From Clostridia bacterium (lineage in GTDB: Bacteria; Bacillota; Clostridia; Monoglobales; Monoglobaceae): DNA of 64,000 nucleotides. This document shows positions 1 through 64,000 of this stretch, in pieces. Under the pieces are notes generated by a model, which was not told where the DNA came from, ran no database searches, and saw only the letters and a list, made by a program, of their open reading frames with translations. A program made the translations under genes and the position numbers. How positions within the stretch are numbered: the stretch's first letter is position 1; each line of letters opens with the position of its first letter. The DNA is taken from contig JAZNBG010000035.1 in NCBI GenBank assembly GCA_045586925.1, positions 6,417-70,416 on the forward strand. The letters run 5' to 3'.

Positions 1-34
1 CGATTTTAAATAATGCGGAAACATCTATATCCAT
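1..34 (-). CDS. First 11 codons of an unidentified CDS that runs off the left edge
   Basis: Minus-strand ATG (complement of 32-34) lies 9 nt downstream of AAGGAG (complement of 44-49). It reads MDIDVSALFKI, which is too short to identify. Confidence 0.3.
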   Translation of the reverse strand, partial: MDIDVSALFKI

Positions 35-116
35 ACACTTGTTCTCCTTGTTTTGTAATTTAGGTTTTATTTTAATACCACTCCGAGATGGCATTGCCAA
101 CCAACTTTCCGGAAAT

Positions 117-187
117 CCTCCCACCGTCTGCGACGGTCCCCCCTCCTTTAGGCAAGGAGGGCTTTGCGGAATGGCGAATCGGGGAGG
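117..187 (-). promoter_or_regulatory. GC-rich three-helix intergenic element (candidate structured leader or ncRNA; family not identified)
   Basis: Outer helix CCTCCC (117-122) / GGGAGG (182-187) encloses two perfect hairpins. These are ACCGTC-tgc-GACGGT (123-137) and CCCTCCTT-taggc-AAGGAGGG (141-161). The element sits in an otherwise AT-rich spacer upstream of the left-edge minus-strand gene. Confidence 0.25.
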
Positions 188-238
188 CAGGGTTAATTGC
201 ATATTGCTACAAAACTAGTATATGTAATTCCTTGAAAA

Positions 239-778
239 TTAAAACAGTTTTGGAGTTTTTTTCAAAGCCTTTGTTCTTGCAAGTGCTTTAACCAGAACAA
301 TCGCAATTATGTAGTCTACGATGTGATGTATGATTGTTCCCACACCGGTAACATAAAATGCGATATAAAACATATTTCCGTTTGACTCCGACCAACCAAC
401 GCTTAAGAAGAGCAATGAAACGAGTGCTTCAAAGATTGCGTGGAGTATCATAGTTGTTGCGCCAACAAGCACAATGCTGCAGTTTTTATTAATCATATAA
501 GCACCAACAACCGCAAAAATGATGTGGGATGCTGCGCGTGCAGTAACTGCGGGGTCAAGACCGGCAAAGATAAAACCTAAGGTTGTGCCCAAAGCGGTAA
601 AGATTGCTGAAATCGGCGAGATAAACATAGCAATAAAAACCGGAACATGTGCTGTCAAAGTAGCTGAAAATGGCGGAAGGTATACTCTAAGCCCACTGAA
701 CATTGTAGGAATGATTATTCCAAAAGCAATGAGCAATGCGGTAATGACCATATCTTTTGTGTTAAATGTCTTTTTCAT
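239..778 (-). CDS. Small polytopic membrane protein, ECF-transporter S-component-like (substrate unknown)
   Basis: 179-aa ORF that is almost entirely hydrophobic helices. The N-terminus MKKTFNTKDMVITALLIAFGIIIP is typical of ECF S components. AAAGGAG RBS upstream. Confidence 0.5.
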   Translation of the reverse strand: MKKTFNTKDMVITALLIAFGIIIPTMFSGLRVYLPPFSATLTAHVPVFIAMFISPISAIFTALGTTLGFIFAGLDPAVTARAASHIIFAVVGAYMINKNCSIVLVGATTMILHAIFEALVSLLFLSVGWSESNGNMFYIAFYVTGVGTIIHHIVDYIIAIVLVKALARTKALKKTPKLF

Positions 779-813
779 CTTTAATTCTCCTTTGCATTTT
801 TGTTAACACTACC

Positions 814-842
814 ATTTTAAGACTTTTATCAAAATATGTCAA
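814..842 (-). promoter_or_regulatory. Sigma-A-type promoter for the 239-778 gene
   Basis: On the minus strand: TTGACA (complement of 837-842), 17 nt, TAAAAT (complement of 814-819). Confidence 0.5.
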
Positions 843-894
843 GTTTTTAGCACGAATAAACAGGTTTTTCTTTGAAATATAAAGACTTTTGTGG

Positions 895-923
895 TTGACA
901 GTATGCAAAAAAAAGAGTATAAT
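895..923 (+). promoter_or_regulatory. Sigma-A-type promoter for metK
   Basis: TTGACA (895-900), 17 nt, TATAAT (918-923), about 60 nt upstream of the metK ATG. Confidence 0.6.
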
Positions 924-986
924 GTTATTTAGTAAAATAGGTGGATTGTGTAAGCTATTCGGCTTAAAATATAGGAGGAAGAAAAA

Positions 987-2147
987 ATGAGTTACAAGAA
1001 GTTGTTCACATCCGAGTCGGTTACAGAGGGGCATCCCGATAAAATTTCCGACTTGATTTCAGATGCGGTACTTGATGCGATTTATGCGAAGGACCCTCAG
1101 GCTCGTGTTGCTTGCGAGGTTACTGTGACAACAGGTTTGGTGGTTGTAGTTGGCGAAATCAGCACAAGTGCAAATATTGATGTACAGGAGATTGTAAGAG
1201 AAACTGTCCGCGAGGTAGGTTATGACCGTGCAAAATACGGTTTTGATTGCGACACCTGCGGTGTTATCTGTGCTCTTGACAAGCAGTCAAGCGATATTGC
1301 AATGGGCGTTGATGACAATGGCGAAGGCCACGGCGCAGGCGACCAGGGTATGATGTTTGGTTTTGCTTGTGACGAAACCGAAAGCTATATGCCTATGGCA
1401 ATTGACCTTGCACACAAGATGGCAAGACGCCTTACTGAAGTCAGAAAGAGCGGGCTTCTCCCATATCTCAGACCTGATGGAAAGACTCAGGTTACCGTCG
1501 AATACAACGAGGATGGAACGGTTAAGAGAATTGACGCCGTTGTTGTATCTAGCCAGCATGACGAAAAGGTTGAAATGGCTGACCTTCGTGCAGATATCGA
1601 AAAGTGGGTTATTCGTGCAACGATTCCTGCGGAGTTGATGGATGCAGATACGAAGATTTATATTAACCCCACGGGCAGATTTGTTATAGGCGGCCCTCAG
1701 GGTGATTCGGGACACACCGGCAGAAAGATTATTGTTGACACCTATGGCGGCTATGCGCGTCACGGCGGCGGTGCGTTCTCGGGCAAGGATCCCACAAAGG
1801 TTGACAGATCTGCGGCGTATGCGGCACGTTATGTTGCCAAGAACGTTGTTGCGGCAGGTCTTGCAAAATCCTGCGAGGTTCAGCTTGCTTATTCGATTGG
1901 TGTTGCAAAGCCTGTATCACTTAGAATTGATACCTTTGGAACAGGTAAAATCAGCGAAGAAAAAATTTCCGAACTGGTTAGCAAGGTGTTTGACCTGACA
2001 CCCAGCGGAATTATTAATACTCTTAATCTTAGAAGACCCATCTATAAACAGACAGCGGCTTATGGACATTTTGGACGCACAGACATTGACCTTCCGTGGG
2101 AGGCAACCGACAAGGCGGGCGTTCTTAAAGAAATGGCAGGGTTTTAA
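987..2147 (+). CDS. metK: S-adenosylmethionine synthetase
   Basis: 386 aa with hallmark motifs [29 protein letters not shown] and [26 protein letters not shown]. Confidence 0.97.
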
Positions 2148-2190
2148 AATTCTGCTGCTCTGCGGAGCAGAAAGAAAATGATAAAATATA

Positions 2191-2227
2191 AAAGATCTGT
2201 CATACTTTAGGCAGGTCTTTTGCTTTA
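2191..2227 (+). terminator. Candidate rho-independent terminator after metK
   Basis: AAAGATCTG / CAGGTCTTT stem (one G-U pair) with a 12-nt loop, followed by TTGCTTT. Confidence 0.4.
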
Positions 2228-2268
2228 AAGTGGTAAAGCACCGGATGCTTCCCAGAGAGGATTACAAA

Positions 2269-2868
2269 ATGGATTATTATGTTTCACCCCTTCAAAATCT
2301 TATAGACGAATTTCAAAAGCTTCCCGGAATCGGCAACAAAACCGCGCAACGTCTTGCGTATTATGTGCTTAATATGCCAGAGCAGTCGGCTAATCGTTTT
2401 GCAAATGCGATTGTTGATGCAAAGAAAAAGATTACCTATTGTAAGGTGTGTCAAAACTTTTCTGATCGTGAAGAATGTTCGGTTTGCAGCAATCCCGCCC
2501 GTGATAAGGGTGTTATTTGTGTTGTTGAAAATCCCCGTGATGTAATTCAGATGGAAAAAACGAACGAGTTCAAGGGCACATATCACGTTCTTCATGGCGC
2601 GATTTCGCCAATGGATAACGTAGGTCCCGAGGATATACGAATAAAAGAACTGATGGCAAGGATTACCTCTGGCGAGGTAAGAGAGGTTATTATGGCAACC
2701 AACCCCAATTTAGAGGGCGAAACAACGGCGATGTATATTTCAAAGCTGATAAAGCCTTTTGGAGTAAAGGTGACAAGAATTGCTCACGGCGTGCCTGTGG
2801 GCGGTGAGCTTGAATATGCCGACGAAATAACTTTGGCAAGGGCACTTCAATGGCGGATTGAGTTATGA
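2269..2868 (+). CDS. recR: Recombination protein RecR
   Basis: HhH motif [17 protein letters not shown], a C4 zinc finger ([16 protein letters not shown]) and a Toprim region. Start moved to ATG 2269, which follows AGAGAGGA; the ORF-track start at 2230 lacks an RBS. Confidence 0.95.
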
Positions 2869-3644
2869 TGAAGGAAAAGATTCGTGAATTTGCTAAGACG
2901 CTTGGACTGCAGAAGGTAGGCTTTTCGGATAATGCGGTGGTTGTATTGTTCCCTTATTTCGTTAAGGGCGAGGAAGGCAACATTTCAATGTACGCACGGG
3001 GGCTTGATTATCACCGCATTGCAGAGGCTAAACTGAAACGGCTGGAGAGCTTTTTGCAGACTTTAGGTGCCACAGAAACTCTTATTCACGCAGACAAGGG
3101 TACACTTGACGACCGTCGGGCGGCATATGATGCGGGGCTTGGCTTTTTTGGAGAAAACGGAATGTTGATTTGCCGCGAATATGGCTCGTATTTCTTTATC
3201 GGGCAGGTGGTGCACAATCTGCCGATTAAATGTGATACTCCACAGACTGAAAAATGTCTGGCGTGCGGAGCGTGCAAAAGGTTCTGCCCCGGTGGAGCTT
3301 TAGGCGAGGATGGGTTTAAAATTGATAAATGCCTATCACAGATTTCGCAGAAAAAGGGAGAGCTTTCTGCTTATGAACAGAAGCTTTTAAAGGAGAATGG
3401 TCTTTGCTGGGGCTGTGATGTATGTCAGGCGGTTTGTCCTCACAATAAGGATTTGCAAACCACGGCAATGCCCGAATTTTGTGAAAGACGAATAATCCGA
3501 CTTAAACCTGAAGATTTAGAGGGCTTAAGCAATCGTGAGTTTAAAGATAAATTTGGCGAATATGCGTTTTCGTGGCGTGGCAAAGGCGTGCTCGAAAGGA
3601 ATTTGAAGATATTGTTTTCTCAAATGGAGGGCATAAATGAATAA
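2865..3644 (+). CDS. QueG-like 4Fe-4S protein (putative epoxyqueuosine reductase)
   Basis: Two ferredoxin-type clusters, [12 protein letters not shown] and [14 protein letters not shown], after an N-terminal DUF1730-like region. Start overlaps the recR stop (ATGATG). Confidence 0.6.
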
Positions 3645-4962
3645 AAATGACATTTTTGAAATAGAAATAACAGGAACAACCGATCAGGGCGATGGCGTAG
3701 GCCGGGCCGAAGGTATGGCGGTGTTTGTTCCTTATGCACTTATGGGCGAGGTTGTGCGAGTTATAATTGTCAAGGTAATGAAATCCTTTGCATACGGCAA
3801 GCTGATGGAGGTAATATCCCCGTCACAGCACAGAATCAAAGCCGAGTGCGAGTATTTTTATAAATGTGGCGGATGTCGGTTCTGGAATGTTGAATACTCT
3901 CAGGAACTTGAATACAAACGACAGAATGTTAAAGATTGTCTGGAGCGGATTGGCAAGATTTATATTGATGTTCCCGAAACATTGGGATGCCTGAACTGCA
4001 GGGGTTACCGCAATAAAGGGCAGTTCCCCGTCAGCAAGGATGGTATTGGTATTTATGCCCAAAACAGCCACAGGGTTATTGATGTTGACAGGTGCATTAT
4101 TCAGGGTGACGAAAACCCTCAGGTCTTGTCTGCTGTTCGTGAGTGGATGACCGAGTGCGGTGTGGAGCCATATAATGAGGAAAACCATTCAGGGTGTATT
4201 CGGCATATTTATACCAGATGTGCACAATCGGGTGTTATGGTGTGCATTGTCACAAGAACAGAGGCTATTCCTTGCCGTGAAAGGCTGGTTGAAATTCTTC
4301 GCCAAAAGGTTGAAGGACTTTCGGGTGTCATTCACAATATGAATGAAAAGCAAACAAATGTTGTTCTTGGCAGACGGTTCAGGACGCTCTGGGGAGAGGA
4401 TTATTTAATTGACAGCATCGGGCACTGCAAATTCAAGTTGTCACCGCTTTCTTTCTATCAGGTAAACAATGCCCAGACAAAGGTTTTATATGACAAGGTA
4501 GCAGAGTTTACACAACTGAACGGATGCGAGGTTGTGTGGGATTTATATTGCGGCATCGGTACAATCGGTCAGTATCTTGCAAAAGATGCAAAGAAAATCG
4601 TGGGTTGCGAGGTTGTTCCTCAGGCGATTGAAAATGCTAAAGAAAATGCAAGGCTCAACGGGATTGAAAATACCGAGTATTATTGTGGAACAGCAGAAGA
4701 GATTGCACCAAAGCTAAATGGCGAAAGACCGGATGTTGTTATTCTTGACCCGCCAAGAAAGGGATGTGAGGAAAGCCTGCTTAAAACTGTTGCAAAAACC
4801 GGTGCAAAGCGGATTGTATATGTTTCCTGCAAACCTTCAACTTTGGCAAGAGATTTGAAAATTCTTGAGGAGCTGGGCTATAAAGTCCAAAAGGTTCAAC
4901 CGGTTGATATGTTCCCCAGGACGCATCATGTTGAGTGCGTCGTGCGACTATATCGGGAATAA
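3637..4962 (+). CDS. 23S rRNA (uracil-C5)-methyltransferase, RlmD/RumA family
   Basis: N-terminal TRAM-like domain, a Cys cluster (CEYFYKCGGCRFW), the SAM motif DLYCGIGTIG, and DPPRKG plus a catalytic Cys (YVSCKPST). Confidence 0.85.
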   Translation: MNKNDIFEIEITGTTDQGDGVGRAEGMAVFVPYALMGEVVRVIIVKVMKSFAYGKLMEVISPSQHRIKAECEYFYKCGGCRFWNVEYSQELEYKRQNVKDCLERIGKIYIDVPETLGCLNCRGYRNKGQFPVSKDGIGIYAQNSHRVIDVDRCIIQGDENPQVLSAVREWMTECGVEPYNEENHSGCIRHIYTRCAQSGVMVCIVTRTEAIPCRERLVEILRQKVEGLSGVIHNMNEKQTNVVLGRRFRTLWGEDYLIDSIGHCKFKLSPLSFYQVNNAQTKVLYDKVAEFTQLNGCEVVWDLYCGIGTIGQYLAKDAKKIVGCEVVPQAIENAKENARLNGIENTEYYCGTAEEIAPKLNGERPDVVILDPPRKGCEESLLKTVAKTGAKRIVYVSCKPSTLARDLKILEELGYKVQKVQPVDMFPRTHHVECVVRLYRE

Positions 4963-5001
4963 TTTTAGCTCACTTAAATAATCTATGCTTTGGAGGTAAT
5001 T

Positions 5002-6135
5002 ATGAAAGCAAATACAACACAATCAAATAATAAAAGAACCAGAAATAGTGCTATTGAGTTGTTGCGTATTTTTTCTATGTTCGCAATTGTTTTGTGCCAT
5101 TTTGCAACACATGGAAGCTTTAGGTTTTCATCACAAAGCATTACAATACCACGTCTTTGGTGGAGTTTTATTGAAATGGGCGGAAACTTCGGCGTTGATG
5201 TCTTTGTTCTGATTTCCGGATACTTTTTAATTGATAATAAAAACACATATTTTAGTTTTACAAAGACAATGAGAATTTGGGGGCAAATAGTTTTTTATTC
5301 CATTTTCCTTTTCGTGTTCTCATTTTTTATTGGGTATGGCAGGTTTAATCTGAGGAATATTATACAAACCTTCTTTCCGATTACTTTTTCTACATGGTGG
5401 TTTGCCAGCACATATTTTGTGTTGTTCCTCTTGCATCCATATATTAATAAATTACTGCATAATTTAGAGAAAAAACAGTATCAGAAACTTTTGATAATTC
5501 TTACAATTTGCTGGTGCATCATTCCAACATTAACGAATAAAAAATTTCAATTAAGTCCGTTGCTGGAATTTGTTTATTTATATTCAATAGCAGGGTACAT
5601 TAAAATATATGGAATTAATCATAAATTGAAAAGCAGTCACTGTTTAGGACTTTTTTGCATATTTACATTTATTACATATCTATCTTGTGTGTTCTTTATG
5701 GTTGCGGGAACAAAAATTGCATCTTTTTCGAACCACTCTCTATATTTTTATGAAAGAAATAAATTACCTACCCTTGCGATGGCGCTTTTCATTTTTATCT
5801 TCTTTATAAAAATGAAACCTTTTTGCAACAACGGGATAAATAAAGTTGCATCTGCAACATTTGGTGTGTATCTTTTGCATGATAGTCCTCTTCTTAGAAG
5901 GTTTTTCTGGATAGACATATTTAAAAATGCCTCATTTCAAAACTCCATTTGGATTATCTTTTATTCTATTGGTGTTTGCATTTTGATTTACAGCGTATGT
6001 ACGCTTATGGATTTAGCCAGACAAAAATTTATTGAAGGACCATATATGAATCTTTTAAGCAAGCATCAGTCAAAAATTATAAGACCAATTAGTTTTGTAT
6101 ATGATAAGGCAAGAAAAATTATCTTTGACGATTAA
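5002..6135 (+). CDS. Membrane O-acyltransferase (acyltransferase family 3)
   Basis: The opening NSAIELLRIFSMFAIVLCHF and about 10 TM helices are typical of acyltransferase_3. ATG 5002 follows GGAGG. Confidence 0.75.
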   Translation: MKANTTQSNNKRTRNSAIELLRIFSMFAIVLCHFATHGSFRFSSQSITIPRLWWSFIEMGGNFGVDVFVLISGYFLIDNKNTYFSFTKTMRIWGQIVFYSIFLFVFSFFIGYGRFNLRNIIQTFFPITFSTWWFASTYFVLFLLHPYINKLLHNLEKKQYQKLLIILTICWCIIPTLTNKKFQLSPLLEFVYLYSIAGYIKIYGINHKLKSSHCLGLFCIFTFITYLSCVFFMVAGTKIASFSNHSLYFYERNKLPTLAMALFIFIFFIKMKPFCNNGINKVASATFGVYLLHDSPLLRRFFWIDIFKNASFQNSIWIIFYSIGVCILIYSVCTLMDLARQKFIEGPYMNLLSKHQSKIIRPISFVYDKARKIIFDD

Positions 6136-6234
6136 TGATATTATAGCAGACCTCAACAAGACACGTCGAAACTTTAGTGCAGGTCGTGAGAATTGATCAA
6201 GAACTGAAATATGACAGAAAAAGGAGGCGAAAAT

Positions 6235-6762
6235 ATGAACACAGTTGTAATTTACAAATCAAAATACGGCTCTACCAAGGCCTATGCCGAATGGATTGCC
6301 GAGGAGCTTGGATGCCCGGCAGTTGATGCCGAAGTTATCAACCCGACGGATTTTGATAAATACGATACAATAGTATATGGCGGAGGTCTGTATGCAGAAA
6401 TGATTGCAGGCATCAGCCTGATAACAAAAAATATGGATAAGCTGAAAAATAAAAAAATAGCTGTATTTTCAGCCGGACTGACACCTCTTGATTGTCGTGA
6501 ATATTATGACAAAATGGTAATAGAGAAGAACTTTAAGCAAGGTGTTCCTTCGAATATAAAGATTTTTAATTTTATGGGCAAGATGATAATTGATGAACTC
6601 AGCCTCCCGCATAAGGCGGCAATAAAAATGCTCAAAAAGGTGATGTCAGGCAAGAAAAACCCCACCGATATGGAACGCTTGCTGATTGATTTATGTGATG
6701 CAGATGGAGATTTTACAAACCGTGATGAAATTGTAGCACTTGTGGAATATATAAAGGGATAA
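6235..6762 (+). CDS. Flavodoxin-domain protein
   Basis: VVIYKSKYGSTKAYAEWIAEEL is a flavodoxin-like FMN-loop motif. ATG 6235 follows AAAGGAGG. Confidence 0.7.
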   Translation: MNTVVIYKSKYGSTKAYAEWIAEELGCPAVDAEVINPTDFDKYDTIVYGGGLYAEMIAGISLITKNMDKLKNKKIAVFSAGLTPLDCREYYDKMVIEKNFKQGVPSNIKIFNFMGKMIIDELSLPHKAAIKMLKKVMSGKKNPTDMERLLIDLCDADGDFTNRDEIVALVEYIKG

Positions 6763-6784
6763 ACACGAAGGATGCGGTAAGCGA

Positions 6785-7477
6785 ATGAACAAAAGAAAAT
6801 TCTTTACGGGAAATCAACTGAAAGTTATTGCTGCAATTGCTATGGTTATTGACCATATTGGTGCTTGCTTATTTCCCCAATTGACTGTTTTGCGAATAAT
6901 CGGACGGCTGGCATATCCTATATTTGCATTTATGATTGCAGAGGGCTTTGAACATACCAAAAACCGTAAAAAATATTTAATCAGAATGGTTGTTATGGCT
7001 GTGTTTTTACAGTTGGTTTATGCGGTGGTAGTGCGGTCGGCGTTTCAGTGCATATTTATAACGTTCTCGTTGTCAATAGTTCTTTGTATGCTTGCAGATA
7101 ACGCAATGAAAAGGAATAATACAATTAATTGGGCTTTGTTTGCGTTAGCGGTGATTGTGGTGTGCTTTTACACAACTGTCTTGCCGGATATTCTGGCAGG
7201 TACAGGATTTGCAGTGGATTACGGTTTCTTTGGCGTTATGCTGCCGGTGGCGGTGTTTATGGCTAGGACAAAAAACGCTAAGCTGATTATATTTACTGTT
7301 ATGCTATGCCTGCTATGGACGGTTTGTGGATATATACAGGGATTTGCACTTATGACAGTTCCGCTTATTGCGATGTACAATGGCGAAAGAGGAAGACGGA
7401 GATTAAAAAACTTCTTTTACATCTTTTATCCGGTGCATATGGCGGTCATTTATCTGATACAGCTTTTTATAAATTGA
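6785..7477 (+). CDS. TraX-family membrane protein
   Basis: LKVIAAIAMVIDHIG and a polytopic profile are typical of the TraX family. It is isolated among housekeeping genes. Confidence 0.65.
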   Translation: MNKRKFFTGNQLKVIAAIAMVIDHIGACLFPQLTVLRIIGRLAYPIFAFMIAEGFEHTKNRKKYLIRMVVMAVFLQLVYAVVVRSAFQCIFITFSLSIVLCMLADNAMKRNNTINWALFALAVIVVCFYTTVLPDILAGTGFAVDYGFFGVMLPVAVFMARTKNAKLIIFTVMLCLLWTVCGYIQGFALMTVPLIAMYNGERGRRRLKNFFYIFYPVHMAVIYLIQLFIN

Positions 7478-7507
7478 ATACACATAGAATAATACGGAGG
7501 ATTAAAA

Positions 7508-8302
7508 ATGGAAACAGGAATAAATTTGTTTTGTTACGGAGACAAAAGTGTACTTGATATATCCGAACAGGTTAAACTGATGAAGGAAAATGATTTTACT
7601 CATACCTTTATAATGGCAGACCATCCGCACCTTGACGCTGCTGTGGTAGACAAGGTTAAGCGCGCCGGGATTACATTTGACACACTCCACGCACCATTTT
7701 ACGGAATTAATGATATGTGGAAGGAAGGTATCGACGGCGACGAAATGCTGCAAAGGCTTGTTGAATGTATCCGGAAATGTGCAGACTTTGATATCCCTGT
7801 TGCGATTGTACATTTGTCATCGGGCAAGCCTGCTCCGGTAATTAGCGATATAGGCAACAGCCGGTTTGCTCGGCTGATTGAAAAAGCGCGGGAGAAAAAT
7901 ATAACATTGGCGTTTGAAAATCAGCGTTTTGTTGCAAATCTTGCGTCTGTGATGGAACAACACGCAGATGCCGGTTTTTGCTGGGATGTTGGTCATGAGG
8001 GCTGTTTTACAAAAGGAATACATTTTATGAACCTGTTTGGCAATAGGCTGACGGCGGTTCATCTGCATGACAACCATCACTTGCCCGATGAGGATGAACA
8101 CCTTATACCATTTGACGGAATTTGCGACTATTCCCATATTGCAGAAACTTTGATTCACTATAATTTTAGTGGGACAGTAATGCTTGAGGTGTTCAGGTCA
8201 GAAAGCGATAAATATATAAATTTTACGGCAAAGGAATATTATAAACACGCAGGAGAGGCTGCAAAAAAGCTTGTCAGCCTGATAGAGAGCAAAAAACAAT
8301 GA
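7508..8302 (+). CDS. Sugar-phosphate isomerase/epimerase (xylose-isomerase-like TIM barrel)
   Basis: 264 aa with AFEN, HLHDN and LE motifs, the metal-binding pattern of the AP-endonuclease-2/TIM-barrel family. GGAGG RBS. Confidence 0.65.
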   Translation: METGINLFCYGDKSVLDISEQVKLMKENDFTHTFIMADHPHLDAAVVDKVKRAGITFDTLHAPFYGINDMWKEGIDGDEMLQRLVECIRKCADFDIPVAIVHLSSGKPAPVISDIGNSRFARLIEKAREKNITLAFENQRFVANLASVMEQHADAGFCWDVGHEGCFTKGIHFMNLFGNRLTAVHLHDNHHLPDEDEHLIPFDGICDYSHIAETLIHYNFSGTVMLEVFRSESDKYINFTAKEYYKHAGEAAKKLVSLIESKKQ

Positions 8303-8309
8303 TAAAGGG

Positions 8310-8340
8310 GCTGTCTGTTTAAACAGACAGCTATCTTTAT
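8310..8340 (+). terminator. Candidate terminator
   Basis: Perfect palindrome GCTGTCTGTTT/AAACAGACAGC (8310-8331) followed by a T-rich tail. Confidence 0.5.
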
Positions 8341-8404
8341 GTGCATATATCTGTATTTAAATTCATATAATTAAACATCCTACTTGCGAGAAAGGAAATA
8401 CAGA

Positions 8405-9607
8405 ATGAAACGATACAGAGCCGTAATAATTGACGGAAAAAAGATTATAAGACGAGGGCTGCAAATTGGCATAATGATGGTTGTTGCAAGCCTTGCCCTT
8501 GTTAATATAAAAATTGCAGACATCCAATGGAATGTCCCTGACGGTCGGCAAATCATCAGCGAAAGCATACCGGCAATTCATGGGGGTAACGACGAAGGCG
8601 GGCTGGCGATTTCAGGCGTTCTTAAGAAGATATTCAGTTTTGTTATGACAATTGACCCAAATGACGAAAGAACGGTAATTTTTTCGGAGCTGCCTGTTGT
8701 CCGTGCGGTAAGCGGTGGTTATCTTGCAAGACTGGCAAATGAAGCTGTTGAGGGGGCATATAGCCACAAGAATACTGATAATAGTCAAGGAACGGCTGAA
8801 ACGCCAATTTCCCAAGAAAATCAATATCCGATAAAAGAGATTGATTCAAGTCAGGCAAAGGCGTTGGGTAAAAATTCAGGAAAGATACTTATTCGCAACG
8901 AAACAACATATAGCATAAATGTTGACGAAATGCTAAAAGCTCCTCTCACATTTGATATGAAGGGAAATGCCCCCAAAATTCTGATAGTACATACACATGG
9001 CACCGAATGCTATTCCCCTGAAGGCGCAGAAACCTATCAGGCAGATAAAAGCGACCGCAGCCTTGACAAATCCCAAAATGTGGTCAAGGTGGGTGAGGCG
9101 ATGAAACAAATCTTTGAGGAACAAGGCATTTCTGTCATTCATGACACCACGCTGCACGACCATCCTGACTTCAACGGCTCCTACGAGAATTCCCGCAAGA
9201 CGGTCGAAGGCTATTTATCAAAATACCCGAGCATATGTATGGTGCTTGATATTCACCGTGATGCCTTTGTATACGAGGATGGCAGCAAGGCAAAATTCAT
9301 TTCCGAAATAGATGGCAAAAAGGTTGCCCAGCTTATGTTTGTTGTGGGAAGCGACGCCGGTGGACTTGAGCATCCTAACTGGCGTGAAAATATGAAGCTG
9401 GCACTTAAACTGCAAAATCACATCAACGGCGACTACCCAACGCTGATGCGTGGTGTAAATCTGCGCACCGAAAGGTTTAACGGGCATACTACCTGCGGCA
9501 GTATGATAATTGAGGTGGGCAGCAGCGGTAATACCCTTTCTGAAGCCGTAGACGGAGCAAAATACGGAGCCTCAGCAATTGCCGAATATTTAAACACCCT
9601 AAAATAG
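8405..9607 (+). CDS. spoIIP: Stage II sporulation protein P
   Basis: N-terminal TM segment and a C-terminal amidase-like domain with ILIVHTHGTECY, LDIHRDA and IIEVGS motifs. ATG 8405 follows GAAAGGAAA. Confidence 0.85.
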   Translation: MKRYRAVIIDGKKIIRRGLQIGIMMVVASLALVNIKIADIQWNVPDGRQIISESIPAIHGGNDEGGLAISGVLKKIFSFVMTIDPNDERTVIFSELPVVRAVSGGYLARLANEAVEGAYSHKNTDNSQGTAETPISQENQYPIKEIDSSQAKALGKNSGKILIRNETTYSINVDEMLKAPLTFDMKGNAPKILIVHTHGTECYSPEGAETYQADKSDRSLDKSQNVVKVGEAMKQIFEEQGISVIHDTTLHDHPDFNGSYENSRKTVEGYLSKYPSICMVLDIHRDAFVYEDGSKAKFISEIDGKKVAQLMFVVGSDAGGLEHPNWRENMKLALKLQNHINGDYPTLMRGVNLRTERFNGHTTCGSMIIEVGSSGNTLSEAVDGAKYGASAIAEYLNTLK

Positions 9608-9611
9608 AATA

Positions 9612-9645
9612 AAGGAGCTGTCGCAAAAAGCGGCAGCTCCTTTGG
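9612..9645. terminator. Bidirectional terminator between convergent spoIIP and the fumarate hydratase gene
   Basis: AAGGAGCTGTCGC-aaaaa-GCGGCAGCTCCTT hairpin flanked by A/T runs on both sides. Confidence 0.6.
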
Positions 9646-9748
9646 GATGGACGCAAAATAGTGCAGATTGGAAAAACTTAGGTCTGAGACTGTATGTGGA
9701 TGCTGCGAGAGGCGAAGTTTTTTCAAAACGCAAAGCGTTTGCAATAAG

Positions 9749-10591
9749 TCATATCTCGTATGTCAGATGCCGTGTAACGTGGCAACTGATATTAACAGCC
9801 ACAGGCAGACCGGCAATGTGGGTAGGAAATGTTTCTACATTCACACCCAAAGCGGTGGTAATTCCGCCGTAGCCCTGAGGACCGATATCAAGTGCGTTAA
9901 TACGTTTAAGCAGCGTATCTTCAATATCTGCATAATATTTATCAGGATTGCTCTTTTGTATATCACGCAGCAATGCCTTTTTTGAAAGGATTGCTGCTTT
10001 TTCCATTGTACCGCCGATACCAACGCCTACAACAATGGGTGGGCAAGGATTACCGGATGCGTTCTTCACTGTTTCAACCACAAAGTCAAGAACACCGTCA
10101 AGCCCGTCTGATGGCTTTAACATTTTTATGGCACTCATATTTTCGCTGCCAAACCCCTTTGGAGCAATGGTAATTTTAAATCCGTTGCCGTCAACAATCT
10201 CGGTGTGAATTATTGCCGGTGTATTGTCCTCTGTATTTCCACGACGAATTGGGTCAGCGACCACCGATTTCCTAAGATAGCCGTCGCGATAGCCTTGCCT
10301 TACACCTTCGTTAATGGCATCATAAAGACCGCCACCGACAATATGTACGTCCTGTCCAAGCTCCAGAAAGAAAACAGCCATACCGGTGTCCTGACAAATG
10401 GGAACATCATTACGCCGCGCAATCTCGGCATTTTTGATAATATCACCTAAGATTTCTGCAGCAAGGGGATTATTTTCTGCATTCCTACCTTCTTTAAGAG
10501 CGTTTTCTATATCTTCGTTAAGATAACAGTTTGATTCTATACACATACGGGCAACAAGTGCCGTAATATCATTTGCATTGATTTCTCGCAT
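9749..10591 (-). CDS. Fe-S type hydro-lyase, fumarate/tartrate alpha subunit (class I fumarate hydratase, N-terminal type)
   Basis: PICQDTGMAVFFLELG, GGTMEKAA and ISCH motifs. Start set at the ATG (10591) 7 nt after GGAGGAA; the longer ORF-track start is unsupported. Confidence 0.8.
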   Translation of the reverse strand: MREINANDITALVARMCIESNCYLNEDIENALKEGRNAENNPLAAEILGDIIKNAEIARRNDVPICQDTGMAVFFLELGQDVHIVGGGLYDAINEGVRQGYRDGYLRKSVVADPIRRGNTEDNTPAIIHTEIVDGNGFKITIAPKGFGSENMSAIKMLKPSDGLDGVLDFVVETVKNASGNPCPPIVVGVGIGGTMEKAAILSKKALLRDIQKSNPDKYYADIEDTLLKRINALDIGPQGYGGITTALGVNVETFPTHIAGLPVAVNISCHVTRHLTYEI

Positions 10592-10702
10592 AAAAATTCC
10601 TCCACAAACATCTTGTTCTAAGTATAACACCAACTTTCGCAAAAATCAAGGCAGTAATACTTTTAACATCTCATCATATATTAGTATGTAGAGGTGATAT
10701 AA

Positions 10703-11596
10703 ATGAAAAAATATAGTTTTGAAATGCTAAAAGCTGACATTGAAACACTTGTACAAAGATTTCCTCAGGTCGAGTGGGGCAGCATAGGGAAGTCTGTGTG
10801 GGGTAACGATTTGTATTACATAAAGCTGGGGCACGGAAAAAAGAAAATTTCATACAATGGTGCTCATCACGGTATGGAATGGATAACATCGGCGTTGCTG
10901 ATGGAATTTGCAAAGGTTTTTCTTGATGCACAGCGGGCAGACAAATGCCTTTGCGGATTTTCTGTTGGAGCATTATGCGAAAAAACTTCCTTATATATAA
11001 TACCAATGGTAAATCCTGACGGCGTAGAGCTATCGACAAAAGGCTTGTCTCGATGGCTAGCCAAAAACGAACGTGATTATCTTATAAAATGCAACGGCTC
11101 GGAAGATTTTACAAAATGGCAGGCAAATGCACACGGCGTTGACTTAAATCACAATTACGATGCAATGTGGCAACAATCCAAAGCTATGGAAAGGGAGTAT
11201 GGAATTTTTGGACCGGGGCCAACACGTTTTTCGGGAGATGCGCCCATATGCGAGCCGGAGAGCCGTGCCCTTGCAGAATTTACTGTCAAGCACGATTTTG
11301 AGATGGTGCTTGCTTTTCACAGTCAGGGCAAGGTGATTTATCAAGGCTTTCAGGGCAAAGAACCGCCCGTGTCAATCAAAATTGCAAACGCCTTTGAATT
11401 AATTTCTCCATATAAAGTCGATACCACCGAGGGAATAGCATCTTTTGGCGGATATAAAGATTGGTTTGTTGACAAATTCTGTCGTCCGGGCTTTACAATA
11501 GAGGTTGGCGAAGGCACAAATCCTCTGCCTTACGAAAATCTTCCTATAATATATAAGGAGACCCTTCCTTTATTGTTAGGCGCAATGACTGTATAA
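10703..11596 (+). CDS. M14 zinc carboxypeptidase (gamma-D-glutamyl-diamino-acid peptidase-like)
   Basis: Zinc-ligand context HHGMEWITS, NPDGVE and a late His in FHSQG. Confidence 0.75.
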   Translation: MKKYSFEMLKADIETLVQRFPQVEWGSIGKSVWGNDLYYIKLGHGKKKISYNGAHHGMEWITSALLMEFAKVFLDAQRADKCLCGFSVGALCEKTSLYIIPMVNPDGVELSTKGLSRWLAKNERDYLIKCNGSEDFTKWQANAHGVDLNHNYDAMWQQSKAMEREYGIFGPGPTRFSGDAPICEPESRALAEFTVKHDFEMVLAFHSQGKVIYQGFQGKEPPVSIKIANAFELISPYKVDTTEGIASFGGYKDWFVDKFCRPGFTIEVGEGTNPLPYENLPIIYKETLPLLLGAMTV

Positions 11597-11662
11597 AGTC
11601 TTGCTAAACCGACAGATATGTGATATACTTACCAAAGAAAATAATCCGAAAGGAATGTTGAT

Positions 11663-12982
11663 ATGACACAGGGAAAAAGGATAAAAGTTATCGGCGCAGG
11701 TCTTGCGGGATGCGAGGCTGCGTGGCAGCTTGCAAACAGGGGCGTTTTTGTGGAACTTTATGAAATGAAACCGCAAAAATTTTCTCCGGCACATAAAAGC
11801 CCCGACTTTGCGGAGTTGGTTTGCAGCAACTCCTTTCGTGCAGACGGAATTTACAATGCAGTCGGTTTGCTTAAAGAGGAGATGCGTCGGCTTGGGTCAT
11901 TGATTATGGAATGTGCAGATAGCGTAAAGGTTCCGGCAGGGGGAGCTTTGGCTGTTGACCGTGATGCCTTTTCAAAAATGGTTACTGAAAAGATAAAAGC
12001 CCATCCCAATATAAATGTAATTGAAGAAGAAGTGACAAAAATCGATACTGATGAATATACTGTTATAGCGGCAGGACCTCTGGCTTCAGATGCCATTGCC
12101 GAGCAGATACTACAGCTAACAGGCAACACAGCTCTTCATTTCTATGATGCGGCAGCACCGATTGTTTCGTTTGAAAGTATTGATATGTCAAAAGCCTTCA
12201 AGGCGGCACGTTACGGAAAGGGCGGCGATGACTATATCAATTGCCCTATGAATAAAGAAGAATACATTGCCTTTCGTGAAGAATTGGTCAATGCCGAGGC
12301 GGCACAGCTCCACGATGGAGTGGAAAATCCAAAAGTGTTTGAAGGCTGTATGCCGATCGAGATTATGGCGGCACGTGGCACAGATACAATGCGTTATGGA
12401 CCGTTGAAACCTGTTGGACTTACCAATCCGCATGACAACAGCCGCCCTTATGCGGTGGTGCAGCTTCGTCAGGATAATGGCGCTGCAAGTATGTATAACA
12501 TAGTAGGCTTTCAAACCCATCTTAAATTCGGCGAACAAAAAAGGGTGTTTGGTATGATTCCGGGACTTGAAAATGCTGAATTTGTCAGATATGGTGTTAT
12601 GCATCGCAACACCTATATAAATTCTCCACAACTGCTAAGCAGTAATTATAGTATGAAGGAATTTCCCAAAGTGTACTTTGCGGGACAGATAACCGGTGTT
12701 GAAGGGTATATCGAATCTGCGTCCTCGGGTCTGTGGGCAGGATTGAGCGCGGCTTGTACGATTAGTGGCAAGGATGCGCCTGAAATTTCTGCAAAGACAG
12801 CAATGGGAGCTTTGGCAAAATATATATCCAACACCGCTGTTACGGACTTTCAGCCTATGAATGTGAATTTTGGCATTTTCGAGGATTTGGGTGAGCGGAT
12901 TAAGGACAAGCGTGAAAAAGCAGAACGATATGCTGCAAGGAGTTTTGAAGAGATAGATAGAATTGCCAAAGAGGTTAGTTAG
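11663..12982 (+). CDS. trmFO: Methylenetetrahydrofolate--tRNA-(uracil-5)-methyltransferase TrmFO
   Basis: FAD fingerprint [23 protein letters not shown], and [18 protein letters not shown]. Confidence 0.95.
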
Positions 12983-13205
12983 CATAAAAAACACCTTTAT
13001 TTTCCAAAAGTTGCTTTTAAATTACAAAAAACACTTGACATAATTGACAAAGAGTATTACAATATATGACGTAGAAGTTTGTTTTTTAAAACAATATGTT
13101 GTTGTTTGAAAAAACAATAAAGAAAATATATAATATTTCTGAAATACCGAATTTGACAAAAGAATTTAAAATGTGTTACAATAATGTTACATTTTTAAAT
13201 TGGTG

Positions 13206-13235
13206 TTGACACATCCGGTGTTTTGGTGATATAAT
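13206..13235 (+). promoter_or_regulatory. Strong sigma-A promoter of the S-layer gene
   Basis: TTGACA (13206-13211), 18 nt, TGaTATAAT extended -10 (TATAAT at 13230-13235). This leaves a ~165-nt leader. Confidence 0.6.
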
Positions 13236-13405
13236 CAACCTAAGTTAATGGGAGTAGTACGCAATGATGTGTGTTTCCCGTTAACAAAGCCTCCCTTACC
13301 TAAATGGAGGGGGACCACACAAATCGTGGTGGTGGGTTTATTCTTATTTATTACTTTGTAAAAAAATTAATAAACATATATTTATTTTTAAAGGAGGATT
13401 TGAGA

Positions 13406-16309
13406 ATGTATAATCTCAAAAAAGTGATTGCTTCTATCTGCGTTATCGCTATGATGCTCACAACTGTTGCTTTTGGTGCAACATACAGTGACGTTGCAGA
13501 AGATAGTGCTTACTATGAAGCAGTTGAAACACTCAACAAACTCGAAATCGTTACAGGTTACGAAGACGGTACTTACAAGCCCGAAGAAGGCGTAACAAGA
13601 GCTGAAATGGCTGCTCTTATCGCTAGAATCCAGGGTTATGGCGACACTGCTGCCGGCAGTGCTAACACAGCTTTCGTTGACGTTCCCGCAAGCCACTGGG
13701 CATCTGGCTATGTTGCTAATGCTGCTGGTATGGGCATCATCAACGGCTATGGCGACGGCAACTTCGGTCCCGATGATCCCGTTCTTTACGAACAGGCTGT
13801 TAAGATGATCATGGCAACTCTTGGCTACACACCTTACGCTGAAAACAACGGTGGTTACCCTGGTGGTTACCTCGCTGCAGCACAGAGATATGATGTAGTT
13901 AACGGCGTTTCAAACGCTACAATGGGTACAAAGGCTAACCGTGGTACAATTGCACAGCTTCTTGTTAATGCAATTGACACACCTCTTATGGCTCAGAAGA
14001 CTTGGGCTACAGATGGTTCAGCTGAATACGTTATCTATGATGGCGAAGACAACCCTCTTAAGACTCTTATGAGTGTAAACCTTGGTTACGTTAAGATCCG
14101 TGGTATCGTTACAGAAAACGCATACACTGACCTTGATGCTGTTAAGTCAATTGACACATCAGTAGAAGAGACAGTTGAAATCGTTATTTCTGACGCATTT
14201 GACACAGCTAACAAAGACTTCCAGGATACAGACAGCACAACAGCTGGTATTCAGTATGAAGTAAGAGATTACCTCGTTGGCGCAACAGATGCTGCTGATT
14301 TCCTTGGTAAGTCAGTTCTTGCTTATGTAAAGAAGCTTGACAACAATGATTACGAAATCGTTTCTATTGCAATTGATACTGCAAGAAATGATGTTCTTGA
14401 AATCGACCTTACACAGTTCAACCAGATTAACGGTCAGGGTAAGTTTGAATACTTCAAGACAGAAGATGCTAAGTCTGCAACAGCTGTAGTTGTTGAAGAA
14501 GACGTAGTTGTATTGAATGGCGATGGTAATGAAACTCTTGCAAGCGTATTCGGTGTTGCAGTTGCTAATAATGGTGCAACAGAATTTGGTGGTAAGATTA
14601 CTCTTATCGACAACGATACAATAAATGGTTATGATGTAATCTTTGTTGAGATTGCTGAAACAGCAGTTGTTAAGAAGGCTGAAGAAGGTTATGTTACATT
14701 CAAGGCTAACACAGCTCTTAACACTCTCGGTGAACTTGTAATTGATGAAGAAGATGAAACTGTTATCATCAACATCACAAAGGATGGCGAAGCTATTGCT
14801 GCTGCTGACCTTAATGAATGGGATGTTCTTTCAATTATTACAAATGCAAATGGTTCATACATCAACGCTGAAGTAATTACTAACTCTGTTGTTGGTACAA
14901 TTAAGTCAGTTTCTAAGTCAACTCCTTCTGCAAATGATAATGCATACACAATTGAAGGTACAAAGTATGACGTAGCTCAGGGCGCTTATGGTTTGAGTGA
15001 CCTTGCTATCGGTGCTGGCGGTACATTCTACATTGATAAGTATGGCAAGATTGCCGCATTCAACGAAGACGCAGCTCTCGCTTCAGGTGTTGCTGCTAAC
15101 TATGCTTATGTAACAGCTACAGCTATTGACACAGATGTTCTTACTAATGCAAACACAGCTCTCATTCAGATGGTTACAGCTGATGGTGTTGTAGCTCTTA
15201 ACGTTAAGACTACAAATGCTAAGATCAACGGTGCTGTATTTGATGCAGATGCTGCTGGTGCAGCTGCTACATTGACAGCTCTTGAAAACACTGTTGTTAA
15301 GTACACAAAGAACTCAGCTAACCTTATTACAGCTATCACAGCTGCTGACGTTCCCGGCGAAGATTTCGTAAGTGTTGCTCAGTCTGGTACACAGACATAT
15401 GATGCTGAAAACGGCAAGTTCACAAACTTCTACCTTGATGCAGATGCACTTGTATTCTTTATCGATGGTACTGATGTTGAAGACAGCTTCCTTGGTTCAG
15501 TTGCTGACCTTGAAGACGAAACACCTTACACAGTTAATGCTCTTTATGCAGATGAAAAGGCTGAAGACAACAACATTCTTGTTGTAGCAGGTGGCGTTGG
15601 TACAGTTAGCCCCAAGACAAACATGGGTGTTCTTACAGCTGTTGGCACATCTGAAAACGAAGATGGCGAATCTATCTACGCTGTAGAAGTTATGGTTAAC
15701 GGTGAAACAATCGTTGCTAACACAACTTCAGACGTATACAACGATGTAAATGTTACTAACCTCACAGTTGGTGATATCGTTAAGGTTAAGGTTGGCAGTG
15801 ATGGTCTTATCTCTTCACTCGAAATCGTTTACAACTTCGCTGAAGGTGTAAGAACATTTGATGCTACTACACTTGCAAACAATGCTGTTACAGCTGCAGT
15901 TGGTACTCCTTCAACAGCTAAAGAAGCATACGTTGGTGGTAAGGTAACATTCTATAAGGATAGCTCAACACAGGCTGACGTTGATGTTGATGGTGATGAC
16001 ACTGCTGATGCAACAATCAAGCTTTCACAGGCTCAGAATGTTTACGTTATCGATGCTAACGGCAGAAATGTTAACATTAAGAAGAACGGTGCTTTCAAGG
16101 CATATGAGTCACTTTACAAGACAGGTCTTGTTGACGTAAAGGTTTCTATCGACCGCGGTGCTGATATCACAGCAACTCAGGCTGATGCTCAGAAAGCTGC
16201 TGACTACGTTTACGCAAGAGTTTATGACGGTAAGGTTGTAGACCTCGTAATTGTTAAGGGTATTGCTGACATGATCGTTCGTGACGGCGCTGCTGTTCCT
16301 GCAGTATAA
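13406..16309 (+). CDS. S-layer protein with three N-terminal SLH domains
   Basis: ATG 13406 follows AAAGGAGG. Signal peptide VIASICVIAMMLTTVAFG. SLH repeats are YSDVAEDSAYYEAVETL, FVDVPASHWASGYV and a third copy. The remainder is long, Thr/Ala/Val/Asp-rich and Cys-free. Codon use suggests high expression. Confidence 0.85.
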   Translation: MYNLKKVIASICVIAMMLTTVAFGATYSDVAEDSAYYEAVETLNKLEIVTGYEDGTYKPEEGVTRAEMAALIARIQGYGDTAAGSANTAFVDVPASHWASGYVANAAGMGIINGYGDGNFGPDDPVLYEQAVKMIMATLGYTPYAENNGGYPGGYLAAAQRYDVVNGVSNATMGTKANRGTIAQLLVNAIDTPLMAQKTWATDGSAEYVIYDGEDNPLKTLMSVNLGYVKIRGIVTENAYTDLDAVKSIDTSVEETVEIVISDAFDTANKDFQDTDSTTAGIQYEVRDYLVGATDAADFLGKSVLAYVKKLDNNDYEIVSIAIDTARNDVLEIDLTQFNQINGQGKFEYFKTEDAKSATAVVVEEDVVVLNGDGNETLASVFGVAVANNGATEFGGKITLIDNDTINGYDVIFVEIAETAVVKKAEEGYVTFKANTALNTLGELVIDEEDETVIINITKDGEAIAAADLNEWDVLSIITNANGSYINAEVITNSVVGTIKSVSKSTPSANDNAYTIEGTKYDVAQGAYGLSDLAIGAGGTFYIDKYGKIAAFNEDAALASGVAANYAYVTATAIDTDVLTNANTALIQMVTADGVVALNVKTTNAKINGAVFDADAAGAAATLTALENTVVKYTKNSANLITAITAADVPGEDFVSVAQSGTQTYDAENGKFTNFYLDADALVFFIDGTDVEDSFLGSVADLEDETPYTVNALYADEKAEDNNILVVAGGVGTVSPKTNMGVLTAVGTSENEDGESIYAVEVMVNGETIVANTTSDVYNDVNVTNLTVGDIVKVKVGSDGLISSLEIVYNFAEGVRTFDATTLANNAVTAAVGTPSTAKEAYVGGKVTFYKDSSTQADVDVDGDDTADATIKLSQAQNVYVIDANGRNVNIKKNGAFKAYESLYKTGLVDVKVSIDRGADITATQADAQKAADYVYARVYDGKVVDLVIVKGIADMIVRDGAAVPAV

Positions 16310-16330
16310 TATCACAATTAGCTTAATTTA

Positions 16331-16360
16331 AAGAGACGGCATTATGCCGTCTCTTTTTTT
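16331..16360 (+). terminator. Rho-independent terminator of the S-layer gene
   Basis: AGAGACGGC-attat-GCCGTCTCT followed by T7. Confidence 0.85.
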
Positions 16361-16534
16361 GTCCATTTTGAATGTCCATAGTAACTAAACTAAAAAGCTT
16401 TACCTTTATTTGTCGAGAAAGATGGAGTGAGAAGGCAAAATGGTGGTATTATTTGCCTGTTGCACAAACAGGAATATTATGATAAAATAAAATGTATAAT
16501 ATTAGAAATTACGATGCAGGCGGAGGTTTTTGAT

Positions 16535-17965
16535 TTGAAAAGAAAAAGTGGTGTTCTTATGCACATTTCATCATTGCCGGGGGATTATTCCTGCGGCAGT
16601 TTTGGAAAAGATGCAAAGAAATTTGTTGATTTTTTGGCAGACTGTGGGTTTTCATATTGGCAGGTTCTGCCGTTTTGCCCTGTGGATGAATATAATTCTC
16701 CGTACAAATCATATTCTACGTTTGCCGGTAATCCATATTTTATAGATCTTGAAATACTTTATGGCAAGGGCTTGATTACCCGTGCCGAGCTTGACGAAGC
16801 AAAACAAGGCTCTCCTTATTTGTGCGAGTTTGAACGACTTTCTACAGACCGTCTGTCTTTGTTGTTAAATGCATCAAAGCGTGTTAACAACAAAGAGGAA
16901 ATAAAACAGTTTATTTTGGAAAATTCGTACATAGAAAGTTTTTGTAGGTTTATGGCGTTAAAGACTGCTAACGATAATATTCAATGGCAGAATTGGGAAA
17001 ATGAAAGTTATGATGCCGATGTTCTTTTTATGTGGCAGTTTATTCAATATGAATTTTTTGCTCAATGGAAGGAAATAAAAAACTATGCCAACAAAAAGGG
17101 GATTGAAATTATTGGGGATATTCCCTTTTATGTATCTCCCGACAGTGCAGATGTATGGGCAAAAAAGGAGCTTTTCCAACTTGACGAAATCGGGTTTCCC
17201 ACATCTGTTGCGGGTGTACCTCCCGATTATTTTTCGGAGGATGGCCAGTTATGGGGAAATCCATTATACAACTGGGATAAGATGGAGTCAGATGGTTACA
17301 GGTGGTGGCTTGACCGTATAGAGTTTATGCTGAAGATTTTCGATGGACTAAGAATTGACCATTTTCGTGCCTTTGAGTCATATTGGGCAGTACCTGCAGA
17401 TGAAAAGACTGCAAAAAATGGAGAATGGATAAAGGGTCCGGGTATGGACCTGATTGCAAAAATCAATGAGATTGCCGGAGATAAACTTATTATTGCCGAA
17501 GATTTAGGGCATATCACCAAAGAGGTTGAGCAGCTTGTCGAAGATAGCGGATTTCCGGGCATGAGGGTCTTTCAATTTGGATTTTTTGGTGGCGAGTCAA
17601 CCCATATGCCACACAATTACAAAAACAACTGTATTGCATATGCCGGAACTCACGACAACAATACCCTTCTTGGCTATCTGTGGGAGCTTGATGCTGAAAA
17701 TCGTCGCAATATGCTTGAATACTGTGGATATACAGACAACGACTGGACACAGGGTCTTGCGGCAATGCAACGTACAATATGGGCAAGTTCGGCAGGGGTG
17801 GTTATGTTTATCATTCAGGATCTGTTAAAATTTGGTTCGGACACAAGACTTAACTTTCCCGGCAGGGCAGAAAACAACTGGCGTTTTCGTGTGACACAGG
17901 AACAGATTAATTCTATTAGTAAAGAAGAGTTTAGACGGCTGAATGAAATTTATTACAGAACATAA
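16535..17965 (+). CDS. malQ: 4-alpha-glucanotransferase (amylomaltase, GH77)
   Basis: SGVLMHISSLPG, WGNPLYNW, RIDHFRAF and THDN motifs. Start is probably TTG 16535, 8 nt after GGAGG; ATG 16514 is the in-frame alternative. Confidence 0.9.
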   Translation: MKRKSGVLMHISSLPGDYSCGSFGKDAKKFVDFLADCGFSYWQVLPFCPVDEYNSPYKSYSTFAGNPYFIDLEILYGKGLITRAELDEAKQGSPYLCEFERLSTDRLSLLLNASKRVNNKEEIKQFILENSYIESFCRFMALKTANDNIQWQNWENESYDADVLFMWQFIQYEFFAQWKEIKNYANKKGIEIIGDIPFYVSPDSADVWAKKELFQLDEIGFPTSVAGVPPDYFSEDGQLWGNPLYNWDKMESDGYRWWLDRIEFMLKIFDGLRIDHFRAFESYWAVPADEKTAKNGEWIKGPGMDLIAKINEIAGDKLIIAEDLGHITKEVEQLVEDSGFPGMRVFQFGFFGGESTHMPHNYKNNCIAYAGTHDNNTLLGYLWELDAENRRNMLEYCGYTDNDWTQGLAAMQRTIWASSAGVVMFIIQDLLKFGSDTRLNFPGRAENNWRFRVTQEQINSISKEEFRRLNEIYYRT

Positions 17966-17982
17966 AAACTTAATAACCTTAA

Positions 17983-18009
17983 AATAACGCTGTAAAGCGT
18001 TATTTTTTT
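17983..18009 (+). terminator. Rho-independent terminator after malQ
   Basis: AATAACGC-tgtaaa-GCGTTATT followed by T7. Confidence 0.8.
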
Positions 18010-18038
18010 GCATACAATCTTTTAAACTGCAAATAATA
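18010..18038 (+). promoter_or_regulatory. Possible forespore-type (sigma-G/F-like) promoter of the spoVA operon
   Basis: GCATA (18010-18014), 17 nt, AATAATA (18032-18038). It resembles the GHATR-N17/18-CATnnTA consensus as I recall it. Weak call. Confidence 0.25.
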
Positions 18039-18066
18039 CTAAAAATACTAAATCGGAGGAAAGTAT

Positions 18067-18516
18067 ATGGATTTTACTAAGCAGGACTATTCCAGTTATA
18101 TAGAACAAAAATCGCCAAACAGCAAGCTGTGGAAAAATATTTTATGTGCCTTTGTAATCGGTGGTATTATCTGCACAATAGGGCAGGCTATAGGCAACAT
18201 TTATAAAATCGTCTTTGGTCTTAATGAAGAAAGCGTAAAGACTGCAGTACCAATAACAATGGTGTTTTTGGGTGCTTTGCTTACGGGGTTTAATGTATAT
18301 AACAAAATTGCAAAAGTTGCAGGAGCAGGAACGTTAGTACCCATTACCGGTTTCGCAAATGCTGTAGTGTCACCTGCAATTGAATTTAAGCGCGAGGGGT
18401 ATGTGCTGGGGGTGGCTGCAAAAATGTTTACCATTGCAGGACCTGTGCTTGTATATGGAATAAATACCTCAATTGTATTGGGACTTTTATATTATCTTTT
18501 TGGGCTGGGGGTGTAG
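18067..18516 (+). CDS. spoVAC: Stage V sporulation protein AC
   Basis: 149-aa membrane protein with SPNSKLWKNILCAFVIGGIICTIGQ and ITGFANAVVSPA, typical of SpoVAC. GGAGG RBS. Confidence 0.9.
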   Translation: MDFTKQDYSSYIEQKSPNSKLWKNILCAFVIGGIICTIGQAIGNIYKIVFGLNEESVKTAVPITMVFLGALLTGFNVYNKIAKVAGAGTLVPITGFANAVVSPAIEFKREGYVLGVAAKMFTIAGPVLVYGINTSIVLGLLYYLFGLGV

Positions 18517-18518
18517 TT

Positions 18519-19142
18519 GTGGATAAAAGACTTGGCGTACAAACTGTAAAAATGGAGCATCCTGTCAATATTCTTTCTGTGGCAAGTGTGGCAGGACAAA
18601 AGGAGTCGCAAGGCCCTTTGGCACAGCATTTTGATATCATTATGGAAGATGCCGAATGGGGCGAGCAAACTTGGGAAAAAACCGAGAGTAAGATGCAAAA
18701 ATCAGCGGTTATACGTGCTGTTGAAAAGGCTAGGGTTGACATTAAGGATATAAACTATCTTTTTGCAGGAGACCTTCTTAATCAGTGTATCAGTTCAACC
18801 TTTGGGCTAATGGATTTTGATATTCCCTTTATGGGAGTTTACGGTGCTTGCTCTACAATGGCAGAGACAATCGGACTTTCGGCAATAGCTATTGACGGCG
18901 GTTTTGCTAGGCTTGCGGCAGCAGTGACGTCAAGTCACTTCTGTACGGCTGAACGGCAGTACAGAAACCCGTTGGAATATGGTGGTCAGCGAACGCCTAC
19001 AGCACAATGGACTGTTACAGGCTCTGGGGCGGCAGTGCTTTCCAAAGAGGGGAAAGGCCCATATGTGACACATTTTACCTCGGGAAAGATTGTTGATTAT
19101 GGCATAAAGGATGCCAATAATATGGGTGCAGCGATGGCACCT
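18519..19142 (+). pseudogene. spoVAD: spoVAD 5' segment (codons 1-208 of a split gene)
   Basis: Thiolase-like SpoVAD N-terminal sequence (GACSTMAETIGLSA, TSSHFCTAERQYR). Homology ends at ...GAAMAP. The ORF then runs 8 unrelated codons to a stop at 19166. Confidence 0.9.
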
Positions 19143-19265
19143 GTAAGTGTTAAACTAACACCATAAGGCGATGTGCTAAATCTCTACAAATTATGCGCTT
19201 TTAAGCCTGATTTTGCATTTTGAGAGGTGATGGTTTAACACTTTTTATTATGGGAAGACGGAGGG

Positions 19266-19625
19266 GTGAAAGTGAGAAAAATTTATACTTATGGGAATGT
19301 ACAAAATTTTATAGAAAGAAGTGATGAAAAACTTAAAAACAAATTTCAAAATATTCTTGCCTATATCTCAAATGAGAAAAACGAACTTCGTGAACCTTAT
19401 GTGAGACATATTTCTCAAAACCGATTTAAAGGACTTTATGAAATAAGACTAAAGGTATCGGGAGCTATGTCAAGAGTTGTCTTTTCAAAGCAAGACGAAA
19501 ATATCATCCTTTTATATGCTTTTTATAAGAATGACAAGAAAGACACCAAAAGAGCACTTGAGCATTCGCTCAGGTTGTTAAATGACACAAGAAAAAATAA
19601 TTACAAGGAGGTACTTATAGCATGA
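19266..19625 (+). CDS. RelE/HigB-type toxin of the Gp49-like (DUF891) family
   Basis: FKGLYEIRLKVSGAMSRVVFSKQDENIILLYAFYKNDKKDTKRALEHSLRLL fits the Gp49/HigB pattern. No HTH antitoxin ORF follows. Confidence 0.6.
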   Translation: MKVRKIYTYGNVQNFIERSDEKLKNKFQNILAYISNEKNELREPYVRHISQNRFKGLYEIRLKVSGAMSRVVFSKQDENIILLYAFYKNDKKDTKRALEHSLRLLNDTRKNNYKEVLIA

Positions 19626-20671
19626 GGAAAATATTTGCAGTTAGTATAGTTTTGATAATTCTGTTGCTCGGGAGCGAAGTTTTTGCAGCATATATTGTTT
19701 CAGGTCAGGATATTTATATCAACGGCTCAAAAGCAGAAATGTCAGCAATAAATTTTAATGATAATAATTATGTGAAACTTCGGGATATTACAAAAGCATT
19801 GAATATTGAGATTACATACAATGCAGAAACAAATACTGTTTCAATCAATACCAACAAGCCTTACACAGAGGAAAATCCGAAAGTTGATTACATAAACGGG
19901 AAATCGTATGCAAGAGAAGATTTCACGCAAAAAGCTAATTCCGGTATTTTTAATGATGTGTATACAAGAGATGCTTATAATGCAATCAGGCAATCTATTA
20001 TTGATATTGCAGAAATTACAAATAATACCGATGAGAATGGATATAATGCAAATTATGAGTATGCTCACTTTGTTGATGACACATCTGACGGAATGGGAGA
20101 AACAATAGAAGCAATGAAATCCGTAACAGCAACAATGTTTGGTTATTACAATTTCAGTTTCGGTTATGAGCCAACAATATCAAACTTCTATGAATATCCC
20201 GGATACCGAATTTGCAAACCACAGATACATAAATACTTTGAACCAGCAAACAATGCAACCGACAGCTTTGTTGCAGAGATATCCAATTTTGCTGACCGAG
20301 AAAAAGTCAAACGGATTGCTGATTATATCTGCGAAAGGGTTGCATATAAGAATGAGAATGTTGCAGGAATAAATAAAGTATTTACAGGCACACCTCCTGT
20401 CAATGGAGTATGCGGTACTTATGCAGATGCATTTGTTTATCTTTGCCAACGAGCAGAAATTCCTTGCATATCAGTTGTTGATGATATTCACGCATGGAAC
20501 GAAGTGTATGTTGACGGCAAATGGTACACTACAGATATAAGCTATTATGATGTAGCAAGAACAGATGAATACCTGTTCCCTAAAAACTATCCTCGCACTG
20601 ATATAAACAAACAGAAAACAAATTTTACAAAAGAATTACTTGTTCCTGGAAGTACAAAAAGTACCGATTAA
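19622..20671 (+). CDS. Secreted transglutaminase-like cysteine-protease-fold protein with an N-terminal copper-amine-oxidase-like stalk domain
   Basis: Signal peptide MRKIFAVSIVLIILLLGSEVFA. NNYVKLRDITKALN stalk motif. Cys-His-Asp core in GVCGTYADAFVYLC ... IHAWNEVYVDGKWYTTD. Confidence 0.6.
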   Translation: MRKIFAVSIVLIILLLGSEVFAAYIVSGQDIYINGSKAEMSAINFNDNNYVKLRDITKALNIEITYNAETNTVSINTNKPYTEENPKVDYINGKSYAREDFTQKANSGIFNDVYTRDAYNAIRQSIIDIAEITNNTDENGYNANYEYAHFVDDTSDGMGETIEAMKSVTATMFGYYNFSFGYEPTISNFYEYPGYRICKPQIHKYFEPANNATDSFVAEISNFADREKVKRIADYICERVAYKNENVAGINKVFTGTPPVNGVCGTYADAFVYLCQRAEIPCISVVDDIHAWNEVYVDGKWYTTDISYYDVARTDEYLFPKNYPRTDINKQKTNFTKELLVPGSTKSTD

Positions 20672-20814
20672 AAACAAATTTTTAATCATATAGGGGGTTG
20701 CAAAAAAATTATTTTTTGGCCAAATTTTTAAATGTGTAGATATTGAAAAAATTGCACACCCCCTAAATGTGCTAAAAACGCAGTAATACAGGCGTTTTCA
20801 GGATGTGCAGAATT

Positions 20815-21137
20815 GTGAATTTTCAGGAAGATTTTGCACTAGTAGGGAGGGTTGCAAAATAGTCTTGAAAATAAGCACTAAAAGTTGTATCAAAGAACAG
20901 AAGTCGCCAAAGCATTTTTGCAGGGACTGTAGTTAAACATTATAATGTAGTTTTGAGTAAAAAGCAGATAAAAGAATTAAAGTTATTGCAAGAGCCTTGA
21001 AGGAAATAAGGAGTATGAACTCTAGAAATAAACTTGCAAAAGACGGAGTATTAGAGTTAAAACACACAACGCTTTGAAGAAAAAAAGAAAAGCAATCCGG
21101 CACCTTTGAAAGAACAAATCTTTTAAGGGTGCTTTTC
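20815..21137 (+). repeat. Direct repeat copy A (~320 bp) ending in a terminator hairpin
   Basis: Aligns with 27833-28161, including the identical blocks CACTAGTAGGGAGGGTTG and AAGTCGCCAAAGCATTTTTGCAGGGA. It ends with the GCACC...GGTGC hairpin (21100-21132) plus a T-run. Confidence 0.8.
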
Positions 21138-21198
21138 ATTACTAAGAAGTCGATATAACATTACAGATTATACTCAAACACAAATTAGTAAATCATAC

Positions 21199-21227
21199 TT
21201 GACTAATTTATTTTTATATGCTATAAT
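21199..21227 (+). promoter_or_regulatory. Sigma-A promoter of the defence gene cluster
   Basis: TTGACT (21199-21204), 17 nt, TATAAT (21222-21227). Confidence 0.55.
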
Positions 21228-21256
21228 GTAGATAACCTAAAATGGAGGTCATGTAT

Positions 21257-22648
21257 ATGTTTATAGGCAGAGAAAGAGAGCTTGAAGCTCTGAATAAGCT
21301 TTATAAATCAAATAAATTTGAATTTGCGGTTATCTATGGCAGACGCCGCGTTGGTAAAACTGCGCTCATAAATGAGTTTATAGATAACAAAAAAGCCATA
21401 TATTTTATGGGTGTTGAAAGCAATGCAAAGCAGAATCTTGAAAACTTCTCAAAAAGCATTATGGAGTTTGCAAGTGGTATTGAAACGGAATCCTCTTTCC
21501 TTTCGTTCCAGGCGGCGTTAGAGTATGTATTCAAGCTTGCGGAAAACGAAAGAATCATTCTTGCTATTGATGAATACCCTTATGTGGCTCGTTCATCAAA
21601 AAGCCTTGCATCTACTTTACAACTTCTAATTGATAAATATAAAGATACATCAAAATTGATGCTTATTCTCTGTGGTTCTTCTATGTCCTATATAGAAGAC
21701 CATGTGCTTGCATATAAAGCGCCTCTTTATGGCAGAAGAACAGCACAAATGAAACTTTTGCCATTTGACTTTGAGGAAACATGCAGATATTTCAAAAATC
21801 TATCTGATGAAGATAAAGCACTTATTTATGGCGTTGCAGGTGGCACACCGCAGTACCTTTTGCAGATGGACGATAAATTAAGCGTTGAAGACAATATAAA
21901 AAACACATACTTAAATCCAATTTCATTCTTGTATGAGGAACCAACTAATCTTTTAAAACAAGAAGTGCGTGAACCGGCTATTTACACTGCGATCATTACA
22001 GCTATTGCAACTGGCTCATCAAGAATGTCAGAGATTTCAAGTAAAGTTGGCGAAGATACAAATGTATGTGCAACTTATATTAAAAACTTGATTAATCTTG
22101 GCATTGTTCAGAAAGAAACACCGTATGGTGAAAAGGCATCTCGTAAGTCAGTTTACTCCATTGAGGACAATATGTTCCGCTTCTGGTATCGCTTTGTTCT
22201 TGAAAACAACTCAATCATTGCACGTGGTGCTGCTGATTTGGTTTACAAAAGAATTGAACCACATTTTTCTAACTATATGGGTAAGGTTTTTGAAGAAATT
22301 TGTAAACAGTATCTTTGGAAACAACTTCTTTCCGGTAACTGCCCTGTAGAGTTTACCTCTCTCGGCCGCTGGTGGGGTAATGATCCGAAAGAAAAGAGCC
22401 AAACTGAAATTGATATTATGGGAGAACAGGATAAAAACACAGCTCTCTTTGCAGAATGTAAGTGGACTAACGAAAAGGTTGACCTCGGTGTTTTAGAAAC
22501 ACTTATAAAACGAGGTAATTTGTTCTCATATAAAACAAAGCATTATTACCTGTTCTCAAAATCAGGATTTACAAAAGGTTGTATTGATAAGGCTAACGAG
22601 ATGAGTAATGTAAGTTTGATAGAGTTTGCGGATATGATGGAGGTATAG
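21257..22648 (+). CDS. AAA+ ATPase (Arch_ATPase type) with a C-terminal DUF234 nuclease-like domain
   Basis: The opening MFIGRERELEAL and Walker A GRRRVGKTAL, plus Walker B LAIDEYPY. The C-terminus EIDIMGEQDKNTALFAECKW resembles a PD-(D/E)xK motif. Confidence 0.65.
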   Translation: MFIGRERELEALNKLYKSNKFEFAVIYGRRRVGKTALINEFIDNKKAIYFMGVESNAKQNLENFSKSIMEFASGIETESSFLSFQAALEYVFKLAENERIILAIDEYPYVARSSKSLASTLQLLIDKYKDTSKLMLILCGSSMSYIEDHVLAYKAPLYGRRTAQMKLLPFDFEETCRYFKNLSDEDKALIYGVAGGTPQYLLQMDDKLSVEDNIKNTYLNPISFLYEEPTNLLKQEVREPAIYTAIITAIATGSSRMSEISSKVGEDTNVCATYIKNLINLGIVQKETPYGEKASRKSVYSIEDNMFRFWYRFVLENNSIIARGAADLVYKRIEPHFSNYMGKVFEEICKQYLWKQLLSGNCPVEFTSLGRWWGNDPKEKSQTEIDIMGEQDKNTALFAECKWTNEKVDLGVLETLIKRGNLFSYKTKHYYLFSKSGFTKGCIDKANEMSNVSLIEFADMMEV

Positions 22649-22649
22649 T

Positions 22650-24737
22650 ATGGCTAAGAAAAAGAATAAACATGAAGCATTGTCTGTTGGAAGATTAATT
22701 AACGAAGTTTTAGTCGATCAGCTAGGAATCCCATTTCGAAACATAGTTAATGATACAACTTTTTCAGATTTTACAGGTTCTAAAAGACCAGATATTTTAA
22801 TAGGAAATTTTGAATATACTGGATCAAACAATGAACAATATATAAAAAATCTTGTTGCATATGCAGAAGCAAAAGACATTACATGCAAAGTGGATGATAC
22901 TGAGTGGAAAGATGCGGTAAATCAAGGTAAAGAAAAGGCTGCAAAATTAGGATTACCATTTTTCGGTGTAACAAATTGTAAAACAACATATTTTTACAAT
23001 TTAAAAACCGGAAATAGAATTTCTTTAAACGGTAATGTCATCTATGAATTTCAGACATTGGATGTTTTTAGAATAATAAAAAAGCAATTAACCGAAAAAC
23101 CAAATGTTGATGATATAAAAATAGGTATAGATTCACTATCCTCTGTTTCAGAAGCTGTTTTCAACAAAAAACTTTGGGAGCTAAAAGAAGAATATCGTGC
23201 GATAGATTTCGAAAATAATACACAAAAAATAGATTTTACTGTAGGAATGATTGCGTTAGAATATTATGAAGAAAAAGCTGAGATAGATGGAACTAAAGAT
23301 AATTCTATGCAGTATTGGTCTACATGTAAGGCGATGATTCCCAATCCATATACATATGAAAACTCAAACACAATAACAACGATTTTAGTAACATATATAG
23401 ATAGACTTACTGGCGAAGAGTCGGAGTTTAAAGAATTTTCTCCGCTTTTAAAGAAGGTAAAGGAATTAATAAGCGGTCAGAAACCTATGATTAATTCTAA
23501 ACGTTTGCAATCTATATATTTTATTATTGATTCTATGCGACCTCTGCATGGTACGGGCTTTGACTTGTTCGGTGCAGTGTATGAAAATTTTGCAAACACA
23601 AAAGAGAAGAAGGATTTTGGTGAGTATTTTACAAGGCGACATTATGCACATGTTTTTGCGGAGTTATTGTTGCAGAAAGAAGATATTTTTAATTCCGAAT
23701 ATAAATTTTCTATTTTAGACCCAGCTTGTGGAACTGGCGGAATGCTTACAGAAAGTTTTAAGGTTTTGAAAAACAACTATGAATCTTCGGGTACATTTGA
23801 TCAAGAAGCACAAACTTTTTTGTCCGAAGAGTGCTTTTATGGAATAGATGTAAGAGGAGAAAATATTTCAAGAACCCGTTTAAATATGTTTTTGGTTGGT
23901 GATGGGCACACAAACATGCACTCTGATGACTCATTAAACCCAACAACAAAAACTGGGAAGAAATTTTTGAATAAAAAATATAAATATATCATAACAAACC
24001 CTCCTTATGGACCGGGTACAGAATTAGCAAACACAGATAGTATAAACTCTTATAGGTTCGAAATAGCGTTTATCTGTAGAATTATAGATCTCCTAGAAAG
24101 AAATGGTCAAGCGTGTATAATCACCCCTGATGGCATTTTGGAAAACCCTTCTTTGAAAAAGTTTCGAAATGAGATTTTGCAAACATGTGAAATATATGCA
24201 ATAGTTTCTTTACCCAAGTTTGCTTTTGCACCTTATACAAAAGAAAAAACATACGCATTATTCATTAGAAAACTACATGATAGAGCGTCCTCGGAGCAAA
24301 CCAATAAAAAATTGCCTACTGGGAAATTCCAATCAACTCCAATTTGGATGTATATCATTGATAACGATGGCTTTGCTAATTCTGATAAGAGATTCCCTAC
24401 TAGACTTAGAGATTCAAGTCAAAGATGGCAGCATGATGAGGTTTCGGGTTATGCTGATAGCGAAGGTATAGAAAGAAAAAGTATTCTTGAACAGCGATGG
24501 TTAAATTTTGACGATACAGCTACGGGTGGAACATTGTGGATTGATGAAGATGGCATTGAAGTAAAAATGAGAAAAGGTGGCTTTGTACAAATTGACTCTA
24601 TTCGAAATAATGATTTTTTGACTTTACTTCCAGAATATTATCTAAGACCATATGAACCTAAGTTTATAACAGAGGAACAATTTAATGAAAGTATGGATAA
24701 TATTGAACGTGAGATAAAAGAGTTTTTTGGACTGTAG
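22650..24737 (+). CDS. Fused restriction endonuclease / N6-adenine methyltransferase (BcgI-A-like, type IIB/IIG)
   Basis: N-terminal PD...ExK candidate (RPDILI ... AYAEAKD). Methyltransferase motif I LDPACGTGGML and motif IV ITNPPYG. No HsdR gene nearby. Confidence 0.6.
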   Translation: MAKKKNKHEALSVGRLINEVLVDQLGIPFRNIVNDTTFSDFTGSKRPDILIGNFEYTGSNNEQYIKNLVAYAEAKDITCKVDDTEWKDAVNQGKEKAAKLGLPFFGVTNCKTTYFYNLKTGNRISLNGNVIYEFQTLDVFRIIKKQLTEKPNVDDIKIGIDSLSSVSEAVFNKKLWELKEEYRAIDFENNTQKIDFTVGMIALEYYEEKAEIDGTKDNSMQYWSTCKAMIPNPYTYENSNTITTILVTYIDRLTGEESEFKEFSPLLKKVKELISGQKPMINSKRLQSIYFIIDSMRPLHGTGFDLFGAVYENFANTKEKKDFGEYFTRRHYAHVFAELLLQKEDIFNSEYKFSILDPACGTGGMLTESFKVLKNNYESSGTFDQEAQTFLSEECFYGIDVRGENISRTRLNMFLVGDGHTNMHSDDSLNPTTKTGKKFLNKKYKYIITNPPYGPGTELANTDSINSYRFEIAFICRIIDLLERNGQACIITPDGILENPSLKKFRNEILQTCEIYAIVSLPKFAFAPYTKEKTYALFIRKLHDRASSEQTNKKLPTGKFQSTPIWMYIIDNDGFANSDKRFPTRLRDSSQRWQHDEVSGYADSEGIERKSILEQRWLNFDDTATGGTLWIDEDGIEVKMRKGGFVQIDSIRNNDFLTLLPEYYLRPYEPKFITEEQFNESMDNIEREIKEFFGL

Positions 24738-24746
24738 GAGGAATAA

Positions 24747-25901
24747 ATGAAATATCAAGTAAAAGATTATCCTATTTGTGATGCTATCTCTTGCATGAGT
24801 GGAAATTCTGGTTTAACAGAGGAATTTATATATAGTACGACACAGATAAAGGGTAAAAGGTATATAGTTTTATCCAGTGCTTTAGAAGAGGAAACAATGA
24901 TGGGCGAAGTTCCGATGTGTACTTTAAACGATAAACCAATTAAAGTCTTTGAAAATAAGGAAGGGCTACTGGTTGCCAGAAATGGCAGAGCCGGGACAAC
25001 AAGATATTTAACCCCAGGGCGATATACAATTAATGATCATGCATATATCCTTTCGGTTAAAAAAGGTTGTCCATATAAAATTGATCTGAGATGGTTGGCT
25101 ATTCAATATAAAACTGAATTTCTTTCATATTCATCAGCTTCAGATAATGGCACATGGAACAAAACTGGCTTTTTTAAAAATGTTACAATAGACGTTCCTG
25201 ATATTGATGAGCAGATACGAATCGTTAATATGGTAGAAAAGGCACAACAAACTATAGAAAAGATAAAAATAATTAAGAAGGATTTGCTTAAAGCATTTGA
25301 ACGCATAATTTCTGTCGAATATTCTAAATATGTTAAACGTAATATACCAATTAATGATGTTTTAGATTGTATGAGTGGCAATTCGGGATTAACATCCGAA
25401 TTCATATATAGCACTTTACATAAGCCAGGTAAAAGATTCAAAGTTTTGTCTGGAGCAACACAAGAAGAGAATTTATTAGGAGAAATCCCCAAATGTGCAA
25501 TAGACGATAAAATGATTAAAACTTTTGAAGATAAAGAAGGTCTCCTAGTTGTTAGAAAAGGGAAAGCAGGTGCTACAAAGTTTCTGCCAAAGGGTAACTA
25601 TACAATAAATGATGATGCATATATCTTGTCTGTAAAGCCGGACTTTGAAAAGTTGGTTGATATTAGGTGGATAAAGATTCATTGTAAAACAGACTTTATG
25701 AATTATTCATCATCTTCGGACAATGGTACATGGAACAAAACAGGCTTTTTTAAAAATGTTACAATAGACATTCCAGCGTTGGAAGAACAAAAACGTGTTG
25801 CAGCAACATATGAGAAGGCCGAAAAGTATTTTGAAAAAATACAAAAAATCGAAAAGCAACTAACAGAATTGTTGGATAAAAGGCTCTGTTCAGAATTGTA
25901 A
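24747..25901 (+). CDS. HsdS-like specificity subunit with two homologous target-recognition domains
   Basis: The two halves (aa ~10-190 and ~200-384) align throughout, for example CMSGNSGLTEEFIYST / CMSGNSGLTSEFIYST and SDNGTWNKTGFFKNVTID in both. Confidence 0.75.
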   Translation: MKYQVKDYPICDAISCMSGNSGLTEEFIYSTTQIKGKRYIVLSSALEEETMMGEVPMCTLNDKPIKVFENKEGLLVARNGRAGTTRYLTPGRYTINDHAYILSVKKGCPYKIDLRWLAIQYKTEFLSYSSASDNGTWNKTGFFKNVTIDVPDIDEQIRIVNMVEKAQQTIEKIKIIKKDLLKAFERIISVEYSKYVKRNIPINDVLDCMSGNSGLTSEFIYSTLHKPGKRFKVLSGATQEENLLGEIPKCAIDDKMIKTFEDKEGLLVVRKGKAGATKFLPKGNYTINDDAYILSVKPDFEKLVDIRWIKIHCKTDFMNYSSSSDNGTWNKTGFFKNVTIDIPALEEQKRVAATYEKAEKYFEKIQKIEKQLTELLDKRLCSEL

Positions 25902-26018
25902 TGATAGTCAGATGTGTGAAGTTTTTTGATTTGCATATACCAAGAGCTCAAAAAAACATAGACTTTAGATAAGATTGATGTTTAAGTGATTGAACTCTTC
26001 TTACAGGAGGGAATATAA

Positions 26019-26660
26019 ATGTGGAGAAAGTTCCGTTGGGATATGTTTGTTACATCATTTATCCCATTATGGTTTTCTATTATTGTTTTTAATCTATGGA
26101 AAGTAGTAGAAATTTCAATTGATGTTTGGGATAAGAAAAGCAAGTACATTGATAACATAGTAAATTGCATTGAAAAAAGCTATGTTGAACTCGGTGTTAT
26201 GCTTGTTGTTATTTTACTTGTTTGGATTAGTATTAGTGGAATTAGCTCTTTTATAAAGGAACGTAAGTCTACAGAAAATAATCCTAAAGGGAAAATAATA
26301 CGAGCAACTAAAGCTAACAAACTTTCTTCTGAGTTTTTGTTAGCATACATACTTCCTATGATAGCTTTTGACTTTGGAGAAATAAAGGATATAGTTTTGT
26401 TTGTTATATACTTTTCTGTATTGGCCTTTTTGTGCATAAGAAACAATAATATTTATACAAATATTCTTTTGGAATTTAAGGGTTATAAAATGTACAACTG
26501 CGATATTGAGTGTTCGGTGCTTGAAAAGAAAAAGATTTATCACGACAGCTTGATAATAAGTGAAGTAGACTTAACTCAGATGGAAGAAAATGAGATACCA
26601 TATTGGGATTTTGACAAATATATTTATATAGCAATAAACGAGGTGGAAGATAGTGAGTAA
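26019..26660 (+). CDS. Four-TM membrane protein, KwaA-like (candidate Kiwa component)
   Basis: 213 aa with 4 predicted TM helices. It overlaps the next gene by 8 nt. Size and architecture match KwaA as I recall it, but no sequence comparison was possible. Confidence 0.35.
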   Translation: MWRKFRWDMFVTSFIPLWFSIIVFNLWKVVEISIDVWDKKSKYIDNIVNCIEKSYVELGVMLVVILLVWISISGISSFIKERKSTENNPKGKIIRATKANKLSSEFLLAYILPMIAFDFGEIKDIVLFVIYFSVLAFLCIRNNNIYTNILLEFKGYKMYNCDIECSVLEKKKIYHDSLIISEVDLTQMEENEIPYWDFDKYIYIAINEVEDSE

Positions 26661-27585
26661 AACCGTACTAAAGACAATATGTGAATGTGGAAAAAATGGT
26701 CAATATTCATGGAGTTTGTTTTTCTTCAAAACAGACAAAAGAAATAAACAGCCTTATAAAATGTTTAAGGTTCGTTTTAAAAACGCTAATTATCTTACTA
26801 CATATGCAGCAAACTTAATTGAGACTGTTGATAAGTTTCAAATTGAACCTATAAGCGATGTCCAGGATTACGATGGTGAGAATTCAAAAGTATCATGTGA
26901 TAAGATTGAATTGTCTAATCAACTAATTAGCGAACAGTGGACCTTATTCACCGAAGCTGTTGCAAGTGCCGCTGATGGTAAAGCCGACGGAAGAATTAAT
27001 GGTTATATATTGTACGGACAATCTTTAAAAGAAGATGACAAGCCTATTACACTTGTTAAAGTGGCAAATCCGATAACAAAGCTTACAAACAAAAAAAGTG
27101 TAATATTCACGACTACTGCAGATGATGAACTGGAATTAATGTCTGATGATGTATGTAGGCTTTATCTTACTACTGACTTTATTGTTTTTGATGGAACCAT
27201 GTATACATTCAACCATACATTTGAAACAATCTTTAATCTTGAGAAAACAATGGCTAAGGTGAAGAATGATGCTATAGAAGAGATATTAAGTACAAATGCT
27301 TTTTCTAATCCTGAAGAATTTAAAGCATTGGCAGGAAAATACAAATCATCACGCACCTTTATAACTCTTAAAAAAGAACGTGTAAATAGAATTAAAGATA
27401 AACGCAGTAGGAAGAAAGTCGCAGAAATGCTCAAACTTCCACTTGGTAGTGATGGAGAGTTTAATATAACAAAACCAGAAGATGCGTCTCTTTTATTGCG
27501 ATATCTGTGTTTTAAAATATTCCAGGATAATGAGACAATGGATGTGCTTGAGGCTAATACTGTAAACAAATTAAATCTTGCATAA
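26653..27585 (+). CDS. Soluble 310-aa protein, KwaB/DUF4868-like (candidate Kiwa component)
   Basis: Translationally coupled to the membrane protein upstream. Size is typical of KwaB. The assignment rests on architecture only. Confidence 0.35.
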   Translation: MSKTVLKTICECGKNGQYSWSLFFFKTDKRNKQPYKMFKVRFKNANYLTTYAANLIETVDKFQIEPISDVQDYDGENSKVSCDKIELSNQLISEQWTLFTEAVASAADGKADGRINGYILYGQSLKEDDKPITLVKVANPITKLTNKKSVIFTTTADDELELMSDDVCRLYLTTDFIVFDGTMYTFNHTFETIFNLEKTMAKVKNDAIEEILSTNAFSNPEEFKALAGKYKSSRTFITLKKERVNRIKDKRSRKKVAEMLKLPLGSDGEFNITKPEDASLLLRYLCFKIFQDNETMDVLEANTVNKLNLA

Positions 27586-27832
27586 GGTTCAATAAAAAGA
27601 CATGGAGAAATCAAACTCCACAGCTTTGCAGGAATATATGTTTTCTGAAACAAAATGAATATAAAATATACATTCATTTTAGGTGAGAAATATACAAATT
27701 TTACTCCCGAGGGGGTTGGGAAAAACGGAAATTTTAGCGTTTTTTGAAAAGTAGTCAAAAAAGCATAACAACTCCACATATCAAATGCCGCTTATCCCTA
27801 GTAAAATAGCCACATTCAGGACTTGTAAAAAT

Positions 27833-28161
27833 TTAATTTTCAGACCACTTTTCCCACTAGTAGGGAGGGTTGGGGAAAACGCTTTTTGGTGTAATATTAA
27901 AAACGGTAAAAAATACACAAGTCGCCAAAGCATTTTTGCAGGGAATGTAGTTAGACGTAACGAGGTAATTTTGAGTGAAAACCAGTTAAACGTACAAAAG
28001 TAGTTACAAGAGCTTTGGAGGAAATAGCGAGAACAAAACTTGCGGATATAGTTAGCAAAAGACGGAGCAATAAAGTTGAAACACACAACGATTTGAAGGA
28101 ATAAAACATAAATAAATTCAGCACCGTTGAAAGATTTAAAATCTTTTGAGGGTGCTTTTTC
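27833..28161 (+). repeat. Direct repeat copy B (~320 bp) ending in a terminator hairpin
   Basis: Homologous to 20815-21137. It ends with a GCACC...GGTGC hairpin (28121-28155) plus T5, immediately upstream of the resolvase promoter (TGaTATAAT, hexamer 28193-28198). Confidence 0.8.
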
Positions 28162-28233
28162 TATAAACAAAATAATAACACCTGTCCGGTGATATAATAT
28201 CATAAAAAGCCATTATGGTTTGGAGGTGTTGTT

Positions 28234-28908
28234 ATGACATATGGATATGTTAGAGTGTCCTCAAGTGATCAAAATGTAGACAGACAATTAATTGAAATGG
28301 AAGGATTAACAATCCCCGTACAAAATATTTTTATAGATAAACAATCGGGTAAAGACTTTAAGCGCCCACAATATATTAAATTGCTTGAGGTTCTTAAAAA
28401 AGGTGATTTATTATATGTAAAGTCAATAGACCGTTTGGGGCGAAACTATAAAGAAATACTGGAACAATGGCAAATGCTGACTAAAGAAATGGAAGTTGAT
28501 GTTGTTGTAATAGATATGCCACTTTTAGATACACGAACTGCTAAAGATTTGCTCGGTACATTCATAGCGGACTTGGTTTTACAAGTGCTTTCTTTTGTGG
28601 CTCAAAGCGAGCGTGAAAACATAAAGAAACGCCAAGAAGAAGGCATAAAAGCTGCCAGACTTCGTGGCGTTAAATTTGGACGACCTGTTATTCCCGTGCC
28701 GGATAATTTTGAGTTTCTTGTTGAACAATGGGAACATGGGGAAATATCCGCCGATTATGTGGCTCAGAAAAGCGAAATGAGTGAATCAACCTTTTATAGA
28801 AGATTAAAAGAATTAAGGAAAAACACAAAACAAAAATCACTGTCAAATGGTACACTTTTTGACAGTGATTATTTTTTGTTGATATATACTGTTAAAAACA
28901 GATTTTAA
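28234..28908 (+). CDS. Small serine recombinase (resolvase/invertase family)
   Basis: Catalytic N-terminus YGYVRVSSSDQNVDRQ, SIDRLGRN, and a C-terminal HTH (SESTFYRRLKE). The last ~25 codons read through a terminator hairpin. Confidence 0.85.
   Translation: MTYGYVRVSSSDQNVDRQLIEMEGLTIPVQNIFIDKQSGKDFKRPQYIKLLEVLKKGDLLYVKSIDRLGRNYKEILEQWQMLTKEMEVDVVVIDMPLLDTRTAKDLLGTFIADLVLQVLSFVAQSERENIKKRQEEGIKAARLRGVKFGRPVIPVPDNFEFLVEQWEHGEISADYVAQKSEMSESTFYRRLKELRKNTKQKSLSNGTLFDSDYFLLIYTVKNRF
28835..28878 (+). terminator. Rho-independent terminator overlapping the resolvase 3' end
   Basis: 13-bp perfect stem AATCACTGTCAAA / TTTGACAGTGATT followed by ATTTTTTG. Confidence 0.7.
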
Positions 28909-29051
28909 CACAAAAATTATACTATATTCCCCTTGAAAAGTCAATTAAATGATTTTATTTCTTACCAATCTCCAGTTGAACTGCCTTTGTCAAAAAGTGT
29001 ACTTTTTGGTAAAGCTATCAAGTTATTAGCTAATGGAGGTGTTCGACAAGA

Positions 29052-29552
29052 ATGGAAAACAACAGAGAACAGGAACTGAGGAAGCATAGATGCTGTTTTA
29101 CAGGTCATAGACCTGATAAAATGATACAAGGCGAAAAAGAGATTAAACCGCTACTTGAGGCGGCTATAGATAAGGCAATAGCTGAAGGTTATGTAACTTT
29201 TTTAACGGGCATGGCAATGGGGACAGATATATGGGCTGCTGAAATAATTTTAGATAGAAAGAAAAAGAACAAAAATTTACATCTTATTTGCGCACTGCCG
29301 CATCCTGGCTTCGATAGCAAAAGAAGTGTTGCAGAGAAAATACGGTTTGCAAAAATACTAAAGAAAGCAGATATAGTAAGAGAAATAAGCAATCACTTCT
29401 TCAAGTCATGTTACCAAAAACGAAATGAATGGATGGTTGACAGATCAAATTTGGTTATAGCGGTATTCAACGGAGAACCAAGTGGGACTAAAAATACGGT
29501 CATTTACGCTCAAAGGAAGGGCGTAGAAATCAATAATGTTTTAAAAAACTAA
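29052..29552 (+). CDS. SLOG-fold protein of the DUF1273/YpsA family
   Basis: CCFTGHRP, FLTGMAMGTDIWAAE and the ALPHP pattern resemble B. subtilis YpsA-type SLOG proteins. Confidence 0.6.
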   Translation: MENNREQELRKHRCCFTGHRPDKMIQGEKEIKPLLEAAIDKAIAEGYVTFLTGMAMGTDIWAAEIILDRKKKNKNLHLICALPHPGFDSKRSVAEKIRFAKILKKADIVREISNHFFKSCYQKRNEWMVDRSNLVIAVFNGEPSGTKNTVIYAQRKGVEINNVLKN

Positions 29553-29637
29553 ATATACAAATACAACAAATCATTGACAACTTCATTATATTATTTTAAA
29601 GCAGTGGTAGAATATATACATAAAGGAGTTGTCGAAT

Positions 29638-30477
29638 ATGAAAAGAATTACAAACGAATTAATTAAGAAATTCAGAGAATATCTGTTAAGTGAAGAAAAG
29701 GCAGTAGCAACGATAGAAAAGTATATCCACGATGTTCTTGTGTTTATGACTTGGCTTGCAGGAGCAGAGGTTACCAAAATGGCAGTTCTTGAATATAAAC
29801 AGGAACTAACTGAGAAGTATGCTCCCACAAGTGTTAATGCCGCGCTTTCTTCGTTGAATAGTTTCTTTGTTTTCAATGAATGGTACGATTGTAAAGCGAA
29901 AGCTGTGAAAATTCAAAAGCAGATTTTTGCCAATAAAGAGAAGGAATTATCAAAGGCTGAATACGAAAGACTGCTTTTAGCGGCAAAACAAAAGAAAAAT
30001 CAAAGACTTTACTTTCTTATGCAGACGATATGCAGCACCGGGATACGTGTATCTGAGTTGAGATTTATAACAGTTGAAGCTGTTTTAAGAGGACAGGCAC
30101 ATATTAACTGTAAAGGTAAGATGCGGGTTGTTATTCTCACAAATCAACTCTGTAAAATGCTGAAGAACTATATAAAAGATAATAAAATAATAAGTGGCTC
30201 GGTTTTTGTTACTAAAACAGGTAAGCCACTTGATCGTTCTAATATATGGTCGGATTTGAAAAAACTCTGTGAATGTGCGGGAGTAGATAAAGAAAAAGTT
30301 TTTCCACATAATTTTAGGCATTTGTTTGCGCGCACTTATTATACTTTGCAAAAAGATATAGTTCGTCTTGCTGATATCCTCGGTCATTCCAATGTAAACA
30401 CTACAAGGATTTACACAATGGAAAGCGGAGAGATGCATCGCAAGCAATTGCAAAAACTTGGATTACTGATATGTTAA
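29638..30477 (+). CDS. Tyrosine site-specific recombinase (XerC/D-like)
   Basis: SAM-like N-terminal domain. Catalytic residues are in TGIRVSEL (Arg), HNFRHLFA (His-x-x-Arg) and GHSNVNTTRIYT (His, Tyr). ATG 29638 follows AAGGAG. Confidence 0.85.
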   Translation: MKRITNELIKKFREYLLSEEKAVATIEKYIHDVLVFMTWLAGAEVTKMAVLEYKQELTEKYAPTSVNAALSSLNSFFVFNEWYDCKAKAVKIQKQIFANKEKELSKAEYERLLLAAKQKKNQRLYFLMQTICSTGIRVSELRFITVEAVLRGQAHINCKGKMRVVILTNQLCKMLKNYIKDNKIISGSVFVTKTGKPLDRSNIWSDLKKLCECAGVDKEKVFPHNFRHLFARTYYTLQKDIVRLADILGHSNVNTTRIYTMESGEMHRKQLQKLGLLIC

Positions 30478-30486
30478 ATTAAAAAA

Positions 30487-30508
30487 CCACATAATTTCTC
30501 TTATGTGG
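30487..30508 (+). repeat. Left core-type recombination site (8-6-8)
   Basis: CCACATAA-tttctc-TTATGTGG has perfect inverted half-sites around an asymmetric 6-bp spacer. It lies 10 bp after the recombinase stop codon. Confidence 0.6.
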
Positions 30509-30584
30509 TAAAACTGAATGAAGAGTTCCCCAATTTGTGTGTTATGAAATATGCATAACGGCTATTTTAACCCGAAAAAAGAAC

Positions 30585-30644
30585 GCCAATAAGACCAATG
30601 TATTGTGGTATTTTTGCATTGGTCTTATTGGCATTTATTTTTTT
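30585..30644. terminator. Bidirectional rho-independent terminator inside the invertible segment
   Basis: 16-bp perfect stem GCCAATAAGACCAATG / CATTGGTCTTATTGGC, with GAAAAAAGAAC upstream and ATTTATTTTTTT downstream. Confidence 0.8.
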
Positions 30645-30684
30645 GTAGAGTTTCGATGAAATTTTACAAAATTCTCTCAAATCA

Positions 30685-30713
30685 TTGACATTTCGATAAT
30701 AATATGTTACCAT
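30685..30713 (+). promoter_or_regulatory. Promoter inside the invertible segment, currently facing the TetR/T7SS-like operon
   Basis: TTGACA (30685-30690), 17 nt, extended -10 TGtTACCAT (hexamer 30708-30713). Confidence 0.45.
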
Positions 30714-30749
30714 ATTAAAGTATAATTATGTATAGAGCAGTTGTGCGTA

Positions 30750-30771
30750 CCACATAAGAGAAATTATGTTG
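30750..30771 (-). repeat. Right core-type recombination site (8-6-8, inverted)
   Basis: CCACATAA-gagaaa-TTATGTTG. The spacer is the reverse complement of the left site's spacer, so the two sites are in inverted orientation. Confidence 0.6.
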
Positions 30772-30805
30772 TAAGTGGAGTTTATTTTTTTTGAGTAAAA
30801 TTATG

Positions 30806-30819
30806 ACCGACTGGTCGGT
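30806..30819. promoter_or_regulatory. Palindromic operator candidate upstream of the TetR gene
   Basis: ACCGAC-tg-GTCGGT dyad, 29 nt before the TetR start. Confidence 0.35.
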
Positions 30820-30847
30820 ATAGTGTAAACAAAAAGAGGTGTTACTA

Positions 30848-31417
30848 GTGCTTAGCGATGAACAGAGAGAACAGAAAAAGCAAGAATTGCTGGAAAAATG
30901 CTTTGAACTTTTCGTAAAACAAGGATTAGAGAATACCAGTCTGAACGAGTTGGTGGCATACTGCAATGTTCACAAATCAACTATGTATAGCTACTTGGCG
31001 TCAAAAGATGAGATTGTAATCGAATGTGCAAAAATGCATATGCTTGAACTTGATAAGATGTTCAGCAATGTATTTAAAAATCCACCAAATACACTTAAAG
31101 AAGTATTGCAACATGGTTTTGAAAAGATTGTAGAGGAAAAAAGTAAACTAAGGTTTGTATATCAGGTTATATCAAGTCCATTGTACGGAGAACAGGCACA
31201 AAAAGAGTTATCTTCAATTTATATGAAATATGTAGATTATTCTGAACCTATTGCAAAGATGTATAAGGTTGATGAAGCAGAATTTAGGACATGCTTTGTT
31301 TTATTTTTAAGTACAATGCATGACTATTGTATGTGGGGGAATGAATTCCTTGCTAGAGAAAAGTTGGTATACATATATAACAAGGTAACGGAATTAGACA
31401 AAAATAAAGCAAATTAA
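30848..31417 (+). CDS. TetR/AcrR-family transcriptional regulator
   Basis: N-terminal HTH LFVKQGLENTSLNELVAYCNVHKSTMYSYLASKDEI. GTG 30848 lies 8 nt after AGAGG; the ORF-track start at 30839 overlaps the RBS. Confidence 0.8.
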   Translation: MLSDEQREQKKQELLEKCFELFVKQGLENTSLNELVAYCNVHKSTMYSYLASKDEIVIECAKMHMLELDKMFSNVFKNPPNTLKEVLQHGFEKIVEEKSKLRFVYQVISSPLYGEQAQKELSSIYMKYVDYSEPIAKMYKVDEAEFRTCFVLFLSTMHDYCMWGNEFLAREKLVYIYNKVTELDKNKAN

Positions 31418-31432
31418 GGAGTTGTTTTTAAA

Positions 31433-32569
31433 ATGGCTATAATTGATAGAATAAAATATGATGGTCCACAAGATGCTTCGCCATGGTTGATTCACAAATA
31501 TCCAAGTGAAGAATTTGTTTTAGGTTCGCAGTTGATTGTAAATCAGGGACAAGAGGCTTTGTTCTTCAAAGGTGGAGAAGCACTCGATTTATTTGGTGCG
31601 GGAACTCACACTTTACATACGGGAAATCTACCCTTACTGAAAAAAATAGTTAATTTACCGTTTGGTGGAGAAACACCGTTCTCAGCAGAAATTTATTATA
31701 TTAATAAAACTTCAAAATTAGATATGAATTGGGGTACTGCAAACCCATTTCAGCTTGAAGATCCCAAATATGGTCTTATATTATCTATAAGATCACACGG
31801 CAAGTATGGATTGCGTATTACGGATTCAAGAATGTTTGTTAATGAGCTTGTTGGCGCTATTCCTAATGGTGCAACAGTAAACTATCCGTTTGTTGCAAGT
31901 TATTTTAGTGGTTTGTTAACTACATATGTAAAAACTGTTATTTCTAATTTTATGATAAAACAAAAGATTTCTTTTCTTGAGGTAACGGCGTACTTAAGGG
32001 AATTATCGGAAGAATGCCAAAAAGAGATTTCAAACGAGTTCGATAAATATGGTGTTGAAATACAAAATTTCTTTATTGAAGCTATTTCACCTCCAAAAGA
32101 AGAATTTGAAAAGCTTCGCACATATAAAGAAGAGTTGTCTTTGGGAAATGATTTCTATAAACAACGTCGTTCTTTTGATGTATTAGAAAAATTGGCAGAT
32201 AACCCCAATGCAGGTGGAATGGCTAATGCAGGAATCGGATTGGGTATGGGCTTAGGGGTCGCTCCTAATATGGGAAATATTTTTGGTGGAATTGGTGAAA
32301 ATACCATGAATATCAATGGTCAGACAGGCGCGCAAGGAAAAGTATGCCCTAAATGTTCTGCCCAGGTTGCTGAAGGATTAAAGTTCTGTGGTAATTGTGG
32401 GGAGAGGATTAGCAATTCGTTGATATGTCCATCATGCAATCATGAAAATCCTGAAAATACTAAGTTCTGTGGCAACTGTGGTCAAAAACTTGTAAACAAA
32501 TGCAGCGAATGTGGAACAGAGAACGATTTAGGTCAAAAATTCTGCGGTAATTGTGGAAATAAACTGTAA
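31433..32569 (+). CDS. SPFH/Band-7 domain protein with C-terminal triple zinc ribbon (YdjI-like)
   Basis: The N-terminal ~230 aa resemble B. subtilis YdjI (virion-core-like SPFH). A Gly/Met-rich linker is followed by CPKCSAQV..CGNCG, CPSCNHEN..CGNCG and CSECGTEN..CGNCG. Confidence 0.7.
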   Translation: MAIIDRIKYDGPQDASPWLIHKYPSEEFVLGSQLIVNQGQEALFFKGGEALDLFGAGTHTLHTGNLPLLKKIVNLPFGGETPFSAEIYYINKTSKLDMNWGTANPFQLEDPKYGLILSIRSHGKYGLRITDSRMFVNELVGAIPNGATVNYPFVASYFSGLLTTYVKTVISNFMIKQKISFLEVTAYLRELSEECQKEISNEFDKYGVEIQNFFIEAISPPKEEFEKLRTYKEELSLGNDFYKQRRSFDVLEKLADNPNAGGMANAGIGLGMGLGVAPNMGNIFGGIGENTMNINGQTGAQGKVCPKCSAQVAEGLKFCGNCGERISNSLICPSCNHENPENTKFCGNCGQKLVNKCSECGTENDLGQKFCGNCGNKL

Positions 32570-32589
32570 AAGAGGTGAAAAGACAGAAT

Positions 32590-35500
32590 ATGGGCAAATA
32601 TATAGCATATTTTTACATAGACAATCAATTAATGCAATTTGATCTCGACTTGTTGCTAAATAATTGTGTTGATAATTATTTAGGTGAATCAATTCTTCCG
32701 GTAGGAAGTAAGCAACTATTTCCCATTAAAACAGAGAATAAAAAATATTACCTTTATGGGAATTTTAGCAATTGGAAAATTGTTTGTAACGGAAGTGAAG
32801 TCGGAGAAAAAGTTGAAATATCACATGGAAGTTACATCAATTTTTCATCTAAGAAAAGCTCCTATTCTGTTTTGATATCAGAAACAGCTAACTTTAGTAT
32901 ATATAATAATTGTTTGGAAATTCAAAAAAATCAGAATATCTTTATAGGTAGGGCTCCGGAGAGCAACATTGTAATAGATATTAACGATAGTGTATCAAGA
33001 AAACATGCAGCAATAAGATTAGATGCATCAGGCAATGGCTTTGTTGAGGATTTGTCACGTAAAACAGGTGTTTTCCTAAATGGAAAAAGAATTGTTTCAA
33101 GCGAAATAAAATGTGGGGACATTATTCATATAATGGGTGTGTCTATATGTTTTATGGGGACATTTCTTGTTGTTCCTAAAAATATTGTTACAAACGGGAT
33201 GAAAGAGGTCAAGTCTTTTAATGTTGCGCAGCCAACAGATAAAGAGCTTGAAGATACTTATGCAAGGACACCAAGAATATTAAAGTCATTGGATAGAAAC
33301 AAAATAATTATAGATGCACCTACACAGCCTCAAAAATCCAAACAACAACCTTTTATTCTGGTTGCGGGACCTTCTGCGACAATGGCATTAGGTATGATGG
33401 CTAGTTTTGGAGTAACTTTAGCTAATGCACTGAATGGTGGAAACATATCTTCAACTATTACCGGTGGTGTAATGGTTATAAGTATGTTGTTGGGTTCTTT
33501 AATGTGGCCTTCTTTACTTAGAAATTACACTAAAAGACAAGAAATCGCAAATGAAAAGTATAGAGTAGAGAAATATAAATACTATTTGTCGGAAAAAGAA
33601 GCAGAAATAAGAAAATCCTACGAAAGAAATTGCAGAATATGGAATGAAAATCTTTTGCCAGCACCCGATAAATTGTCTCAAATTGTTTTTGAACGAGGTA
33701 TAAATCTTTGGGAAAGAACATTTACAGATGAGGACTTTCTGCAGGTTAGACTTGGAATAGGTGCCAAATTATTTGAAACAGAAATCCAACATCCAAATAA
33801 AGGCTTTACATTGCATGATGACGCATTGATAGATGAAGCAATAAACTTAGCAAACAAATATAAAATGTTAGAAAATGTTCCAATTAGCGTATCATTAATA
33901 AACCAAAGAACAGTTGGAATAGTTGGAGAAAGTGAAAAAATACATAATACACTTAGATGTATGATTCTAAACACGGTTGCACTTCACTCACCTGAGGATG
34001 TAAAGATTTGTGTTATTTGTAATGAACTTCAAATTGAGCAGGTAGAGTGGATAAAAGATTTGCCTCATTGTTGGGATTCTGCTAAAACAACACGATATTT
34101 TGCAACTAATAATATGGAAGCACAAAGACTGCTCAATGATATGGATGAGAAAATTCAAGAAAGAGAAGAATTGATTGACAAAGATGCAATCAGAACCCCT
34201 CATACCATAGTTGTTGTTTTGGATGAAAAAGTAGTTGAAAATATACCTTTTTATAGATACTTAATTGATTCCAAAAACAATGTAGGCATATCCTCTATTT
34301 TTATTGCAGAACACTTTAATAGAATACCTAAAGAGTGTACTGCAATAATTCAAAACGAAAAAGATATATGCGGAATTTATACAAAGAATGAAAACGATAA
34401 TAGATTTGTTTGTTTCAAATCTGATGAGTTTAAACTGACGGATGCTAAAAAAATCAGTCAGAGTATGTCTGAGATTCCGGTTAAGGTTGAGAAAACAAAA
34501 CTTAGTGTTCCTAACCGTGTATCATTTTTGGATATGTATAAGGTGGGAAATATTGAGAATCTTTCAATTGAACAAAAATGGGCAAATAATATGTCAGACA
34601 AAACGCTTGCTGTTCCTATTGGAATAAAAGCAGGCGGAGAATTGTTCTGTTTGGATATACACGAAAAACACCATGGTTGTCACGGATTAGTTGCCGGAAT
34701 GACAGGCTCGGGTAAAAGTGAATTTTTACAGGCATTTATATTATCAGCATTAATTAATTTTAGTCCTAATGAAATTGCATTTGTACTGGTGGACTTTAAA
34801 GGTGGAGATATGGCTCGACCATTTTTGAAGGTTCCGCATCTTTCTGCAACTATATCAAATCTATCCGAAAATATTTTGTATAGAGCATTGATTTCTTTGG
34901 AGGCAGAAGTAAAATCAAGACAAAAAATATTTAATGAAGCCGCATCATTGTTGGGCATTGATAAAATTGATATTAATTCATACCATAAATATTTTAAGGA
35001 AGGTAGATTAACATTACCATTACCACACTTAGTAATTGTAATAGATGAGTTTGCACAATTGAAATCTCAACAACCTGAATTCATGGCTAAACTTGTTGAA
35101 ATAGCTCAGGTCGGAAGAAGTTTAGGAATTCATCTGATATTAGCAACGCAAAAACCGAGCGGTGTTGTTGATCCGCAAATATGGAGCAACTCAAGATTTA
35201 AAGTATGTTTGAAAGTGTTGGATAAGCAGGATAGTACGGAAATGATAAACAGACCGGATGCTGCTTTAATTAAATCTCCTGGACGTGCTTATGTTCAGGT
35301 CGGCTATGATGAAATTTTCGAACAGTTACAGTCAGGTTATAGCGGTGCTGATTATGTTGAACAAAAAGAGTATACAGATGATGAAGATGTAACAATAAAA
35401 CTTATAGATTCTGCTGCTATGCCAATTAGAAGCGCTCGTAGTATATCAGGAAATCTTAAGAGTGGTAAGACACAGTTAGAAGAAACTATAAATAAGATTG

Positions 35501-37239
35501 TTGAAATCGCTGATGAAAAGGGATTAAGTGTAAAGCCTTTGTGGTTGGAGCCACTAAAGGAAACAATATATCTTACAGAATGTGTTGATAAGTTATACAC
35601 AGATTCTTTCGAAATTTGTTGGGATCAAGATTTAGATATCTCAACTACATTGGGAATCATCGATATAATTGAAACACAGAAACAGATACCTTTAAATATT
35701 TCATTGCCGCAGAGCGGACATATTGCTATTTATGGTTCTTCTGGAACTGGAAAGACTACATTGTTACAAACAATTATTTTCTCGCTGGCAACAAAATATT
35801 CACCGGAACTGTTAAACATTTTTGCTTTTGATTTTGGCGGACGCAATTTAGGGAATTTATCGCTTCTTCCGCATTGCGTTAACGTAGCTTTTGGCGATGA
35901 AGAGGACAAAATTTCATATATGTTTGAGCAGATACTTGAATGTATCGAATCAAGAAAAGTTTTGTTTGCAAAAAATAACTGCGCTACATATGAATCGTAT
36001 TTAGCAACAACAAAAAATAAACTTCCTGCAGTTCTTTTGGTGCTGGATAACTATGCTATATTCAGAGAAAAAATGTTCAAGAATGAAGATGATTTAGTTA
36101 GAATTGTTGCTAATGCAAAGGCGTACGGAATATATTTGATCGTTACAGGAAATAGCAAGAATGCAATTTATTACAAAGTTTCTGAACACATATCAAATAA
36201 TATTACTTTGCGTATGAATGATAAAATGAATTACCGTGATATATTAAATGTTTCTATACCTATTGAACCTGATAATATCAAAGGAAGAGGGTTGACAGTC
36301 TTTAATAAAAAAGCGGTAGAAATTCAGGCAGCACTTCCGTTGGAAGCAGAGAACGAGGCTGACAGAGCTGAAAAGCTGAACAAAATATACACTGCTATGT
36401 CACAGGCATATAACGGAACCAATGTGGCTAGTGTTTACTCTTCTTCAACTGAAAATAGTAAATCTAATATTTCAGAAGAAAATAGTACAATTAAAACATC
36501 TGTTATTTCAACAAGGAAAGTTCCGTCAACACTTCCTATTGTTAATGCTGATGATCATACAATTGTTTGTGGTTCTTCTGTTGTAAGCGGTCAGCTTCAA
36601 GGGTTTGAAATGCGTAATACTACAAATGTATTTATAGGTGTTAATGGTTCTGAATATCCAAATCGATTGCTTGAAAGAATTATTAATTTAAACAATGCTG
36701 CATTTTACGATATTTGCTCCTCATCATCGTTAGAAGGTGAATTTATTACATCGGTAAATACGGAATCTGAAATTCATGAAATGCTTCAAAATCTCGTTTA
36801 TGAAGTTAATGATCGAGAGAGTGAACTTCAAATGTTGCAGGCTGCGAATGTCGATGATTCTGAAGTATACGGATATATGCAAAAATATAAGAGGATTTTC
36901 TTGTTGATAAGAAGTTTCTCTAAGTTCTATGATGAGATAAGTGATGATGATTTAAAATTGTTGTTGACAATGTTGAAGAAGCAACGTCATCTAGGTATAT
37001 ATATTCTCACCATAGATGATATTGAAAGTATAGAACCATATTGTGATACAGCTTTATACATTGAATTAATAAAAACCGAAAAAGGCGTTGTTCTTGGTGG
37101 CAATATTAGTGATAAACAGGCGGCTCGATTGTGTAAACAATTCTCTGAAATACCTGTTGCAGAAAGAAACAAGAAACTGTCTGATAACAATGCATTTATG
37201 TATAATGATGCAAAATGGTCAGTAATTGAAATCAATTAA
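32590..37239 (+). CDS. essC: FHA-domain FtsK/SpoIIIE-family ATPase, EssC/EccC-like type VII secretion translocase
   Basis: FHA motif IGRAPESNIVI..SVSRKHAAI..TGVFLNGKRI, then two TM helices. P-loop 1 is GMTGSGKSE with VIDEF. P-loop 2 is GSSGTGKTT with LVLDNY. A third ATPase-like region lacks a P-loop lysine. ATG 32590 was chosen; GTG 32575 is an alternative. Confidence 0.85.
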   Translation: MGKYIAYFYIDNQLMQFDLDLLLNNCVDNYLGESILPVGSKQLFPIKTENKKYYLYGNFSNWKIVCNGSEVGEKVEISHGSYINFSSKKSSYSVLISETANFSIYNNCLEIQKNQNIFIGRAPESNIVIDINDSVSRKHAAIRLDASGNGFVEDLSRKTGVFLNGKRIVSSEIKCGDIIHIMGVSICFMGTFLVVPKNIVTNGMKEVKSFNVAQPTDKELEDTYARTPRILKSLDRNKIIIDAPTQPQKSKQQPFILVAGPSATMALGMMASFGVTLANALNGGNISSTITGGVMVISMLLGSLMWPSLLRNYTKRQEIANEKYRVEKYKYYLSEKEAEIRKSYERNCRIWNENLLPAPDKLSQIVFERGINLWERTFTDEDFLQVRLGIGAKLFETEIQHPNKGFTLHDDALIDEAINLANKYKMLENVPISVSLINQRTVGIVGESEKIHNTLRCMILNTVALHSPEDVKICVICNELQIEQVEWIKDLPHCWDSAKTTRYFATNNMEAQRLLNDMDEKIQEREELIDKDAIRTPHTIVVVLDEKVVENIPFYRYLIDSKNNVGISSIFIAEHFNRIPKECTAIIQNEKDICGIYTKNENDNRFVCFKSDEFKLTDAKKISQSMSEIPVKVEKTKLSVPNRVSFLDMYKVGNIENLSIEQKWANNMSDKTLAVPIGIKAGGELFCLDIHEKHHGCHGLVAGMTGSGKSEFLQAFILSALINFSPNEIAFVLVDFKGGDMARPFLKVPHLSATISNLSENILYRALISLEAEVKSRQKIFNEAASLLGIDKIDINSYHKYFKEGRLTLPLPHLVIVIDEFAQLKSQQPEFMAKLVEIAQVGRSLGIHLILATQKPSGVVDPQIWSNSRFKVCLKVLDKQDSTEMINRPDAALIKSPGRAYVQVGYDEIFEQLQSGYSGADYVEQKEYTDDEDVTIKLIDSAAMPIRSARSISGNLKSGKTQLEETINKIVEIADEKGLSVKPLWLEPLKETIYLTECVDKLYTDSFEICWDQDLDISTTLGIIDIIETQKQIPLNISLPQSGHIAIYGSSGTGKTTLLQTIIFSLATKYSPELLNIFAFDFGGRNLGNLSLLPHCVNVAFGDEEDKISYMFEQILECIESRKVLFAKNNCATYESYLATTKNKLPAVLLVLDNYAIFREKMFKNEDDLVRIVANAKAYGIYLIVTGNSKNAIYYKVSEHISNNITLRMNDKMNYRDILNVSIPIEPDNIKGRGLTVFNKKAVEIQAALPLEAENEADRAEKLNKIYTAMSQAYNGTNVASVYSSSTENSKSNISEENSTIKTSVISTRKVPSTLPIVNADDHTIVCGSSVVSGQLQGFEMRNTTNVFIGVNGSEYPNRLLERIINLNNAAFYDICSSSSLEGEFITSVNTESEIHEMLQNLVYEVNDRESELQMLQAANVDDSEVYGYMQKYKRIFLLIRSFSKFYDEISDDDLKLLLTMLKKQRHLGIYILTIDDIESIEPYCDTALYIELIKTEKGVVLGGNISDKQAARLCKQFSEIPVAERNKKLSDNNAFMYNDAKWSVIEIN

Positions 37240-37255
37240 ATAGGAGGTGTATAAT

Positions 37256-38044
37256 ATGAATTTTTCTGACAAATCTTTACATTTAACATATGATGAGTTT
37301 TATGCATTAATGTGTTTGTTAGGTGCAAAAAGTGTTCAAGGAACTTTTGTTGAAAATCATAATAATATATCTCCAAATGATTTCGAGAATATATGGGCAG
37401 TCTGCGAAAAATCACTGATTTCTAAAGGATATATGACATTAGACGGTGAGGATTTGCAGCTGGATATTAGTTTATATAGCATTATAACAGCATGTGTGAA
37501 TGCCGAAAGAAAATATAGTGTACAATTGTCAAAAGATAAATCCAATATTATTGATACAGTTTTTTATGATGGAAATAAGGCAATGGTATGTATCAATAAT
37601 TGTGATGAAAAGAAAGAGGTTTATTTAAGTTATTGCAATAAAAAGAAATCTTTTGATAATGTGGTTAAGGAAATTCCGGATATTACACAAAATATGCTTA
37701 ACGAAAAATCTGCTGAAATTACCCTTTCACAGCAGGAATATTTCACACTCATGTCTAGTGCTAATTTGGGGGACTATACCAAGGCTCGAAATCTATTCCC
37801 TGATGATATGGAAGAAGAATATTTAATGGATTTGATAAACACATTAAAAAATTCTTATGGGTTACTATCGGTTAATGAATTTGAAGATGAGGAAATTAGC
37901 ACTTACAGCATTTTATTTGGAAAAGAATCTTTATGGGCTATTTATGCACAGGATGAAGAAACAATATCCTTTAAATTGGTATCCAAAACTGATTTAGAAG
38001 ATAGCCTCGCGCAAACTTTTGGTTATGACGGAGGTGGCAAATAA
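37256..38044 (+). CDS. Soluble acidic protein of unknown function (possible EspG-like secretion chaperone)
   Basis: No TM segments. The N-terminal LTYDEFYALMCLLGAK loosely recalls the EspG N-terminus. Its position between the essC-like and yukD-like genes is suggestive. ATG 37256 follows AGGAGG. Confidence 0.25.
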   Translation: MNFSDKSLHLTYDEFYALMCLLGAKSVQGTFVENHNNISPNDFENIWAVCEKSLISKGYMTLDGEDLQLDISLYSIITACVNAERKYSVQLSKDKSNIIDTVFYDGNKAMVCINNCDEKKEVYLSYCNKKKSFDNVVKEIPDITQNMLNEKSAEITLSQQEYFTLMSSANLGDYTKARNLFPDDMEEEYLMDLINTLKNSYGLLSVNEFEDEEISTYSILFGKESLWAIYAQDEETISFKLVSKTDLEDSLAQTFGYDGGGK

Positions 38045-38045
38045 A

Positions 38046-38303
38046 ATGACTGAAAAAATTACGTTATCGGTATGTGTACTAGGAATTAATAAAAATTGTG
38101 ATTTTTCTGTTCCGACAAATATGTCAGTTAGAGAAGCAATTAAGTTAATGAAAAAGGTGATAACCGAAGAATATTGGGGTAACTCACCTATGCCAAAGAG
38201 CAGAATGAATTTGATGAAGTTGTCTGATCTTGAGGTATTAAATGATTCATTGAGTTTTGCCCAACTCGGTATTTCAAGTGGAGAAAGATTGATTTTTGTT
38301 TAA
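38046..38303 (+). CDS. YukD/EsaB-like ubiquitin-fold T7SS protein
   Basis: 85 aa. The pattern CDFSVPTNMSVREAIKLM ... LGISSGERLIFV parallels B. subtilis YukD (which ends CGITNGDRLEIL). ATG 38046 follows GGAGG. Confidence 0.65.
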   Translation: MTEKITLSVCVLGINKNCDFSVPTNMSVREAIKLMKKVITEEYWGNSPMPKSRMNLMKLSDLEVLNDSLSFAQLGISSGERLIFV

Positions 38304-38317
38304 GGAGTGTAAAAAAT

Positions 38318-38614
38318 ATGGCAACGTTTAGAATTAACTATTCAAGAGTTATTTCGCAAGCTAACTCTATGAATAATTTAAGTGGCGATCTTTCTTCTGA
38401 AATACGTAGGTTAGAAAATATGTTAAGCGAAGCTCGAAGTAATTGGAAAGGTCCAGCATCAGAAACATTTCAAAGACAATTAAGTAATTTAATAGGAGAT
38501 ATGAAGAACACAAAAAGTAAAATGTCAAGTGTTTCAAGTACAATTAAGAGTGTCGCAAGAAGGATACAAGCAGAAGATGAGCGAGCTGCTGAAAGAGCAA
38601 AAAAACTGAAATAA
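38318..38614 (+). CDS. WXG100-family protein (paralogue 1)
   Basis: 98-aa helical hairpin with a central W-K-G (SNWKGPASETF). Confidence 0.7.
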   Translation: MATFRINYSRVISQANSMNNLSGDLSSEIRRLENMLSEARSNWKGPASETFQRQLSNLIGDMKNTKSKMSSVSSTIKSVARRIQAEDERAAERAKKLK

Positions 38615-38632
38615 GAATTTGGAGGTGGAAAT

Positions 38633-38743
38633 ATGGAAGCTGCGGCTGCAACACCGATTAATTCAGTAGCAAGTACAGTGGTACCTATAGCGGTTGCTGT
38701 GCTTGTTGGAGTGGCAATTTTCGCTTTTTTAAGGCGAAAGTAA
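38633..38743 (+). CDS. 36-aa single-pass membrane peptide (not in the ORF track)
   Basis: ATG 38633 lies 6 nt after GGAGGTGG. It reads MEAAAATPINSVASTVVPIAVAVLVGVAIFAFLRRK: a hydrophobic helix followed by an RRK anchor. Confidence 0.5.
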   Translation: MEAAAATPINSVASTVVPIAVAVLVGVAIFAFLRRK

Positions 38744-38809
38744 AGATTAACTTAGGGTTATAAAATAATTATTATAACAAAATTATTTTTCGAAAGGAGC
38801 AAATTTATT

Positions 38810-39121
38810 ATGGCAAACGCATGGTCAGTAACCACAGAAAGACTTACATCTTCTGCAAACATTTTGGAGGAAAAAGTCGCAACGTACAATTCAGAATGGG
38901 GCAAACTTTACACAGAGGTTCAGAATTTAAAATCCTCACAGTGGCAGGGTATCGCAAGTGATGCATTCAACGCAAAACTTGAGTCCTACAAAAATGATTT
39001 TGAAGAATTAGCAAAAGTATTGAACAGCTATAAAGATTTCTTGAAATCAGCAGCAGAAAGATATGAGAAAACAGAAGAAGCAGTAAAAGATGCAGCTGGA
39101 AATCTTAATGCCGGAATATAA
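38810..39121 (+). CDS. WXG100-family protein (paralogue 2)
   Basis: 103 aa with central W-Q-G (SSQWQGIASDAF) and a C-terminal YEKTE (YxxxE) motif. Confidence 0.8.
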   Translation: MANAWSVTTERLTSSANILEEKVATYNSEWGKLYTEVQNLKSSQWQGIASDAFNAKLESYKNDFEELAKVLNSYKDFLKSAAERYEKTEEAVKDAAGNLNAGI

Positions 39122-39145
39122 ATAAAATTTTAGGAGGATTTTAAA

Positions 39146-39445
39146 ATGGCTACAATTAAAGTTGATTCAACAGTAATGAGAGACAAAGCAGGCACATTTA
39201 AGAATGTTGCTAACACAATAAAAAATTTAACAGATGAAATGACTCAGGAGATAGAAAGTTTACGTTCAGCATGGGAAGGCGAATCCGCTGAAGCAACTGT
39301 ATCAAAATTTAAAAGTTTAGCTTCAACATTTGAAGAAAAGTTCAATACAATTAACCAGTATGCATCTTTCCTTGAGGAAGCAGCTAATGCTTATGACGAT
39401 GCAGAAAAGGCTGTCGCTCAGGGAGCAGAAGGCACACAGGCTTAA
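39146..39445 (+). CDS. esxA: WXG100-family protein, EsxA-like (paralogue 3)
   Basis: 99 aa with central W-E-G (SAWEGESAEA) and a C-terminal YDDAE (YxxxE) motif. Strong AGGAGG RBS. Confidence 0.8.
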   Translation: MATIKVDSTVMRDKAGTFKNVANTIKNLTDEMTQEIESLRSAWEGESAEATVSKFKSLASTFEEKFNTINQYASFLEEAANAYDDAEKAVAQGAEGTQA

Positions 39446-39461
39446 TTTGAAGTTTGATAAA

Positions 39462-39506
39462 CACAGAGGCATATAAAATGCATATCTGAAATTATATGTC
39501 TCTGTG
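39462..39506 (+). promoter_or_regulatory. Intercistronic 15-bp stem-loop after the esxA-like gene
   Basis: CACAGAGGCATATAA / TTATATGTCTCTGTG (one G-U pair) with a 15-nt loop and no T-run. It is flanked by GAAGTTTGA direct repeats. Confidence 0.5.
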
Positions 39507-39531
39507 AAGTTTGAATTAAGGAGGTGTAAAG

Positions 39532-40791
39532 GTGCCTTACATAAAAGTTGACACAAGGAGATTATCCAACTTTGGAAATGTTGCATCTTCTACAAGAGGT
39601 AGAGTTGGTAATATAAAATCTTCATTTTCCTCTATTGGGAGTTCTCTTGATTGGGATGTAAAGGCTTGTTCTGGTATCAATAGGACAATAAGCCAAATTA
39701 ACAACGAACTTTCAGCAGAGATGTCGAGTTTAAGGAGAATTGAAACTTTTTTTGATTTGGCAGTTAGGAAATATAATGACGCCGAAAAATCCAAAGAAAA
39801 ACTATCAAAAATTCCTCAAACGAGAAGGGTAGCTACTCTTGGTCCAGGAGGTAGAATGAATAATACAACTAAAAATGTTGCATTATTATCTGTTTATAAA
39901 AATAACAAAGCCAGTATAACATCCCAGGTAAAAGTGAAAGAAAATTCCGAATGGACAAAACTTCTCAAGAAAATAGCAAAAAAAGCAGGTTTCGCTGGCT
40001 CCATTTACGGAATTTTAAGTGGAGAATCTGAAACCATTCAACATATAAAAGATGGAGAATATGCAAAAGCGATGCAGAGCTTTGCTGGAGTGGCGAAAGG
40101 TGTAATTAAAACTGTTCCAAAGATATTTGATAAATATGGAAAGATGAAAAAAGCATCCCATTTATTGACCCCTATGCAGAAATTAAAAAATTGGGGGAAA
40201 TCAATAGTTGGATTAGATGATATGATAAAAGCACCTTCAAAAGCTTCAAAAGTAACATCAAGAATCTATAATAATATGCAAAAGTTAGATATAAAAAAAC
40301 TTGGCAAGGTTACGAAGTGTGATGTTATTATAAGTAGCATTGTAAGTATTATTGGTAATGCCTCTGAATATATGGAAGGCAAGATAAGCGCTGCGAGAGC
40401 GGCAGCTGAAACCATTGGAGAAACTGTAATAGAAATTGGAAAAACCGCACTACTGTATAAAGTAGTTGGTGTTGCTGCAACTGCTGTAGCAAGTGCTGCA
40501 GGCATAGCTGCTGTTCCTGCAATTGCAGTAGCCGGTGCTGTAGTTGTGATTAGTTGGGGCATTGATAAGTTGACAGAAAAACTAACAGGAAAAAATTTCA
40601 CTGAATGGTTATCTGATGGAATAATTGATGTTGCTTCATACGTCGGCAAGTCAGTGAAACAGGTTGCAAATACTGTAGTTCCAGCAATTCGTAATACCTG
40701 TACCAATGTTATAAACAAGGCTGGTGAATTCTTCGGAAACGTAAAAAATGGCGTGAATAATTTCTTTGGAAAATTAAGATTTGCATTTTAA
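39532..40791 (+). CDS. Putative T7SS substrate: N-terminal WXG100/LXG-like helical domain fused to a C-terminal Gly/Ala-rich membrane-active region
   Basis: The N-terminal ~85 aa form a helical hairpin with the turn LDWDVKA and YNDAE (YxxxE). The C-terminus has AAETIGETV..LLYKVVGVAATAVASAAGIAAVPAIAVAGAVVVISWGI, a glycine-zipper-like hydrophobic hairpin. GTG start after AAGGAGG. Confidence 0.5.
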   Translation: MPYIKVDTRRLSNFGNVASSTRGRVGNIKSSFSSIGSSLDWDVKACSGINRTISQINNELSAEMSSLRRIETFFDLAVRKYNDAEKSKEKLSKIPQTRRVATLGPGGRMNNTTKNVALLSVYKNNKASITSQVKVKENSEWTKLLKKIAKKAGFAGSIYGILSGESETIQHIKDGEYAKAMQSFAGVAKGVIKTVPKIFDKYGKMKKASHLLTPMQKLKNWGKSIVGLDDMIKAPSKASKVTSRIYNNMQKLDIKKLGKVTKCDVIISSIVSIIGNASEYMEGKISAARAAAETIGETVIEIGKTALLYKVVGVAATAVASAAGIAAVPAIAVAGAVVVISWGIDKLTEKLTGKNFTEWLSDGIIDVASYVGKSVKQVANTVVPAIRNTCTNVINKAGEFFGNVKNGVNNFFGKLRFAF

Positions 40792-40809
40792 AAAAAGGAG
40801 TGAATTTAA

Positions 40810-41079
40810 ATGATTAAAGATTTATTGCCGGTTGGTAGTGTAGTTTTACTTAAAGGTGGCATAAAAAAGTTAGTTATTATGGGGATTAAGCAGGCTAACG
40901 CTGAAGAACCTGATGTTGAATATGACTATGCAGGAGTAATGTATCCAGAAGGATATTTGGGAAATGATACCCTTTACCTTTTTAACCACGCTGATATAAA
41001 TGATATTATTTTTACTGGATATACCAATCCTGAACGTGATGAGTTTTTATTAGAAGTAGAAAAATTATACAATGATTAA
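40810..41079 (+). CDS. DUF4176-like small protein (family commonly encoded in Firmicute T7SS loci)
   Basis: The opening LLPVGSVVLLKGGIKKLVIMG and the size (89 aa) fit DUF4176 as I recall it. Confidence 0.55.
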   Translation: MIKDLLPVGSVVLLKGGIKKLVIMGIKQANAEEPDVEYDYAGVMYPEGYLGNDTLYLFNHADINDIIFTGYTNPERDEFLLEVEKLYND

Positions 41080-41863
41080 TGCAGTTGCTTTTTCAAATGT
41101 TGGGAATATCAGGAGTAACCACGAAGACAATTATTTACTTGGCGTTGGCAACCACATTGACGAAGTGATACAGAGGCAAATGAGAAATAATCTCTACATG
41201 CAGAAATCCACCTATACGGGTGATGCAGGTGTATTTGCAGTTTGTGATGGTATGGGTGGACATGCTTCTGGAGAGGTTGCAAGTTATGCAGCTATTTGCT
41301 GGTTAAACAATAAAGCTAATTTATTGCTGAATTCTCAACCTACAGAAATAATCAGTTGCATAACAGAATTGAATTCACATATATGTAATGAAGCTGATAA
41401 ATCCTCATGTTGTAACAACATGGGAAGTACTTTAAGTGCAATGATAATCAATGGCAGAAGTATTCATACCATTAATGCCGGAGATAGCCGTATATATTCC
41501 TTTAAAAATGATAAATTATCACAGATAACTACAGACCACACTGAGGGACAGCGATTATTGGACCTTGGATTACTTACAATGAATGAGTTGCCAGAATTTT
41601 CGTCACGAAAATCGTTATATAAGTACTTGGGACGAAAGGGAGAATTGATAGCTGATGTAGTAGATATTAGTGGTAGTGATGGGTTGTATATGATCTGCAG
41701 TGACGGCCTTACGGATGCACTTAATGATTGCGAAATTGAGGGAATATTTTTAAAACGTGATTCAATTTCGGATATCGGACAAGAGCTAATGGATTCTGCT
41801 TTAGCGAAAGGAAATTTATGTGCTGATAATGTGACGTTATTATTAGTTGAAATATCTTACTGA
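41072..41863 (+). CDS. PP2C-family Ser/Thr protein phosphatase
   Basis: AVCDGMGGHASGEVAS, GDSRIY and ICSDGLTD metal-binding motifs. Overlaps the upstream gene by 8 nt. Confidence 0.85.
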   Translation: MINAVAFSNVGNIRSNHEDNYLLGVGNHIDEVIQRQMRNNLYMQKSTYTGDAGVFAVCDGMGGHASGEVASYAAICWLNNKANLLLNSQPTEIISCITELNSHICNEADKSSCCNNMGSTLSAMIINGRSIHTINAGDSRIYSFKNDKLSQITTDHTEGQRLLDLGLLTMNELPEFSSRKSLYKYLGRKGELIADVVDISGSDGLYMICSDGLTDALNDCEIEGIFLKRDSISDIGQELMDSALAKGNLCADNVTLLLVEISY

Positions 41864-43653
41864 TGAAAGAAGGGATAAATTTGATAGGAAAAACCATTTT
41901 AGGTTATACCATTGAGGAAGAAATTGGTTCGGGTGGTTTTGGAACAGTTTATAAGGCTTATAAAAGGGACGAATCCGGAACATTTATTAGAGCAATTAAA
42001 CATATATCCCTTCCTACAAAAAAACAATACAACGATGTACTAAATTCAATGGGTGGAGATTATGCTAAGGCAGATAACTATTTCAATGATATATTGAACG
42101 ATCTCGTCAGCGAAATAAAGATATTATATAATCTTACAGAGCAAGGAGTTCTAAACGTTGTAAGATATACTGATCACCACATTGAGAAACAACAGAACCC
42201 TATCAAATATGATATATACCTTTCTATGGAATATCTAACACCATTTGACGAATATATCCAAACAAGCAAACTTGCGGTTAGGGATGTTATAAAATTAGGA
42301 AAGGATATTTCAGCTGCACTTATCGCTTGCCATAAGAATACCATTATGCATCGAGATATTAAAGATGAAAACATCTTTGTATCTAACGATGGCACATATA
42401 AATTAGGAGATTTTGGGGTTTCAAAAAAAATGCAAGACAGCTCAAGGGCTGAAAGTATGAAAGGTACACCTAATTATATCGCACCTGAAGTGTATTTAGG
42501 AAAAGGCAAATATGATTGCACTGTCGATATATACTCATTGGGGATTGTATTATACAAGCTTCTCAACTATAATCGTAATCCGTTTTTGCCTGAATATCCG
42601 TTGGAATACAATAGTGTAGATGAAGATAAAGCTTTTGAAATGCGTATGAAAGGAGATACGCCTCCTGCTCCGCTTAATGCAAACAATAAACTTGGCGAAG
42701 TAATTTTGAAAGCTATAAGCATTAGAGAAAATCGCTATAACGATGCAGCCGAGCTATATGAATGCTTAAATGAAATCGAAAAAAGCTTAACAAACGAGGA
42801 ACTTAATAAGGTTGTTATATCTCCAATAAAGAATATTGTTGATAAAAAGCCTGAACCTACACCACAGATTCAGAGTGACAAAAATTTAAAAGAAACTATT
42901 GGTGAAGATTATAATGTAACCAATCAGGAAGAAAAAGAGACAGGAAATGGCGCTCTTTTTGAAACTCATGGAGATGATTATACTCCTCCGGTAATAAAAA
43001 GAGAAGAGTCCCAAACAGAATCTATAGTAACAAAGGACGAAGAAGCAGAAGATTGCATAGAAGATGTTGAACAGGAAAAGCCATTAGTGAAAACAAAAAC
43101 AAGAAAGAAAACTTTGCTATATGTCGGCATGGTTTTGGCTGTATTTGTAGCATTGCTTGGATTTAAAATAGCAAACAATATAATGTCAAAAGATAATTGG
43201 ACCGGATTTAGTCATGTATATAATGTTACTGCTGAAGGAAAATATGCAGACGGAAAAAGCGAAGATGAAACAGGAGAAAAATTTGAAATAGATTCAGAGA
43301 CAATTAAAATGGCTTTGGAAGATAATATTCCTAAAAAATTGCCATTAGATCAAGAATATAACTTTGAATTTACAATATATTCACCTGATATGCCAGAGAG
43401 CATAATGGTTTTAGCCGGTAAAGGTGGCGGATATGTTAATTTCGAATATATATCTTGTGCAGAGGAAACAAGCAAGGCATATATAAAATTTCCGTGGGAG
43501 TTTCAAAGTAACCTTAATGGAGAAACTCTGTATTCCCCAGGAGAGAAAATTAGATTTAGAATTGTGGTAGAATACAGAACGAAAAACGATGATGGTTCTA
43601 CTCGTTATGAGAAAATCTATCTTGATAAAACAGCTTTAACATTAACAAAATAA
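41863..43653 (+). CDS. Hanks-type Ser/Thr protein kinase 1 (single TM, extracytoplasmic C-terminal domain)
   Basis: GSGGFGTVYKA, AIKHI, HRDIKDENIF, GDFGVS and YIAPEV. TM segment LLYVGMVLAVFVALLGF. TGATG overlap with the phosphatase gene. Confidence 0.9.
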   Translation: MKEGINLIGKTILGYTIEEEIGSGGFGTVYKAYKRDESGTFIRAIKHISLPTKKQYNDVLNSMGGDYAKADNYFNDILNDLVSEIKILYNLTEQGVLNVVRYTDHHIEKQQNPIKYDIYLSMEYLTPFDEYIQTSKLAVRDVIKLGKDISAALIACHKNTIMHRDIKDENIFVSNDGTYKLGDFGVSKKMQDSSRAESMKGTPNYIAPEVYLGKGKYDCTVDIYSLGIVLYKLLNYNRNPFLPEYPLEYNSVDEDKAFEMRMKGDTPPAPLNANNKLGEVILKAISIRENRYNDAAELYECLNEIEKSLTNEELNKVVISPIKNIVDKKPEPTPQIQSDKNLKETIGEDYNVTNQEEKETGNGALFETHGDDYTPPVIKREESQTESIVTKDEEAEDCIEDVEQEKPLVKTKTRKKTLLYVGMVLAVFVALLGFKIANNIMSKDNWTGFSHVYNVTAEGKYADGKSEDETGEKFEIDSETIKMALEDNIPKKLPLDQEYNFEFTIYSPDMPESIMVLAGKGGGYVNFEYISCAEETSKAYIKFPWEFQSNLNGETLYSPGEKIRFRIVVEYRTKNDDGSTRYEKIYLDKTALTLTK

Positions 43654-43698
43654 AAGCAATATGTTGATAATTTTGAAATTAAGAAAGAAGGGATAAAG

Positions 43699-45585
43699 TT
43701 GATAGGACAAACAATTTTGGGATATACAATCGAAGAAGAAATAGGTTCAGGTGGCTTTGGCACAGTATATAAAGCGAGAAAAAGTAACCAATCAGGAACT
43801 TATGTGCGTGCAATTAAACATATATCCCTTCCTACAAAAAAACAATACAATGATGTTTTGAACTCAATGGGTGGAGATTATTCGAAGGCGGACGATTATT
43901 TTTCGGATATCCTAAAAGATATTGTTGGAGAAATTCAAATATTAAATAACCTTACTGAACAAGGTGTTCGTAACGTTGTTTGGTATTATGAAAATCAAAT
44001 AGATGAGTGCCAATCTCCACTAAGGTATGACATATATATTTTAATGGAATATCTAACCCCGTTTGATGAATACATACAAGTAAATGAATTTACGGTGAGA
44101 GATGTAATAAAACTAGGTAAAGATATTGCAACAGCACTTGTTGCTTGTCATAAAAATAATGTTATACATCGTGATATTAAAGATGAAAATATATTTGTTG
44201 CAAACGACGGAACATATAAATTAGGTGATTTTGGAGTATCAAAGAAACTTCAAGACCGTTCCCGGGCTGAAAGTATGAAAGGTACACCAAATTACATTGC
44301 ACCAGAGGTATATTTGGGTAGAGGAACCTACGATAATACTGTAGATATATATTCACTTGGGATAGTGTTATATAAATTACTTAATTATAATCGTAATCCA
44401 TTTATGCCTAAATATCCTGAACCATTCAACAGCAATGATGAAGATGTTGCCTTTGAAAACAGAATGAAGGAATTAACACCAGAACTTCCTCAAAATGCTG
44501 AAAACAGTCTTGGTAACATCATTTTGAAGGCTATTGGAAAGCGTGATGAACGTTATGATTCAGCAACAGATTTTTTAGATATTCTTATGGAAACTGAAAA
44601 AAGCTTAACAAACGAGGAATTGAACAAGGTTATAATCACACCTGTAGCAAACGATAAACAGCAAACAGCAGGAACAGTGAATAAAGAAAGTAATATTCCT
44701 CTGAAAGAAACAATTGGTGAGAATTATGAGGTTACGTCAAATGTTGTTAAGGGACAAGGAAATGGGAATCTTTTTGAAACTCAAGGCGAAAAATATGTTC
44801 CACCAGTATTGCCGGATGAGCCAAAAAGGATAATTCATGAAGCAAAAGCGGAGCCTCCTAAAATAGAAACACCCAAAGAAGAAAAATATGAATATGATTA
44901 TGCTCCAAAAGGTCCTCGTACTGCACCACCAGAAGAACCGCATGTTGAACCTATTCAAAAAGGAAGTTTTGATTGGTTATTATATGCTACACCTTTTGTG
45001 ATTTTATTGGTATATATCGTATTGTTTTTCGTGTTACTACCAAAAGCTTATGATAACACAGTATCATTTATAGATTGGGCAATTAAAAATCCGCAGGATT
45101 TGCTTGAAGCGATGAAATCGTCTGATAATGTATTGCCGCCAATATATAAGGTTATTTTCCTTAAATTATTAAATATAGCGTTGTTTTCAGGGTTGGTTAT
45201 ATCGTTATATTTCATCGGAAGAAAACTTCATTTTTCTAAACCAAATTATGCATCCAATGCAACATTGATAGACAAAGAAGCTTACTATTTGTCCTTGGAA
45301 ATATACGAAGAATTAAAGGCTGAATCTATACCCAATACGTCAGATATTATATCTTCTGTAAAAGTAGTACATGACAGATTGAAAAATGATAGCTCTTTTG
45401 GTATAGGAAATCAAAGTGTGATTCGTTGCGAACAGGAAATTGAGTCACTATTAAGAGTTGTTCAGTCAAATATTGCAGGTTTGAAAAATGATAGTACATT
45501 TTCTGGCTCAAAACAGACTATACTAACTTCCTGCAACAGAATAATGGCAAAAATCAAAATGAGAACAGAGTTAAAAAAGAGATAA
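43699..45585 (+). CDS. Hanks-type Ser/Thr protein kinase 2 (paralogue; different multi-TM C-terminal half)
   Basis: The kinase domain is nearly colinear with kinase 1 (same G-loop, HRDIKDENIF, DFG, APE). The C-terminus has two or more TM segments and a distinct tail. TTG start within a duplicated GAAAGAAGGGATAAA leader. Confidence 0.9.
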   Translation: MIGQTILGYTIEEEIGSGGFGTVYKARKSNQSGTYVRAIKHISLPTKKQYNDVLNSMGGDYSKADDYFSDILKDIVGEIQILNNLTEQGVRNVVWYYENQIDECQSPLRYDIYILMEYLTPFDEYIQVNEFTVRDVIKLGKDIATALVACHKNNVIHRDIKDENIFVANDGTYKLGDFGVSKKLQDRSRAESMKGTPNYIAPEVYLGRGTYDNTVDIYSLGIVLYKLLNYNRNPFMPKYPEPFNSNDEDVAFENRMKELTPELPQNAENSLGNIILKAIGKRDERYDSATDFLDILMETEKSLTNEELNKVIITPVANDKQQTAGTVNKESNIPLKETIGENYEVTSNVVKGQGNGNLFETQGEKYVPPVLPDEPKRIIHEAKAEPPKIETPKEEKYEYDYAPKGPRTAPPEEPHVEPIQKGSFDWLLYATPFVILLVYIVLFFVLLPKAYDNTVSFIDWAIKNPQDLLEAMKSSDNVLPPIYKVIFLKLLNIALFSGLVISLYFIGRKLHFSKPNYASNATLIDKEAYYLSLEIYEELKAESIPNTSDIISSVKVVHDRLKNDSSFGIGNQSVIRCEQEIESLLRVVQSNIAGLKNDSTFSGSKQTILTSCNRIMAKIKMRTELKKR

Positions 45586-45602
45586 AAAGGAGCGAATAAA
45601 TA

Positions 45603-46196
45603 ATGGCACATCAAGTAGTTGAACTGGAATGTCCAGGCTGTGGAAAACCCATAACAACAAGTACAAAACAATGCCCACAATGTTTTAGGGAGATTGTAAT
45701 CACCACCTTTAATAGTGTAGCATCTATGTCACCGTTGGATATAAACAAATATGCAAGTGCATATAGAAAAGCTTTAGCTGGAAATCCGGATAATAAAGAT
45801 TTGAACACATCAATAGCATTTTGTTACTTGAAATTAAAACTGTATGATAAAGCGTTACCTTGCTTTGAAAAAGCTATTGAAGACAATTTTGATAATTCAG
45901 AAACATATTTTTATGCGGCTATATGCCTGCTGAAAGGTAAAAAAGCATTTCTTACTCTTAGAACTGATATTGATAAGATTGAAGAGTACATACAAGCTGC
46001 AATCATGATAGAGCCTAAAGCTATCTATTATTACTTTTGGGCATATATAAGATACGATCATCATTTTAGAAAGGCGTATAATATGAGTCCAAATTATAGG
46101 GAGTTATTATCACAAGCTACACAAATAGGATTATCACAAACTGATGTACAGGAATTGTATAGTACTTTAGGAATTGACCGTCCTGCACAGTTATAA
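45603..46196 (+). CDS. Zinc-ribbon plus TPR-like repeat protein
   Basis: CPGCGKPITTSTKQCPQCF is followed by TPR-like helices (AFCYLKLKLYDKALPCFEKAIE). Confidence 0.5.
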   Translation: MAHQVVELECPGCGKPITTSTKQCPQCFREIVITTFNSVASMSPLDINKYASAYRKALAGNPDNKDLNTSIAFCYLKLKLYDKALPCFEKAIEDNFDNSETYFYAAICLLKGKKAFLTLRTDIDKIEEYIQAAIMIEPKAIYYYFWAYIRYDHHFRKAYNMSPNYRELLSQATQIGLSQTDVQELYSTLGIDRPAQL

Positions 46197-46228
46197 AAAG
46201 TACAATTTAAGAAGGGAGTTGTTTATTT

Positions 46229-47422
46229 TTGATCTGTAAAAAATGTGGAATACGATTAGAAGAAGATGCATTGTTTTGTGGCAATTGCGGAAGCAAAGTA
46301 GAACCTGATTCTGCTAAAACCGCGGTTGAGGATTCAAGTCATGAGTTTGTTTACCCAGAGATACCTATGCCTTCAAAAACAACAACGGTAAAGAGGAAAA
46401 ATAACATGTTGATTCCAATAATATCAATTTCTGTTGTTGCTATTGTTCTAATTGTAGCTTTGATATTATTTTTACTACCAAAATTTTTGAATACTAGTGA
46501 AGATGTGGGCACAGATGTTACAACACAGGATGTTATAACAAAAACAGAAGATTTATCTGATTCCTCTTCAAGTACTGAAAGAACAGAAATAGAAGATAGT
46601 GAAATCAGAAATATTATAAATCAATATTCAAACTACACCGATTTTGGTATATATGTTCATAATTTAAACAATGATTATGAATATGGTTTTAATGATGATT
46701 CTGTGTTTTTAGCTTCTGCTATGTGTCAGGTTGTAATATTAGATACCTTATCAAGAACTGTAGAAGATAACAATATAGATATTAATCAGGAGGAACTATA
46801 TTTTAGCTATATACCTAATGGTAAAGAAGCTCCTACGAGCAAAAATGAATCTGACACATATATAAATTTAAAAAAATGCATAGAAGATGTTGCAGTCTAT
46901 GGAGATAATAACAAATCTAATCATATCGTCGATTATATTGGACAAGTCAATAATGTTAACAATGGATTTGACGTAATAAACAATATGCTTAGACGTAACG
47001 GATATACAGATACACATATTAACAGGAAAACTTTTATTAATCCGGATTATATTGATAATAGCGTACCTGCTAATACGACTACTCCAAGCGAAATAGCAGA
47101 TATATTTGAAAATCTAATCAACAACGGCGGATTTGGAAATAAAAATTATATGATGAACATATTCAAATCTGTTGCACTTGATGGACAACCTATAGGCTTG
47201 AAAAAATGTGTGCCTGCGTATTACGATATTTGCAATGTAAATGCTTTGAACTCGCAATCCACTAACAATGTTGCTATTATTAGCGATGGTAATACGGAAT
47301 TAGCTATTGCAATACTATCAACAACCGATGAATCAAAAACTGATGTAGAAAATAACGAAGATCGTGAAATTGTTATAGCAGAATTAATGAAATACATATT
47401 AGATACACAGTTTGAAAATTAG
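46229..47422 (+). CDS. Zinc-ribbon / TM / degenerate class-A beta-lactamase-like ectodomain protein
   Basis: CKKCGIRL..CGNCG, then TM segment LIPIISISVVAIVLIVALILFLL. The ectodomain is colinear with the next protein, but SxxK is SAMC and no KTG is present. Confidence 0.5.
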   Translation: MICKKCGIRLEEDALFCGNCGSKVEPDSAKTAVEDSSHEFVYPEIPMPSKTTTVKRKNNMLIPIISISVVAIVLIVALILFLLPKFLNTSEDVGTDVTTQDVITKTEDLSDSSSSTERTEIEDSEIRNIINQYSNYTDFGIYVHNLNNDYEYGFNDDSVFLASAMCQVVILDTLSRTVEDNNIDINQEELYFSYIPNGKEAPTSKNESDTYINLKKCIEDVAVYGDNNKSNHIVDYIGQVNNVNNGFDVINNMLRRNGYTDTHINRKTFINPDYIDNSVPANTTTPSEIADIFENLINNGGFGNKNYMMNIFKSVALDGQPIGLKKCVPAYYDICNVNALNSQSTNNVAIISDGNTELAIAILSTTDESKTDVENNEDREIVIAELMKYILDTQFEN

Positions 47423-47431
47423 AGGTGTGGA

Positions 47432-48445
47432 ATGAATAACGAAAGATTAGACCGAAAACAAAGAAAAGTACGAAAAAAGAGATTGTTTATGGTTAAGGTA
47501 ATTGCATTCATTCTTTTTATCGTTATAGTTTTTATTGCAGGATTTTACTTTGGTAAAACATATAGCTCTAAAAGCATTCCAGTAGCAAATTTTGACAATG
47601 AATATTCTGAGGAAAAGAGCAAATTAACTGATAATTCCGATGAATTTGATAAATTAAACATTTTAAAGACGGATTTAGTTAGTATTATGAATAACAAATA
47701 TCCTACTGTAGATTTGTCCTTTGCAATCAAAAATCTTGATACGGGTGCTATGGTAGTACATAATAACAAAAAAATGAATAGTGCAAGCATAATTAAATTA
47801 TTCATTTTAGAAACTGTATATAATGAAATTATTCAAGGTAAGTATGTGCTTTCCGAGGAACGAGAAAAAGAATTGGAAAAAATGATTACGGAAAGTGATA
47901 ATAACGCTGCCAACAACTTTATAGATGACTTTGGTGGACAAAATGAAAAGCGTAAGGTTGATGAAACTAATTTAATTAATAAAACAATAAAAGAAAAAGG
48001 ATATTTGTTTACTGAATTAAATCGAAAAATGCATGATAAAACACCACCAGAAGGTCCGTCGGGATATCAGAATTATACCTGTGTCGAAGATGTATGTAAA
48101 TTCTTAGAAGGAATATACAACAAAACTCTTTTTGAAGAACCATACAATACATATGCTTTAAATTTAATGAAAAATCAAAAAAGAAGAGCCAAAATCCCTG
48201 CTATGATAACAGACGAATATAACGATGTTATAGTTGCAAATAAAACTGGTGAGTTGTCCCAGGTGGAAAATGATGCAGCAATAATAATGAGTGATGATTT
48301 TAACATTATATTTGTGGTATTAACTGATAACATACCATTCAAGGCGGATGGTACAACTGATTATGATTTAAAAGAAGAAGTTCAAAAAACCATTTCTAAA
48401 CTAGGGTTAAAGGTTGTTGAATTTTATAATGCAAATCAGTTTTAA
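47432..48445 (+). CDS. Membrane-anchored serine hydrolase of the class-A beta-lactamase/PBP-like fold
   Basis: N-terminal TM anchor. All three motifs are present: SIIK (SxxK), SDN and KTG. Confidence 0.65.
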   Translation: MNNERLDRKQRKVRKKRLFMVKVIAFILFIVIVFIAGFYFGKTYSSKSIPVANFDNEYSEEKSKLTDNSDEFDKLNILKTDLVSIMNNKYPTVDLSFAIKNLDTGAMVVHNNKKMNSASIIKLFILETVYNEIIQGKYVLSEEREKELEKMITESDNNAANNFIDDFGGQNEKRKVDETNLINKTIKEKGYLFTELNRKMHDKTPPEGPSGYQNYTCVEDVCKFLEGIYNKTLFEEPYNTYALNLMKNQKRRAKIPAMITDEYNDVIVANKTGELSQVENDAAIIMSDDFNIIFVVLTDNIPFKADGTTDYDLKEEVQKTISKLGLKVVEFYNANQF

Positions 48446-48518
48446 GCTTAAAACGCAACTTGACAAAAAATTAGTTCTGACAACAAAACAAAATATATAA
48501 AACAAAGGAGAATAAATT

Positions 48519-49976
48519 ATGCAATGTCCAAAATGTGGAAAAGAGAATGCAGACAAAATGAAATTTTGTAGTCAATGCGGAAGCCCATTGGCTGACAATG
48601 AACAAAGAAAAGATGAAAGTACAGTGGTAGCTGGTGAAACAATATCGTCAAATGCATCATATACAAAACCTAAAAATTCAGTTGATGAAAATGTTAAAAG
48701 ATCAAAAATTTATTCATACTTCTATGGTTCAAACACTGTTTTTCAGCAGTTTATAATCATATTAGGTGTTTTCTGTCTTATGATGATTAATGTTGCTAAT
48801 GTAGCACAATATGCAAAGTACAACTCTATGCAAGAGAAGTATTATGAGTTGCGAGAAGAAGTATCAATGGCTGAAAGCGAGTATGAAGAGCTCTACTATG
48901 AATATAGATATGACTTTGATGTTGACCGATATGAGGCTGTTTCAGTTACAAAAGACGAAAAAGATTATGATGAAAAAGTTGAATATAATAAAGCTTTAGA
49001 AAAATATGAAAAAGCTAATGAAAAATGTGAACAGTATTCAGAAAAAATGAACAATGCACATTCTTCAACACCGTTTATGGAAACTGTTTTCAAATTTCTA
49101 GGATATATAGCAATTTTAGTTGGTGTTATTTGGTTTATTTATAAAAAAATCACTTTTGATAAAAGTGGAGAATATGTATATGATCAAGAATTGAAAGATA
49201 AAATTGAAGAAGCAAAACAAAAAGGAATGGACAAGCTTAACATTATTTCTGAGCAAATTGAGAAGGTAGAACCGGTTGTACTTAACGGTATTGCTCATGT
49301 TGATAATGATTTAGTGTCAGCAATATCCATAGGTAAGCTCGGCGCGTTATTCCAAACTTTGTTCAAGTTTATTTTGTCCTTTGATAAGATAATTATAGGA
49401 TTAATAGGTTCGTCTATTTTAACTACAATAAGTACATTTTTAGTTTCTAAAAATGTGCCGTTTATAATTGTATTTTTGCTGGTATTTGGCGGTATAGGAT
49501 ATTTAGGATGTCTCGTATATAAAAAGTATGAAATTGATTCCTACATAAAGCCTAAAACCATTGAAAGATTAAATAAATTTGCACCGCACTACATTGAAAG
49601 AGTAGGTAGTGATGACAGATTAAGAGTATCCCTTCCTGCTATTACGGTTTATATGTTTGGTGACGACCAGTTGTATATGTACTATCAGTATTTGGATATT
49701 GTAACTGGTAAAATATTCTGCGAAGGTGTTCATGAATACTTCTATGAGGATATCGTGGGTGTTACCTCTGCTCAGGAAACTAAAAAGACATATAAACGCT
49801 ATGGATTTATGAATCTCTTCTTGAGAAGCATTGATTATCTTAAAGAACATATTACAGTGGTTTCAAGCGGATGCATGCATAAGGAATCATATGTTGTTGA
49901 TATCGGACATTCTCTTCTCGACACACAATTTGTTGGTATGAGAAATCTTATTCGTCAGAAGAAAATGGAAAAGTGA
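48519..49976 (+). CDS. Zinc-ribbon multi-pass membrane protein of unknown function
   Basis: CPKCGKEN..CSQCG, an acidic coiled-coil segment and about 4 TM helices. The C-terminal ~130-aa domain is shared with the next protein. Confidence 0.45.
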   Translation: MQCPKCGKENADKMKFCSQCGSPLADNEQRKDESTVVAGETISSNASYTKPKNSVDENVKRSKIYSYFYGSNTVFQQFIIILGVFCLMMINVANVAQYAKYNSMQEKYYELREEVSMAESEYEELYYEYRYDFDVDRYEAVSVTKDEKDYDEKVEYNKALEKYEKANEKCEQYSEKMNNAHSSTPFMETVFKFLGYIAILVGVIWFIYKKITFDKSGEYVYDQELKDKIEEAKQKGMDKLNIISEQIEKVEPVVLNGIAHVDNDLVSAISIGKLGALFQTLFKFILSFDKIIIGLIGSSILTTISTFLVSKNVPFIIVFLLVFGGIGYLGCLVYKKYEIDSYIKPKTIERLNKFAPHYIERVGSDDRLRVSLPAITVYMFGDDQLYMYYQYLDIVTGKIFCEGVHEYFYEDIVGVTSAQETKKTYKRYGFMNLFLRSIDYLKEHITVVSSGCMHKESYVVDIGHSLLDTQFVGMRNLIRQKKMEK

Positions 49977-50060
49977 TAAAGAATTATTTTAATGTTAACT
50001 ACTGTGTAATGCCACTACATAGATGTTATATACAAACAACACAAAAGGAGATGTTTAAAC

Positions 50061-50720
50061 ATGGGACTTATTGATGGCGCAGCAGCTGCAGCTGAATTCG
50101 CACAATGGCAAGCACAAAGAAAGAACCTGATGAAAGCGGCTAATCCCACTCAGAAAAAGGCAATTAAATACTTTATTCCTGAACCAGGATGCAAAGGTCT
50201 TTTTGACAAAGTATCAGACGAAGAATATGATGAAATCGTAAAGGGTATGGTTAAGTCAAGCAATTCTTATCAGAGAGCTCTTGACAAAATCGGTCTTGAT
50301 GAAAGCGAACTTAAAGAGATTCCTCCGGTTACATTATACGGATACGAAGAAGGCAAGAATAGCTTTTCAAAAACAAATATAGATGGAACATACAGAACTA
50401 ACCTTTACTCCATCACACACTTGTTCTTCTCTGCTACACAGGTTTATATGTATCAGCTCGTTTTAAATACAATGAAGAATGACCGCAAGGAAAGAACTGA
50501 AGAATATTTCTATAAGGATATTACAAACTTCTCAACTCTTTCCGATACTGTTGAGTCTATTACTTTCAAGGGCTGTCAGAATACAGTGCAGAAAGTATCT
50601 GTTGAAGTACAGAAATTCTCTCTTATCGTACCTGGCGACAAATTCACTTGTGCTACATACGGTGATATCGATCAGCAGGTAAGAGCAATGAAAAATAAGC
50701 TTAGAGAAAAGAAACAATAA
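50061..50720 (+). CDS. Hypothetical soluble protein sharing a C-terminal domain with the 48519-49976 product
   Basis: QVYMYQL..EEYFYKDI..VRAMKNKLREKK parallels QLYMYYQ..HEYFYEDI..FVGMRNLIRQKK. Strong AAGGAG RBS. Confidence 0.45.
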   Translation: MGLIDGAAAAAEFAQWQAQRKNLMKAANPTQKKAIKYFIPEPGCKGLFDKVSDEEYDEIVKGMVKSSNSYQRALDKIGLDESELKEIPPVTLYGYEEGKNSFSKTNIDGTYRTNLYSITHLFFSATQVYMYQLVLNTMKNDRKERTEEYFYKDITNFSTLSDTVESITFKGCQNTVQKVSVEVQKFSLIVPGDKFTCATYGDIDQQVRAMKNKLREKKQ

Positions 50721-50752
50721 TTAGTTATAGCGTGCACGCTAAAGGTAATTAT

Positions 50753-50786
50753 AGGTGATATAGGTGGCATCTGTATCACCTTTTTT
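50753..50786 (+). terminator. Rho-independent terminator closing the long T7SS-like operon
   Basis: AGGTGATA / TATCACCT stem with a 13-nt loop, followed by T6. It is preceded by the palindrome AGCGTGCACGCT (50729-50740). Confidence 0.6.
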
Positions 50787-50802
50787 CTTAAAGGATGGTC
50801 AC

Positions 50803-51294
50803 ATGTTTAGAAAGAAAAAAGAATTTGTTGAGTATCACAAATATAAAGTTGTGAAAGAAAAAAAGATAGTAAGAAAAGAAGAAATATATCCTGAAACACA
50901 TCAAAAATTGGTAAGACCTAAAATAAACTACCTTAGTGTCTGTTTGAAAATAGCATTTAGTCTAGTTGTAAATCTTTTAATAATGATGTTGATTTTTGAT
51001 TTGATTACAAGGAAAGCGTCAATAACACACGAATGGATTTGGCGTGTTTTGACTTTTGTTTTTCTACAGGTGATAACAATTATAATTAGCTTAAAAAGAA
51101 TTGTGATTTTTATAATTAGATTGTATCAAAGGTATGCTCCGTATGAGGTAAGATCAACTTGTTTGTTTGTACCTAATTGTTCGGAATATATGGTTTTGGC
51201 AATTGAAAAATATGGTTTAATTAAAGGAATTAAAATGGGGCTAGCACGATTTAATCGATGTAAACCTCCATATGGCGGAGTAGATTATCCATAA
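50803..51294 (+). CDS. YidD-like membrane protein insertion efficiency factor domain with an N-terminal two-TM extension
   Basis: The C-terminus YAPYEVRSTCLFVPNCSEYMVLAIEKYGLIKGIKMGLARFNRCKP matches the YidD (haemolytic domain) signature. ATG 50803 was chosen because the ORF-track start lies inside the terminator. Confidence 0.6.
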   Translation: MFRKKKEFVEYHKYKVVKEKKIVRKEEIYPETHQKLVRPKINYLSVCLKIAFSLVVNLLIMMLIFDLITRKASITHEWIWRVLTFVFLQVITIIISLKRIVIFIIRLYQRYAPYEVRSTCLFVPNCSEYMVLAIEKYGLIKGIKMGLARFNRCKPPYGGVDYP

Positions 51295-51316
51295 TAAAAA
51301 AGAGAGGAGAATATGT

Positions 51317-51556
51317 ATGAATCTTATAGTTGCAATCGGAGGAGTAATTTTAAGTCTGATAATAAATTTCTTACCTACTATAATTGCTTTTGTAAAAGGA
51401 AGTTATAAAAAAATTAATGTTTTATTATTAAATGGCATTCCATATGCTTTGTCTGTTGTGTTGATTTTTATTTCGATCCCTGTACTGAACCCAATAATTG
51501 CTTTAATAAATATTGTTTCATGGGTTGCAGCTTTAATAATGGCTTTGAAAAATTAG
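51317..51556 (+). CDS. Small membrane protein, superinfection-immunity (Imm, PF14373-like) family
   Basis: FLPTIIAFVKGSYKKINVLLLN ... VSWVAALIMAL fits the pattern of that family as I recall it. Confidence 0.5.
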   Translation: MNLIVAIGGVILSLIINFLPTIIAFVKGSYKKINVLLLNGIPYALSVVLIFISIPVLNPIIALINIVSWVAALIMALKN

Positions 51557-51662
51557 AGGTTTTTTATACATAAGAACAATAAAAGAATATTATTTTAAAA
51601 AATTAATAAAAAAAACAACTCCACCTATTGTAAAGATAAAAATGATGTGTTAAAATATGCTT

Positions 51663-51850
51663 GTAAAAACTCATGATGAGTTTCAGGTAAGAAGATTACA
51701 CAGGTAAGAAGTTAAGCAGGTTTAAGATGTTACTCAAAGGGACAAGTCTGCCCTTTTGCAGAAAACGCACCTGTGATTGTCATAAGTGGAAACAAAAAGA
51801 AAGCAAACGCAAGTAATGAACCTACGGGGGATTTCGGTGTTTGCTTTTAT
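51663..51850 (+). ncRNA. Candidate small RNA unit 1 (own promoter and terminator)
   Basis: Promoter TTGTAA (51628-51633), 17 nt, TGtTAAAAT (hexamer 51651-51656). The body has GGTAAGAAG twice plus TTAAGCAGGT, then the GGGACAAGTCTGCCC motif with a T-run (51739-51757). The second hairpin is AAGCAAAC/GTTTGCTT with a T-run ending at ~51850. Confidence 0.3.
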
Positions 51851-51972
51851 TTTATCAAGTAGTAGAAAATAAAAATGCTTCGAGTATAGAAAAAACATTG
51901 AAAAAGTGAAACGATATGTTTATTTTCCCTCCAGGTATTGTAAATCAGGAAATAATAATGTAAAATGTACTT

Positions 51973-52056
51973 GTAAAAATGGTAAGCAGTTACACGGGTA
52001 AGCAGTTAAGCAGGTTAGCATAAAAATTGTTGGCGGGATAAGTCTGTCCGTTTTTA
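51973..52056 (+). ncRNA. Candidate small RNA unit 2 (paralogue of unit 1)
   Basis: Promoter TTGTAA (51938-51943), 17 nt, TAAAAT (51961-51966). The body has GGTAAGCAG twice plus TTAAGCAGGT, then GGGATAAGTCTGTCC followed by T5. Confidence 0.3.
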
Positions 52057-52674
52057 GCTATCTGCTTTAATGGAAAGTGTGAAAAGCATTATCCAATTTT
52101 ACGGAGATTAAAATTATATAGGCGGTAACAAAGAATGTAGAAACTATCCTATGGGATAAGACTGCATTCTTTTTGTTTTTAGAAGATAGATTTATCGGTT
52201 AGGAATAAAAGTTTTTATGAAGTCCTATACGGCACTTTTTACACTGTCTTGTAAAAGGATGTACGGACACAAAGATGTTTTGGTTGGAGAAACAAAAATG
52301 CAGAGTTTGCCATCGGATTTGTACGCATAGACTTTAAAAAATCCGTAGAGGTTGGACAGAACCTTGACATAGTAGCGGCTGTGAAAATATTAAATTACAT
52401 ATGTCACCGCTATGACATATTTCAGCATCGGCATAAATATATGCACCTGAGTTTAGCAGGGATGCTACCGCAGGAGAGTTTCTCCAACTACCTTTTGCGG
52501 GAATATTACTAACCGAGCAATATGCTTTAGATAAAATGGAGACAGGAACAAAGAAAACGTCTCAAAATACTGCAAATACTGGGTTTCTCACACAGTCATA
52601 CCGGGAAACACAGAGGTAACGAGGTGAAATTCCAACGGGATAGGTATGCCCTATGCTGAGGAAAGGACATTACA

Positions 52675-53535
52675 ATGTGTAAAAACATATACAAGAACTT
52701 GGAAATACAGTACAAGAAATTATTCCGCCATTTAAAGGTCGGAAGTTTCAAAACAAGAGAACGTTACGGAAAGGCGTTTAAGCGATTCATGGTATTTTTG
52801 GCAAGAGAATATCATTTGCAAAAGTTGGCAAACATTTCAGAAAAGCATATATACGCTTATGTAAGCTATATGCAAAATAAAGGTTTGTCTGCCTCAACAA
52901 TAAAGACCGAGCTTGCGGCAATACGATTTTTCCACGACAGTATGCCGTACACAAGAAGCACCTTGCCGACAAATGATGAACTCGAACTTGAAAAACGTAA
53001 TTTCGGCGGAGTTGACAGAACTTGGTCCGAAATAGAGTTTGCAAAAATGCTTGCAGCATCAGTGATGGGAGAATATCCGGAGTATTCGGGAATGCTTTAC
53101 CTTGGAAGATATGCCGGACTTCGTTTGGAAGAATGTTTCCGCATTGACACCAACGATGCTAAAAATGCTCTTGAAACGGGACAGCTACTGGTTAAAGGCA
53201 AAGGTGGACTCACAAGGTATGTACCGATTTGCTATCAACTTGAGATTGTATTTCGTGATATGTTAAAGATTACACCTATCGGACAAAAGCTATTTGTAAG
53301 ACCGTATGACAAGACACATCTTGCAATGAAGCGTTTGCAAAATTTTATTGCATACCACAGAAAAGAGTTTACTGAAAACAGAATTACCTTTCATGGACTT
53401 CGACATACATATGCTCACGAACAGTATGAGAAGTTCATAAAAGAAGGTTGTTCGGAATTTGATGCCCGAAAAAAGGTATCGGAGCTGCTCGGTCATCATC
53501 GTGATGATGTAACGAGAATATATTTAGCCGAATAA
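52675..53535 (+). CDS. Tyrosine recombinase/integrase
   Basis: SAM-like N-terminal domain (HIYAYVSYMQNKGLSASTIKTELAAIRFF). GLRLEE (Arg), HGLRHTYA (His-x-x-Arg) and LGHHRDDVTRIYL (His, Tyr). Confidence 0.8.
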   Translation: MCKNIYKNLEIQYKKLFRHLKVGSFKTRERYGKAFKRFMVFLAREYHLQKLANISEKHIYAYVSYMQNKGLSASTIKTELAAIRFFHDSMPYTRSTLPTNDELELEKRNFGGVDRTWSEIEFAKMLAASVMGEYPEYSGMLYLGRYAGLRLEECFRIDTNDAKNALETGQLLVKGKGGLTRYVPICYQLEIVFRDMLKITPIGQKLFVRPYDKTHLAMKRLQNFIAYHRKEFTENRITFHGLRHTYAHEQYEKFIKEGCSEFDARKKVSELLGHHRDDVTRIYLAE

Positions 53536-53582
53536 AAATTTGAATATTTGGAAATTATTAGATATAGCGAAAGGAGCTTTGT

Positions 53583-53789
53583 ATGATAAGTACTTCTGAT
53601 ATCGATAATTTCGTAGATTTGAAAAATTTGGCTATTGATAAAACAAAACCAATTGAGGAGCGGCTAAAGCAATTTATCACGGATGTAAAAAATCCGTATA
53701 TGGTAAGAGTTGGCGATACACTGGTACGAATAGAATTTACCGGTGGAAGAAACTTTTCAGATGCTTTAACTGCAGCTTTCGGTGCATAA
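53583..53789 (+). CDS. 68-aa protein of unknown function immediately upstream of the large serine recombinase (possible directionality or accessory factor)
   Basis: AAAGGAG RBS. The suggested role rests on position only. Confidence 0.3.
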   Translation: MISTSDIDNFVDLKNLAIDKTKPIEERLKQFITDVKNPYMVRVGDTLVRIEFTGGRNFSDALTAAFGA

Positions 53790-53813
53790 GTGGAAATTTC
53801 ATAATATTTCCTC

Positions 53814-53842
53814 TTGAAGTTTAGGCGGCGGTATGATATAAT
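53814..53842 (+). promoter_or_regulatory. Sigma-A-like promoter of the large serine recombinase gene
   Basis: TTGAAG (53814-53819), 17 nt, TGaTATAAT (hexamer 53837-53842). Confidence 0.45.
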
Positions 53843-53897
53843 TTTTAATGTAGAGATTAGCATATCGCCGTCAAAATAAAAGACGGAGGTACGCGAT

Positions 53898-55580
53898 ATG
53901 ACAAATACAAAATATGCGATGTACTTAGAGCAGCCTCCAGTATTTAAAATACAGTGGAGAGCTGCTCTTTATATAAGACTTTCAAAAGAAGATGGCGACA
54001 AAGGAGAAAGTAACTCTGTAACATCGCAGAGAGAAATATTAAAAGAATTCTTAAAGCTTCGCCCTGACATTGAACTCTATGACATTTATGTAGATGATGG
54101 TTGGTCGGGTACAAACTTTGACAGACCTGATTTTACACGAATGATGGAAGATATTTATTCCGGCAATGTAAATTGTGTTATAGTAAAGGATTTATCGAGA
54201 TTCGGAAGAAACTATACTGATAGCGGAAATTATCTTGACAATGTGTTTGTGAGGCTCAGAGTTCGTTTTATTGCACTTAATAACGGTGTTGATACCGCAT
54301 CAAACAATATGAACGCTGCAACACAGTGTATTTCTGTAGGTGTTACTAATGTTATCAACGAAAGTGTTGCCGCAACAACTTCGGTGAATGTTCGCGGAAC
54401 ACTGAATGTAAACCGTGCTCAAGGTAAATTTATAGGTTCTTTTCCAACATACGGATATTTAAAAGATCCTAATGACCATCATAAACTTATTGTTGATGAA
54501 GAAGTTGCGCCTGTTATTCGGTCAATATTTGAACGATTTGTTGCAGGTAAAAGTATAATCGGCATTGCAAAGGAACTAAACGAAGAAGGTATTCCTAATC
54601 CTTCAATGTATAAGAAACTTAAAGGTTTTAATTATAGACATCCCGTAGGAAAAAGCAATGACGGATTATGGCCGGACAGTTCTGTGCGAAGAATACTGCG
54701 AAATGAAATGTATATCGGCAATATGGTGCAAGGTAAAAATACAACAATAAGTTATAAGATTAAGCAATGCAGGCCAATTCCTAAAGAGGATTGGATTATT
54801 GTTGAAAACACTCACGAGGCTATTGTAAGTAAAGAGATATTTGAAAAAGCACAGTCTCTTTTCAACAAAAACATACGAGTCGCACCACAGAAAAAAGAAG
54901 TAGATTTATTTTCTGGTTTTGTTCGCTGTGCTGATTGTCATAGAACTATGAATAAGAAAACCAATGTCCATTCTTATGCAACATATCATTATTATCGTTG
55001 TTCTACTGCAAGAAAGATGAAAAAAAGTGCTTGTGGTAATCATACGATAAGAATTGATAAGCTGGAAGAAGCGGTATTAGTTGTTATTCAGAACATGGTT
55101 GATGTGGCAATTGAAATGGATGATATTCTAAAGAGAATCAATTCCAATGGTGAAAGAAAAAAAGAATCCAAACATCTTAAAAAGGCAATCGAAACACAAA
55201 CTGCTGAAAGGGATAAATGCAAACGAATGATGGTTGATTTGTATCCTGACTGGAAGAATGGCATTATTACTCAAGAGGAATATTTAATGTTAAAGCAGGG
55301 TATTTCAGAAAAAATAGAAACTCTTGATAAAATGATAGAAAATCTCACCGAAACAGCAAGAAGTTACGAGGAAGGAGTAAATGATGAAAATGAATTTATA
55401 GCCCATTTCAAGGCTCATGGCAAAATAAAAGCTTTAACCCGAAATCTTCTGCTTGAGTTGGTTGACGAGATTTTAGTTCACGAGGGCGGAGATATTACCG
55501 TGAAATTCAAGTTTAACGATGCCTATAAAGAAGTTATGGAATATATTGAAATGAATAAGGATGTTATTAAGACTGCTTAA
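53898..55580 (+). CDS. Large serine recombinase (SpoIVCA/SprA/phage-integrase type)
   Basis: 560 aa. Resolvase catalytic domain (AALYIRLSKEDGDKGESNSVTSQ, VKDLSRFGRN), a recombinase domain, a zinc-ribbon (CADCHRTM...YYRCST..ACGNH) and a coiled-coil tail. It lies 130 bp from the right junction. Confidence 0.9.
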   Translation: MTNTKYAMYLEQPPVFKIQWRAALYIRLSKEDGDKGESNSVTSQREILKEFLKLRPDIELYDIYVDDGWSGTNFDRPDFTRMMEDIYSGNVNCVIVKDLSRFGRNYTDSGNYLDNVFVRLRVRFIALNNGVDTASNNMNAATQCISVGVTNVINESVAATTSVNVRGTLNVNRAQGKFIGSFPTYGYLKDPNDHHKLIVDEEVAPVIRSIFERFVAGKSIIGIAKELNEEGIPNPSMYKKLKGFNYRHPVGKSNDGLWPDSSVRRILRNEMYIGNMVQGKNTTISYKIKQCRPIPKEDWIIVENTHEAIVSKEIFEKAQSLFNKNIRVAPQKKEVDLFSGFVRCADCHRTMNKKTNVHSYATYHYYRCSTARKMKKSACGNHTIRIDKLEEAVLVVIQNMVDVAIEMDDILKRINSNGERKKESKHLKKAIETQTAERDKCKRMMVDLYPDWKNGIITQEEYLMLKQGISEKIETLDKMIENLTETARSYEEGVNDENEFIAHFKAHGKIKALTRNLLLELVDEILVHEGGDITVKFKFNDAYKEVMEYIEMNKDVIKTA

Positions 55581-55586
55581 ACAAAA

Positions 55587-55618
55587 GGCTCCTGCAGGTA
55601 TAATAAAATGCAGGAGTC
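55587..55618 (+). terminator. Candidate terminator after the recombinase gene
   Basis: GGCTCCTGCA / TGCAGGAGTC stem (one G-U pair) with a 12-nt loop and a weak T tail. Confidence 0.4.
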
Positions 55619-55711
55619 TTACTTTGTGAATTTTCACATAAAAACACACGTAGAATTATAGAAAACAAACAAAAATAAAAAATTTATGGTGTACCCTTGA
55701 CATTTTCCCCT

Positions 55712-56104
55712 GCGGCGGCAGATACCTTGGCAGCGCATTTTAAAGACACGGGCAGACAACCTGACTTTTATGACCTGATTTTATCGGGTGATTTAGGAAT
55801 TGTGGGCAAGGCGGCATTAATTGACCTGATGTACGAAAAAGGATACAGAATATCAAGTAATTATGACGATTGCGGTTGTATGATTTTTGACATAGACAAT
55901 CAGGATATGCATGCTGGCGGTTCGGGTTGCGGGTGTCTGGCGGTAACGTTGTGCGGATATATTATGGATATTATTAAGGCGGGAAAACTGAAAAACGTGC
56001 TTTTTATGGGGACGGGAGCATTACTCAGTCCCACATCAACGCTGCAAGGCGGAACAATTCCATCGGTGGCACACGCGGTGGCAATTACTGCAGAGAGGGG
56101 GTAG
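55712..56104 (+). pseudogene. spoVAD: spoVAD 3' segment (codons 209-338 of the split gene)
   Basis: From AAADTLAAHFKDTGRQPDFYDLILSGDL onward it matches the SpoVAD C-terminal half (GGSGCGCLAV, TGALLSPT). There is no RBS or plausible own start. It is in frame with the 5' segment if 19142 is joined to 55712. Confidence 0.9.
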
Positions 56105-56109
56105 AACAA

Positions 56110-56475
56110 ATGGAAATGTTTATGGAATATTTTAATGCTTTCTGGGTTGGGGGTGTATTTTGTGCAATTGCTCAAATTTTGATTGACAAGACCAAAATGA
56201 CCCCTGCCAGAATTCTGGTGTCATTTGTGGTTGCAGGCGTGATACTTGGCGGTGTGGGCATATATGAAAAAATTGTTGATTTTGCGGGGGCGGGTGCAAC
56301 TGTGCCCATTATCGGATTCGGAAACACCTTGGCAAAGGGCGTTTTAAAGGGGATTCGGCAGAATGGCTTCTTGGGAGTGTTTACAGGTGGGGCGTCGGCA
56401 GCAGCAGGCGGAATTGCGGCATCGATTTTCTTTGGGTTTTTGGCGGCAATTATTTTCAAGCCGAGGCAGAAATAA
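56110..56475 (+). CDS. spoVAE: Stage V sporulation protein AE (SpoVAEb type)
   Basis: 121-aa membrane protein with AFWVGGVFCAIAQILID and VPIIGFGNTLAKG, which is paralogous to SpoVAC. Confidence 0.88.
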   Translation: MEMFMEYFNAFWVGGVFCAIAQILIDKTKMTPARILVSFVVAGVILGGVGIYEKIVDFAGAGATVPIIGFGNTLAKGVLKGIRQNGFLGVFTGGASAAAGGIAASIFFGFLAAIIFKPRQK

Positions 56476-56566
56476 ACAAAAATTTTTAAGCTTTAACTAT
56501 TGCAAAAACTCTCTGAAAATAGTATAATAAAATAGTATATCTATATACTGAGGGGGAGTGTTTTGT

Positions 56567-57976
56567 TTGAAGGAAATCGACAGCATTGAAATGGAAAAAC
56601 AGCGTGATTTTATACAGAAAATCCGCATCGAAAACCAAGCGGCAAACCGACGTCCTCTTGCATTTGTTGAGACCTATGGCTGTGCGCAAAATGAAAACGA
56701 TTCTGAACATCTAAAGGGAATGCTTAGTGATATGGGCTATGGCTTTTGTGATAAAGCAGAGGATGCCGATTTGGTGCTTTACAACACCTGTGCCGTGCGT
56801 GAAAATGCAGAGCTTCGTGTTTTTGGCAACCTTGGTGCTCTTAAGCATCTCAAACGAAAAAAACCGTCGATGATTATCGGCGTTTGCGGATGTATGATTC
56901 AGCAACAACATATTGCCGAACAAATAAAGAAAAAGTACAAGCATGTTGATATGGTATTTGGTACCCACGTTGTATACCGTTTTCCTCAGCTTTTGAATGA
57001 TGTATTGGCTGATGGCAGAGTTATTGACATTGAAGACAGCGATGGCAGAATTTTTGAGGGTGTTACATCGGTGCGTGACAATCCGCCACTTGCGAAAATT
57101 CCCATTATGTACGGGTGCAATAACTTCTGTACATATTGTATAGTGCCTTATGTCCGTGGCAGAGAACGTAGCCGCAGCGTCGTGAATATTTTAAATGAGA
57201 TACGAGATGTTGCAGCCAAAGGTTATAAAGAGGTTATGCTACTTGGACAAAATGTAAATTCGTACGGCAAGGATTTGCCGGATAAGATAACTTTTGCGCA
57301 GCTTCTGGAGATGGTTTGTGAGGTTGAGGGAATCGAGCGTATTCGTTTTATGACCTCACACCCTAAGGATATTTCGGACGAGCTGATTGATGTTATGGCT
57401 CGGCAGAAAAAAATCTGCAAGCAACTGCATTTGCCGGTGCAATGCGGCTCGGACAGAATTTTAAAGAAAATGAACCGCAGCTACACCCGTGAAAAGTATC
57501 TGGATATTGTAAAAAAGGTTCGCGAAAGGATGCCTGAAATTGTTTTGACATCGGATGTTATTGTGGGCTTTCCGGGTGAAACCAATGAGGATTTTGAGGA
57601 TACAATGTCGATACTTTCTGAGGTTGAGTACGATATGATATTTTCCTTTATCTATTCAAAACGCAAGGGTACACCTGCGGCAGAGATGGAGGATTGCCTG
57701 ACAGACGAAGAAAAACACAGAAATTTTGACCGTATGGTTGCCTTCCAGAATGAGATTTCCAAAAAGAAGAACGACAGATATTTGGGGAGAGGCGAGAAGG
57801 TATTGGTTGAGGGATTAAGCAAGACCAATCCGGAATTTCTGAGTGGAAGAACTGATGGCGGAAAGATTGTTAATTTCCGTGGCGAAGAGGATTTGGTTGG
57901 AAAAATTGTTGATGTAAAAATTACAGAAATAAAAACTTGGTCGCTGATTGGCGAGATAATACAGGAGGACAAATAA
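56567..57976 (+). CDS. miaB: tRNA-2-methylthio-N6-dimethylallyladenosine synthase MiaB
   Basis: UPF0004 N-terminal domain (ETYGCAQNENDSE), radical-SAM CNNFCTYCIVP and a TRAM C-terminus. Start is TTG 56567 (8 nt after GGGGGAG) or ATG 56591. Confidence 0.93.
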   Translation: MKEIDSIEMEKQRDFIQKIRIENQAANRRPLAFVETYGCAQNENDSEHLKGMLSDMGYGFCDKAEDADLVLYNTCAVRENAELRVFGNLGALKHLKRKKPSMIIGVCGCMIQQQHIAEQIKKKYKHVDMVFGTHVVYRFPQLLNDVLADGRVIDIEDSDGRIFEGVTSVRDNPPLAKIPIMYGCNNFCTYCIVPYVRGRERSRSVVNILNEIRDVAAKGYKEVMLLGQNVNSYGKDLPDKITFAQLLEMVCEVEGIERIRFMTSHPKDISDELIDVMARQKKICKQLHLPVQCGSDRILKKMNRSYTREKYLDIVKKVRERMPEIVLTSDVIVGFPGETNEDFEDTMSILSEVEYDMIFSFIYSKRKGTPAAEMEDCLTDEEKHRNFDRMVAFQNEISKKKNDRYLGRGEKVLVEGLSKTNPEFLSGRTDGGKIVNFRGEEDLVGKIVDVKITEIKTWSLIGEIIQEDK

Positions 57977-57977
57977 A

Positions 57978-58382
57978 ATGAGAAACACCATTATTGAGAA
58001 AGCACAGGAACTTGGTACACTTATTGCTGAAAGCCCTGAAAAAGAGAGATTGACTGCGGCGGGTGATGCAATGAACAACAACGAGGAGGCAACAACACTT
58101 CTTCGGACATACAACGAAAACCGCAAAACCGCAACAGAAAACTTAAGAGGTAAAGAACCTACAAGAGAAGAACTTGAGGAATATAGAAATTATGTTCAGG
58201 CAGAATTTGAAAAGATTGCTGAAAATAAGCTGATTGCAGAATACATCGAAGCAAGCAAGGAATTTGATTTGATGGTTCAGCAGGTTAATGCTGTTCTTAG
58301 CTACTTTATCACCGGTCAGGAGCAGGATAGTGCAGAGGGCGGTTGCAGTGGAAACTGTTCAAGCTGCAGCAGCTGTCATTAA
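57978..58382 (+). CDS. YlbF/YmcA-family regulator with a Cys-rich C-terminal tail
   Basis: Helical YlbF-like body (FEKIAENKLIAEYIEASKEFDLMVQQVN). Tail is GGCSGNCSSCSSCH. Confidence 0.7.
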   Translation: MRNTIIEKAQELGTLIAESPEKERLTAAGDAMNNNEEATTLLRTYNENRKTATENLRGKEPTREELEEYRNYVQAEFEKIAENKLIAEYIEASKEFDLMVQQVNAVLSYFITGQEQDSAEGGCSGNCSSCSSCH

Positions 58383-58463
58383 GATTTTGACGAAGATTTA
58401 TTGATTAAGAATAAAAGTTTAAAGTGGCAAATGATTATTGAGTTAATTTTGGGGGAATTATAG

Positions 58464-61082
58464 ATGGCAGAATTTACGCCAATGATGCGTCAGTATTTTG
58501 AAATAAAGGAGCAGTATAAGGACAGCATCCTTATGTACCGTCTCGGTGATTTTTACGAGATGTTTTTTGACGATGCTCTGACGGCGTCAAAGGTTCTTGA
58601 AATAACCCTTACCGGCAGAGATTGCGGTCAGGAGGAGCGTGCTCCTATGTGCGGTGTGCCTTTTCACTCGGTGGACAGCTATATTGCCAAGCTGGTTGAA
58701 AATGGTTATACCGTTGCCATTTGCGAACAGACTGAAGACCCAAGCACAGCAAAAGGTATTGTCAAGCGTGATGTTGTTCGTGTTATTACCCCCGGTACGA
58801 TTATGGATTCTGCAGCTTTAGATGAATCTAAGAATAATTATCTGGCAGCCGTGTATATTGAAGGACAGGGTGCAGGTATTTCATTCGTGGATATTACCAC
58901 GGGTGAAATATCGGTAAATGAGTTTGAGGGCGAGGACTTAGAAATTCAAATTCTTAATGAAATCAGCAGATTTTCACCTGCTGAAATTATTCTTAACCTT
59001 GAGGCGTATGAAAAAGAACAACTCCTTGGTATGATTGCCGAAAGATTCGGGTGCCCTATACGAAATTATTACAACTGGGCATTTGAACGAGATGCGGCAA
59101 AAAAGAGTGTTGCAGAAAAATTCGGCGAAGTACAGCAGGAACTGTTTGAAAAGGGTTTTGCTATATGCAGTCTTGGGGCACTTTTAATGTTCCTGGGAGA
59201 GACCCAGAAAACTGAACTTGCCAACCTGCGTGAAGTTCAGGTTATTGAATCTCAGGAATATATGGAGCTTGACCTTTACAGCATTCGTAACCTTGAACTT
59301 TTAGAGACTATGCGTGATAAAAAAGCAAAGGGTAGCCTTCTTGCGGTGCTTAACAAAACCAAGACATCAATGGGTGGAAGACTTTTAAGAAAATGGATTA
59401 CAATGCCCCTTGCCAATTGTGCAAAAATCCAAAACAGACATCGTGCGGTGGCAGAACTGGTTGCAAACCCCATTCTGCGTGAAGAGATTATCGAAGCGCT
59501 GAAGTCAATTCAGGATATTGAACGATTGATAGCTAAGGCGGCATATAAAACTGCCAACTGTCGTGATTTGCTTGCAATAGCAGATTCTCTTGAAAAGCTG
59601 CCGCAAATAAAAAATCTTTTGGGCAAATGCACATCAGGCGTCTTGCAGAGACTTTACGAGCAGATGGATGAGCTTGCAGATGTAAGAGATGTAATCCGTG
59701 ATGCGATTAATCCTGACCCACCGATTTCGTTGAGAGAGGGTAATCTTATCCGTGATGGTTTCAGTCACGAGGTTGACTCCAGACGTGAGCTTATGCAAAA
59801 TGGCGTAAGCTGGATAAAGAATTTTGCCGAGGAAGAAAAGGAAAAGACAGGAATTAAAAATATCAAAGTGGGGTACAACCGTGTCTTCGGCTATTATCTT
59901 GAAGTAAGCAAGCAAAGCACAGGGGATGTTCCTGAATATTTTGTAAGAAAGCAGACTCTTTCAAACTGCGAAAGATACATAACACCACAGATTAAAGAGG
60001 TTGAAGAAAAGATTGTCGAGGCAGAAAGCCAGATTGTCAATATGGAATATGAGATGTTCTGCAAGGTTCGTGACCTTGTGGCAGATCAGGTGGCAAGAAT
60101 TCAGCTTACGGCGCACGCTGTTGCCACAACCGATGTTTTGTGCTCTTTTGCCTTTGTTGCCGAGAAAAATCGGTACGTTATGCCTGATATGAATATTTCG
60201 GATAAAATTATAATTAAAGACGGCAGGCATCCTGTTGTTGAATCTTTGTCGGCTATGTTTATTCCCAACGACACTCAGCTTGATGGTGCAGACAGTCAGA
60301 TTGCAATTATTACAGGTCCTAACATGGCGGGCAAGTCAACCTATATGCGACAGACGGCGCTTATTGTTCTTATGGCGCAGCTGGGATCGTTTGTTCCTGC
60401 AAGCTCTGCGGAGATAGGGGTTGTAGATAAAATCTTCACTCGTGTCGGCGCATCAGATGATTTATCTGCAGGACAAAGTACATTTATGGTTGAAATGAGT
60501 GAGGTGGCATATATTCTTGACAATGCTACAAAGAAAAGTCTTGTAATATTTGATGAAATCGGCCGTGGAACAAGTACTTTTGATGGACTGGCAATTGCAT
60601 GGTCGGTGGTTGAATATATGGCAAACAAAAATAAATGCGGGGCAAAAACTCTGTTTGCAACTCATTATCACGAGCTTACCGAGCTTGAGGACAGGCTGGG
60701 TGGTGTAAAGAATTATTGCATTGCAGTTAAAAAGCATGGTGATGACATCACCTTCCTGAGAAAGATAATCCGTGGCGGTGCTGACGGCAGTTATGGTGTT
60801 GAGGTTGCGGCTTTGGCAGGGGTCAAAAAGGAAGTTACCAAACGCGCCAAGGAAATCCTTAAGGAACTTGAAATTCGTGACGGCAACGGCGCATCAAATG
60901 TTACGGTAAAAAATACTCAGAAGAAAAAAACTGAAGATACCAGCCTTGACCAACTGAGCTTGGGCGGATTTGAGGAAAACGAAATCGTTAGTGAAATCAA
61001 GAGCCTTACGCTTGATAATATGTCGCCTATGGAGGCACTGACAAAGCTTTATGCATTAAAGGCAAAAGCAGAAAATTTATAA
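58464..61082 (+). CDS. mutS: DNA mismatch repair protein MutS
   Basis: TPMMRQYFEIKEQY, Walker A GPNMAGKSTYMRQ, STFMVEM and DEIGRGTST. Confidence 0.98.
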   Translation: MAEFTPMMRQYFEIKEQYKDSILMYRLGDFYEMFFDDALTASKVLEITLTGRDCGQEERAPMCGVPFHSVDSYIAKLVENGYTVAICEQTEDPSTAKGIVKRDVVRVITPGTIMDSAALDESKNNYLAAVYIEGQGAGISFVDITTGEISVNEFEGEDLEIQILNEISRFSPAEIILNLEAYEKEQLLGMIAERFGCPIRNYYNWAFERDAAKKSVAEKFGEVQQELFEKGFAICSLGALLMFLGETQKTELANLREVQVIESQEYMELDLYSIRNLELLETMRDKKAKGSLLAVLNKTKTSMGGRLLRKWITMPLANCAKIQNRHRAVAELVANPILREEIIEALKSIQDIERLIAKAAYKTANCRDLLAIADSLEKLPQIKNLLGKCTSGVLQRLYEQMDELADVRDVIRDAINPDPPISLREGNLIRDGFSHEVDSRRELMQNGVSWIKNFAEEEKEKTGIKNIKVGYNRVFGYYLEVSKQSTGDVPEYFVRKQTLSNCERYITPQIKEVEEKIVEAESQIVNMEYEMFCKVRDLVADQVARIQLTAHAVATTDVLCSFAFVAEKNRYVMPDMNISDKIIIKDGRHPVVESLSAMFIPNDTQLDGADSQIAIITGPNMAGKSTYMRQTALIVLMAQLGSFVPASSAEIGVVDKIFTRVGASDDLSAGQSTFMVEMSEVAYILDNATKKSLVIFDEIGRGTSTFDGLAIAWSVVEYMANKNKCGAKTLFATHYHELTELEDRLGGVKNYCIAVKKHGDDITFLRKIIRGGADGSYGVEVAALAGVKKEVTKRAKEILKELEIRDGNGASNVTVKNTQKKKTEDTSLDQLSLGGFEENEIVSEIKSLTLDNMSPMEALTKLYALKAKAENL

Positions 61083-61126
61083 ACAATATACGGTGTACCG
61101 TGAATTAGTTAAAAGAGGAAAAAGTT

Positions 61127-63058
61127 ATGGCACAAATCAAAGTATTGTCGCAGGCTGTTGCTGACAAAATTGCTGCAGGCGAGGTTGCTGAAAGACCTTC
61201 GGCTGTGGTTAAGGAGCTTGTTGAAAACTCAATAGATGCAGGGGCTGACAGGATTACTGTTGAAATAAAAAAGGGCGGCATCACATACATATCCGTTGAG
61301 GATAATGGAAAGGGAATTCCATATGACGAGGTGGAATTTGCCTTTCTTCGTCACGCAACAAGCAAGCTGAGAGATATAGACGATTTGTTTGAGATACAGA
61401 CAATGGGATTTCGTGGCGAGGCACTGGCAAGTATTTGTGCGGTGTCGGATGTGACGGCAATCACTAAGGAAAAAGGTGCGGTAGAGGGTGCCCACGTGAC
61501 AGTAAACCACGGCAAAGCATCACAAAAGGAGACTGTGGCTTGCAATGAAGGTACAATTATGATAGTTGAAAACCTTTTTGCATCTGTGCCTGCCAGAATG
61601 AAATTTTTAAAGAAGGATTCTACCGAGTCGGGTTATGTGGCAGATGTGCTGAGCCGTATTGCTCTGTCAAAACCTGATATTGCTTTCAGATATATCTGTG
61701 ACGGAAAGGAACAGTTTTCAACTTCCGGTGACGGAAATCTTAAAAATGCAATTCTTAACATTTATGGCATAGACCACGCCAAAGGCGTGCTGGAGGTAGA
61801 ACATACCGAGCAAGGCGTAACGGTTTCGGGTATGGTCGGCAAGGCAGAGCTTGCTCGTGGCAATCGTTCTCGGCAAACCTTGTTTGTAAACGGCAGATAC
61901 ATTAAAAATCATGTTATTTCAAAGATTGTTGAGGAAGCCTATCGTAATGTTCTTATGACAGGGAAGTTCCCGTTTTTTGTGCTGAACATTAAGCTTGCAC
62001 CAAGCTTGGTTGATGTAAATGTTCATCCTGCAAAAACCGAGATTAAGTTTGCAAACGAAAAGGAAATATACGATATAGTTTATCACGGTGTTAAAAATGC
62101 TATATACCGACGCCCCGAAATTCCGGTAAAAGAGCCGGAAGCGGCAACGGAAAAGGTGATATATGAAGCAAAGCCGATTTCATCACCAACAGTAGTAAGC
62201 AAAGAACCGGAAAGGATTGACAGACAAACAGTTAGCGAATTTCTTAAAAACACAGTTCCAAGCAACTTGGGCAGAAGGTTTAATTCTCCAAGGCCTGAAA
62301 ATGTTTTTGAAAGCAAAAGTGAACAGTTGATTCAGGAAACTGCAAAGAGTGATATTGCAACATTCCCTGTTCTCGAAATGGAGGATATTCCGCATAAGAT
62401 AGATGTGGTTGTTCCGCAAAGCAATGAAAATACAGTACAATTGCCATTGTTTGAGGAAGGCAGTATTGATGCGGCCGAGCCTTCGGTGATTGTTGGTCAG
62501 GTTTTTGGGACTTATGTAATAGTGCAAAAGGGCGACAAGATGTTTTTGATAGACCAGCATGCCGCCCACGAGAGAAAGCGATTTGAGACCTTAAAAAAGG
62601 ACTACAGCGAACGTGGCGTTTCTGGTCAAATGCTGCTTGCACCCATTGTTATGGATGTGGACAACCGTGAGGTTCAGGTGGTTAAGGAAAATAAAGAAAC
62701 TCTTGAAAATATGGGATTTGACATTGAAGAATTTGGCCGAAATTCGGTAATTATCCGCCAGACCCCGCTTATTTCGGATGAGGAGGATATAAAAGACCTT
62801 GCAACAGAGGTAATATCCATATTAGGTGATGGCAGACCGTCGGGGCTTCTGAGCTTTGAAGAAAGGCTTCTTGACACCATATCCTGCAAATATGCCATTA
62901 AGGCAAATAAGAAACTCAGCACTCTTGAGATGGAGGTGCTTGTGCGGGACGTTGAGGAACTTGAAAATTCGGGTATTACAACCTGTCCTCATGGCAGACC
63001 TATCAGGATAGAGTTTACAAAGCGTGAAATTGAAAAAATGTTTAAGAGGATTGTTTAG
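61127..63058 (+). CDS. mutL: DNA mismatch repair protein MutL
   Basis: GHKL ATPase motifs IAAGEVAERPSAVVKELVENSIDAG and GFRGEALASI. C-terminal endonuclease motif DQHAAHER and CPHGRP. Confidence 0.98.
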   Translation: MAQIKVLSQAVADKIAAGEVAERPSAVVKELVENSIDAGADRITVEIKKGGITYISVEDNGKGIPYDEVEFAFLRHATSKLRDIDDLFEIQTMGFRGEALASICAVSDVTAITKEKGAVEGAHVTVNHGKASQKETVACNEGTIMIVENLFASVPARMKFLKKDSTESGYVADVLSRIALSKPDIAFRYICDGKEQFSTSGDGNLKNAILNIYGIDHAKGVLEVEHTEQGVTVSGMVGKAELARGNRSRQTLFVNGRYIKNHVISKIVEEAYRNVLMTGKFPFFVLNIKLAPSLVDVNVHPAKTEIKFANEKEIYDIVYHGVKNAIYRRPEIPVKEPEAATEKVIYEAKPISSPTVVSKEPERIDRQTVSEFLKNTVPSNLGRRFNSPRPENVFESKSEQLIQETAKSDIATFPVLEMEDIPHKIDVVVPQSNENTVQLPLFEEGSIDAAEPSVIVGQVFGTYVIVQKGDKMFLIDQHAAHERKRFETLKKDYSERGVSGQMLLAPIVMDVDNREVQVVKENKETLENMGFDIEEFGRNSVIIRQTPLISDEEDIKDLATEVISILGDGRPSGLLSFEERLLDTISCKYAIKANKKLSTLEMEVLVRDVEELENSGITTCPHGRPIRIEFTKREIEKMFKRIV

Positions 63059-63061
63059 CTT

Positions 63062-63988
63062 ATGCTGAAAAAGATTATAGCAGTTGCAGGACCTACAGCC
63101 TCGGGCAAGACGTCTTTAGCGATAGAAATTGCCCGTAAATTTGACGGCGAGGTGGTTTCCTGTGATTCTATGCAGATTTACAGGTTTATGGATATTGGCA
63201 CGGCAAAGCCCGACAAGAGCGAGCAGGAGGCAGTGCGACATCATATGATTGATATATTGAACCCAACAGAGCGATGCAGTGTGGCAGACTTTGTGAGGTT
63301 GGCAAGAGAGTGTATTGATGATATTATCCGGCGAGGTAAATTGCCTATTCTTGCCGGTGGAACAGGTCTTTATATGGACAGCGTGCTTGAAAATATTGTG
63401 TTTGAGGATTTTGGCAGTGACCCGAAGTTCCGTGCCGAAATGCAGCAATTGGCAGATACAGAGGGTGTGGATGTGCTCCACAGCATACTTGCCAAAAGAG
63501 ATCCTGAAGCGGCAGAAAAAATTCATCCCAATAATGTAAGACGTGTTATTCGTGCATTGGAGGTGTGCCATCTTACAGGCAAAACCTTTACACAGGTAAA
63601 TCTTGAGTCAAGGCGGGAGCCTGTGTATGATGCATTGATACTGGGAATTGATGCCGATCGTGAAATTCTTTATGAAAGAATAAATATGCGTGTTGACAAA
63701 ATGATGGATGGTGGCTTGCTTGAAGAGGTTCGTACTCTCTGTGATATGGGGATAGACCGTGATACAACCGCTATGCAGGCAATCGGCTATAAGGAAATTC
63801 TGGAGTTTTTAGAGGGGAATGTCACCATTGATGAGGCGGTAGAAAAAATCAAAATGGAAAGCCGCCGATATGCAAAAAGACAGATGACCTGGTTCAGACG
63901 CAACGACAAAATACAATGGATCAGCGCCGAGTCACCAGAATATGTGGCGATTGTTACAGAGAAATGCAAAGAGTTTTTACAAATCTAG
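63062..63988 (+). CDS. miaA: tRNA dimethylallyltransferase MiaA
   Basis: P-loop GPTASGKTSLAIEIA, DSMQIYRFMDIGTAKP and a C-terminal YAKRQMTWFR. Confidence 0.97.
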   Translation: MLKKIIAVAGPTASGKTSLAIEIARKFDGEVVSCDSMQIYRFMDIGTAKPDKSEQEAVRHHMIDILNPTERCSVADFVRLARECIDDIIRRGKLPILAGGTGLYMDSVLENIVFEDFGSDPKFRAEMQQLADTEGVDVLHSILAKRDPEAAEKIHPNNVRRVIRALEVCHLTGKTFTQVNLESRREPVYDALILGIDADREILYERINMRVDKMMDGGLLEEVRTLCDMGIDRDTTAMQAIGYKEILEFLEGNVTIDEAVEKIKMESRRYAKRQMTWFRRNDKIQWISAESPEYVAIVTEKCKEFLQI

Positions 63989-64000
63989 CGAAATGGAGCT

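What the first reader, a model, noticed from the sequence alone, without database searches (positions are those of the whole stretch)
20691..28233. ~320-bp direct repeats with terminators bracket the defence cassette, next to a small serine resolvase
Seen in sequence:
- Regions 20815-21137 and 27833-28161 are clearly homologous. Identical blocks include CACTAGTAGGGAGGGTTG and AAGTCGCCAAAGCATTTTTGCAGGGA, and further matches include AAAAGACGGAG and AAACACACAACG.TTTGAAG.
- They lie in the same orientation, 7 kb apart, exactly flanking the five defence genes.
- Each ends in an equivalent GCACC...GGTGC hairpin plus T-run. Compensatory differences within the stem suggest a transcribed unit ending there.
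- Each is preceded ~150 bp upstream by a second G-rich motif (TAGGGGGTTGCAAAAA at 20691; GAGGGGGTTGGGAAAAA at 27709).
- Copy B is followed directly by the resolvase promoter and gene.
- One reading frame is open in copy B (72 aa) but has three stops in copy A, so a conserved protein is unlikely.

Inference: the repeats could be res-like or homologous-recombination substrates allowing cassette loss or exchange. They could also be a repeated non-coding RNA or insulator module marking cassette boundaries.
Basis: partly seen in the sequence, partly recalled or inferred. Interest (0 to 1): 0.6.

Follow-up and report, generated by a model that had tools for sequence, protein, structure and literature searches.

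The report
Non-coding boundary repeats around defence genes
Two diverged copies of a roughly 450-base non-coding element, each with a conserved hairpin and a strong transcription stop signal, sit at the two edges of a swappable block of anti-phage genes in a gut Clostridia chromosome; they look like RNA-level boundary modules, not sites cut by the neighbouring resolvase.

Summary
Copy A (20686-21137) and copy B (27704-28161) are homologous, in the same orientation, 7018 bp apart. They bracket exactly five defence genes: a PDC-S27 ATPase, a methylase plus specificity subunit, and KwaA/KwaB.

Relatives change the picture. A B-type copy lies directly upstream of the 224-226-aa resolvase wherever that upstream DNA was recovered. 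It marks the fixed right edge of a slot whose cargo differs in each relative. A-type copies are an older paralogue, whole or truncated, found at several positions among the cargo.

The element does not code for protein and has no Rfam match. One stem-loop with an invariant loop, CUAGUAGGGAGGGU, is kept through compensatory changes. A strong intrinsic terminator ends each copy.

Nothing supports a res-like role:
- A and B do not homogenise.
- No hybrid copy is seen.
- No repeated half-site motif is found.
- The resolvase promoter region is not part of the repeat.

My best reading is a transcribed end-of-operon or insulator module, possibly a small RNA, that also marks where cargo is exchanged. 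It is restricted to a narrow clade, so interest is moderate.

Separately, the whole region lies inside a ~36.5-kb element that splits the sporulation gene spoVAD.

The parts
20686..21137 (+). Copy A (A-type element): the whole non-coding unit, from the first G-rich motif to the terminator T run
   Evidence: Alignment with copy B. Orthologues at 89-91% identity in L001 and L013.
27704..28161 (+). Copy B (B-type element): the whole unit, the fixed right border of the cargo slot, upstream of the resolvase gene
   Evidence: Present upstream of the resolvase in L013-L025 and L042-L046.
20691..20765 (+). Module M1 of copy A: G-box TAGGGGGTTGC (20691-20701), an A/T-rich spacer, and C-box ACCCCCTA (20758-20765)
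   Evidence: Sequence. Pairing looked plausible by eye, but covariation does not support it.
27709..27777 (+). Module M1 of copy B: G-box GAGGGGGTTGGG, an A/T-rich spacer, and C-box CAACTCCAC (27769-27777)
   Evidence: Sequence. Structure inconclusive.
20824..20867 (+). M2 stem-loop of copy A: arms 20824-20838 and 20853-20867, with the invariant loop CTAGTAGGGAGGGT at 20839-20852
   Evidence: RNAalifold. Pair counts: 90% of cells paired, 7 of 13 pairs with double changes, 0 of 500 shuffles as good. Fold energy -12 kcal/mol, z = -3.0.
27842..27885 (+). M2 stem-loop of copy B: arms 27842-27856 and 27871-27885, with the same loop at 27857-27870. The stem is TTTTCCC/GGGGAAAA, against TTTTGCA/TGCAAAA in copy A
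   Evidence: On its own this copy prefers an alternative fold that buries the G-rich motif.
20901..20926 (+). Invariant box AAGTCGCCAAAGCATTTTTGCAGGGA, copy A
   Evidence: Its first 24 nt are identical in 10 of the 11 copies that cover it; L013B is altered.
27919..27944 (+). The same invariant box, copy B
21036..21086 (+). Conserved box GCAAAAGACGGAG...AAACACACAACGCTTTGAAG, copy A
   Evidence: (family D3).
28055..28105 (+). The same conserved box, copy B
   Evidence: (family D3).
21099..21137 (+). Intrinsic terminator of copy A: 15-bp stem and T run
   Evidence: -20 kcal/mol, z = -5.7.
28120..28161 (+). Intrinsic terminator of copy B
   Evidence: -19.3 kcal/mol, z = -5.3.
21170..21241 (+). The ATPase cassette's own promoter region (TTGACT, 17 nt, TATAAT, with an inverted repeat). 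It is not part of the element
   Evidence: Promoter scan. ATPase homologues in other contexts share DNA only from about 21170 onwards.
21242..27585 (+). Bracketed cargo: PDC-S27/DUF234 ATPase (21242-22648), N6 methylase (22650-24737), specificity subunit (24747-25901), KwaA (26019-26660) and KwaB (26653-27585)
28164..28233 (+). Resolvase promoter and operator region (palindrome AACACCTGTCCGGTGAT, TGATATAAT, ribosome-binding site). It is not repeated in copy A
   Evidence: The -10 element and ribosome-binding site are shared with resolvase genes of conjugative elements.
28234..28908 (+). Small serine resolvase, 224 aa. The closest solved relatives are Sin/Bin3

Best explanation
**What it is.** The two repeats are paralogous copies of a roughly 450-nt non-coding element that works at the RNA level on the + strand.

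**Anatomy, 5' to 3'.**
1. A G-rich/C-rich module (M1).
2. A stem-loop (M2) that displays the invariant loop CUAGUAGGGAGGGU, which resembles a Shine-Dalgarno sequence.
3. A 24-nt box identical in 10 of the 11 copies that cover it, then about 200 nt of sequence conserved without detectable pairing.
4. A strong intrinsic terminator.

**Where the copies sit.** The B-type copy is the fixed right border of a variable defence-gene slot next to the resolvase gene. The A-type copy is an older paralogue that here lies at the left border.

**Proposed mechanism (inferred).** Transcription coming out of the upstream operon runs into the element and stops at its terminator. The next unit (the ATPase or the resolvase) then starts from its own promoter, so the element insulates neighbouring cassettes. 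The structured, terminator-capped tail may persist as a stable 3'-derived RNA. Its G-rich loop could bind a C-rich partner, the 30S subunit or a protein.

**Role in cargo exchange (inferred).** This role is passive. The element marks the conserved edge at which different cargo is found. A and B do not appear to recombine with each other, and the resolvase does not appear to use them.

**What is shown and what is not.** Shown: homology, non-coding nature, the M2 covariation, the terminators and the position at slot borders. Inferred: transcription, insulation and any trans-acting function.
For: **The repeat is real and strongly non-random**.

**It is non-coding.**
- No frame stays open across copies.
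- Substitutions show no third-position bias (read directly from the alignments).
- A 115-aa ORF called inside one copy has no homologue among 5.8 billion proteins.

**The M2 stem-loop is maintained.**
- 90.2% of cells pair, against 73.7% in shuffles.
- 7 of 13 pairs carry changes on both sides.
- Covariation score is 0.51, against 0.24 in shuffles (0 of 500 as high) and at most 0.17 in the slid controls.
- 15 of the 143 cells are G-U pairs, which would be A-C mismatches on the other strand. This favours the + strand.
- The stem survives although A-type 5' halves are only 60-67% identical to one another.

**The terminators are strong:** z = -5.7 and -5.3, and the hairpin is conserved in the aligned copies.

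**Downstream genes have their own promoters.** TTGACT-17-TATAAT precedes the ATPase. TGATATAAT precedes the resolvase and is shared with its relatives in conjugative elements.

**The element is not part of a neighbouring gene unit.** In genomes lacking copy A, the upstream transglutaminase-like gene ends with its own short terminator. ATPase homologues elsewhere lack the element.

**B-type copies lie at the slot border in every relative where the DNA upstream of the 224-226-aa resolvase was recovered**. Several metagenome contigs break inside the element, as expected at the edge of a strain-variable segment.
Against: - No convincing, conserved sigma-A promoter belongs to the element itself. 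Transcription is therefore assumed to come from upstream.
- Only M2 and the terminator have structural support. The M1 pairings fail the covariation tests, and the 200-nt core shows essentially none (covariation term -0.19).
- The relatives are close. Other intergenic DNA in the same loci is 82-100% identical. Conservation among B copies alone therefore does not prove selection.
- In copy B the M2 region alone folds no better than shuffles (z = -0.5) and prefers an alternative pairing.
- A terminator needs only about 40 nt, so insulation alone does not explain a 450-nt unit.
Confidence: 0.42

Rival explanations
1. **Passive duplicated intergenic DNA.** The element has no function of its own. 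It is an old segmental duplicate of the region upstream of the resolvase. It persists because it carries a useful terminator, and it occasionally serves as a homology arm for RecA-dependent gain, loss or swapping of cargo.
For: - The family is confined to a narrow clade. One genome-wide scan of 185,579 species gave two true hits. Nothing was found in viral, plasmid or JGI metagenome collections.
- Neighbouring intergenic DNA is equally conserved.
- Truncated A-type remnants with irregular junctions occur in L015, L044 and L004.
- L016 shows an in-register deletion between the two internal G-boxes.
- The 5' half of A is mosaic between genomes: 60% identity, flanked by segments at 90%.
Against: - The M2 stem keeps pairing through double changes in several lineages, and its 14-nt loop is invariant in nine of the eleven aligned copies. 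Neutral DNA would not do this.
- Identity between A and B is very uneven, from 0.30 to 0.90 along the unit.
- The first 24 nt of the box are identical in 10 of the 11 copies that cover it, although the types are only about 50-75% identical overall.
- There is no concerted evolution and no in-register A/B hybrid. Recombination between the two copies is therefore rare at best.
Confidence: 0.25
2. **Independent small-RNA gene.** The element encodes a trans-acting RNA of about 250-450 nt. Its G-rich loops titrate a C-rich RNA or a protein (in the manner of CsrA sponges or of STAB-SD ribosome binding), and it regulates the resolvase, the cargo or host genes.
For: - A covarying hairpin with an invariant loop, a strong terminator and a constant orientation in all copies.
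- Autonomy from both flanking genes.
- A-type copies have a promoter-like TTTGCA-18-TA(T/C)AAT inside the box (for the window; read by eye in L013A and L044A).
- The whole copies fold better than shuffles: z = -3.4 and -2.1.
Against: - No promoter is conserved in both types.
- The body of the RNA shows no covariation.
- There is no Rfam match even at relaxed thresholds.
- No target complementarity to the box was found in the window (searched both strands with up to 3 mismatches).
Confidence: 0.18
3. **Site-specific recombination sites.** A and B are res-like sites, or attI/attC-like sites, used by the adjacent small serine resolvase or by the Xer-like tyrosine recombinase at 29629-30477. They would serve to delete, capture or exchange cargo. 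The M2 hairpin would be a folded single-stranded DNA recognition structure.
For: - Direct repeats bracket the cargo next to two recombinase genes.
- The B-type copy always accompanies this resolvase subgroup.
- A-type copies or remnants sit between cargo genes and directly against B, like cassette junctions (L044 and L015).
- The covarying hairpin with a conserved unpaired motif is formally compatible with a folded DNA site.
Against: - The repeat excludes the resolvase promoter and operator region, where res sites normally lie, and a terminator separates the two.
- No repeated half-site motif exceeds chance.
- A and B are distinct types over their full length, with no hybrid left or right copies.
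- Left borders of the copies fall at different positions.
- Most cargo junctions lack any copy.
- The tyrosine recombinase scores 53.5 bits against the integron-integrase model, whose cutoff is 265.
- There is no GTTRRRY core.
- L013 keeps both A and B but lacks the tyrosine recombinase.
Confidence: 0.12

Closest known systems
PeSL (promoter-early stem-loop) mobile regulatory cassettes of T4-type phages (PMC2839356; PMC4122927, found)
   Same: Both are repeated non-coding regulatory motifs that include a terminator stem-loop. Both sit at the borders of variable genes inside otherwise conserved genomes, and both coincide with insertion, deletion and replacement endpoints.
   Different: PeSLs are described as composite promoter-terminator motifs that occur many times per genome, and their titles and abstracts link them to modular shuffling. 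I recall them as short; I read only the titles and abstracts, not the papers. This element is about 450 nt and has no convincing promoter of its own. It occurs one to three times per locus, carries an extra covarying hairpin and a 24-nt box, and shows no sign of exchange between its copies.
res sites of small serine resolvases (Tn3/gamma-delta, Sin)
   Same: Directly repeated DNA lies on one molecule next to a small serine resolvase gene, whose closest solved relatives are Sin/Bin3.
   Different: From my own knowledge, res is about 90-120 bp, abuts or overlaps the resolvase promoter, and consists of 2-3 dimer-binding subsites. Here the repeat is 450 nt and is separated from the promoter by a terminator. 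It lacks a repeated binding motif, and its two copies are only about 75% identical.
Integron attI/attC cassette arrays
   Same: A recombinase gene lies at one end of a variable array that carries defence genes. Structured repeats with a conserved fold but variable stem sequence sit at some cassette junctions.
   Different: There is no IntI-type integrase and no R/L boxes. Most junctions lack a repeat, the cargo genes have their own promoters, and the element is several times longer than attC.
STAB-SD 5' stabilisers and G-rich-loop RNA sponges (own knowledge: cry3A STAB-SD, Agaisse and Lereclus 1996; RsmY/Z-type CsrA sponges)
   Same: A Shine-Dalgarno-like G-rich motif (GGGAGGG) that is not followed by a start codon is displayed in an RNA hairpin upstream of a terminator-capped RNA body.
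   Different: Neither ribosome nor protein binding has been tested. Only one hairpin is supported structurally, not several. The resemblance is to a short motif only.
Intrinsic (Rho-independent) terminators, and 3'-UTR-derived small RNAs
   Same: A GC-clamped 14-15-bp hairpin followed by a U run lies at the 3' end of each copy, downstream of an operon.
   Different: The conserved unit extends about 400 nt upstream of the terminator. Whether it is processed or stable is unknown.

Membership tests
res site of a small serine resolvase | Lies directly at, or overlapping, the resolvase promoter | tested here: not met
   The repeated part ends at the terminator (28161). The 70-bp promoter region 28164-28233 has no counterpart in copy A.
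res site of a small serine resolvase | Two or three subsites built from a repeated recombinase-binding half-site of about 12 bp | tested here: not met
   The largest families of 10-mers (up to 2 mismatches, both orientations) are no larger than in shuffles, and all are A/T-rich. This is a weak test, because degenerate sites could escape it.
res site of a small serine resolvase | Two copies in direct repeat on one molecule | tested here: met
   Same orientation, 7018 bp apart.
res site of a small serine resolvase | Resolution product (a single recombinant copy with the cargo deleted) or resolvase-dependent deletion | tested here: inconclusive
   No in-register A/B hybrid occurs among six locus types.
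Integron (IntI with attI/attC) | Integron-type tyrosine integrase | tested here: not met
   The recombinase at 29629-30477 scores 53.5 bits against TIGR02249 (cutoff 265). It scores higher against the XerA, XerD and XerC models, though below their cutoffs.
Integron (IntI with attI/attC) | Every cassette ends in an attC with R''/L''-L'/R' boxes and a GTTRRRY core | tested here: not met
   Most cargo junctions have no repeat. The G-boxes read GTTGGGA or GTTGCAA, which do not fit GTTRRRY.
PeSL-like mobile regulatory cassette | Composite of a promoter and a terminator stem-loop | tested here: inconclusive
   The terminator is present. Promoter-like matches are not conserved between the types and do not exceed shuffles.
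PeSL-like mobile regulatory cassette | Copies flank variable genes and coincide with indel or replacement endpoints | tested here: met
   The cargo differs in the window, L013, L015, L044, L046 and L016, while B stays at the border. Contigs break inside the element.
PeSL-like mobile regulatory cassette | Recombination between copies | tested here: not met
   Orthologous copies are 88-90% identical, while paralogues in the same genome are 74-78% identical. There is no homogenisation.
Any described RNA family (Rfam 15) | Covariance-model match at the gathering score | tested here: not met
   No match in the window at gathering thresholds. The only matches at E up to 10 are sub-threshold and look like chance.
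Structured RNA element (generic) | Base pairs maintained by compensatory substitutions | tested here: met
   Met for the M2 hairpin only. M1 and the core are not supported.
Intrinsic terminator | GC-rich hairpin followed by a U run, downstream of a gene | tested here: met
   The hairpin is conserved in the nine aligned copies.
MITE or IS-derived element | Terminal inverted repeats and target-site duplication; many genomic copies | tested here: not met
   No inverted repeat links the two ends of either copy. No further copies occur in the window or in 62 loci outside this slot, apart from L004.
Protein-coding gene or pseudogene | A reading frame conserved across copies, or a detectable protein homologue | tested here: not met

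The most novel reading that the evidence does not exclude
The slot between the transglutaminase-like gene and the resolvase would be an integron-like cassette platform of Clostridia. B would be the resident attachment site beside the recombinase genes. A-type units would be cassette-borne sites. The covarying M2 hairpin, with its invariant unpaired motif, would be a folded single-strand recognition structure used by the resolvase or the Xer-like recombinase to capture defence cassettes. This would all sit inside a developmentally excised element that splits spoVAD.
Probability: 0.06. Interest if true: 0.85.

Novelty: new variant of a known kind. Interest (0 to 1): 0.4.

Why it matters
Defence genes cluster in hotspots, but what marks and insulates the edges of such slots is rarely examined, least of all in uncultured gut Firmicutes.

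This locus offers a concrete, testable case. A conserved structured non-coding unit sits at the fixed border of a slot that holds different anti-phage systems in each close relative: Kiwa, PDC-S27, GmrSD, GAPS4, NACHT and DUF4143 ATPases.

If the unit is a functional RNA, it would be a new RNA motif linked to defence islands. If it only insulates, it still explains how foreign cassettes with their own promoters are tolerated next to a recombinase gene.

The family is narrow and its function is unproven, so the value is moderate.

The context found in passing may be the more notable result for sporulation biology. A 36.5-kb element carries this slot and a type VII secretion locus, and it splits spoVAD beside a large serine recombinase.

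Tried and rejected
**Searches for further copies**
- BLASTN of copy B against the phage and plasmid collections gave nothing.
- Two exact-motif scans of viral contigs gave nothing.
- A metagenome scan with a 20-mer gave only a chance hit.
- The genome scan gave 2 true and 9 chance hits.
- nhmmer profiles of M1, M2 and the core found no copies outside the known positions in 62 loci.
- The exact-sequence look-up of the resolvase found no record.

**Coding hypotheses**
- No frame is consistent across copies.
- There is no similarity to the NlpC/P60 gene that precedes related resolvases in conjugative elements, nor to any other window ORF.
- No protein homologue exists for the ORF called in one copy.

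**Candidate structures and promoters**
- A sigma-54 promoter and the ECF or sporulation-sigma readings of the conserved box were considered by eye and dropped. Spacings and key bases do not fit or are not conserved.
- I first favoured an M1 G-box/C-box stem, by eye. It was rejected as unsupported after three explicit pair counts.
- A conserved minus-strand promoter in M1 (TTGACT-16-TAAAAT) is good in only about three of five B-type copies and absent from A-type. It was not pursued.

**Linkage and recombination hypotheses**
- The idea that copy A travels with the PDC-S27 ATPase was rejected. ATPase homologues at 89% identity in other contexts lack it.
- The res-motif search was negative.
- Concerted evolution was not seen.

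Full report
**1. The observation**

The sequence at the given coordinates is as described. The repeat finder returned a co-linear series of direct-repeat blocks spaced 7018-7023 bp apart: 122 nt at 80%, 51 nt at 86%, 23 nt at 91% and 21 nt at 95%. BLASTN of the two whole intergenic regions gave 73.9% identity over 348 nt (E = 2e-49), with no third copy in the window.

The 26-nt block AAGTCGCCAAAGCATTTTTGCAGGGA occurs only at 20901 and 27919, against none expected by chance. Homology extends to the upstream G-rich motif, so the unit is about 450 nt: A = 20686-21137 and B = 27704-28161.

The copies occupy the whole gaps between ORFs and bracket exactly five genes. These genes match PDC-S27/DUF234 ATPase, a type I-like N6 methylase with its specificity subunit, and KwaA/KwaB of Kiwa. 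Copy B is followed by a 70-bp promoter region and a 224-aa small serine resolvase, whose closest solved relatives are Sin/Bin3.

Both copies end in strong hairpins followed by T runs (z = -5.7 and -5.3).

**2. The genomic setting**

The window is a chromosome of a spore-forming Clostridia, probably Oscillospiraceae. It carries malQ, spoVA genes, a type VII secretion locus, miaB, mutS and mutL, and nearly all genes lie on one strand.

spoVAD is split:
- residues 2-212 of the 337-residue profile are encoded at 18519-19166;
- residues 206-335 are encoded at 55697-56104;
- spoVAE follows directly.

About 36.5 kb is therefore an inserted element. A large serine recombinase (53898-55580) abuts its right junction. 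The repeats and the defence genes lie about 1.5-9 kb from its left end.

**3. Relatives**

The collections gave few DNA hits. One genome-wide scan found two true homologues, L001 and L004. Phage, plasmid, viral and JGI metagenome collections gave none.

Going through the resolvase protein was more productive. Wherever the DNA upstream of a 224-226-aa relative was recovered, a B-type copy lies directly upstream of that gene (L013-L025 and L042-L046). The 200-aa relatives sit in conjugative elements, directly after an NlpC/P60 gene, and have no such element.

Between a conserved transglutaminase-like gene on the left and B plus the resolvase on the right, the cargo differs in each locus type:

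| Locus | Cargo |
|---|---|
| Window | PDC-S27 ATPase / methylase with S subunit / Kiwa |
| L013 (L001 shares the left part) | ATPase / GmrSD / methylase and others |
| L015 | DUF4143 ATPase plus two unknown genes |
| L044 | NACHT protein, DUF4143 ATPase and one unknown gene |
| L046 | small ORFs plus a metallophosphatase |
| L016-L019 | GAPS4-type nuclease |

This is a defence-gene hotspot with B at its fixed right border. Several metagenome contigs start inside the element. That is what a branch point between conserved and strain-variable DNA would produce; this is my inference.

**4. Two types of copy**

The alignment of 13 copies falls into an A-type and a B-type. The types differ along their entire length.

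A-type copies occur in four settings:
- complete, between the transglutaminase-like gene and the ATPase (window, L001, L013);
- as a 330-nt 5' part between two cargo genes (L044);
- as a 190-nt 5' part lying directly against B (L015);
- as a shortened copy after a Fic gene (L004).

Copy A is not part of the ATPase cassette. ATPase homologues at 89% identity in other contexts share DNA only from window position ~21170 onwards. Copy A is not part of the upstream gene either. That gene has its own short terminator where A is absent.

Orthologous copies are 88-90% identical in the 3' part. Paralogues in the same genome are only 74-78% identical there and about 50% identical in the 5' part. The duplication is therefore old, and the copies do not homogenise.

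**5. What the element contains**

*Non-coding.* No reading frame is shared by the copies. Substitutions show no codon-position bias (read from the alignments). The ORF that gene callers sometimes place in it has no homologue among 5.8 billion proteins. It does not derive from the gene that precedes the resolvase in conjugative elements. Rfam gives nothing.

*The M2 stem-loop.* RNAalifold on the 5' half predicts one stem-loop. An explicit pair count supports it:
- 13 pairs, with 90% of cells paired, against 74% in shuffles;
- 7 pairs with changes on both sides;
- covariation score 0.51, against 0.24 in shuffles (0 of 500 reach it) and at most 0.17 when partners are slid.

The stem reads UUUUGCA/UGCAAAA in A-types and UUUUCCC/GGGGAAAA in B-types, and its outer pairs show four pair types. 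The 14-nt loop CUAGUAGGGAGGGU is invariant in nine of the eleven copies aligned, and in ten of the eleven copies that carry it. It contains a strong Shine-Dalgarno-like motif with no start codon after it. Fifteen of the 143 cells are G-U pairs, which favours folding of the + strand.

*Cautions on M2.* Copy B alone folds this segment no better than shuffles, and it prefers an alternative pairing that buries the G-rich motif. Much of the covariation separates just two clades, although A-type 5' halves are themselves only 60-67% identical.

*M1.* The upstream G-box/C-box pairing that I first favoured by eye is not supported in any of three registers.

*The core.* The first 24 nt of the box are identical in 10 of the 11 copies that cover it. 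From the box to the terminator, sequence is conserved (A against B 0.70-0.90, but 0.30-0.56 in most of the 5' half). It shows no covariation apart from the terminator.

*Limit on the conservation argument.* The relatives are close. Other intergenic DNA in the same loci is 82-100% identical, so conservation among B copies is not by itself evidence of selection. The evidence for constraint rests on three things: the uneven A-against-B profile, the maintained M2 stem, and the 24-nt box together with the M2 loop.

**6. The resolvase idea**

- The region next to the resolvase gene has its own -10 element and ribosome-binding site, shared with the relatives in conjugative elements, and a palindrome. 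None of this is in copy A, and a terminator lies between it and the repeat.
- No repeated half-site motif exceeds chance.
- No left or right hybrid copies exist, and the left borders of the copies fall at different positions.
- Most cargo junctions have no copy.
- The nearby tyrosine recombinase is Xer-like, not an integron integrase, and it is absent from L013, which nevertheless keeps both A and B.

I therefore rank site-specific recombination low, but I cannot exclude it without biochemistry.

**7. Most likely mechanism**

I think the element acts as RNA on the + strand. Transcription from the upstream operon enters it and stops at its terminator. The next unit then starts from its own promoter (for the ATPase; for the resolvase). 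The element thereby insulates neighbouring cassettes in a slot where foreign operons come and go.

The hairpin-capped, terminator-capped tail may persist as a stable RNA with a G-rich loop available for a C-rich partner, the ribosome or a protein.

Transcription, insulation and any trans-acting function are all inferred. What the extra ~400 nt does remains open.

Its relation to cargo exchange is positional. It is the conserved edge, and its 5' half is mosaic between genomes (60% identity, flanked by 90%). Even so, A and B do not seem to recombine with each other.

**8. Comparison with known systems, and verdict**

The nearest functional analogues are the PeSL promoter-terminator cassettes at the borders of variable genes in T4-type phages (PMC2839356 and PMC4122927). 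This element differs from them in its size, in lacking a clear promoter, and in showing no sign of exchange between copies.

It fails the defining features tested for res sites, integron sites, MITEs, known RNA families and protein genes.

I class it as a new variant of a known kind (a non-coding boundary or regulatory module). It is confined to a narrow clade and of moderate interest.

Noticed in passing
window 18519-19166 and 55697-56104 (junctions near 19140-19165 and 55697-55715); recombinase at 53898-55580: spoVAD is split. The N-terminal part matches profile residues 2-212 of 337, and the C-terminal part matches 206-335. spoVAC lies before the first part and spoVAE after the second. About 36.5 kb therefore interrupts the gene, and a large serine recombinase (XisF/Ccr/SpoIVCA-like) abuts the right junction, as in skin-type intervening elements. 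Both halves carry CCTG at the junction. L015 shows the same truncated SpoVAD. A full-text search returned 7 papers holding at least three of the four search terms, and none of them mentions spoVAD.
   Followed up: partly
window 51619-51760 and 51929-52055: There are two tandem units, each about 130 nt, spaced 310 bp apart. Each has a TTGTAA-17-TAAAAT promoter-like site and internal GGTAAG(A/C)AGTTA..CAGG repeats. The second ends in a hairpin with a T run found by the terminator scan; the first ends in a similar hairpin that I read by eye. They may be small RNAs, or the regulatory region of the adjacent tyrosine and serine recombinase genes. The segment is conserved at about 76% in L004.
   Followed up: partly
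L004 (minus strand) 5758-1, compared with window 20686-20935 and 51593-54642: In this Clostridia MAG, an A-type element lies only 2.2 kb from DNA homologous to window 51.6-54.6 kb, which is the right end of the spoVAD-splitting element. In the window these two are 30 kb apart. Related elements therefore differ greatly in size and content.
   Followed up: partly
window 21242-22648 and loci L047-L062: The PDC-S27/DUF234 ATPase is very widespread at 89-96% identity, with thousands of hits. It recurs as the first gene of a module ATPase - (DUF5655 or GmrSD) - N6 methylase - S subunit. It is sometimes found next to IS21 or a Tn916-type integrase. It always carries its own promoter with a TTAGTCAAG...CTTGACTAA inverted repeat.
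   Followed up: partly
window 28164-28233; L026, L033, L036 and L038 upstream of their resolvase genes: The resolvase belongs to a family whose 200-aa members sit in conjugative elements, directly after an NlpC/P60 gene. The TGATATAAT promoter and the ribosome-binding site are conserved between the two settings. The palindrome at the -35 position differs: CACCTGTCCGGTG here against ATGTATT..AATTACAT there.
   Followed up: partly
window 27601-27622 (minus strand) and 27731-27758 (minus strand): A minus-strand promoter-like site (TTGACT-16-TAAAAT) lies inside module M1 of copy B. A minus-strand terminator-like hairpin lies about 130 nt downstream of it. Together they could give a short antisense RNA containing the C-rich complement of the G-box. 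The promoter is good in only some B-type copies (other copies read by eye).
   Followed up: no
L016-L025, upstream of the resolvase (e.g. L016 3012-3048): In this group the element has lost about 150 nt through an in-register fusion of the M1 and M2 G-boxes. It also carries a further upstream module of the same G-box/A-T-rich/C-box design. That module also occurs in L004 (5663-5600) and L013.
   Followed up: no
window 25081-25219 and 25657-25795: A 139-nt internal direct repeat (77% identity) lies within the specificity-subunit gene. It is the usual duplication of the conserved region between the two target-recognition domains, and no inverted partner suggests phase variation.
   Followed up: no

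Follow-up and report, generated by a model that had tools for sequence, protein, structure and literature searches.

The five genes at positions 21242-27585 of the window, by which we mean the whole 64,000-nucleotide stretch of DNA that was analysed, are best read as three independent anti-phage modules that are probably transcribed from the promoter of the leading ATPase gene and that lie in an exchangeable slot of a 36.6-kb integrated island, a reading to which we give a probability of roughly 0.8. These modules are a single ATPase-DUF234 gene, a restriction-modification (R-M) pair resembling the type IIB enzyme BcgI, and a divergent Kiwa pair. Earlier, a sequence-only reading had described the region as a compact defence islet; its family assignments have held up, but the islet is not one unit, being composed of three autonomous modules that are each found elsewhere without the other two. 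All three are already-known kinds of anti-phage module, with PDC-S27, the type to which the ATPase belongs, still a candidate, and the find is in this sense largely ordinary.

Gene organization and transcription

The ORF list of the window gives the islet as five co-directional open reading frames on the + strand, spaced in order by 1 nt, 9 nt and 117 nt and ending in an 8-nt overlap between the fourth and fifth genes (26019-26660 and 26653-27585). Coordinates, translations and overlap are as the sequence-only reading had placed them, and the motifs that it quoted (RPDILI, AYAEAKD, LDPACGTGG, NPPYG and EID...ECK) are all present in the translations.

The sigma-70-type promoter that had been proposed for the five genes, TTGACT-17-TATAAT with a TG extension, was located on the + strand at 21199-21227, where it scores 11/12 and is joint-best across 20600-28300. 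The overall number of promoter-like sites is not raised (31 observed against 33.8 in shuffled sequence), so the match on its own is not significant; the promoter is nevertheless credible because ATPase homologues on at least 12 unrelated contigs, and in locus L021 too, are preceded by a conserved stretch of some 70 nt that includes it. The promoter belongs to the ATPase module. Upstream of the islet, a terminator with a 15-bp stem at 21099-21133 shields it from transcription coming from that side. The terminator and promoter scan, which for promoters covered 20600-28300, found no terminator and no strong promoter inside the islet, making it plausible that one promoter serves all five genes.

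An exchangeable slot in a mobile island

The islet is part of a 36.6-kb integrated island, which interrupts spoVAD and has type VII secretion genes among its contents. A sister element shares the backbone of this island, and its ATPase gene, 97% identical, is followed by GmrSD, a 738-aa RM protein, a 480-aa S protein and a gene for a 357-aa product. Homology between the window and this sister element is lost 9 nt short of the ATPase stop codon and resumes at the second copy of a conserved non-coding element of about 340 nt, which flanks the islet as a direct repeat. Copy 1, on the left (20797-21136, + strand) and 91% conserved in the sister element, ends in the terminator hairpin at 21099-21133. 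Copy 2 (27815-28159, + strand) closes the variable cargo on its right side and is followed closely by a resolvase gene (28234-28908); its last part is a terminator-like hairpin at about 28120-28159, and it is 83% identical to its counterpart in the sister element. The element matches no Rfam family.

The three modules thus occupy a slot of this mobile island whose cargo can be exchanged. P2/P4-like prophages and SXT-family ICEs have cargo hotspots in which defence genes gather, and the present island shares with such known hotspots a conserved backbone and a fixed slot in which unrelated defence genes are swapped between sister elements. It differs from them in its host, an island inserted in spoVAD with type VII secretion genes, and in its slot, whose two limits are the 3' end of the ATPase gene and the conserved, structured repeat of about 340 nt.

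The ATPase-DUF234 gene

The first gene (21242-22648, + strand) encodes a 468-aa protein in which an Orc/Cdc6-like P-loop domain (Pfam ATPase_2, 107.3 bits) is followed by a winged helix and a PD-(D/E)xK-like DUF234 domain (101.3 bits), together with a weak Pfam match to Mrr_cat (E 8e-4). This agrees with the NTPase with a C-terminal nuclease-like motif that had been read from the sequence. The motif appears in the translation as EIDIMG...AECK and is kept in 79 of the 81 ATPase homologues compared, with Walker A and Walker B each present in 81/81. In PADLOC, the PDC-S27 model PDLC04984 is matched over its full length by residues 5-437 at 221.8 bits. The sequence GGAGG at 21245-49, and the fact that most homologue alignments begin at query residue 6, suggest that translation starts at ATG 21257 rather than at 21242.

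Homologues of the ATPase at 81-95% identity occur in 80 metagenome loci, and the 59 of these with enough downstream sequence show 31 different downstream gene clusters. Beyond this island family, close homologues with promoters of their own turn up in many unrelated contexts, and several of these homologues adjoin type I R-M genes. The gene is an autonomous single-gene module. It shares the ATPase plus PD-(D/E)xK architecture described for PDC-S27, which is a candidate proposed from genomic embedding only, with validation pending (PMC12988326). Nothing sets the window ATPase apart from that family, and it is best regarded as an unvalidated candidate defence gene of the PDC-S27 type. It may work as a nuclease that depends on NTP and that, after a trigger, cleaves nucleic acid.

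A BcgI-like restriction-modification pair

The second gene (22650-24737, + strand) encodes a 695-aa fusion protein made up of a nuclease domain (residues ~10-150), a helical connector (~160-300), a gamma-class N6-adenine methyltransferase (~300-545) and a C-terminal region. The N-terminal PD-(D/E)xK nuclease domain has an HsdR/BpuSI-like fold, with GSKRPDILIG providing P47-D48 and AYAEAKD providing E73-A-K75. The methyltransferase domain, identified by Pfam N6_Mtase at 108 bits over residues 305-545, matches EcoKI M (E 1e-16) and contains LDPACGTGG at 356-364 and NPPYG at 450-454, motif I preceding motif IV in the gamma-class order. E19, P47-D48, E73-x-K75, DPxxGTGG and NPPY are invariant among 29 homologues of 61-86% identity, in keeping with the PD...ExK candidate and the gamma-class methyltransferase that had been recognized in this protein. 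The invariant E19, D48, E73 and K75 are the same E...D...ExK tetrad that mutagenesis has shown to be essential in BsaXI and that is conserved across type IIB enzymes (PMC11997821). In the AF2 model, helices at 160-294 connect the nuclease to the methyltransferase, and a last, lone helix occupies 675-692.

The third gene (24747-25901, + strand) encodes the separate HsdS-like subunit that had also been called, a specificity (S) protein of 384 aa with two target-recognition domains (TRDs). Pfam finds Methylase_S in two stretches, and many Specificity_I models of PADLOC match as well. The two halves are 56% identical (E 6e-80), and the duplication is seen in the DNA as an internal repeat.

Open reading frames and domain searches revealed no HsdR or translocase in the islet or its flanks, and none of the RM+S homologues in loci L001, L005, L008-L011 and L013 has HsdR beside it. 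A classical type I R-M system was rejected: neither the islet nor its neighbours include an HsdR-like open reading frame, and the nuclease domain forms one chain with M. Homologues of the pair at 62-85% identity form a self-contained two-gene unit free of HsdR, ATPase and Kiwa genes in four unrelated contexts, and the pair is thus an autonomous module.

These observations support the earlier assignment of the second and third genes to the type IIB (BcgI) arrangement. The BcgI-type RM+S group is described as having a nuclease, a helical connector, a methyltransferase and a lone C-terminal helix (PMC11997821), and the domain order and lone helix of the fusion protein match that description. Judged by this group description, the closest relatives are the BcgI-type enzymes BcgI, BveI, Hso63250II and HpyUM, which share with the window pair a nuclease (E...D...ExK), helical connector and EcoKI-like gamma-class methyltransferase on one polypeptide, a separate S subunit with two TRDs, the lone C-terminal helix and the lack of HsdR. 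The window subunits, at 695 and 384 aa, are also near in size to those of BcgI, which are about 637 and 341 aa.

The only solved relative is BsaXI (PDB 8w0p and 8w2p). Foldseek aligns 648 columns of the fusion protein with 8w2p_A (E 4e-14), with TM-scores that are low, as in all multi-domain matches. Detectable sequence similarity to BsaXI is limited to the methyltransferase domain (phmmer, E 6e-13), and the window protein, at 695 aa against the 916 aa of BsaXI, is without the "knob" and "paddle" of that enzyme.

By analogy with characterised relatives, from which the stoichiometry and cleavage pattern are taken, two RM fusions would probably dock through their C-terminal helices on the coiled-coil of one S subunit to give (RM)2S. 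The S subunit would read a bipartite site whose half-sites are probably alike, since the two halves of S are 56% identical. The methyltransferase would mark host adenines, and on unmodified DNA the N-terminal domains, which we infer to be active nucleases, would cleave at set distances to either side of the site with no need of a translocase.

A divergent Kiwa pair

The last two genes had been assigned to Kiwa from their architecture only, and this call is now backed by profile searches. The fourth gene (26019-26660, + strand) encodes a 213-aa KwaA-like membrane protein. The PADLOC search that had been proposed alongside the sequence-only reading, and that returned PDC-S27 for the ATPase and Specificity_I for S, matches this protein to KwaA at E 2e-20. 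Residues 90-210 align to solved KwaA, with matches to 9o0i at E 5e-6 and 9mrg at E 1e-5, and an identical kwaA gene in locus L012 is annotated by its source as PF28043 KwaA. The protein had been described as having four transmembrane segments; hydropathy gives three strong hydrophobic segments, and the fourth, at 103-118, is weaker and aligns to TM3 of KwaA. The fifth gene (26653-27585, + strand), with a GTG start inside the end of kwaA, encodes a soluble 310-aa KwaB-like protein with a DUF4868 domain. It passes the threshold of the Pfam KwaB family PF16162, scoring 57.7 bits where 26.3 are required, and its homologues are named KwaB-like or DUF4868 in their sources. Sequence searches, including one with a KwaB family profile, did not find solved KwaB.

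Both proteins fall under their NCBIfam equivalog cut-offs (KwaA 66 bits against 100, KwaB 29 bits against 200) and are therefore divergent members of their families. The pair is conserved in loci L012, L017, L018 and L020, and one homologue (P0145) is a fusion of KwaA and KwaB. In three contexts KwaAB lies directly downstream of an R-M module. The evidence supports reading the two genes as a divergent KwaA/KwaB pair, which shares with the Kiwa of Escherichia coli (PDB 9mrg, 9o0i; PMC11785009) a multi-pass membrane protein of about 200 aa and an overlapping DUF4868 protein of about 310 aa. It differs from the E. coli system in belonging to a divergent Firmicutes clade and in having a KwaB that lacks a sequence-level match to solved KwaB.

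If the pair works in the manner described for Kiwa (PMC11785009), membrane-embedded KwaA would sense the perturbation of the envelope during phage attachment or DNA entry and would then license the binding of KwaB, by its DUF4868 domain, to the incoming DNA, blocking replication and late transcription. As with the other modules, the triggers and the protection itself are here taken from characterised relatives.

Alternative readings

Two alternatives concern the function of individual modules. The ATPase-DUF234 gene could instead have a housekeeping or regulatory role in the island, for example in maintenance of the element or in exchange of cassettes at the slot that it borders. It is the sole islet gene retained when the cargo is swapped, and since it stays fixed with a homology break so close to its stop codon, it could belong to the island backbone rather than to defence; the family to which it belongs was, moreover, proposed by genomic embedding. 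We consider this unlikely, however, as homologues with their own promoters occur in many contexts beyond this island family, and the position of several of them beside type I R-M genes is the usual pattern of a free-standing defence gene. Somewhat less probable still is that the 695-aa protein and S form an orphan methyltransferase of the type I-like M2S kind, in which the PD-(D/E)xK-like domain is inactive or has another use such as DNA binding or regulation. In line with this, the top PADLOC models for the fusion protein are MTase_I and not a restriction enzyme, its homologues are named "N-6 DNA methylase" or "HsdM family" in their sources, type I HsdM subunits are the top matches of the whole model in Foldseek, and HSDR_N_2 reaches 21 bits on this protein, under the Pfam cut-off of 25.

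The remaining alternative unites all five genes in one system, in which the ATPase-DUF234 protein would serve the methyltransferase and S as a motor or as a nuclease, in a type I-like or MADS-like manner, with KwaAB as an accessory. The common strand, the 1-nt gap between the ATPase and RM genes and the islet interior free of terminators are what such a system would look like, the ATPase of the sister element is likewise tightly trailed by restriction genes, and RM and S match mad2 and mad5 in PADLOC, with a weak match of the ATPase to mad8. MADS, however, is an operon of eight genes, mad1-8, and needs every one of mad2-4 and mad6-8 (10.1101/2023.03.30.534895). Here PADLOC gives only the mad2-like and mad5-like matches and a mad8 match confined to the P-loop; most MADS genes are absent, the NCBIfam score for MAD2 is 94 bits where the cut-off is 720, and MADS was rejected. 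RM, S or Kiwa genes stand beside ATPase homologues in 0/80 loci. The comparative data thus largely refute a single system, which we regard as highly improbable. We prefer to think of three independent and separately mobile modules, because each of them occurs elsewhere without the others, the RM+S pair in its four contexts and KwaAB in two further ones (L017 and L020), where it follows other types of R-M genes.

Organization of the islet

The five genes of the islet are best read, from gene content and sequence comparison, as three independent modules stacked in a slot whose contents can be exchanged, and not as a single system. All five are recovered on the + strand between 21242 and 27585, and encode an ATPase (21242-22648, 468 amino acids), a nuclease-methyltransferase fusion, RM (22650-24737, 695 amino acids), a separate specificity subunit, S (24747-25901, 384 amino acids), a KwaA-like protein (26019-26660, 213 amino acids) and a KwaB-like protein (26653-27585, 310 amino acids). 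The genes are tightly arranged: the TAG stop of the ATPase gene ends at 22648 with the RM ATG at 22650, GGAGG stands upstream of both the RM and S genes, and the KwaB-like gene starts with a GTG located 8 nt within the KwaA-like gene. The sequence-only reading had described five co-directional genes, an 8-nt overlap of the last two and the motifs RPDILI, AYAEAKD, LDPACGTGG, NPPYG and EID...ECK, and all of these were found again in the open reading frames and their translations.

The same reading had placed the genes behind a TTGACT-17-TATAAT promoter, which is present at 21199-21227, matching 11 of 12 and carrying a TG extension. Promoter-like sites are no commoner around the islet than in shuffled sequence (31 against 33.8), so that the match by itself is weak proof. 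Approximately 70 nt spanning the promoter are kept in many unrelated contigs, where they lie 5′ of ATPase homologues, as well as in a sister element, a related island with other cargo that is discussed below, and a strong terminator lies shortly 5′ of the promoter at 21099-21133. The presence of GGAGG at 21245-49 ahead of ATG 21257, and the fact that most homologue alignments begin at residue 6, suggest that the true start of the ATPase is ATG 21257 and not the annotated ATG 21242.

Each of the three modules belongs to an already known kind. Homologues of the ATPase (81-95% identity) occur at 80 metagenome loci, none of which contains RM, S, KwaA or KwaB, and among the 59 loci with enough downstream sequence the gene next to the ATPase falls into 31 different clusters. 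The RM and S pair and the Kiwa pair (KwaAB) are each found elsewhere without the other modules, and the arrangement of the islet is repeated only in one 5.3-kb metagenome contig that is 98.4% identical. The understanding of all three defence systems is unchanged by these data, and their value is in annotation and context and not in new concepts; what stands out as less ordinary is the cargo slot with its bounding repeats, together with the spoVAD-splitting island.

The three modules

The ATPase matches Pfam ATPase_2 (107 bits) and DUF234 (101 bits), with a weak Mrr_cat match at the C-terminus. Walker A and Walker B motifs are found in all 81 homologues and the EID...ECK motif in 79 of them, which agrees with the proposal of an AAA-DUF234 ATPase with a C-terminal nuclease-like motif. 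The protein also matches the PADLOC model PDC-S27 over nearly its full length (222 bits). PDC-S27 is a single-gene candidate obtained by genomic embedding, with validation pending, and its published description is of an ATPase joined to a PD-(D/E)xK domain (PMC12988326). We infer a defence role for the ATPase.

The methyltransferase core of RM (Pfam N6_Mtase, residues 305-545, 108 bits) is related to the M subunit of EcoKI (E 1e-16) and to the RM subunit of BsaXI (E 6e-13). Across 29 homologues of 61-86% identity the motif I DPxxGTGG and motif IV NPPY are invariant, as are residues E19, P47-D48 and E73-x-K75 of the N-terminal domain. Profile searches of this domain against PDB sequences gave chance matches only, and a fold search was needed instead, which identified the HsdR fragment 3h1t (10.2, 24% identity), the type IIG enzyme BpuSI (8.5), EcoR124I HsdR (7.1) and DrdV (5.7), followed by Cas4 and Hjc. 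Pfam HSDR_N_2 is matched by all 16 homologous N-terminal domains examined, with the RM of the window slightly under the cut-off. In a full-length model (pLDDT 79.7) the nuclease is followed by a helical connector and then the methyltransferase, and residues 675-692 form a lone C-terminal helix; the model aligns with type I M subunits and, across 648 columns, with BsaXI RM. BsaXI depends on residues E73, D90, E105 and K107, all of which are conserved among type IIB enzymes, and the BcgI-type RM+S group combines R, H and M domains with a lone helix for docking onto the coiled-coil of S (PMC11997821); this is exactly the layout of the window RM. The S subunit contains two Methylase_S stretches, and the 56% identity of its halves points to similar half-sites.

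A classical type I restriction-modification system was rejected for these two genes because no HsdR is present at the islet. PADLOC matches to mad2 and mad5 of MADS were set aside as shared domains: MADS is an eight-gene operon (10.1101/2023.03.30.534895) that is absent at the islet, and RM scores 94 against the NCBIfam MAD2 cut-off of 720. The assignment of the genes as a BcgI-like pair is supported: the predicted type IIB arrangement of a fused nuclease-methyltransferase with a separate S and no HsdR holds, as does the combination of an N-terminal PD...ExK with gamma-class methyltransferase motifs, and RM is presumably an active nuclease. The pair is free-standing in four unrelated contexts (62-85% identity). 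Roughly one in four of the closest RM homologues is longer, at ~880-930 amino acids (P0014, P0017-P0019, P0064, P0106 and others), and some of these carry a fused Methylase_S/TRD as single-chain variants, similar to the fused TRD of single-chain type IIB and IIG enzymes. The family is large (>877 matches at E <1e-10) and comes mostly from gut and rumen metagenomes, where the source names are only “N-6 DNA methylase” or “HsdM”. In plasmid and phage collections there is no close relative of RM, with identity <27% in the best 15 and <60% in all 1,916 matching records, and the islet DNA is without a match there. The BcgI-like type IIB group gains a large and poorly annotated family whose members, if active, would provide new restriction enzymes with bipartite sites.

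The last two genes are a genuine but divergent Kiwa pair. The KwaA-like protein matches twelve PADLOC KwaA models (best E 2e-20) and the solved KwaA structures 9o0i (E 5e-6) and 9mrg (E 1e-5), and scores 66 bits against NCBIfam KwaA, under the cut-off of 100. It had been described as a 4-TM protein; hydropathy supports three strong hydrophobic segments, the fourth being weaker. The KwaB-like protein passes Pfam KwaB (57.7 bits against a cut-off of 26.3), is well under the NCBIfam equivalog cut-off, and gives no match to solved structures by single sequence or family profile. Its homologues carry the source names DUF4868 or KwaB-like, with one KwaB entry (P0121) being 100% identical and another protein (P0145) being a 492-amino acid KwaA-KwaB fusion. 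The PADLOC and Pfam searches place both genes in the KwaA and KwaB families and not in unrelated ones, and the Kiwa call of the sequence-only reading stands. In two other contexts the two genes again lie side by side, with 91-95% identity, and at locus L020 they lie 3′ of an 827-amino acid R-M-S fusion. In the Escherichia coli system a membrane supercomplex built from KwaA tetramers and KwaB dimers senses membrane perturbation, after which KwaB binds incoming DNA through DUF4868 and replication and late transcription are blocked (PMC11785009). By analogy, the islet pair would operate through the same mechanism.

Cargo exchange and the flanking repeat

The sister element is found in a goat-colon MAG of the Oscillospiraceae (L021) and on two metagenome contigs (L104 and L105). 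Its 5′ genes, Gp49-like and transglutaminase-like, are those of the window, and it also shares the promoter, a 97%-identical ATPase and a non-coding direct repeat of ~340 nt. The cargo is different, and comprises a GmrSD-type protein (PADLOC HEC-06/Orf5-like), a 738-amino acid RM, a 480-amino acid S and a 357-amino acid protein (L104 13052-19717, also in L105 and L021). The 738-amino acid protein matches HSDR_N_2 (strongly) and N6_Mtase and is a different fusion from the window RM, while the 357-amino acid protein is unassigned, starts at the last base of the S stop codon and has no PADLOC match. DNA homology between the window and the sister element covers 19896-22639, ends 9 nt before the ATPase stop and restarts at 27855; this break and restart indicate that RM, S and KwaAB are exchangeable cargo, with the ATPase fixed. 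The comparison directly shows that one defence cargo has replaced another at a slot with precise bounds in a Clostridia-type island, consistent with the picture of defence genes as cassettes that can be exchanged.

In both elements the repeat brackets the ATPase and the variable cargo. Copy 1 (20797-21136) precedes the ATPase promoter, and copy 2 (27815-28159) contains the point where homology to the sister restarts; the sister copies lie at L104 11181-11520 and 20823-21050. Between the two window copies the overall identity is 74%, and some blocks are completely identical. Copy 2 of the window and copy 2 of the sister share 83% identity, closer than copies 1 and 2 within one element, and the duplication of the repeat therefore predates the cargo swap. 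A terminator hairpin ends all three copies seen whole (both window copies and the first sister copy), sister copy 2 stopping at the end of the locus sequence with its 3′ end outside the comparison. The repeat also has a hairpin with an invariant loop, CTAGTAGGGAGGGT, on three different stems, each self-complementary.

The repeats may be a structured RNA of a new kind, terminating and controlling each operon. Rfam returned nothing at gathering thresholds in the whole window and only sub-threshold chance hits around the repeats, scans with a core 26-mer and 18-mer matched one genome contig (L021) and no viral contigs, and a covariance model of the core, run over 1.29 Mb of loci, gave no additional copy that was convincing. 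Two weak covariance matches 5′ of other ATPase genes were rejected, having only a generic hairpin in common. Alternatively, the repeats may be recombination sites at which the adjacent small serine resolvase, whose gene lies 3′ of copy 2, excises or swaps the 5-8 kb defence cargo; relatives of this resolvase in viral contigs are 58-59% identical and are without the repeat. That the repeats serve as working parts of a device for cassette exchange or regulation, and that the island is in addition a regulated intervening element, we consider improbable as a joint proposal.

The host island

Between ~19 and 56 kb the GC content falls from 41-44% to 30-35%, and spoVAD is split, with Pfam profile positions 1-207 at 18519-19166 and 201-328 at 55697-56104. 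Joining CCTG at 19140-19143 to CCTG at 55708-55711 restores the frame (...GAAMAP|AAADT...) and gives the junction ...ATGGCACCTGCGGCGGCAGAT... in the rebuilt gene. A large serine recombinase (53898-55580) lies at the right end of the ~36.6-kb insert, in which no phage structural genes are recognisable, and the island may be excised by this recombinase to rebuild spoVAD, as a regulated intervening element. spoVAD is expressed in the forespore, which would make it an unusual target for a skin-like element, and it is not mentioned in the literature found on intervening elements of sporulation genes.

The insert also carries a type VII secretion-like cluster (31433-45585), containing an SPFH/zinc-ribbon protein, a 1554-amino acid FHA and FtsK (EssC-like) protein, a YukD-like protein, three WXG100 proteins and DUF4176, with a PP2C phosphatase and two Ser/Thr kinases in the same region. 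Further recombinases are present at 28234-30477, 3′ of repeat copy 2, where the small serine resolvase, a YpsA/SLOG protein and a tyrosine recombinase are encoded, and a second tyrosine recombinase (52675-53535) adjoins the large serine recombinase near the right end.

Follow-up and report, generated by a model that had tools for sequence, protein, structure and literature searches.

An integrative island in spoVAD carrying four recombinases with apparently different roles

Positions 19142–55710 of the window, the whole 64,000-nt stretch of clostridial DNA analysed here, are most likely a single integrative island and not a set of nested elements. We consider it likely that a large serine recombinase (LSR) inserts this island, that tyrosine recombinase 1 flips a promoter within it, that the two remaining recombinases are accessory, and that its mosaic make-up came from block exchange. 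With its four recombinases doing different jobs, the island would be a mobile element of an ordinary type, if a well-constructed one. All four genes were confirmed at the coordinates given in the initial annotation, as intact ORFs that keep their catalytic residues. The island and its junctions are:

18519–19141, plus strand: host spoVAD 5' fragment (Pfam SpoVAD profile 1–207, E 1e-88)
19140–19168, plus strand: attL, core CC at 19140–19141 and island-side arm TGTAAGTGTTAAACTAACACCATAAGG (junction alignment with L017 and L054)
19142–55710, no strand: integrative island, 36,569 bp (~36.6 kb), low GC (GC profile, att junctions)
55684–55710, plus strand: attR, island-side arm TTATGGTGTACCCTTGACATTTTCCCC, then terminal core CC at 55709–55710
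55711–56104, plus strand: host spoVAD 3' fragment (Pfam SpoVAD profile 201–328, E 1e-52)

By GC profile the island lies at ~0.30–0.37 against ~0.42 in its flanks. The spoVAD 5' ORF runs into the island to a stop at 19166, and joining 18519–19141 to 55711–56104 in silico gives an uninterrupted, in-frame SpoVAD of 338 aa. Within the window each island-side att arm is unique; there is exactly one attL and one attR and no internal LSR att site, and no att-like repeats were found at the edges of the sub-blocks. These arms are conserved across the loci of LSR relatives, that of attR being shared with L001, L003, L017 and L050 and present in a variant form in L004–L011. The reconstructed attP contains the 9-bp inverted motifs TTATGGTGT and ACACCATAA.

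The right end of the island contains:

51596–52674, plus strand: conserved non-coding region preceding tyrosine recombinase 2; it holds two units, each of a promoter plus GGTAAG(A/C)AGTTA tandem motifs
52675–53535, plus strand: tyrosine recombinase 2, putative accessory recombinase at the integration end (286 aa; Phage_integrase E 1.5e-10, SAM-like N-domains)
53583–53789, plus strand: DUF6870 small protein, candidate directionality factor (68 aa; function inferred)
53898–55580, plus strand: LSR of TnpX/TndX type, the island integrase (560 aa; Resolvase, Recombinase, Zn_ribbon_recom and DUF4368 domains)

The target specificity of the LSR for spoVAD is demonstrated by its relatives (72–93% identity), which lie at the same spoVAD codon and junction in 12 of the 13 independent loci with enough flank, although the host flanks of these loci differ (their spoVAD fragments are only 48–58% identical) and their cargo is unrelated. 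We propose that the LSR, whose catalytic S29 is present, acted at the conserved MAP|AA motif of spoVAD, where a CC dinucleotide of the Pro codon received the island, and that the neighbouring DUF6870 protein probably assisted it. In all LSR loci fetched, the DUF6870 gene immediately precedes that of the LSR. The real gene separating tyrosine recombinase 2 from the LSR is this 68-aa plus-strand ORF; a 101-aa minus-strand ORF there was rejected. Precise excision of the island, which we infer the LSR could also carry out, would restore spoVAD.

A different role is suggested for tyrosine recombinase 1, which belongs to the following 3.2-kb block:

28234–28908, plus strand: small serine recombinase of Sin/Bin3-like resolvase type (224 aa; Pfam Resolvase E 6e-28)
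29052–29552, plus strand: YpsA/SLOG (DprA-like) protein
29638–30477, plus strand: tyrosine recombinase 1, proposed switch invertase (279 aa; Phage_integrase E 5e-28)
30486–30772, no strand: inverton, with IRL at 30486–30510 and IRR at 30748–30772
30685–30713, plus strand: promoter in the invertible segment, TTGACA-17-TACCAT with upstream TG, facing tetR and the T7SS genes (ON)
30806–30819, no strand: palindrome ACCGACTGGTCGGT, likely TetR operator, conserved in L012 and L045
30839–31417, plus strand: TetR-family regulator, last gene of the block

The mechanically called ORF of tyrosine recombinase 1 starts at a TTG at 29629, and the 279 aa given here match the length of its relatives; R137, K161, H224, R227, H250 and Y259 of its catalytic site are present. 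The inverted-repeat switch previously proposed beside it is real: IRL and IRR are 25 nt long and 96% complementary, each made of 9-bp arms separated by an asymmetric spacer (TTTCTC and GAGAAA, respectively), and they are the only occurrences of the site motif in the window, where 0.05 would be expected by chance. They enclose 237 bp (30511–30747) with a hairpin at 30575–30642 that has A- and T-runs on both sides. This architecture is general to the family, as 23 of 25 assessable loci have an inverted-repeat pair of 16–29 nt, which in all but one starts 5–49 nt past the recombinase stop codon, with arms 220–350 nt apart and with repeat sequences that vary between subfamilies. L045, too, has such a pair.

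Inversion itself is seen among the relatives. The promoter lies on the same strand in L012 and on the opposite strand in L045, there as a 12/12 match, and between L023/L027/L030 and L025/L028 of a sister clade the segment is inverted at 98.5–99% identity within collinear flanks. L029 and L026 present further switch states, and the L014 and L015 contigs, each from a different sample, stop exactly at the last base common to the ON and flipped sequences. Tyrosine recombinase 1 hence appears to be a promoter invertase: by turning the 237-bp segment it would make the promoter face tetR and the T7SS-like, kinase-rich operon in one state and the opposite way in the other. As judged from sequence, the hairpin inside the segment looks like an insulator, the palindrome before tetR looks like the operator of a second, TetR-dependent layer of control, and the switch is probably active in this strain as well.

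That blocks of the island are found apart from one another in other genomes marks it as a mosaic. The remaining parts to be considered are:

19266–20671, plus strand: left-end cargo, a Gp49/HigB-like toxin and a transglutaminase-like protein (Pfam)
20693–20859, plus strand: conjugative-element intergenic remnant, 76% identical to L012/L014 2187–2353
20797–21140, plus strand: direct repeat copy 1, ~345 nt, with a hairpin and T-run at its end
21242–27585, plus strand: defence cassette of DUF234 ATPase, N6-methyltransferase, specificity subunit, KwaA and KwaB (Pfam, NCBIfam)
27815–28163, plus strand: direct repeat copy 2, ending ~70 nt before the resolvase gene
31433–51294, plus strand: T7SS-like cargo operon (Pfam)

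The cargo operon encodes an SPFH protein, an EssC-like FtsK ATPase with FHA domain, YukD, three WXG100 proteins and DUF4176, together with a PP2C phosphatase, two Ser/Thr kinases, a TPR protein, two beta-lactamase-fold proteins and a YidD-like protein. It is collinear in L045 (86% DNA identity), where the tyrosine recombinase, switch, tetR and T7SS genes stand in a non-island context, and it is also present in L046, behind a phage-type integrase and without the switch. The block from the small serine recombinase to tetR (28222–31418) matches L012 at 78% and there adjoins conjugation genes and different cargo within a conjugative element. The remnant at the left end has its counterpart between conjugation genes in L012/L014. 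The non-coding region and tyrosine recombinase 2 adjoin other integrases in L018, L019 and L047; 51596–53523 is 89.6% identical to L018 and 51901–55619 is 81% identical to L050, and the tandem-motif units recur in L018, L019, L050 and L051.

These comparisons suggest what the two other recombinases might do. The small serine recombinase, with catalytic R7, S9, D66, R67 and R70 present and 71–74% identity to its positional counterpart in L012/L014, would derive, along with YpsA and the invertase, from the backbone of a conjugative element, inherited as one block of 3.2 kb; from family resemblance and gene position, its most likely task would be the resolution of multimers of the circular form. 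Tyrosine recombinase 2 (catalytic R150, K176, H240, R243, H274 and Y283 present) travels with a small gene and an integrase at element ends, and together with its upstream non-coding array it would form a backbone module placed always just upstream of that pair, whatever the type of integrase. Our best guess, again from resemblance and position, is that the module perhaps serves to resolve the excised circle or to regulate it. No res site or other target site was identified for either enzyme.

The initial annotation read the four recombinases as marks of successive insertions, each at a boundary between functional blocks. The mosaic part of that proposal stands, and the placement of the recombinases at such boundaries is not supported: the four genes fall two by two into two conserved blocks, 28222–31418 and ~51600–55620. 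A nested or accreted element is nonetheless worth weighing; the defence cassette, the switch with the T7SS genes and the right end would then each have been brought in by a recombinase of their own and remain movable by it. The blocks do occur separately elsewhere, and the extra genes between LSR and attR in the spoVAD-inserted L003, L017 and L050 are compatible with accretion at this site. We regard it as unlikely. The single attL and attR speak against insertion by each recombinase, the sites of tyrosine recombinase 1 enclose only 237 bp and its relatives show inversion rather than integration, and the last four or five codons of tyrosine recombinase 2 are replaced at a mosaic junction near 53523–53529; because this junction cuts off the end of the ORF, it looks like an illegitimate fusion rather than a site-specific join. 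The direct repeats that flank the defence cassette beside the resolvase gene might serve as a resolvase substrate and would favour accretion, but their identity is only 74% and they share no exact stretch longer than 26 nt, and no variant missing the cassette alone was found among the loci compared. Homology of the tetR-T7SS region to L045 starts exactly at IRR, and L045 homology ends exactly at IRL; these breakpoints, also favourable to accretion, suggest that the invertase sites may act as exchange points as well. Of the rearrangements envisaged earlier, inversion of the switch is borne out by homologous loci, and of independent movement of sub-modules we saw no sign. We favour a mosaic formed by block exchange between related elements, without each recombinase inserting its own block.

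Excision might instead be developmental, the island leaving during sporulation to rebuild spoVAD, as excision of skin rebuilds sigK and that of SPbeta rebuilds spsM. A sporulation gene is indeed split here, the LSR gene adjoins its C-terminal fragment, excision in silico restores the ORF, and the window retains spoVAC, spoVAE, spoIIP and both spoVAD fragments in intact form. The spoVA genes are, however, transcribed in the forespore under sigma-G in B. subtilis and C. difficile, and excision in that compartment would cost the germ line its copy of the island, which is not so for the known mother-cell elements. Viewed by eye, the stretch before the LSR gene shows a vegetative-type promoter match (TTGAAG-17-TATAAT, upstream TG) and no other, and we found no evidence of sporulation control of the island; the identical LSR rides conjugative elements in many different hosts, as an ordinary integrase would, and one lineage has lost the right junction and spoVAD-C by deletion. 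We hold this explanation to be very unlikely. Just as improbable is a decaying, immobile remnant whose recombinase genes are relics without current activity, since the absence of conjugation-gene homologues from the window and of mobilisation genes from the island, the lost native C-terminal tail of tyrosine recombinase 2 and the reduction of the conjugative backbone to 20693–20859 are set against four full-length ORFs with every catalytic residue, intact att arms and switch sites, and spoVAD halves that still rejoin in frame.

Lastly, the island can be placed among known systems. The small serine recombinase has Sin/Bin3 resolvase as its closest solved structure (E 2e-31 over residues 1–158) and shares catalytic residues with Sin/Bin3/beta-type resolvases of Firmicutes plasmids and transposons, from which it differs in that no res site was recognised and in its location within a conjugative-element backbone block; read-through of a terminator hairpin extends its C-terminal tail by 26 aa relative to L012. 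The LSR has the domains of Tn5397/Tn4451-type elements (TndX/TnpX), namely Resolvase, Recombinase, zinc ribbon and DUF4368, and the TnpX catalytic domain is its best solved-structure match (E 2e-26), while annotated TndX is only ~35% identical. As in those elements, the recombinase gene lies at the element end and a short core is the site of specific integration; in contrast to them, the target is a specific spoVAD codon, and the island is without conjugation or mobilisation genes, though sister elements with the same LSR family have them.

Skin (SpoIVCA, sigK) and SPbeta (SprA, spsM) are likewise LSR-bearing elements that interrupt a sporulation gene, with the recombinase gene beside the C-terminal fragment and the ORF restored by precise excision. 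The present family differs in that spoVAD is expressed in the forespore and not in the mother cell, and in that its members include conjugative elements spreading between hosts. Cargo is unrelated between skin members (bioRxiv 10.1101/2022.02.25.481979), as it is among the LSR-relative loci here.

In the promoter invertons of C. difficile RecV, E. coli fimS with FimB/FimE, Bacteroides and streptococcal PsrA, a tyrosine recombinase likewise adjoins short inverted repeats flanking a few hundred bp of promoter-containing DNA, and both orientations are found in populations of relatives; PsrA, an annotated tyrosine-type DNA invertase, is 34% identical to tyrosine recombinase 1. Among the papers in the library searched, none ties an invertible promoter to type VII secretion. 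Compared with these known switches, tyrosine recombinase 1 would be dedicated to one switch, with two sites in the window, the switch unit is carried on mobile elements ahead of interchangeable cargo, and here it would drive a T7SS-like operon with the TetR gene first.

A low-GC block runs from about 19 to 56 kb of the window (GC 0.30-0.37 vs about 0.42 on either side), and all four recombinase genes that the initial annotation had located within it are present, as judged by Pfam, with their catalytic residues in place:

28234-28908: small serine recombinase, 224 aa (Pfam; catalytic residues present)
29638-30477: tyrosine recombinase 1, 279 aa (Pfam; full R-K-H-R-H-Y set)
52675-53535: tyrosine recombinase 2, 286 aa (Pfam; catalytic residues present)
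53898-55580: large serine recombinase (LSR), 560 aa (Pfam; catalytic serine S29 present)

The LSR is of the TnpX/TndX type; it is made up of a catalytic domain, a recombinase domain and a zinc ribbon (Pfam), and TnpX is its match among solved structures in the PDB. Because the open reading frame before the island matches positions 1-207 of the SpoVAD profile and the one after it positions 201-328 (Pfam), the island must split spoVAD, a member of a spoVAC-spoVAD-spoVAE operon; the host flank otherwise consists of ordinary genes, an intact spoIIP among them. Comparison of the junctions with those of related elements placed the crossover at a CC dinucleotide (19140-19141 and 55709-55710), and joining 18519-19141 to 55711-56104 yields a 338-aa SpoVAD with no stop, reading ...NNMGAAMAP/AAADT... 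across the join. The island is therefore 19142-55710, or 36,569 bp. The attP site as reconstructed contains the 9-bp inverted motifs TTATGGTGT and ACACCATAA. We conclude that this is an LSR-integrated genomic island from a conjugative-element lineage, carrying a promoter switch worked by a tyrosine invertase.

The presence of four recombinases had been taken to suggest a nested or composite element, with each enzyme at a boundary between functional blocks. In the evolutionary sense the island is indeed composite, since its blocks occur apart elsewhere. The block encoding the type VII secretion (T7SS)-like system is found with the switch, and with no resolvase, in the non-island context of L045, a Clostridia genome from the Hadza gut, and it lies behind a phage-type integrase, with neither switch nor TetR, in locus L046; the recombinase-switch-TetR block is found inside a conjugative element in locus L012, and the right-end block is also seen with other integrases. 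No evidence points to mechanistic nesting: each att arm is present once in the window, with no internal copy, no terminal repeats were found around the sub-blocks, and tblastn with the rejoined SpoVAD, as a search for internal target-gene fragments, matched the two flanking fragments only. The uniqueness of each att arm also rules out tandem accretion of two LSR elements. Nor does each recombinase mark its own block boundary; instead, the four pair up within two conserved blocks. Multiple recombinases in one island thus need not mean nesting; here one is an integrase and one an invertase, roles assigned from comparative data, and the other two are accessories of the backbone.

No relative lacking the defence cassette alone was found. 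The genes of this cassette are those for a DUF234 ATPase, a methyltransferase, a specificity subunit and KwaA/KwaB, and on either side of them lies a 345-nt direct repeat; the two copies share 74% identity and match exactly over at most 26 nt in a row. Each copy (20797-21140 and 27815-28163) closes with a terminator-like hairpin. The two also have in common a hairpin with a conserved loop, CUAGUAGGGAGGGU, and compensatory stem changes, and the left part recurs in the L012 conjugative element, within an intergenic region; a structured RNA, a leader and an oriT-like region are all conceivable.

The first conserved block, 28222-31418, comprises the genes for the small serine recombinase (a resolvase, with Sin/Bin3 as its closest solved relative, E = 2e-31) and YpsA, the invertase gene, the switch and tetR, and is a single stretch of DNA homology to L012 and L014, two loci with a conjugative-element block, at 78% DNA identity. 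The proteins are 71-74% (resolvase), 60% (YpsA), 95% (invertase) and 86-87% (TetR) identical to those of the two loci. In L012, genes for conjugation and replication (TraG-like, coupling protein, RepA_N) precede the block, and the cargo after it is different: a 1688-aa protein, an SLH protein and Tad pilus genes. Since the block is shared with this conjugative context, we consider the resolvase to be backbone inherited from a conjugative element; resolvase and YpsA are absent beside more distant relatives of the invertase. The island has no conjugation module of its own, in that Pfam found no VirB4/TraG-like ATPase, coupling protein or relaxase among its open reading frames, and no hidden pseudogenes of such a module were found, tblastn with the L012 conjugation proteins giving no match in the window. 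A 167-nt remnant of conjugative-element intergenic DNA is present at 20693-20859. A res site with several sub-sites was not found near the resolvase gene, upstream of which there are only a promoter-overlapping palindrome and one of the 345-nt repeats. The inverted repeats after the gene (28828-29008), considered as a second switch, proved to be a terminator hairpin and a short conserved motif; they are oriented alike in L012, which rules out a switch.

For tyrosine recombinase 1, the second enzyme of this block, we favour, with good confidence, a role as a dedicated invertase over one in mobility. Twelve bases past its stop codon lies the site ACCACATAA-TTTCTC-TTATGTGGT, which is repeated 237 bp further on with its spacer reverse-complemented (GAGAAA). 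Each site has an asymmetric spacer with a 9-bp inverted arm on either side, and the two sites, inverted relative to each other, form inverted repeats with 25-nt arms 237 bp apart; the motif has no further copy in the window, where 0.05 would be expected by chance. The segment between them contains a long hairpin (30575-30642), preceded by an A-run and followed by a T-run, and a consensus scan identified in it a promoter, TTGACA-17-TACCAT with an upstream TG, directed at tetR and the operon. By consensus scans only, the promoter is on the plus strand in the window and in L012 and on the minus strand in L045.

The arrangement is general in the family of this enzyme. We fetched 25 metagenome loci encoding relatives at 27-69% identity and added the earlier loci for the repeat count; an exact inverted-repeat pair of 16-29 nt was present in 23 of the 25 assessable loci, beginning, in all but one, 5-49 nt after the stop codon, with 220-350 nt between the arms. 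Each subfamily has a repeat sequence of its own, and this co-variation of repeats that are nevertheless always present argues for their function. In a sister clade, a 340-nt segment is inverted between L023, L027 and L030 on one side and L025 and L028 on the other, at 98.5-99% identity and with flanks collinear at 99%, and two more loci, L029 and L026, represent further states. In the subfamily that shares 95% identity with the window's enzyme, two contigs, each from another sample, break off precisely at the last base common to the ON sequence, with the promoter facing tetR, and the predicted flipped sequence; such an end at the branch base is the assembly break expected if the population is mixed. 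Scanning genomes with the EssC-like protein led to L045, which has the same operon (tetR-SPFH-EssC-...-TPR) at 86% DNA identity starting exactly at the right inverted repeat of the switch, a recombinase 68% identical to tyrosine recombinase 1, and a switch with a perfect promoter on the opposite strand, the OFF state. At 41863-45585 the window has two adjacent Ser/Thr kinase genes, paralogues of about 79% DNA identity spaced by 1818 nt, at a place where L045 has a single kinase gene.

Between the right inverted repeat and tetR there is one more conserved feature, present in both L012 and L045:

30806-30819: palindrome ACCGACTGGTCGGT

This is likely to be a TetR operator, which would subject the T7SS-like operon to a second level of control. 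The genes that follow the switches in the family vary; M73 peptidases, a type III restriction system, a hybrid kinase and a beta-helix surface protein are among their products. A recombinase-switch-TetR cassette placed before interchangeable cargo suggests that bet-hedging control of surface or secretion systems that are costly to make can be part of the mobile element itself. The literature searched held nothing relevant on an invertible promoter combined with type VII secretion; relative to it, a portable ON/OFF cassette ahead of a T7SS-like operon has not been described.

The right-end block is the second conserved unit. Relatives of tyrosine recombinase 2 at 65-96% identity are always encoded directly upstream of a small gene and an integrase at the end of the element, and the identity of these partners varies among loci:

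L050-L053: DUF6870 gene and spoVAD LSR
L018: 51-aa gene and an unrelated LSR
L047-L049: Xis-like gene and a tyrosine integrase
L019: split tyrosine integrase

Window positions 51901-55619 are collinear with L050 at 81%, the LSR itself being 92% identical. The homology to L018 ends four or five codons short of the end of tyrosine recombinase 2, at the start of the DUF6870-LSR block; the end of this gene is a mosaic junction, with slight truncation past the catalytic tyrosine. The 1.1 kb of non-coding DNA preceding the gene is conserved (89.6% to L018). Upstream of the homologues there are two or three tandem units (window 51619-52060; L018 about 1020-1450; L019 3760-4450; L050 8950-9360), each consisting of a promoter-like sequence, two copies of GGTAAG(A/C)AGTTA and a small hairpin followed by a T-run. 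Such an array might bind proteins or consist of small-RNA genes. Against the latter, no consensus structure emerged when nine sequences of the units at 51.6-52.1 kb were aligned, the tandem DNA motif being the conserved part. Rfam returned no match in the window or the island, either at the gathering threshold or at E <= 1, placing the non-coding stretches in no known RNA family. A switch belonging to tyrosine recombinase 2 was also considered, and no convincing inverted-repeat pair was seen around the gene. Scans of viral contigs with tyrosine recombinase 2 and with EssC gave no matches.

In all LSR loci fetched, the LSR gene is immediately preceded by the small gene of the window's right-end block:

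53583-53789: DUF6870 gene, 68 aa

Its position is that of the HTH_17 Xis-like gene in L047-L049, the relatives using a tyrosine integrase. Because of this constant adjacency to the LSR and its occupation of the place of an Xis-like gene, we infer that the DUF6870 protein is a candidate recombination directionality factor.

LSR relatives at 72-93% identity number in the thousands; one protein of the family occurs, identical, in 1265 indexed blocks of the collection, and exact-sequence look-up with the window's own LSR found no contig. Among 13 independent LSR loci with enough flanking DNA, the insertion site was spoVAD, at the same motif, in 12. The hosts of these 12 insertions differ, as their spoVAD fragments share only 48-58% identity and the other neighbouring genes are not the same, and the cargo is wholly different among the elements (conjugation apparatus, Fic proteins, transporters, peptidases). 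The one exception, L009, interrupts an ABC permease gene; at 11831-11880 this locus, with a conjugative-element form of the LSR, has an off-target junction reading ...TTCTTCCCC before the crossover and GGCTACTTTGG after it. In L054 the right junction is gone, together with the C-terminal part of spoVAD and spoVAE. The same spoVAD codon is targeted by the family in many different gut Clostridia (L001, L003-L011, L017, L050, L054). In L017 (GCA_045660065.1) the spoVA operon has been hit twice: between spoVAC and spoVAD (410-8676) lie four Peptidase_M73 genes and a relative of tyrosine recombinase 1 that has an inverted-repeat switch of its own, and a separate 9-kb LSR element adjoining the switch region is inside spoVAD.

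We found no description of spoVAD as an integration hot spot in the literature searched, and a survey of Faecalibacterium mobile elements makes no mention of spoVA; relative to that literature, a spoVAD hot spot used by a very common family of elements has not been described. The LSR family is very common in gut metagenomes. The hot spot bears on sporulation loss, and also on spoVA genes being mis-annotated as cargo of mobile elements. A published survey gives SpoVAC/AD/AEb as such cargo (PMC6907783); part of these could be flanks split in this way by an insertion in spoVAD.

Lastly, one could propose that in gut Clostridia the spoVAD LSR elements are reversible spore-maturation switches. With the element inserted, spores would fail to take up dipicolinic acid; its regulated excision, before sporulation or in the course of it, would bring uptake back, and the element would persist as a circle or by re-integration, the present copy carrying a T7SS-like weapon under a portable ON/OFF cassette. 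If this were true, carriage of a very common element family would set whether a lineage makes resistant spores. We regard this scenario as improbable. The arrangement does resemble that of skin elements, in that a sporulation gene is interrupted and a recombinase gene lies at the edge beside the C-terminal fragment. The target of a skin-like element would be expressed in the terminally differentiated mother cell, from which excision is not inherited; here it is spoVAD, and spoVA is a forespore operon under sigma-G. By eye, the sequence upstream of the LSR gene has a match to a vegetative-type promoter only. We therefore do not file the island as a developmental intervening element: although similar in form to skin-type elements, it differs from them in having a forespore-expressed target and an LSR that also serves conjugative elements moving between hosts.

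Follow-up and report, generated by a model that had tools for sequence, protein, structure and literature searches.

In the 64-kb stretch of DNA analysed here (the window), a short intergenic region lies between a tyrosine recombinase gene, whose stop codon ends at 30477 as read from the sequence, and a long run of co-directional genes including those of a type VII secretion system (T7SS). The region contains a pair of inverted repeats, and its features and those of the adjoining genes are listed below.

29638-30477, + strand: Xer-like tyrosine recombinase of 279 aa, presumed invertase; Pfam Phage_integrase (5e-28) and an N-terminal SAM-like domain
30486-30510, no strand: left inverted repeat (IRL), with the core CCACATAA-TTTCTC-TTATGTGG at 30487-30508
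30511-30747, no strand: invertible interior of 237 bp, reverse-complemented relative to its flanks in the related loci L001 and L044
30575-30648, no strand: predicted two-way intrinsic terminator, with hairpin arms at 30575-30600 and 30617-30642
30685-30713, + strand: sigma-70-type promoter (consensus prediction), TTGACA at 30685-30690, 17 nt, TACCAT at 30708-30713
30748-30772, no strand: right inverted repeat (IRR), with the core CCACATAA-GAGAAA-TTATGTTG at 30750-30771
30806-30819, no strand: palindrome ACCGAC-TG-GTCGGT outside the switch, candidate TetR operator
30848-31417, + strand: TetR-family regulator (Pfam TetR_N), first gene of the presumably controlled operon, with the RBS AGAGGTG and a GTG start
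31433-50720, + strand: tightly packed co-directional genes for an SPFH-zinc-ribbon protein, EssC, a YukD-like protein, three WXG100 proteins, DUF4176, PP2C, two Ser/Thr kinases, and TPR and zinc-ribbon proteins
50753-50790, + strand: probable operon-end terminator, a 13-bp stem followed by TTTTTT

Judged from its gene content, the operon encodes a real type VIIb secretion system. The EssC protein (32575-37239) scored 1019.8 bits against TIGR03928, for which the cut-off is 778.4, and three WXG100 proteins (38318-39445) were accompanied by DUF4176; the YukD-like match was weak, and EsaA, EssA, and EssB were not identified among the genes of the T7SS locus. An operon of ~20 kb is plausible because the genes are tightly packed and no strong + strand terminator was found in it before 50753-50781. 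The T7SS cargo sits in an element interrupting spoVAD, and from its spoVA genes the host was judged to be a spore-forming member of the Clostridia.

The closest solved structures to the recombinase were XerA, XerC-like, and XerD, and alignment with XerD (1a0p) together with a position check located all six catalytic residues (R137, K161, H224, R227, H250, and Y259). None of the NCBIfam Xer equivalog models was passed (XerA, 138 against a cut-off of 220; XerD, 130 against 330; XerC, 107 against 335), and the protein likewise fell short of the FimB/FimE-type invertase model NF007370 (27.9 bits against 221) and of the integron integrase model TIGR02249 (53.5 against 265). An exact-protein look-up of its 279-aa and 282-aa forms returned no match. 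The family to which it belongs is very large, little studied, and Clostridial: at least 7,999 protein clusters were obtained at E <= 1e-30, and nearly all of the 120 clusters listed had a length of 279 aa. Searches of phages and plasmids yielded distant homologues only (40-54% identity), located on large secondary replicons. An earlier note on this DNA had placed a tyrosine recombinase before the switch, and the Phage_integrase match, the intact catalytic set, and homologues that always adjoin the left repeat all agreed with that assignment.

The arms of IRL and IRR, as returned by a repeat search, were 25 nt long, 96% complementary with one mismatch, and separated by 237 nt. The mismatch of IRR to IRL is a single G-to-T change in the outer arm, giving TTATGTTG, and the IRR spacer GAGAAA is the exact reverse complement of the IRL spacer TTTCTC. 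The earlier note had described 8-6-8 sites with reverse-complementary spacers at 30487-30508 and 30750-30771, which were present there, and a 21-bp perfect inverted repeat; the repeat was recovered, with its perfect part one base longer at 22 nt (30489-30510 and 30748-30769). With up to two mismatches allowed, the 8-6-8 pattern occurred at two places in 64 kb against an expectation of 0.05, and two matches were reached in none of 100 shuffles. No further 8-6-8 sites or site arrays were found in the 64-kb window beyond the IRL and IRR pair. Each site is a palindrome in its own right. On the - strand, IRL forms a 9-bp hairpin (-11 kcal/mol) directly followed by UUUUUU, and the corresponding IRR hairpin in the leader of the ON state folds only weakly (-7.3 kcal/mol; z -0.8) and lacks a U-run next to it. 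When inversion of the segment was simulated, both site sequences stayed as before.

Between the repeats, the promoter and terminator calls are consensus or folding-energy predictions. The internal hairpin has a stem of 18-19 bp, its folding energy being -33.2 kcal/mol for the + strand and -30.4 kcal/mol for the - strand at a z of about -7.5, and a U-run follows the stem whichever strand is read. The two-way terminator proposed previously was present, with a stem longer than the 16 bp then given. The predicted promoter carries TG before the -10 hexamer (extended -10) and points right, into the TetR gene, which matched the prior description of a TTGACA-17-TGtTACCAT promoter aimed at this gene and the operon. 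No second promoter with workable spacing was found by eye between IRR and the TetR gene. Among related loci, the promoter element CAAATCATTGAC(A/T)...-10 was conserved in L040, L041, and L047 and inverted in L044. The palindrome at 30806-30819 was conserved in L001, L040, and L041, and a different palindrome occupied the same place in L002 and L047, which carry diverged TetR cargo. A conserved T8 tract 10-13 nt after IRR was seen only with TetR cargo.

Both orientations of the segment occur naturally in homologous and near-identical loci. L001, a metagenome contig of 839 bp, encodes a TetR identical to that of the window. From IRR onward the two were collinear and 97% identical, and the L001 interior matched the opposite strand only (window 30486-30628 aligned with L001 141-1); the terminator arm that is promoter-distal in the window adjoined IRR in L001. 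Identity was ~77-81% within the segment against 97% outside it, and L001 is therefore a related allele rather than the same clone flipped. Among loci with a recombinase 95% identical to that of the window, L040 and L041 had the same orientation, ON, and the contigs of L042 and L043 broke off precisely where IRL meets the interior (...TTATGTGGTAC). Assemblers break at repeats when a sample mixes both orientations; breaks at IRL are found in SRR27608085 and SRR27608086. In L044 (recombinase 91% identical), the interior was inverted and the promoter, CAAATCATTGACT-17-TATAAT, was aimed at the recombinase gene. A look-up of the SPFH protein returned three contigs, each of which started inside or at the TetR gene and was uninformative on orientation.

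More distant homologues (47-57% amino-acid identity) included one locus present on six human-gut contigs, of which L059, L060, L062, and L067 shared one orientation and L061 and L063 had the opposite one. These six had the same flanks, except that L062 and L067 carried indels and single-base differences here and there; inside the segment, L061 and L063 were the reverse complement of L059, L060, and L067 bar a few single-base homopolymer differences. Three sites in at least four arrangements, resembling a small shufflon, were found in the L048-L055 group. In the assembly of the isolate Evtepia gabavorous KLE1738, contig L030 stopped at the left repeat, and contig L013 (669 bp) ran from the last part of the recombinase gene across the switch into a short flank. 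Cultured carriers of the family are this isolate, Monoglobus pectinilyticus, and Pusillibacter faecalis MM59.

For the majority of the scored relatives, the top sigma-70-type match lay ~57-62 nt from one interior end and pointed outward. It faced away from the recombinase in the window, L040/41, L047, L050/51/53/54, L056, and L059/60/67, and towards it in L044, L046, L008, L024, L048/52/55, and L061/63; matches were weak or ambiguous in L021, L029, L045, and L058. Since promoters pointed either way among the relatives, both states are common in assembled consensus sequences.

Comparison of 14 distinct site pairs revealed conserved arms, [AC]CACA[TG]AA / TT[AC]TGT[GT]G, around ten different 6-bp spacers (TTTCTC, TTCAAA, TTTTGA, TATAAA, TCGAAA, TCGATA, TGTTGA, TGGTGA, TGACGA, and TCGTGA). 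An eleventh spacer, TTCGGT, occurred in the L048-55 group, beyond the 14 pairs. The left and right spacers were exact reverse complements in all 14 pairs, and every spacer was asymmetric. Mismatches between IRL and IRR were confined to outer arm positions in these pairs, with none in the spacer or the inner arm. Arm changes between lineages hit all four half-sites at once, as with CCACAGAA/TTCTGTGG in the L059 group, and the arms of L058 and L066 were CAACATAA/TTATGTTG. Recombination at lox, FRT, and dif requires homology of the overlap between partner sites, and the combination of matched half-sites with identical overlaps thus fits the requirement of a single tyrosine recombinase. The earlier reading of the segment as invertible therefore gained support from the flipped L001 and L044, the opposite arrangements of L059/60/62/67 and L061/63, spacers that co-vary over 10 types, and an intact recombinase that always adjoins the left repeat.

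From these data, we assign a probability of about 0.85 to the reading that the 263-bp element at 30486-30772 is an invertible promoter switch (inverton) worked by the upstream recombinase. The recombinase would bind four nearly identical half-sites (CCACATAA / TTATGTGG) of the two 8-6-8 cores, and strand exchange would take place within the asymmetric 6-bp overlap TTTCTC / GAGAAA. Since the overlaps have opposite orientations, recombination would flip the 237-bp interior. From the sequence features we infer promoter activity, terminator activity, a TetR layer, and termination of the OFF transcript at IRL. In the ON state, the form found in the window, transcription from the promoter at 30685-30713, with a start expected near 30720, would cross IRR and continue into the genes for TetR and SPFH and the T7SSb operon, to about 50.7 kb, and the internal terminator would stop the recombinase transcript before it reaches the promoter. 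The present orientation had been proposed to be ON, and the direction of the predicted promoter, towards the TetR gene and the T7SS genes behind it, likewise makes the orientation of the window the permissive (ON) one. Acting at the palindrome 30806-30819, TetR probably provides a further control of the conventional kind. Because this palindrome lies outside the switch and is replaced where TetR differs, ON is probably a permissive state that is still gated by TetR. In the OFF state, the promoter would be aimed at the recombinase gene from its 3' side, yielding a short antisense RNA that would end at the hairpin and U-run of IRL, and the two-way terminator would block recombinase read-through into the operon. 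The junction sequences expected after inversion to OFF are TTATGTGGTACGCACAACTGC and CCACATAATTTCTCTTATGTGGTACGCACAACTGCTC on the left and CATTCAGTTTTACCACATAAGAG and CATTCAGTTTTACCACATAAGAGAAATTATGTTG on the right.

We considered whether a once-functional inverton is now locked ON in this strain, for example by the IRR arm change or by a recombinase that is not expressed. The one mismatch of IRR to IRL could lower activity, but the same arm variant was present in L040 and L041, and similar outer-arm variants occurred in flipped loci such as L044. Moreover, the two spacers match perfectly, the recombinase has an undamaged ORF and a full catalytic set, and contigs with a 95% identical recombinase break at IRL. 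A locked switch would also accord with the locus of the homologue P0072 (75% identical; on 149 contigs), which had the OFF orientation in all 10 loci fetched, the promoter TTGACA-17-TACAAT pointing towards the recombinase as read by eye. From this single orientation in 10 of 10 assemblies, switching may be rare, or one orientation strongly favoured, in some members of the family. Taken together, we regard a locked switch in this strain as unlikely.

A further explanation sees the main role of the sites in exchanging or integrating cargo, much as an integron or a mobile element would, with inversions as a by-product. Homology between the window and L044 extended from the resolvase gene to IRL, and the genes past IRR were entirely different; the gene content of L040 diverged from that of the window after TetR. 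Family cargo varies widely, and relatives of the switch module sit beside RepA_N and resolvase genes. Against such a primary role, every locus consisted of an inverted pair around a promoter-plus-terminator unit with a mostly conserved promoter position, as an expression switch is built, the window contained two sites only and no site arrays, and the integron integrase models scored far below their cut-offs. Cargo exchange as the main function is thus highly improbable, and it may be an additional evolutionary role rather than an alternative to the switch. It is conceivable, albeit doubtful, that the unit is a portable phase-variation cassette of gut Clostridia, that its lineage-specific spacers are barcodes allowing many paralogous switches with near-identical arms to coexist without cross-recombining, and that IRR is also where mobile elements swap cargo by an integron-like capture, the cargo in the window then being a complete T7SSb antagonism locus.

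The invertase could also be the product of another gene, a small serine recombinase encoded two genes upstream (28234-28908), which contains a resolvase/invertase domain and accompanies the module as a conserved gene in L040, L042, and L044. Its match to the Mpi master invertase was weak, however (49.7 bits; cut-off, 272). No small resolvase was called by the switch in the P0072 loci, where the sole nearby gene with a resolvase domain was a large serine recombinase ~1.7 kb upstream, in L074 and L075 only. A homologue of the tyrosine recombinase, by comparison, was always within ~40 nt of IRL, as seen in more than 25 loci among which the upstream neighbour genes differed; the recombinase gene ended 0-40 nt before IRL, and in some loci its stop codon lay inside the repeat. 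Because it always adjoins IRL while the upstream genes vary, the tyrosine recombinase, and not the small resolvase, is indicated as the invertase. The site architecture points the same way: like the sites of Xer, Cre, and Flp, those of the window have symmetric arms around an asymmetric overlap of 6 bp, which suits tyrosine recombinases. Inversion by the serine recombinase therefore has a very small probability, and the upstream Xer-like tyrosine recombinase is, on gene order and site architecture, the presumptive invertase. That the palindromes are instead operators of the adjacent TetR, or plain transcript hairpins, in a static repeat is scarcely credible, for although each site is palindromic like many TetR operators and the next gene downstream encodes TetR, recombinase genes with TetR-less cargo are followed by the same sites, both orientations were observed, and the stretch from IRR to the TetR gene contains a separate palindrome that varies with the TetR type.

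We then compared the proposed promoter switch with known systems. It shares with fimS of E. coli an invertible segment of ~0.3 kb between inverted repeats that carries the promoter of a downstream surface or secretion operon, and a tyrosine recombinase gene directly upstream that is transcribed towards the switch. It differs from fimS in having one recombinase rather than two, which falls outside the FimB/FimE family, in its dif-like 8-6-8 palindromes instead of 9-bp repeats, and in its internal two-way terminator. In the C. difficile cwpV and flgB switches, the promoter lies outside the segment, and orientation acts on termination. The likeness to fimS and to the C. difficile switches drawn in the earlier note therefore held for fimS, where the promoter is inside, and was looser for the cwpV and flagellar switches, which have an outside promoter and are termination-based. 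Rho has been implicated in termination at C. difficile switches (PMC7446863). The RecV switches of C. difficile (cwpV, flgB, cmrRST, and pdcB) are short intergenic inversions at surface and signalling loci (PMC5903667, PMC5386303), and the gene for RecV lies apart from these switches, the protein acting on several repeats that are unrelated to one another (PMC5903667). They have in common with the window a Clostridial host, a tyrosine recombinase, and inversion of a short intergenic segment. In the window, unlike in the RecV switches, the recombinase is adjacent and the promoter is inside, and the repeats are probably unrelated in sequence.

The recombinase is closest to Xer proteins, and the inner arm bases ...CATAA / TTATG... 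around the 6-bp overlap recall dif; the E. coli dif site, which we take to be GGTGCGCATAA-TGTATA-TTATGTTAAAT, resembles the inner arms of the window sites. The symmetric arms suggest a single-recombinase system like those of XerH, XerS, and XerA. The window nevertheless differs from Xer/dif in having two inverted sites 263 bp apart in a mobile island rather than one terminus site, in an outcome of inversion rather than resolution, and in scores under every Xer equivalog cut-off. In Bacteroides (Tsr-type) and in Mycoplasma penetrans (mpl), tyrosine recombinases are found beside short invertible promoters of variable surface genes, with many paralogous switches per clade. Compared by description, these switches differ from that of the window in phylum, promoter type, and repeat motifs. 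Recombinase-adjacent invertible promoters of Bacteroidota are also covered in a 2025 survey of a defined gut community (PMC11892184).

The same survey describes 'inverton group 139' of hCom2, which comprises 33 invertons, 32 of them from Clostridia, in 17 strains, with repeats of 14-26 nt spaced about 230-240 bp start to start (PMC11892184). Nearly all of these invertons adjoin tyrosine recombinases of 'invertase group 35', and shifts in their orientation were measured from reads (PMC11892184). The window switch agrees with group 139 in size, in class (Clostridia), and in the adjacent tyrosine recombinase, the traits that were compared. On size, taxon, and gene neighbourhood, it probably belongs to the group 139 family. 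The 8-6-8 anatomy, the co-variation of spacers, the terminator, and the T7SS cargo are not described in the passages of PMC11892184 that were searched. A literature search for the site sequence returned nothing relevant and no paper describing the 8-6-8 sites, and searches for promoter-inversion control of a phase-variable T7SS found none. The window switch is thus a previously unrecorded example of a known inverton class; the class of mechanism is familiar, and what merits a record is the cargo, the mobile context, and the clean grammar of the sites.

If the switch works as proposed, a spore-former of the gut would flip a whole locus of T7SS and kinase genes on and off via DNA inversion. Switches of this kind are recognisable from sequence by their conserved arms, a matched asymmetric 6-bp spacer, and a distance of up to ~40 nt from the recombinase stop codon. 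This site rule provides a simple way to find and orient such switches in metagenomes, and it also accounts for the assembly breaks at these loci. The cargo of the family is varied, and TetR-less examples encode an S8 peptidase, SPFH, DUF4379, a methyltransferase, or a response regulator.

The switch lies within a low-GC island that interrupts spoVAD. GC content in this part of the window is 0.30-0.38 versus about 0.42 in the flanks. The two parts of spoVAD, which is flanked by spoVAC and a spoVAE-like gene, are located at 18519-19166 and 55697-56104, and profile matching assigned SpoVAD positions 1-207 to the 5' part and positions 201-328 to the 3' part. The features of the island considered here are as follows.

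About 19167-55696, low-GC element interrupting spoVAD
21242-27585, defence cluster consisting of an ATPase/DUF234 protein, an N6 methyltransferase with its specificity subunit, and a putative Kiwa pair
52675-53535, second tyrosine recombinase, unrelated-looking, close to the island's right end
53898-55580, large serine recombinase at the right end of the island

The common core at the island junctions is short, comprising CCTG only. With a length of ~36.5 kb, and containing both the switch and the T7SS, the island looks like a skin-like intervening element of a sporulation gene. The defence cluster is situated upstream of the switch. Its last gene matched the KwaB Pfam family (26653-27585), and the 213-aa protein preceding it gave no hit; judged from sequence, these two would constitute the Kiwa pair. 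Upstream of the second tyrosine recombinase, an A-rich 16-nt inverted repeat with copies 357 nt apart (51790-52178) was found, which is probably due to chance.

A module composed of the resolvase, a YpsA-like SLOG protein, the tyrosine recombinase, and the switch was common to the window and three related loci on Logan contigs (L040, L042, and L044). The elements sharing this module carried RepA_N and DUF5697 genes, and their cargo past the right inverted repeat (IRR) was quite different, encoding either a 1688-aa surface protein or the combination of an S8 peptidase with a 2009-aa CARDB protein. Some members of the family contained three sites, namely two direct copies 34-42 nt apart and one inverted copy. 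In the human-gut metagenome contigs of this group (L048-L055), at least four arrangements were observed, one of which was without the 42-nt piece. Pusillibacter faecalis MM59 (L083) exhibited the same layout with diverged sites. In these members, the switch takes a variant form resembling a small shufflon.

Among the matches listed, very many recombinase homologues were found on contigs only about 1 kb long. Several contigs (among L042, L043, L049, and L030) stopped 15-34 nt past the recombinase stop codon, and that of L033 stopped 78 nt past it. Switches of this kind seem to break metagenome assemblies systematically and are thus probably under-reported.

Two short sequence features were also noted. 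The motif CAAATCATTGACA was present twice, once upstream of the recombinase gene (29568-29580) and once in the invertible promoter, where it forms the -35 region (30679-30691), and the former copy was kept in L040-L044, whose recombinases are 91-95% identical to that of the window. The pair may represent a site for a shared regulator or simply a duplicated promoter. Additionally, a T8 tract was located 10-13 nt past IRR in the window (30781-30792) and in L001, L002, L040, and L047. In the loci compared, the tract was kept wherever a TetR gene starts the cargo and was missing with other cargo; candidate roles are weak attenuation or, alternatively, the remains of a terminator.
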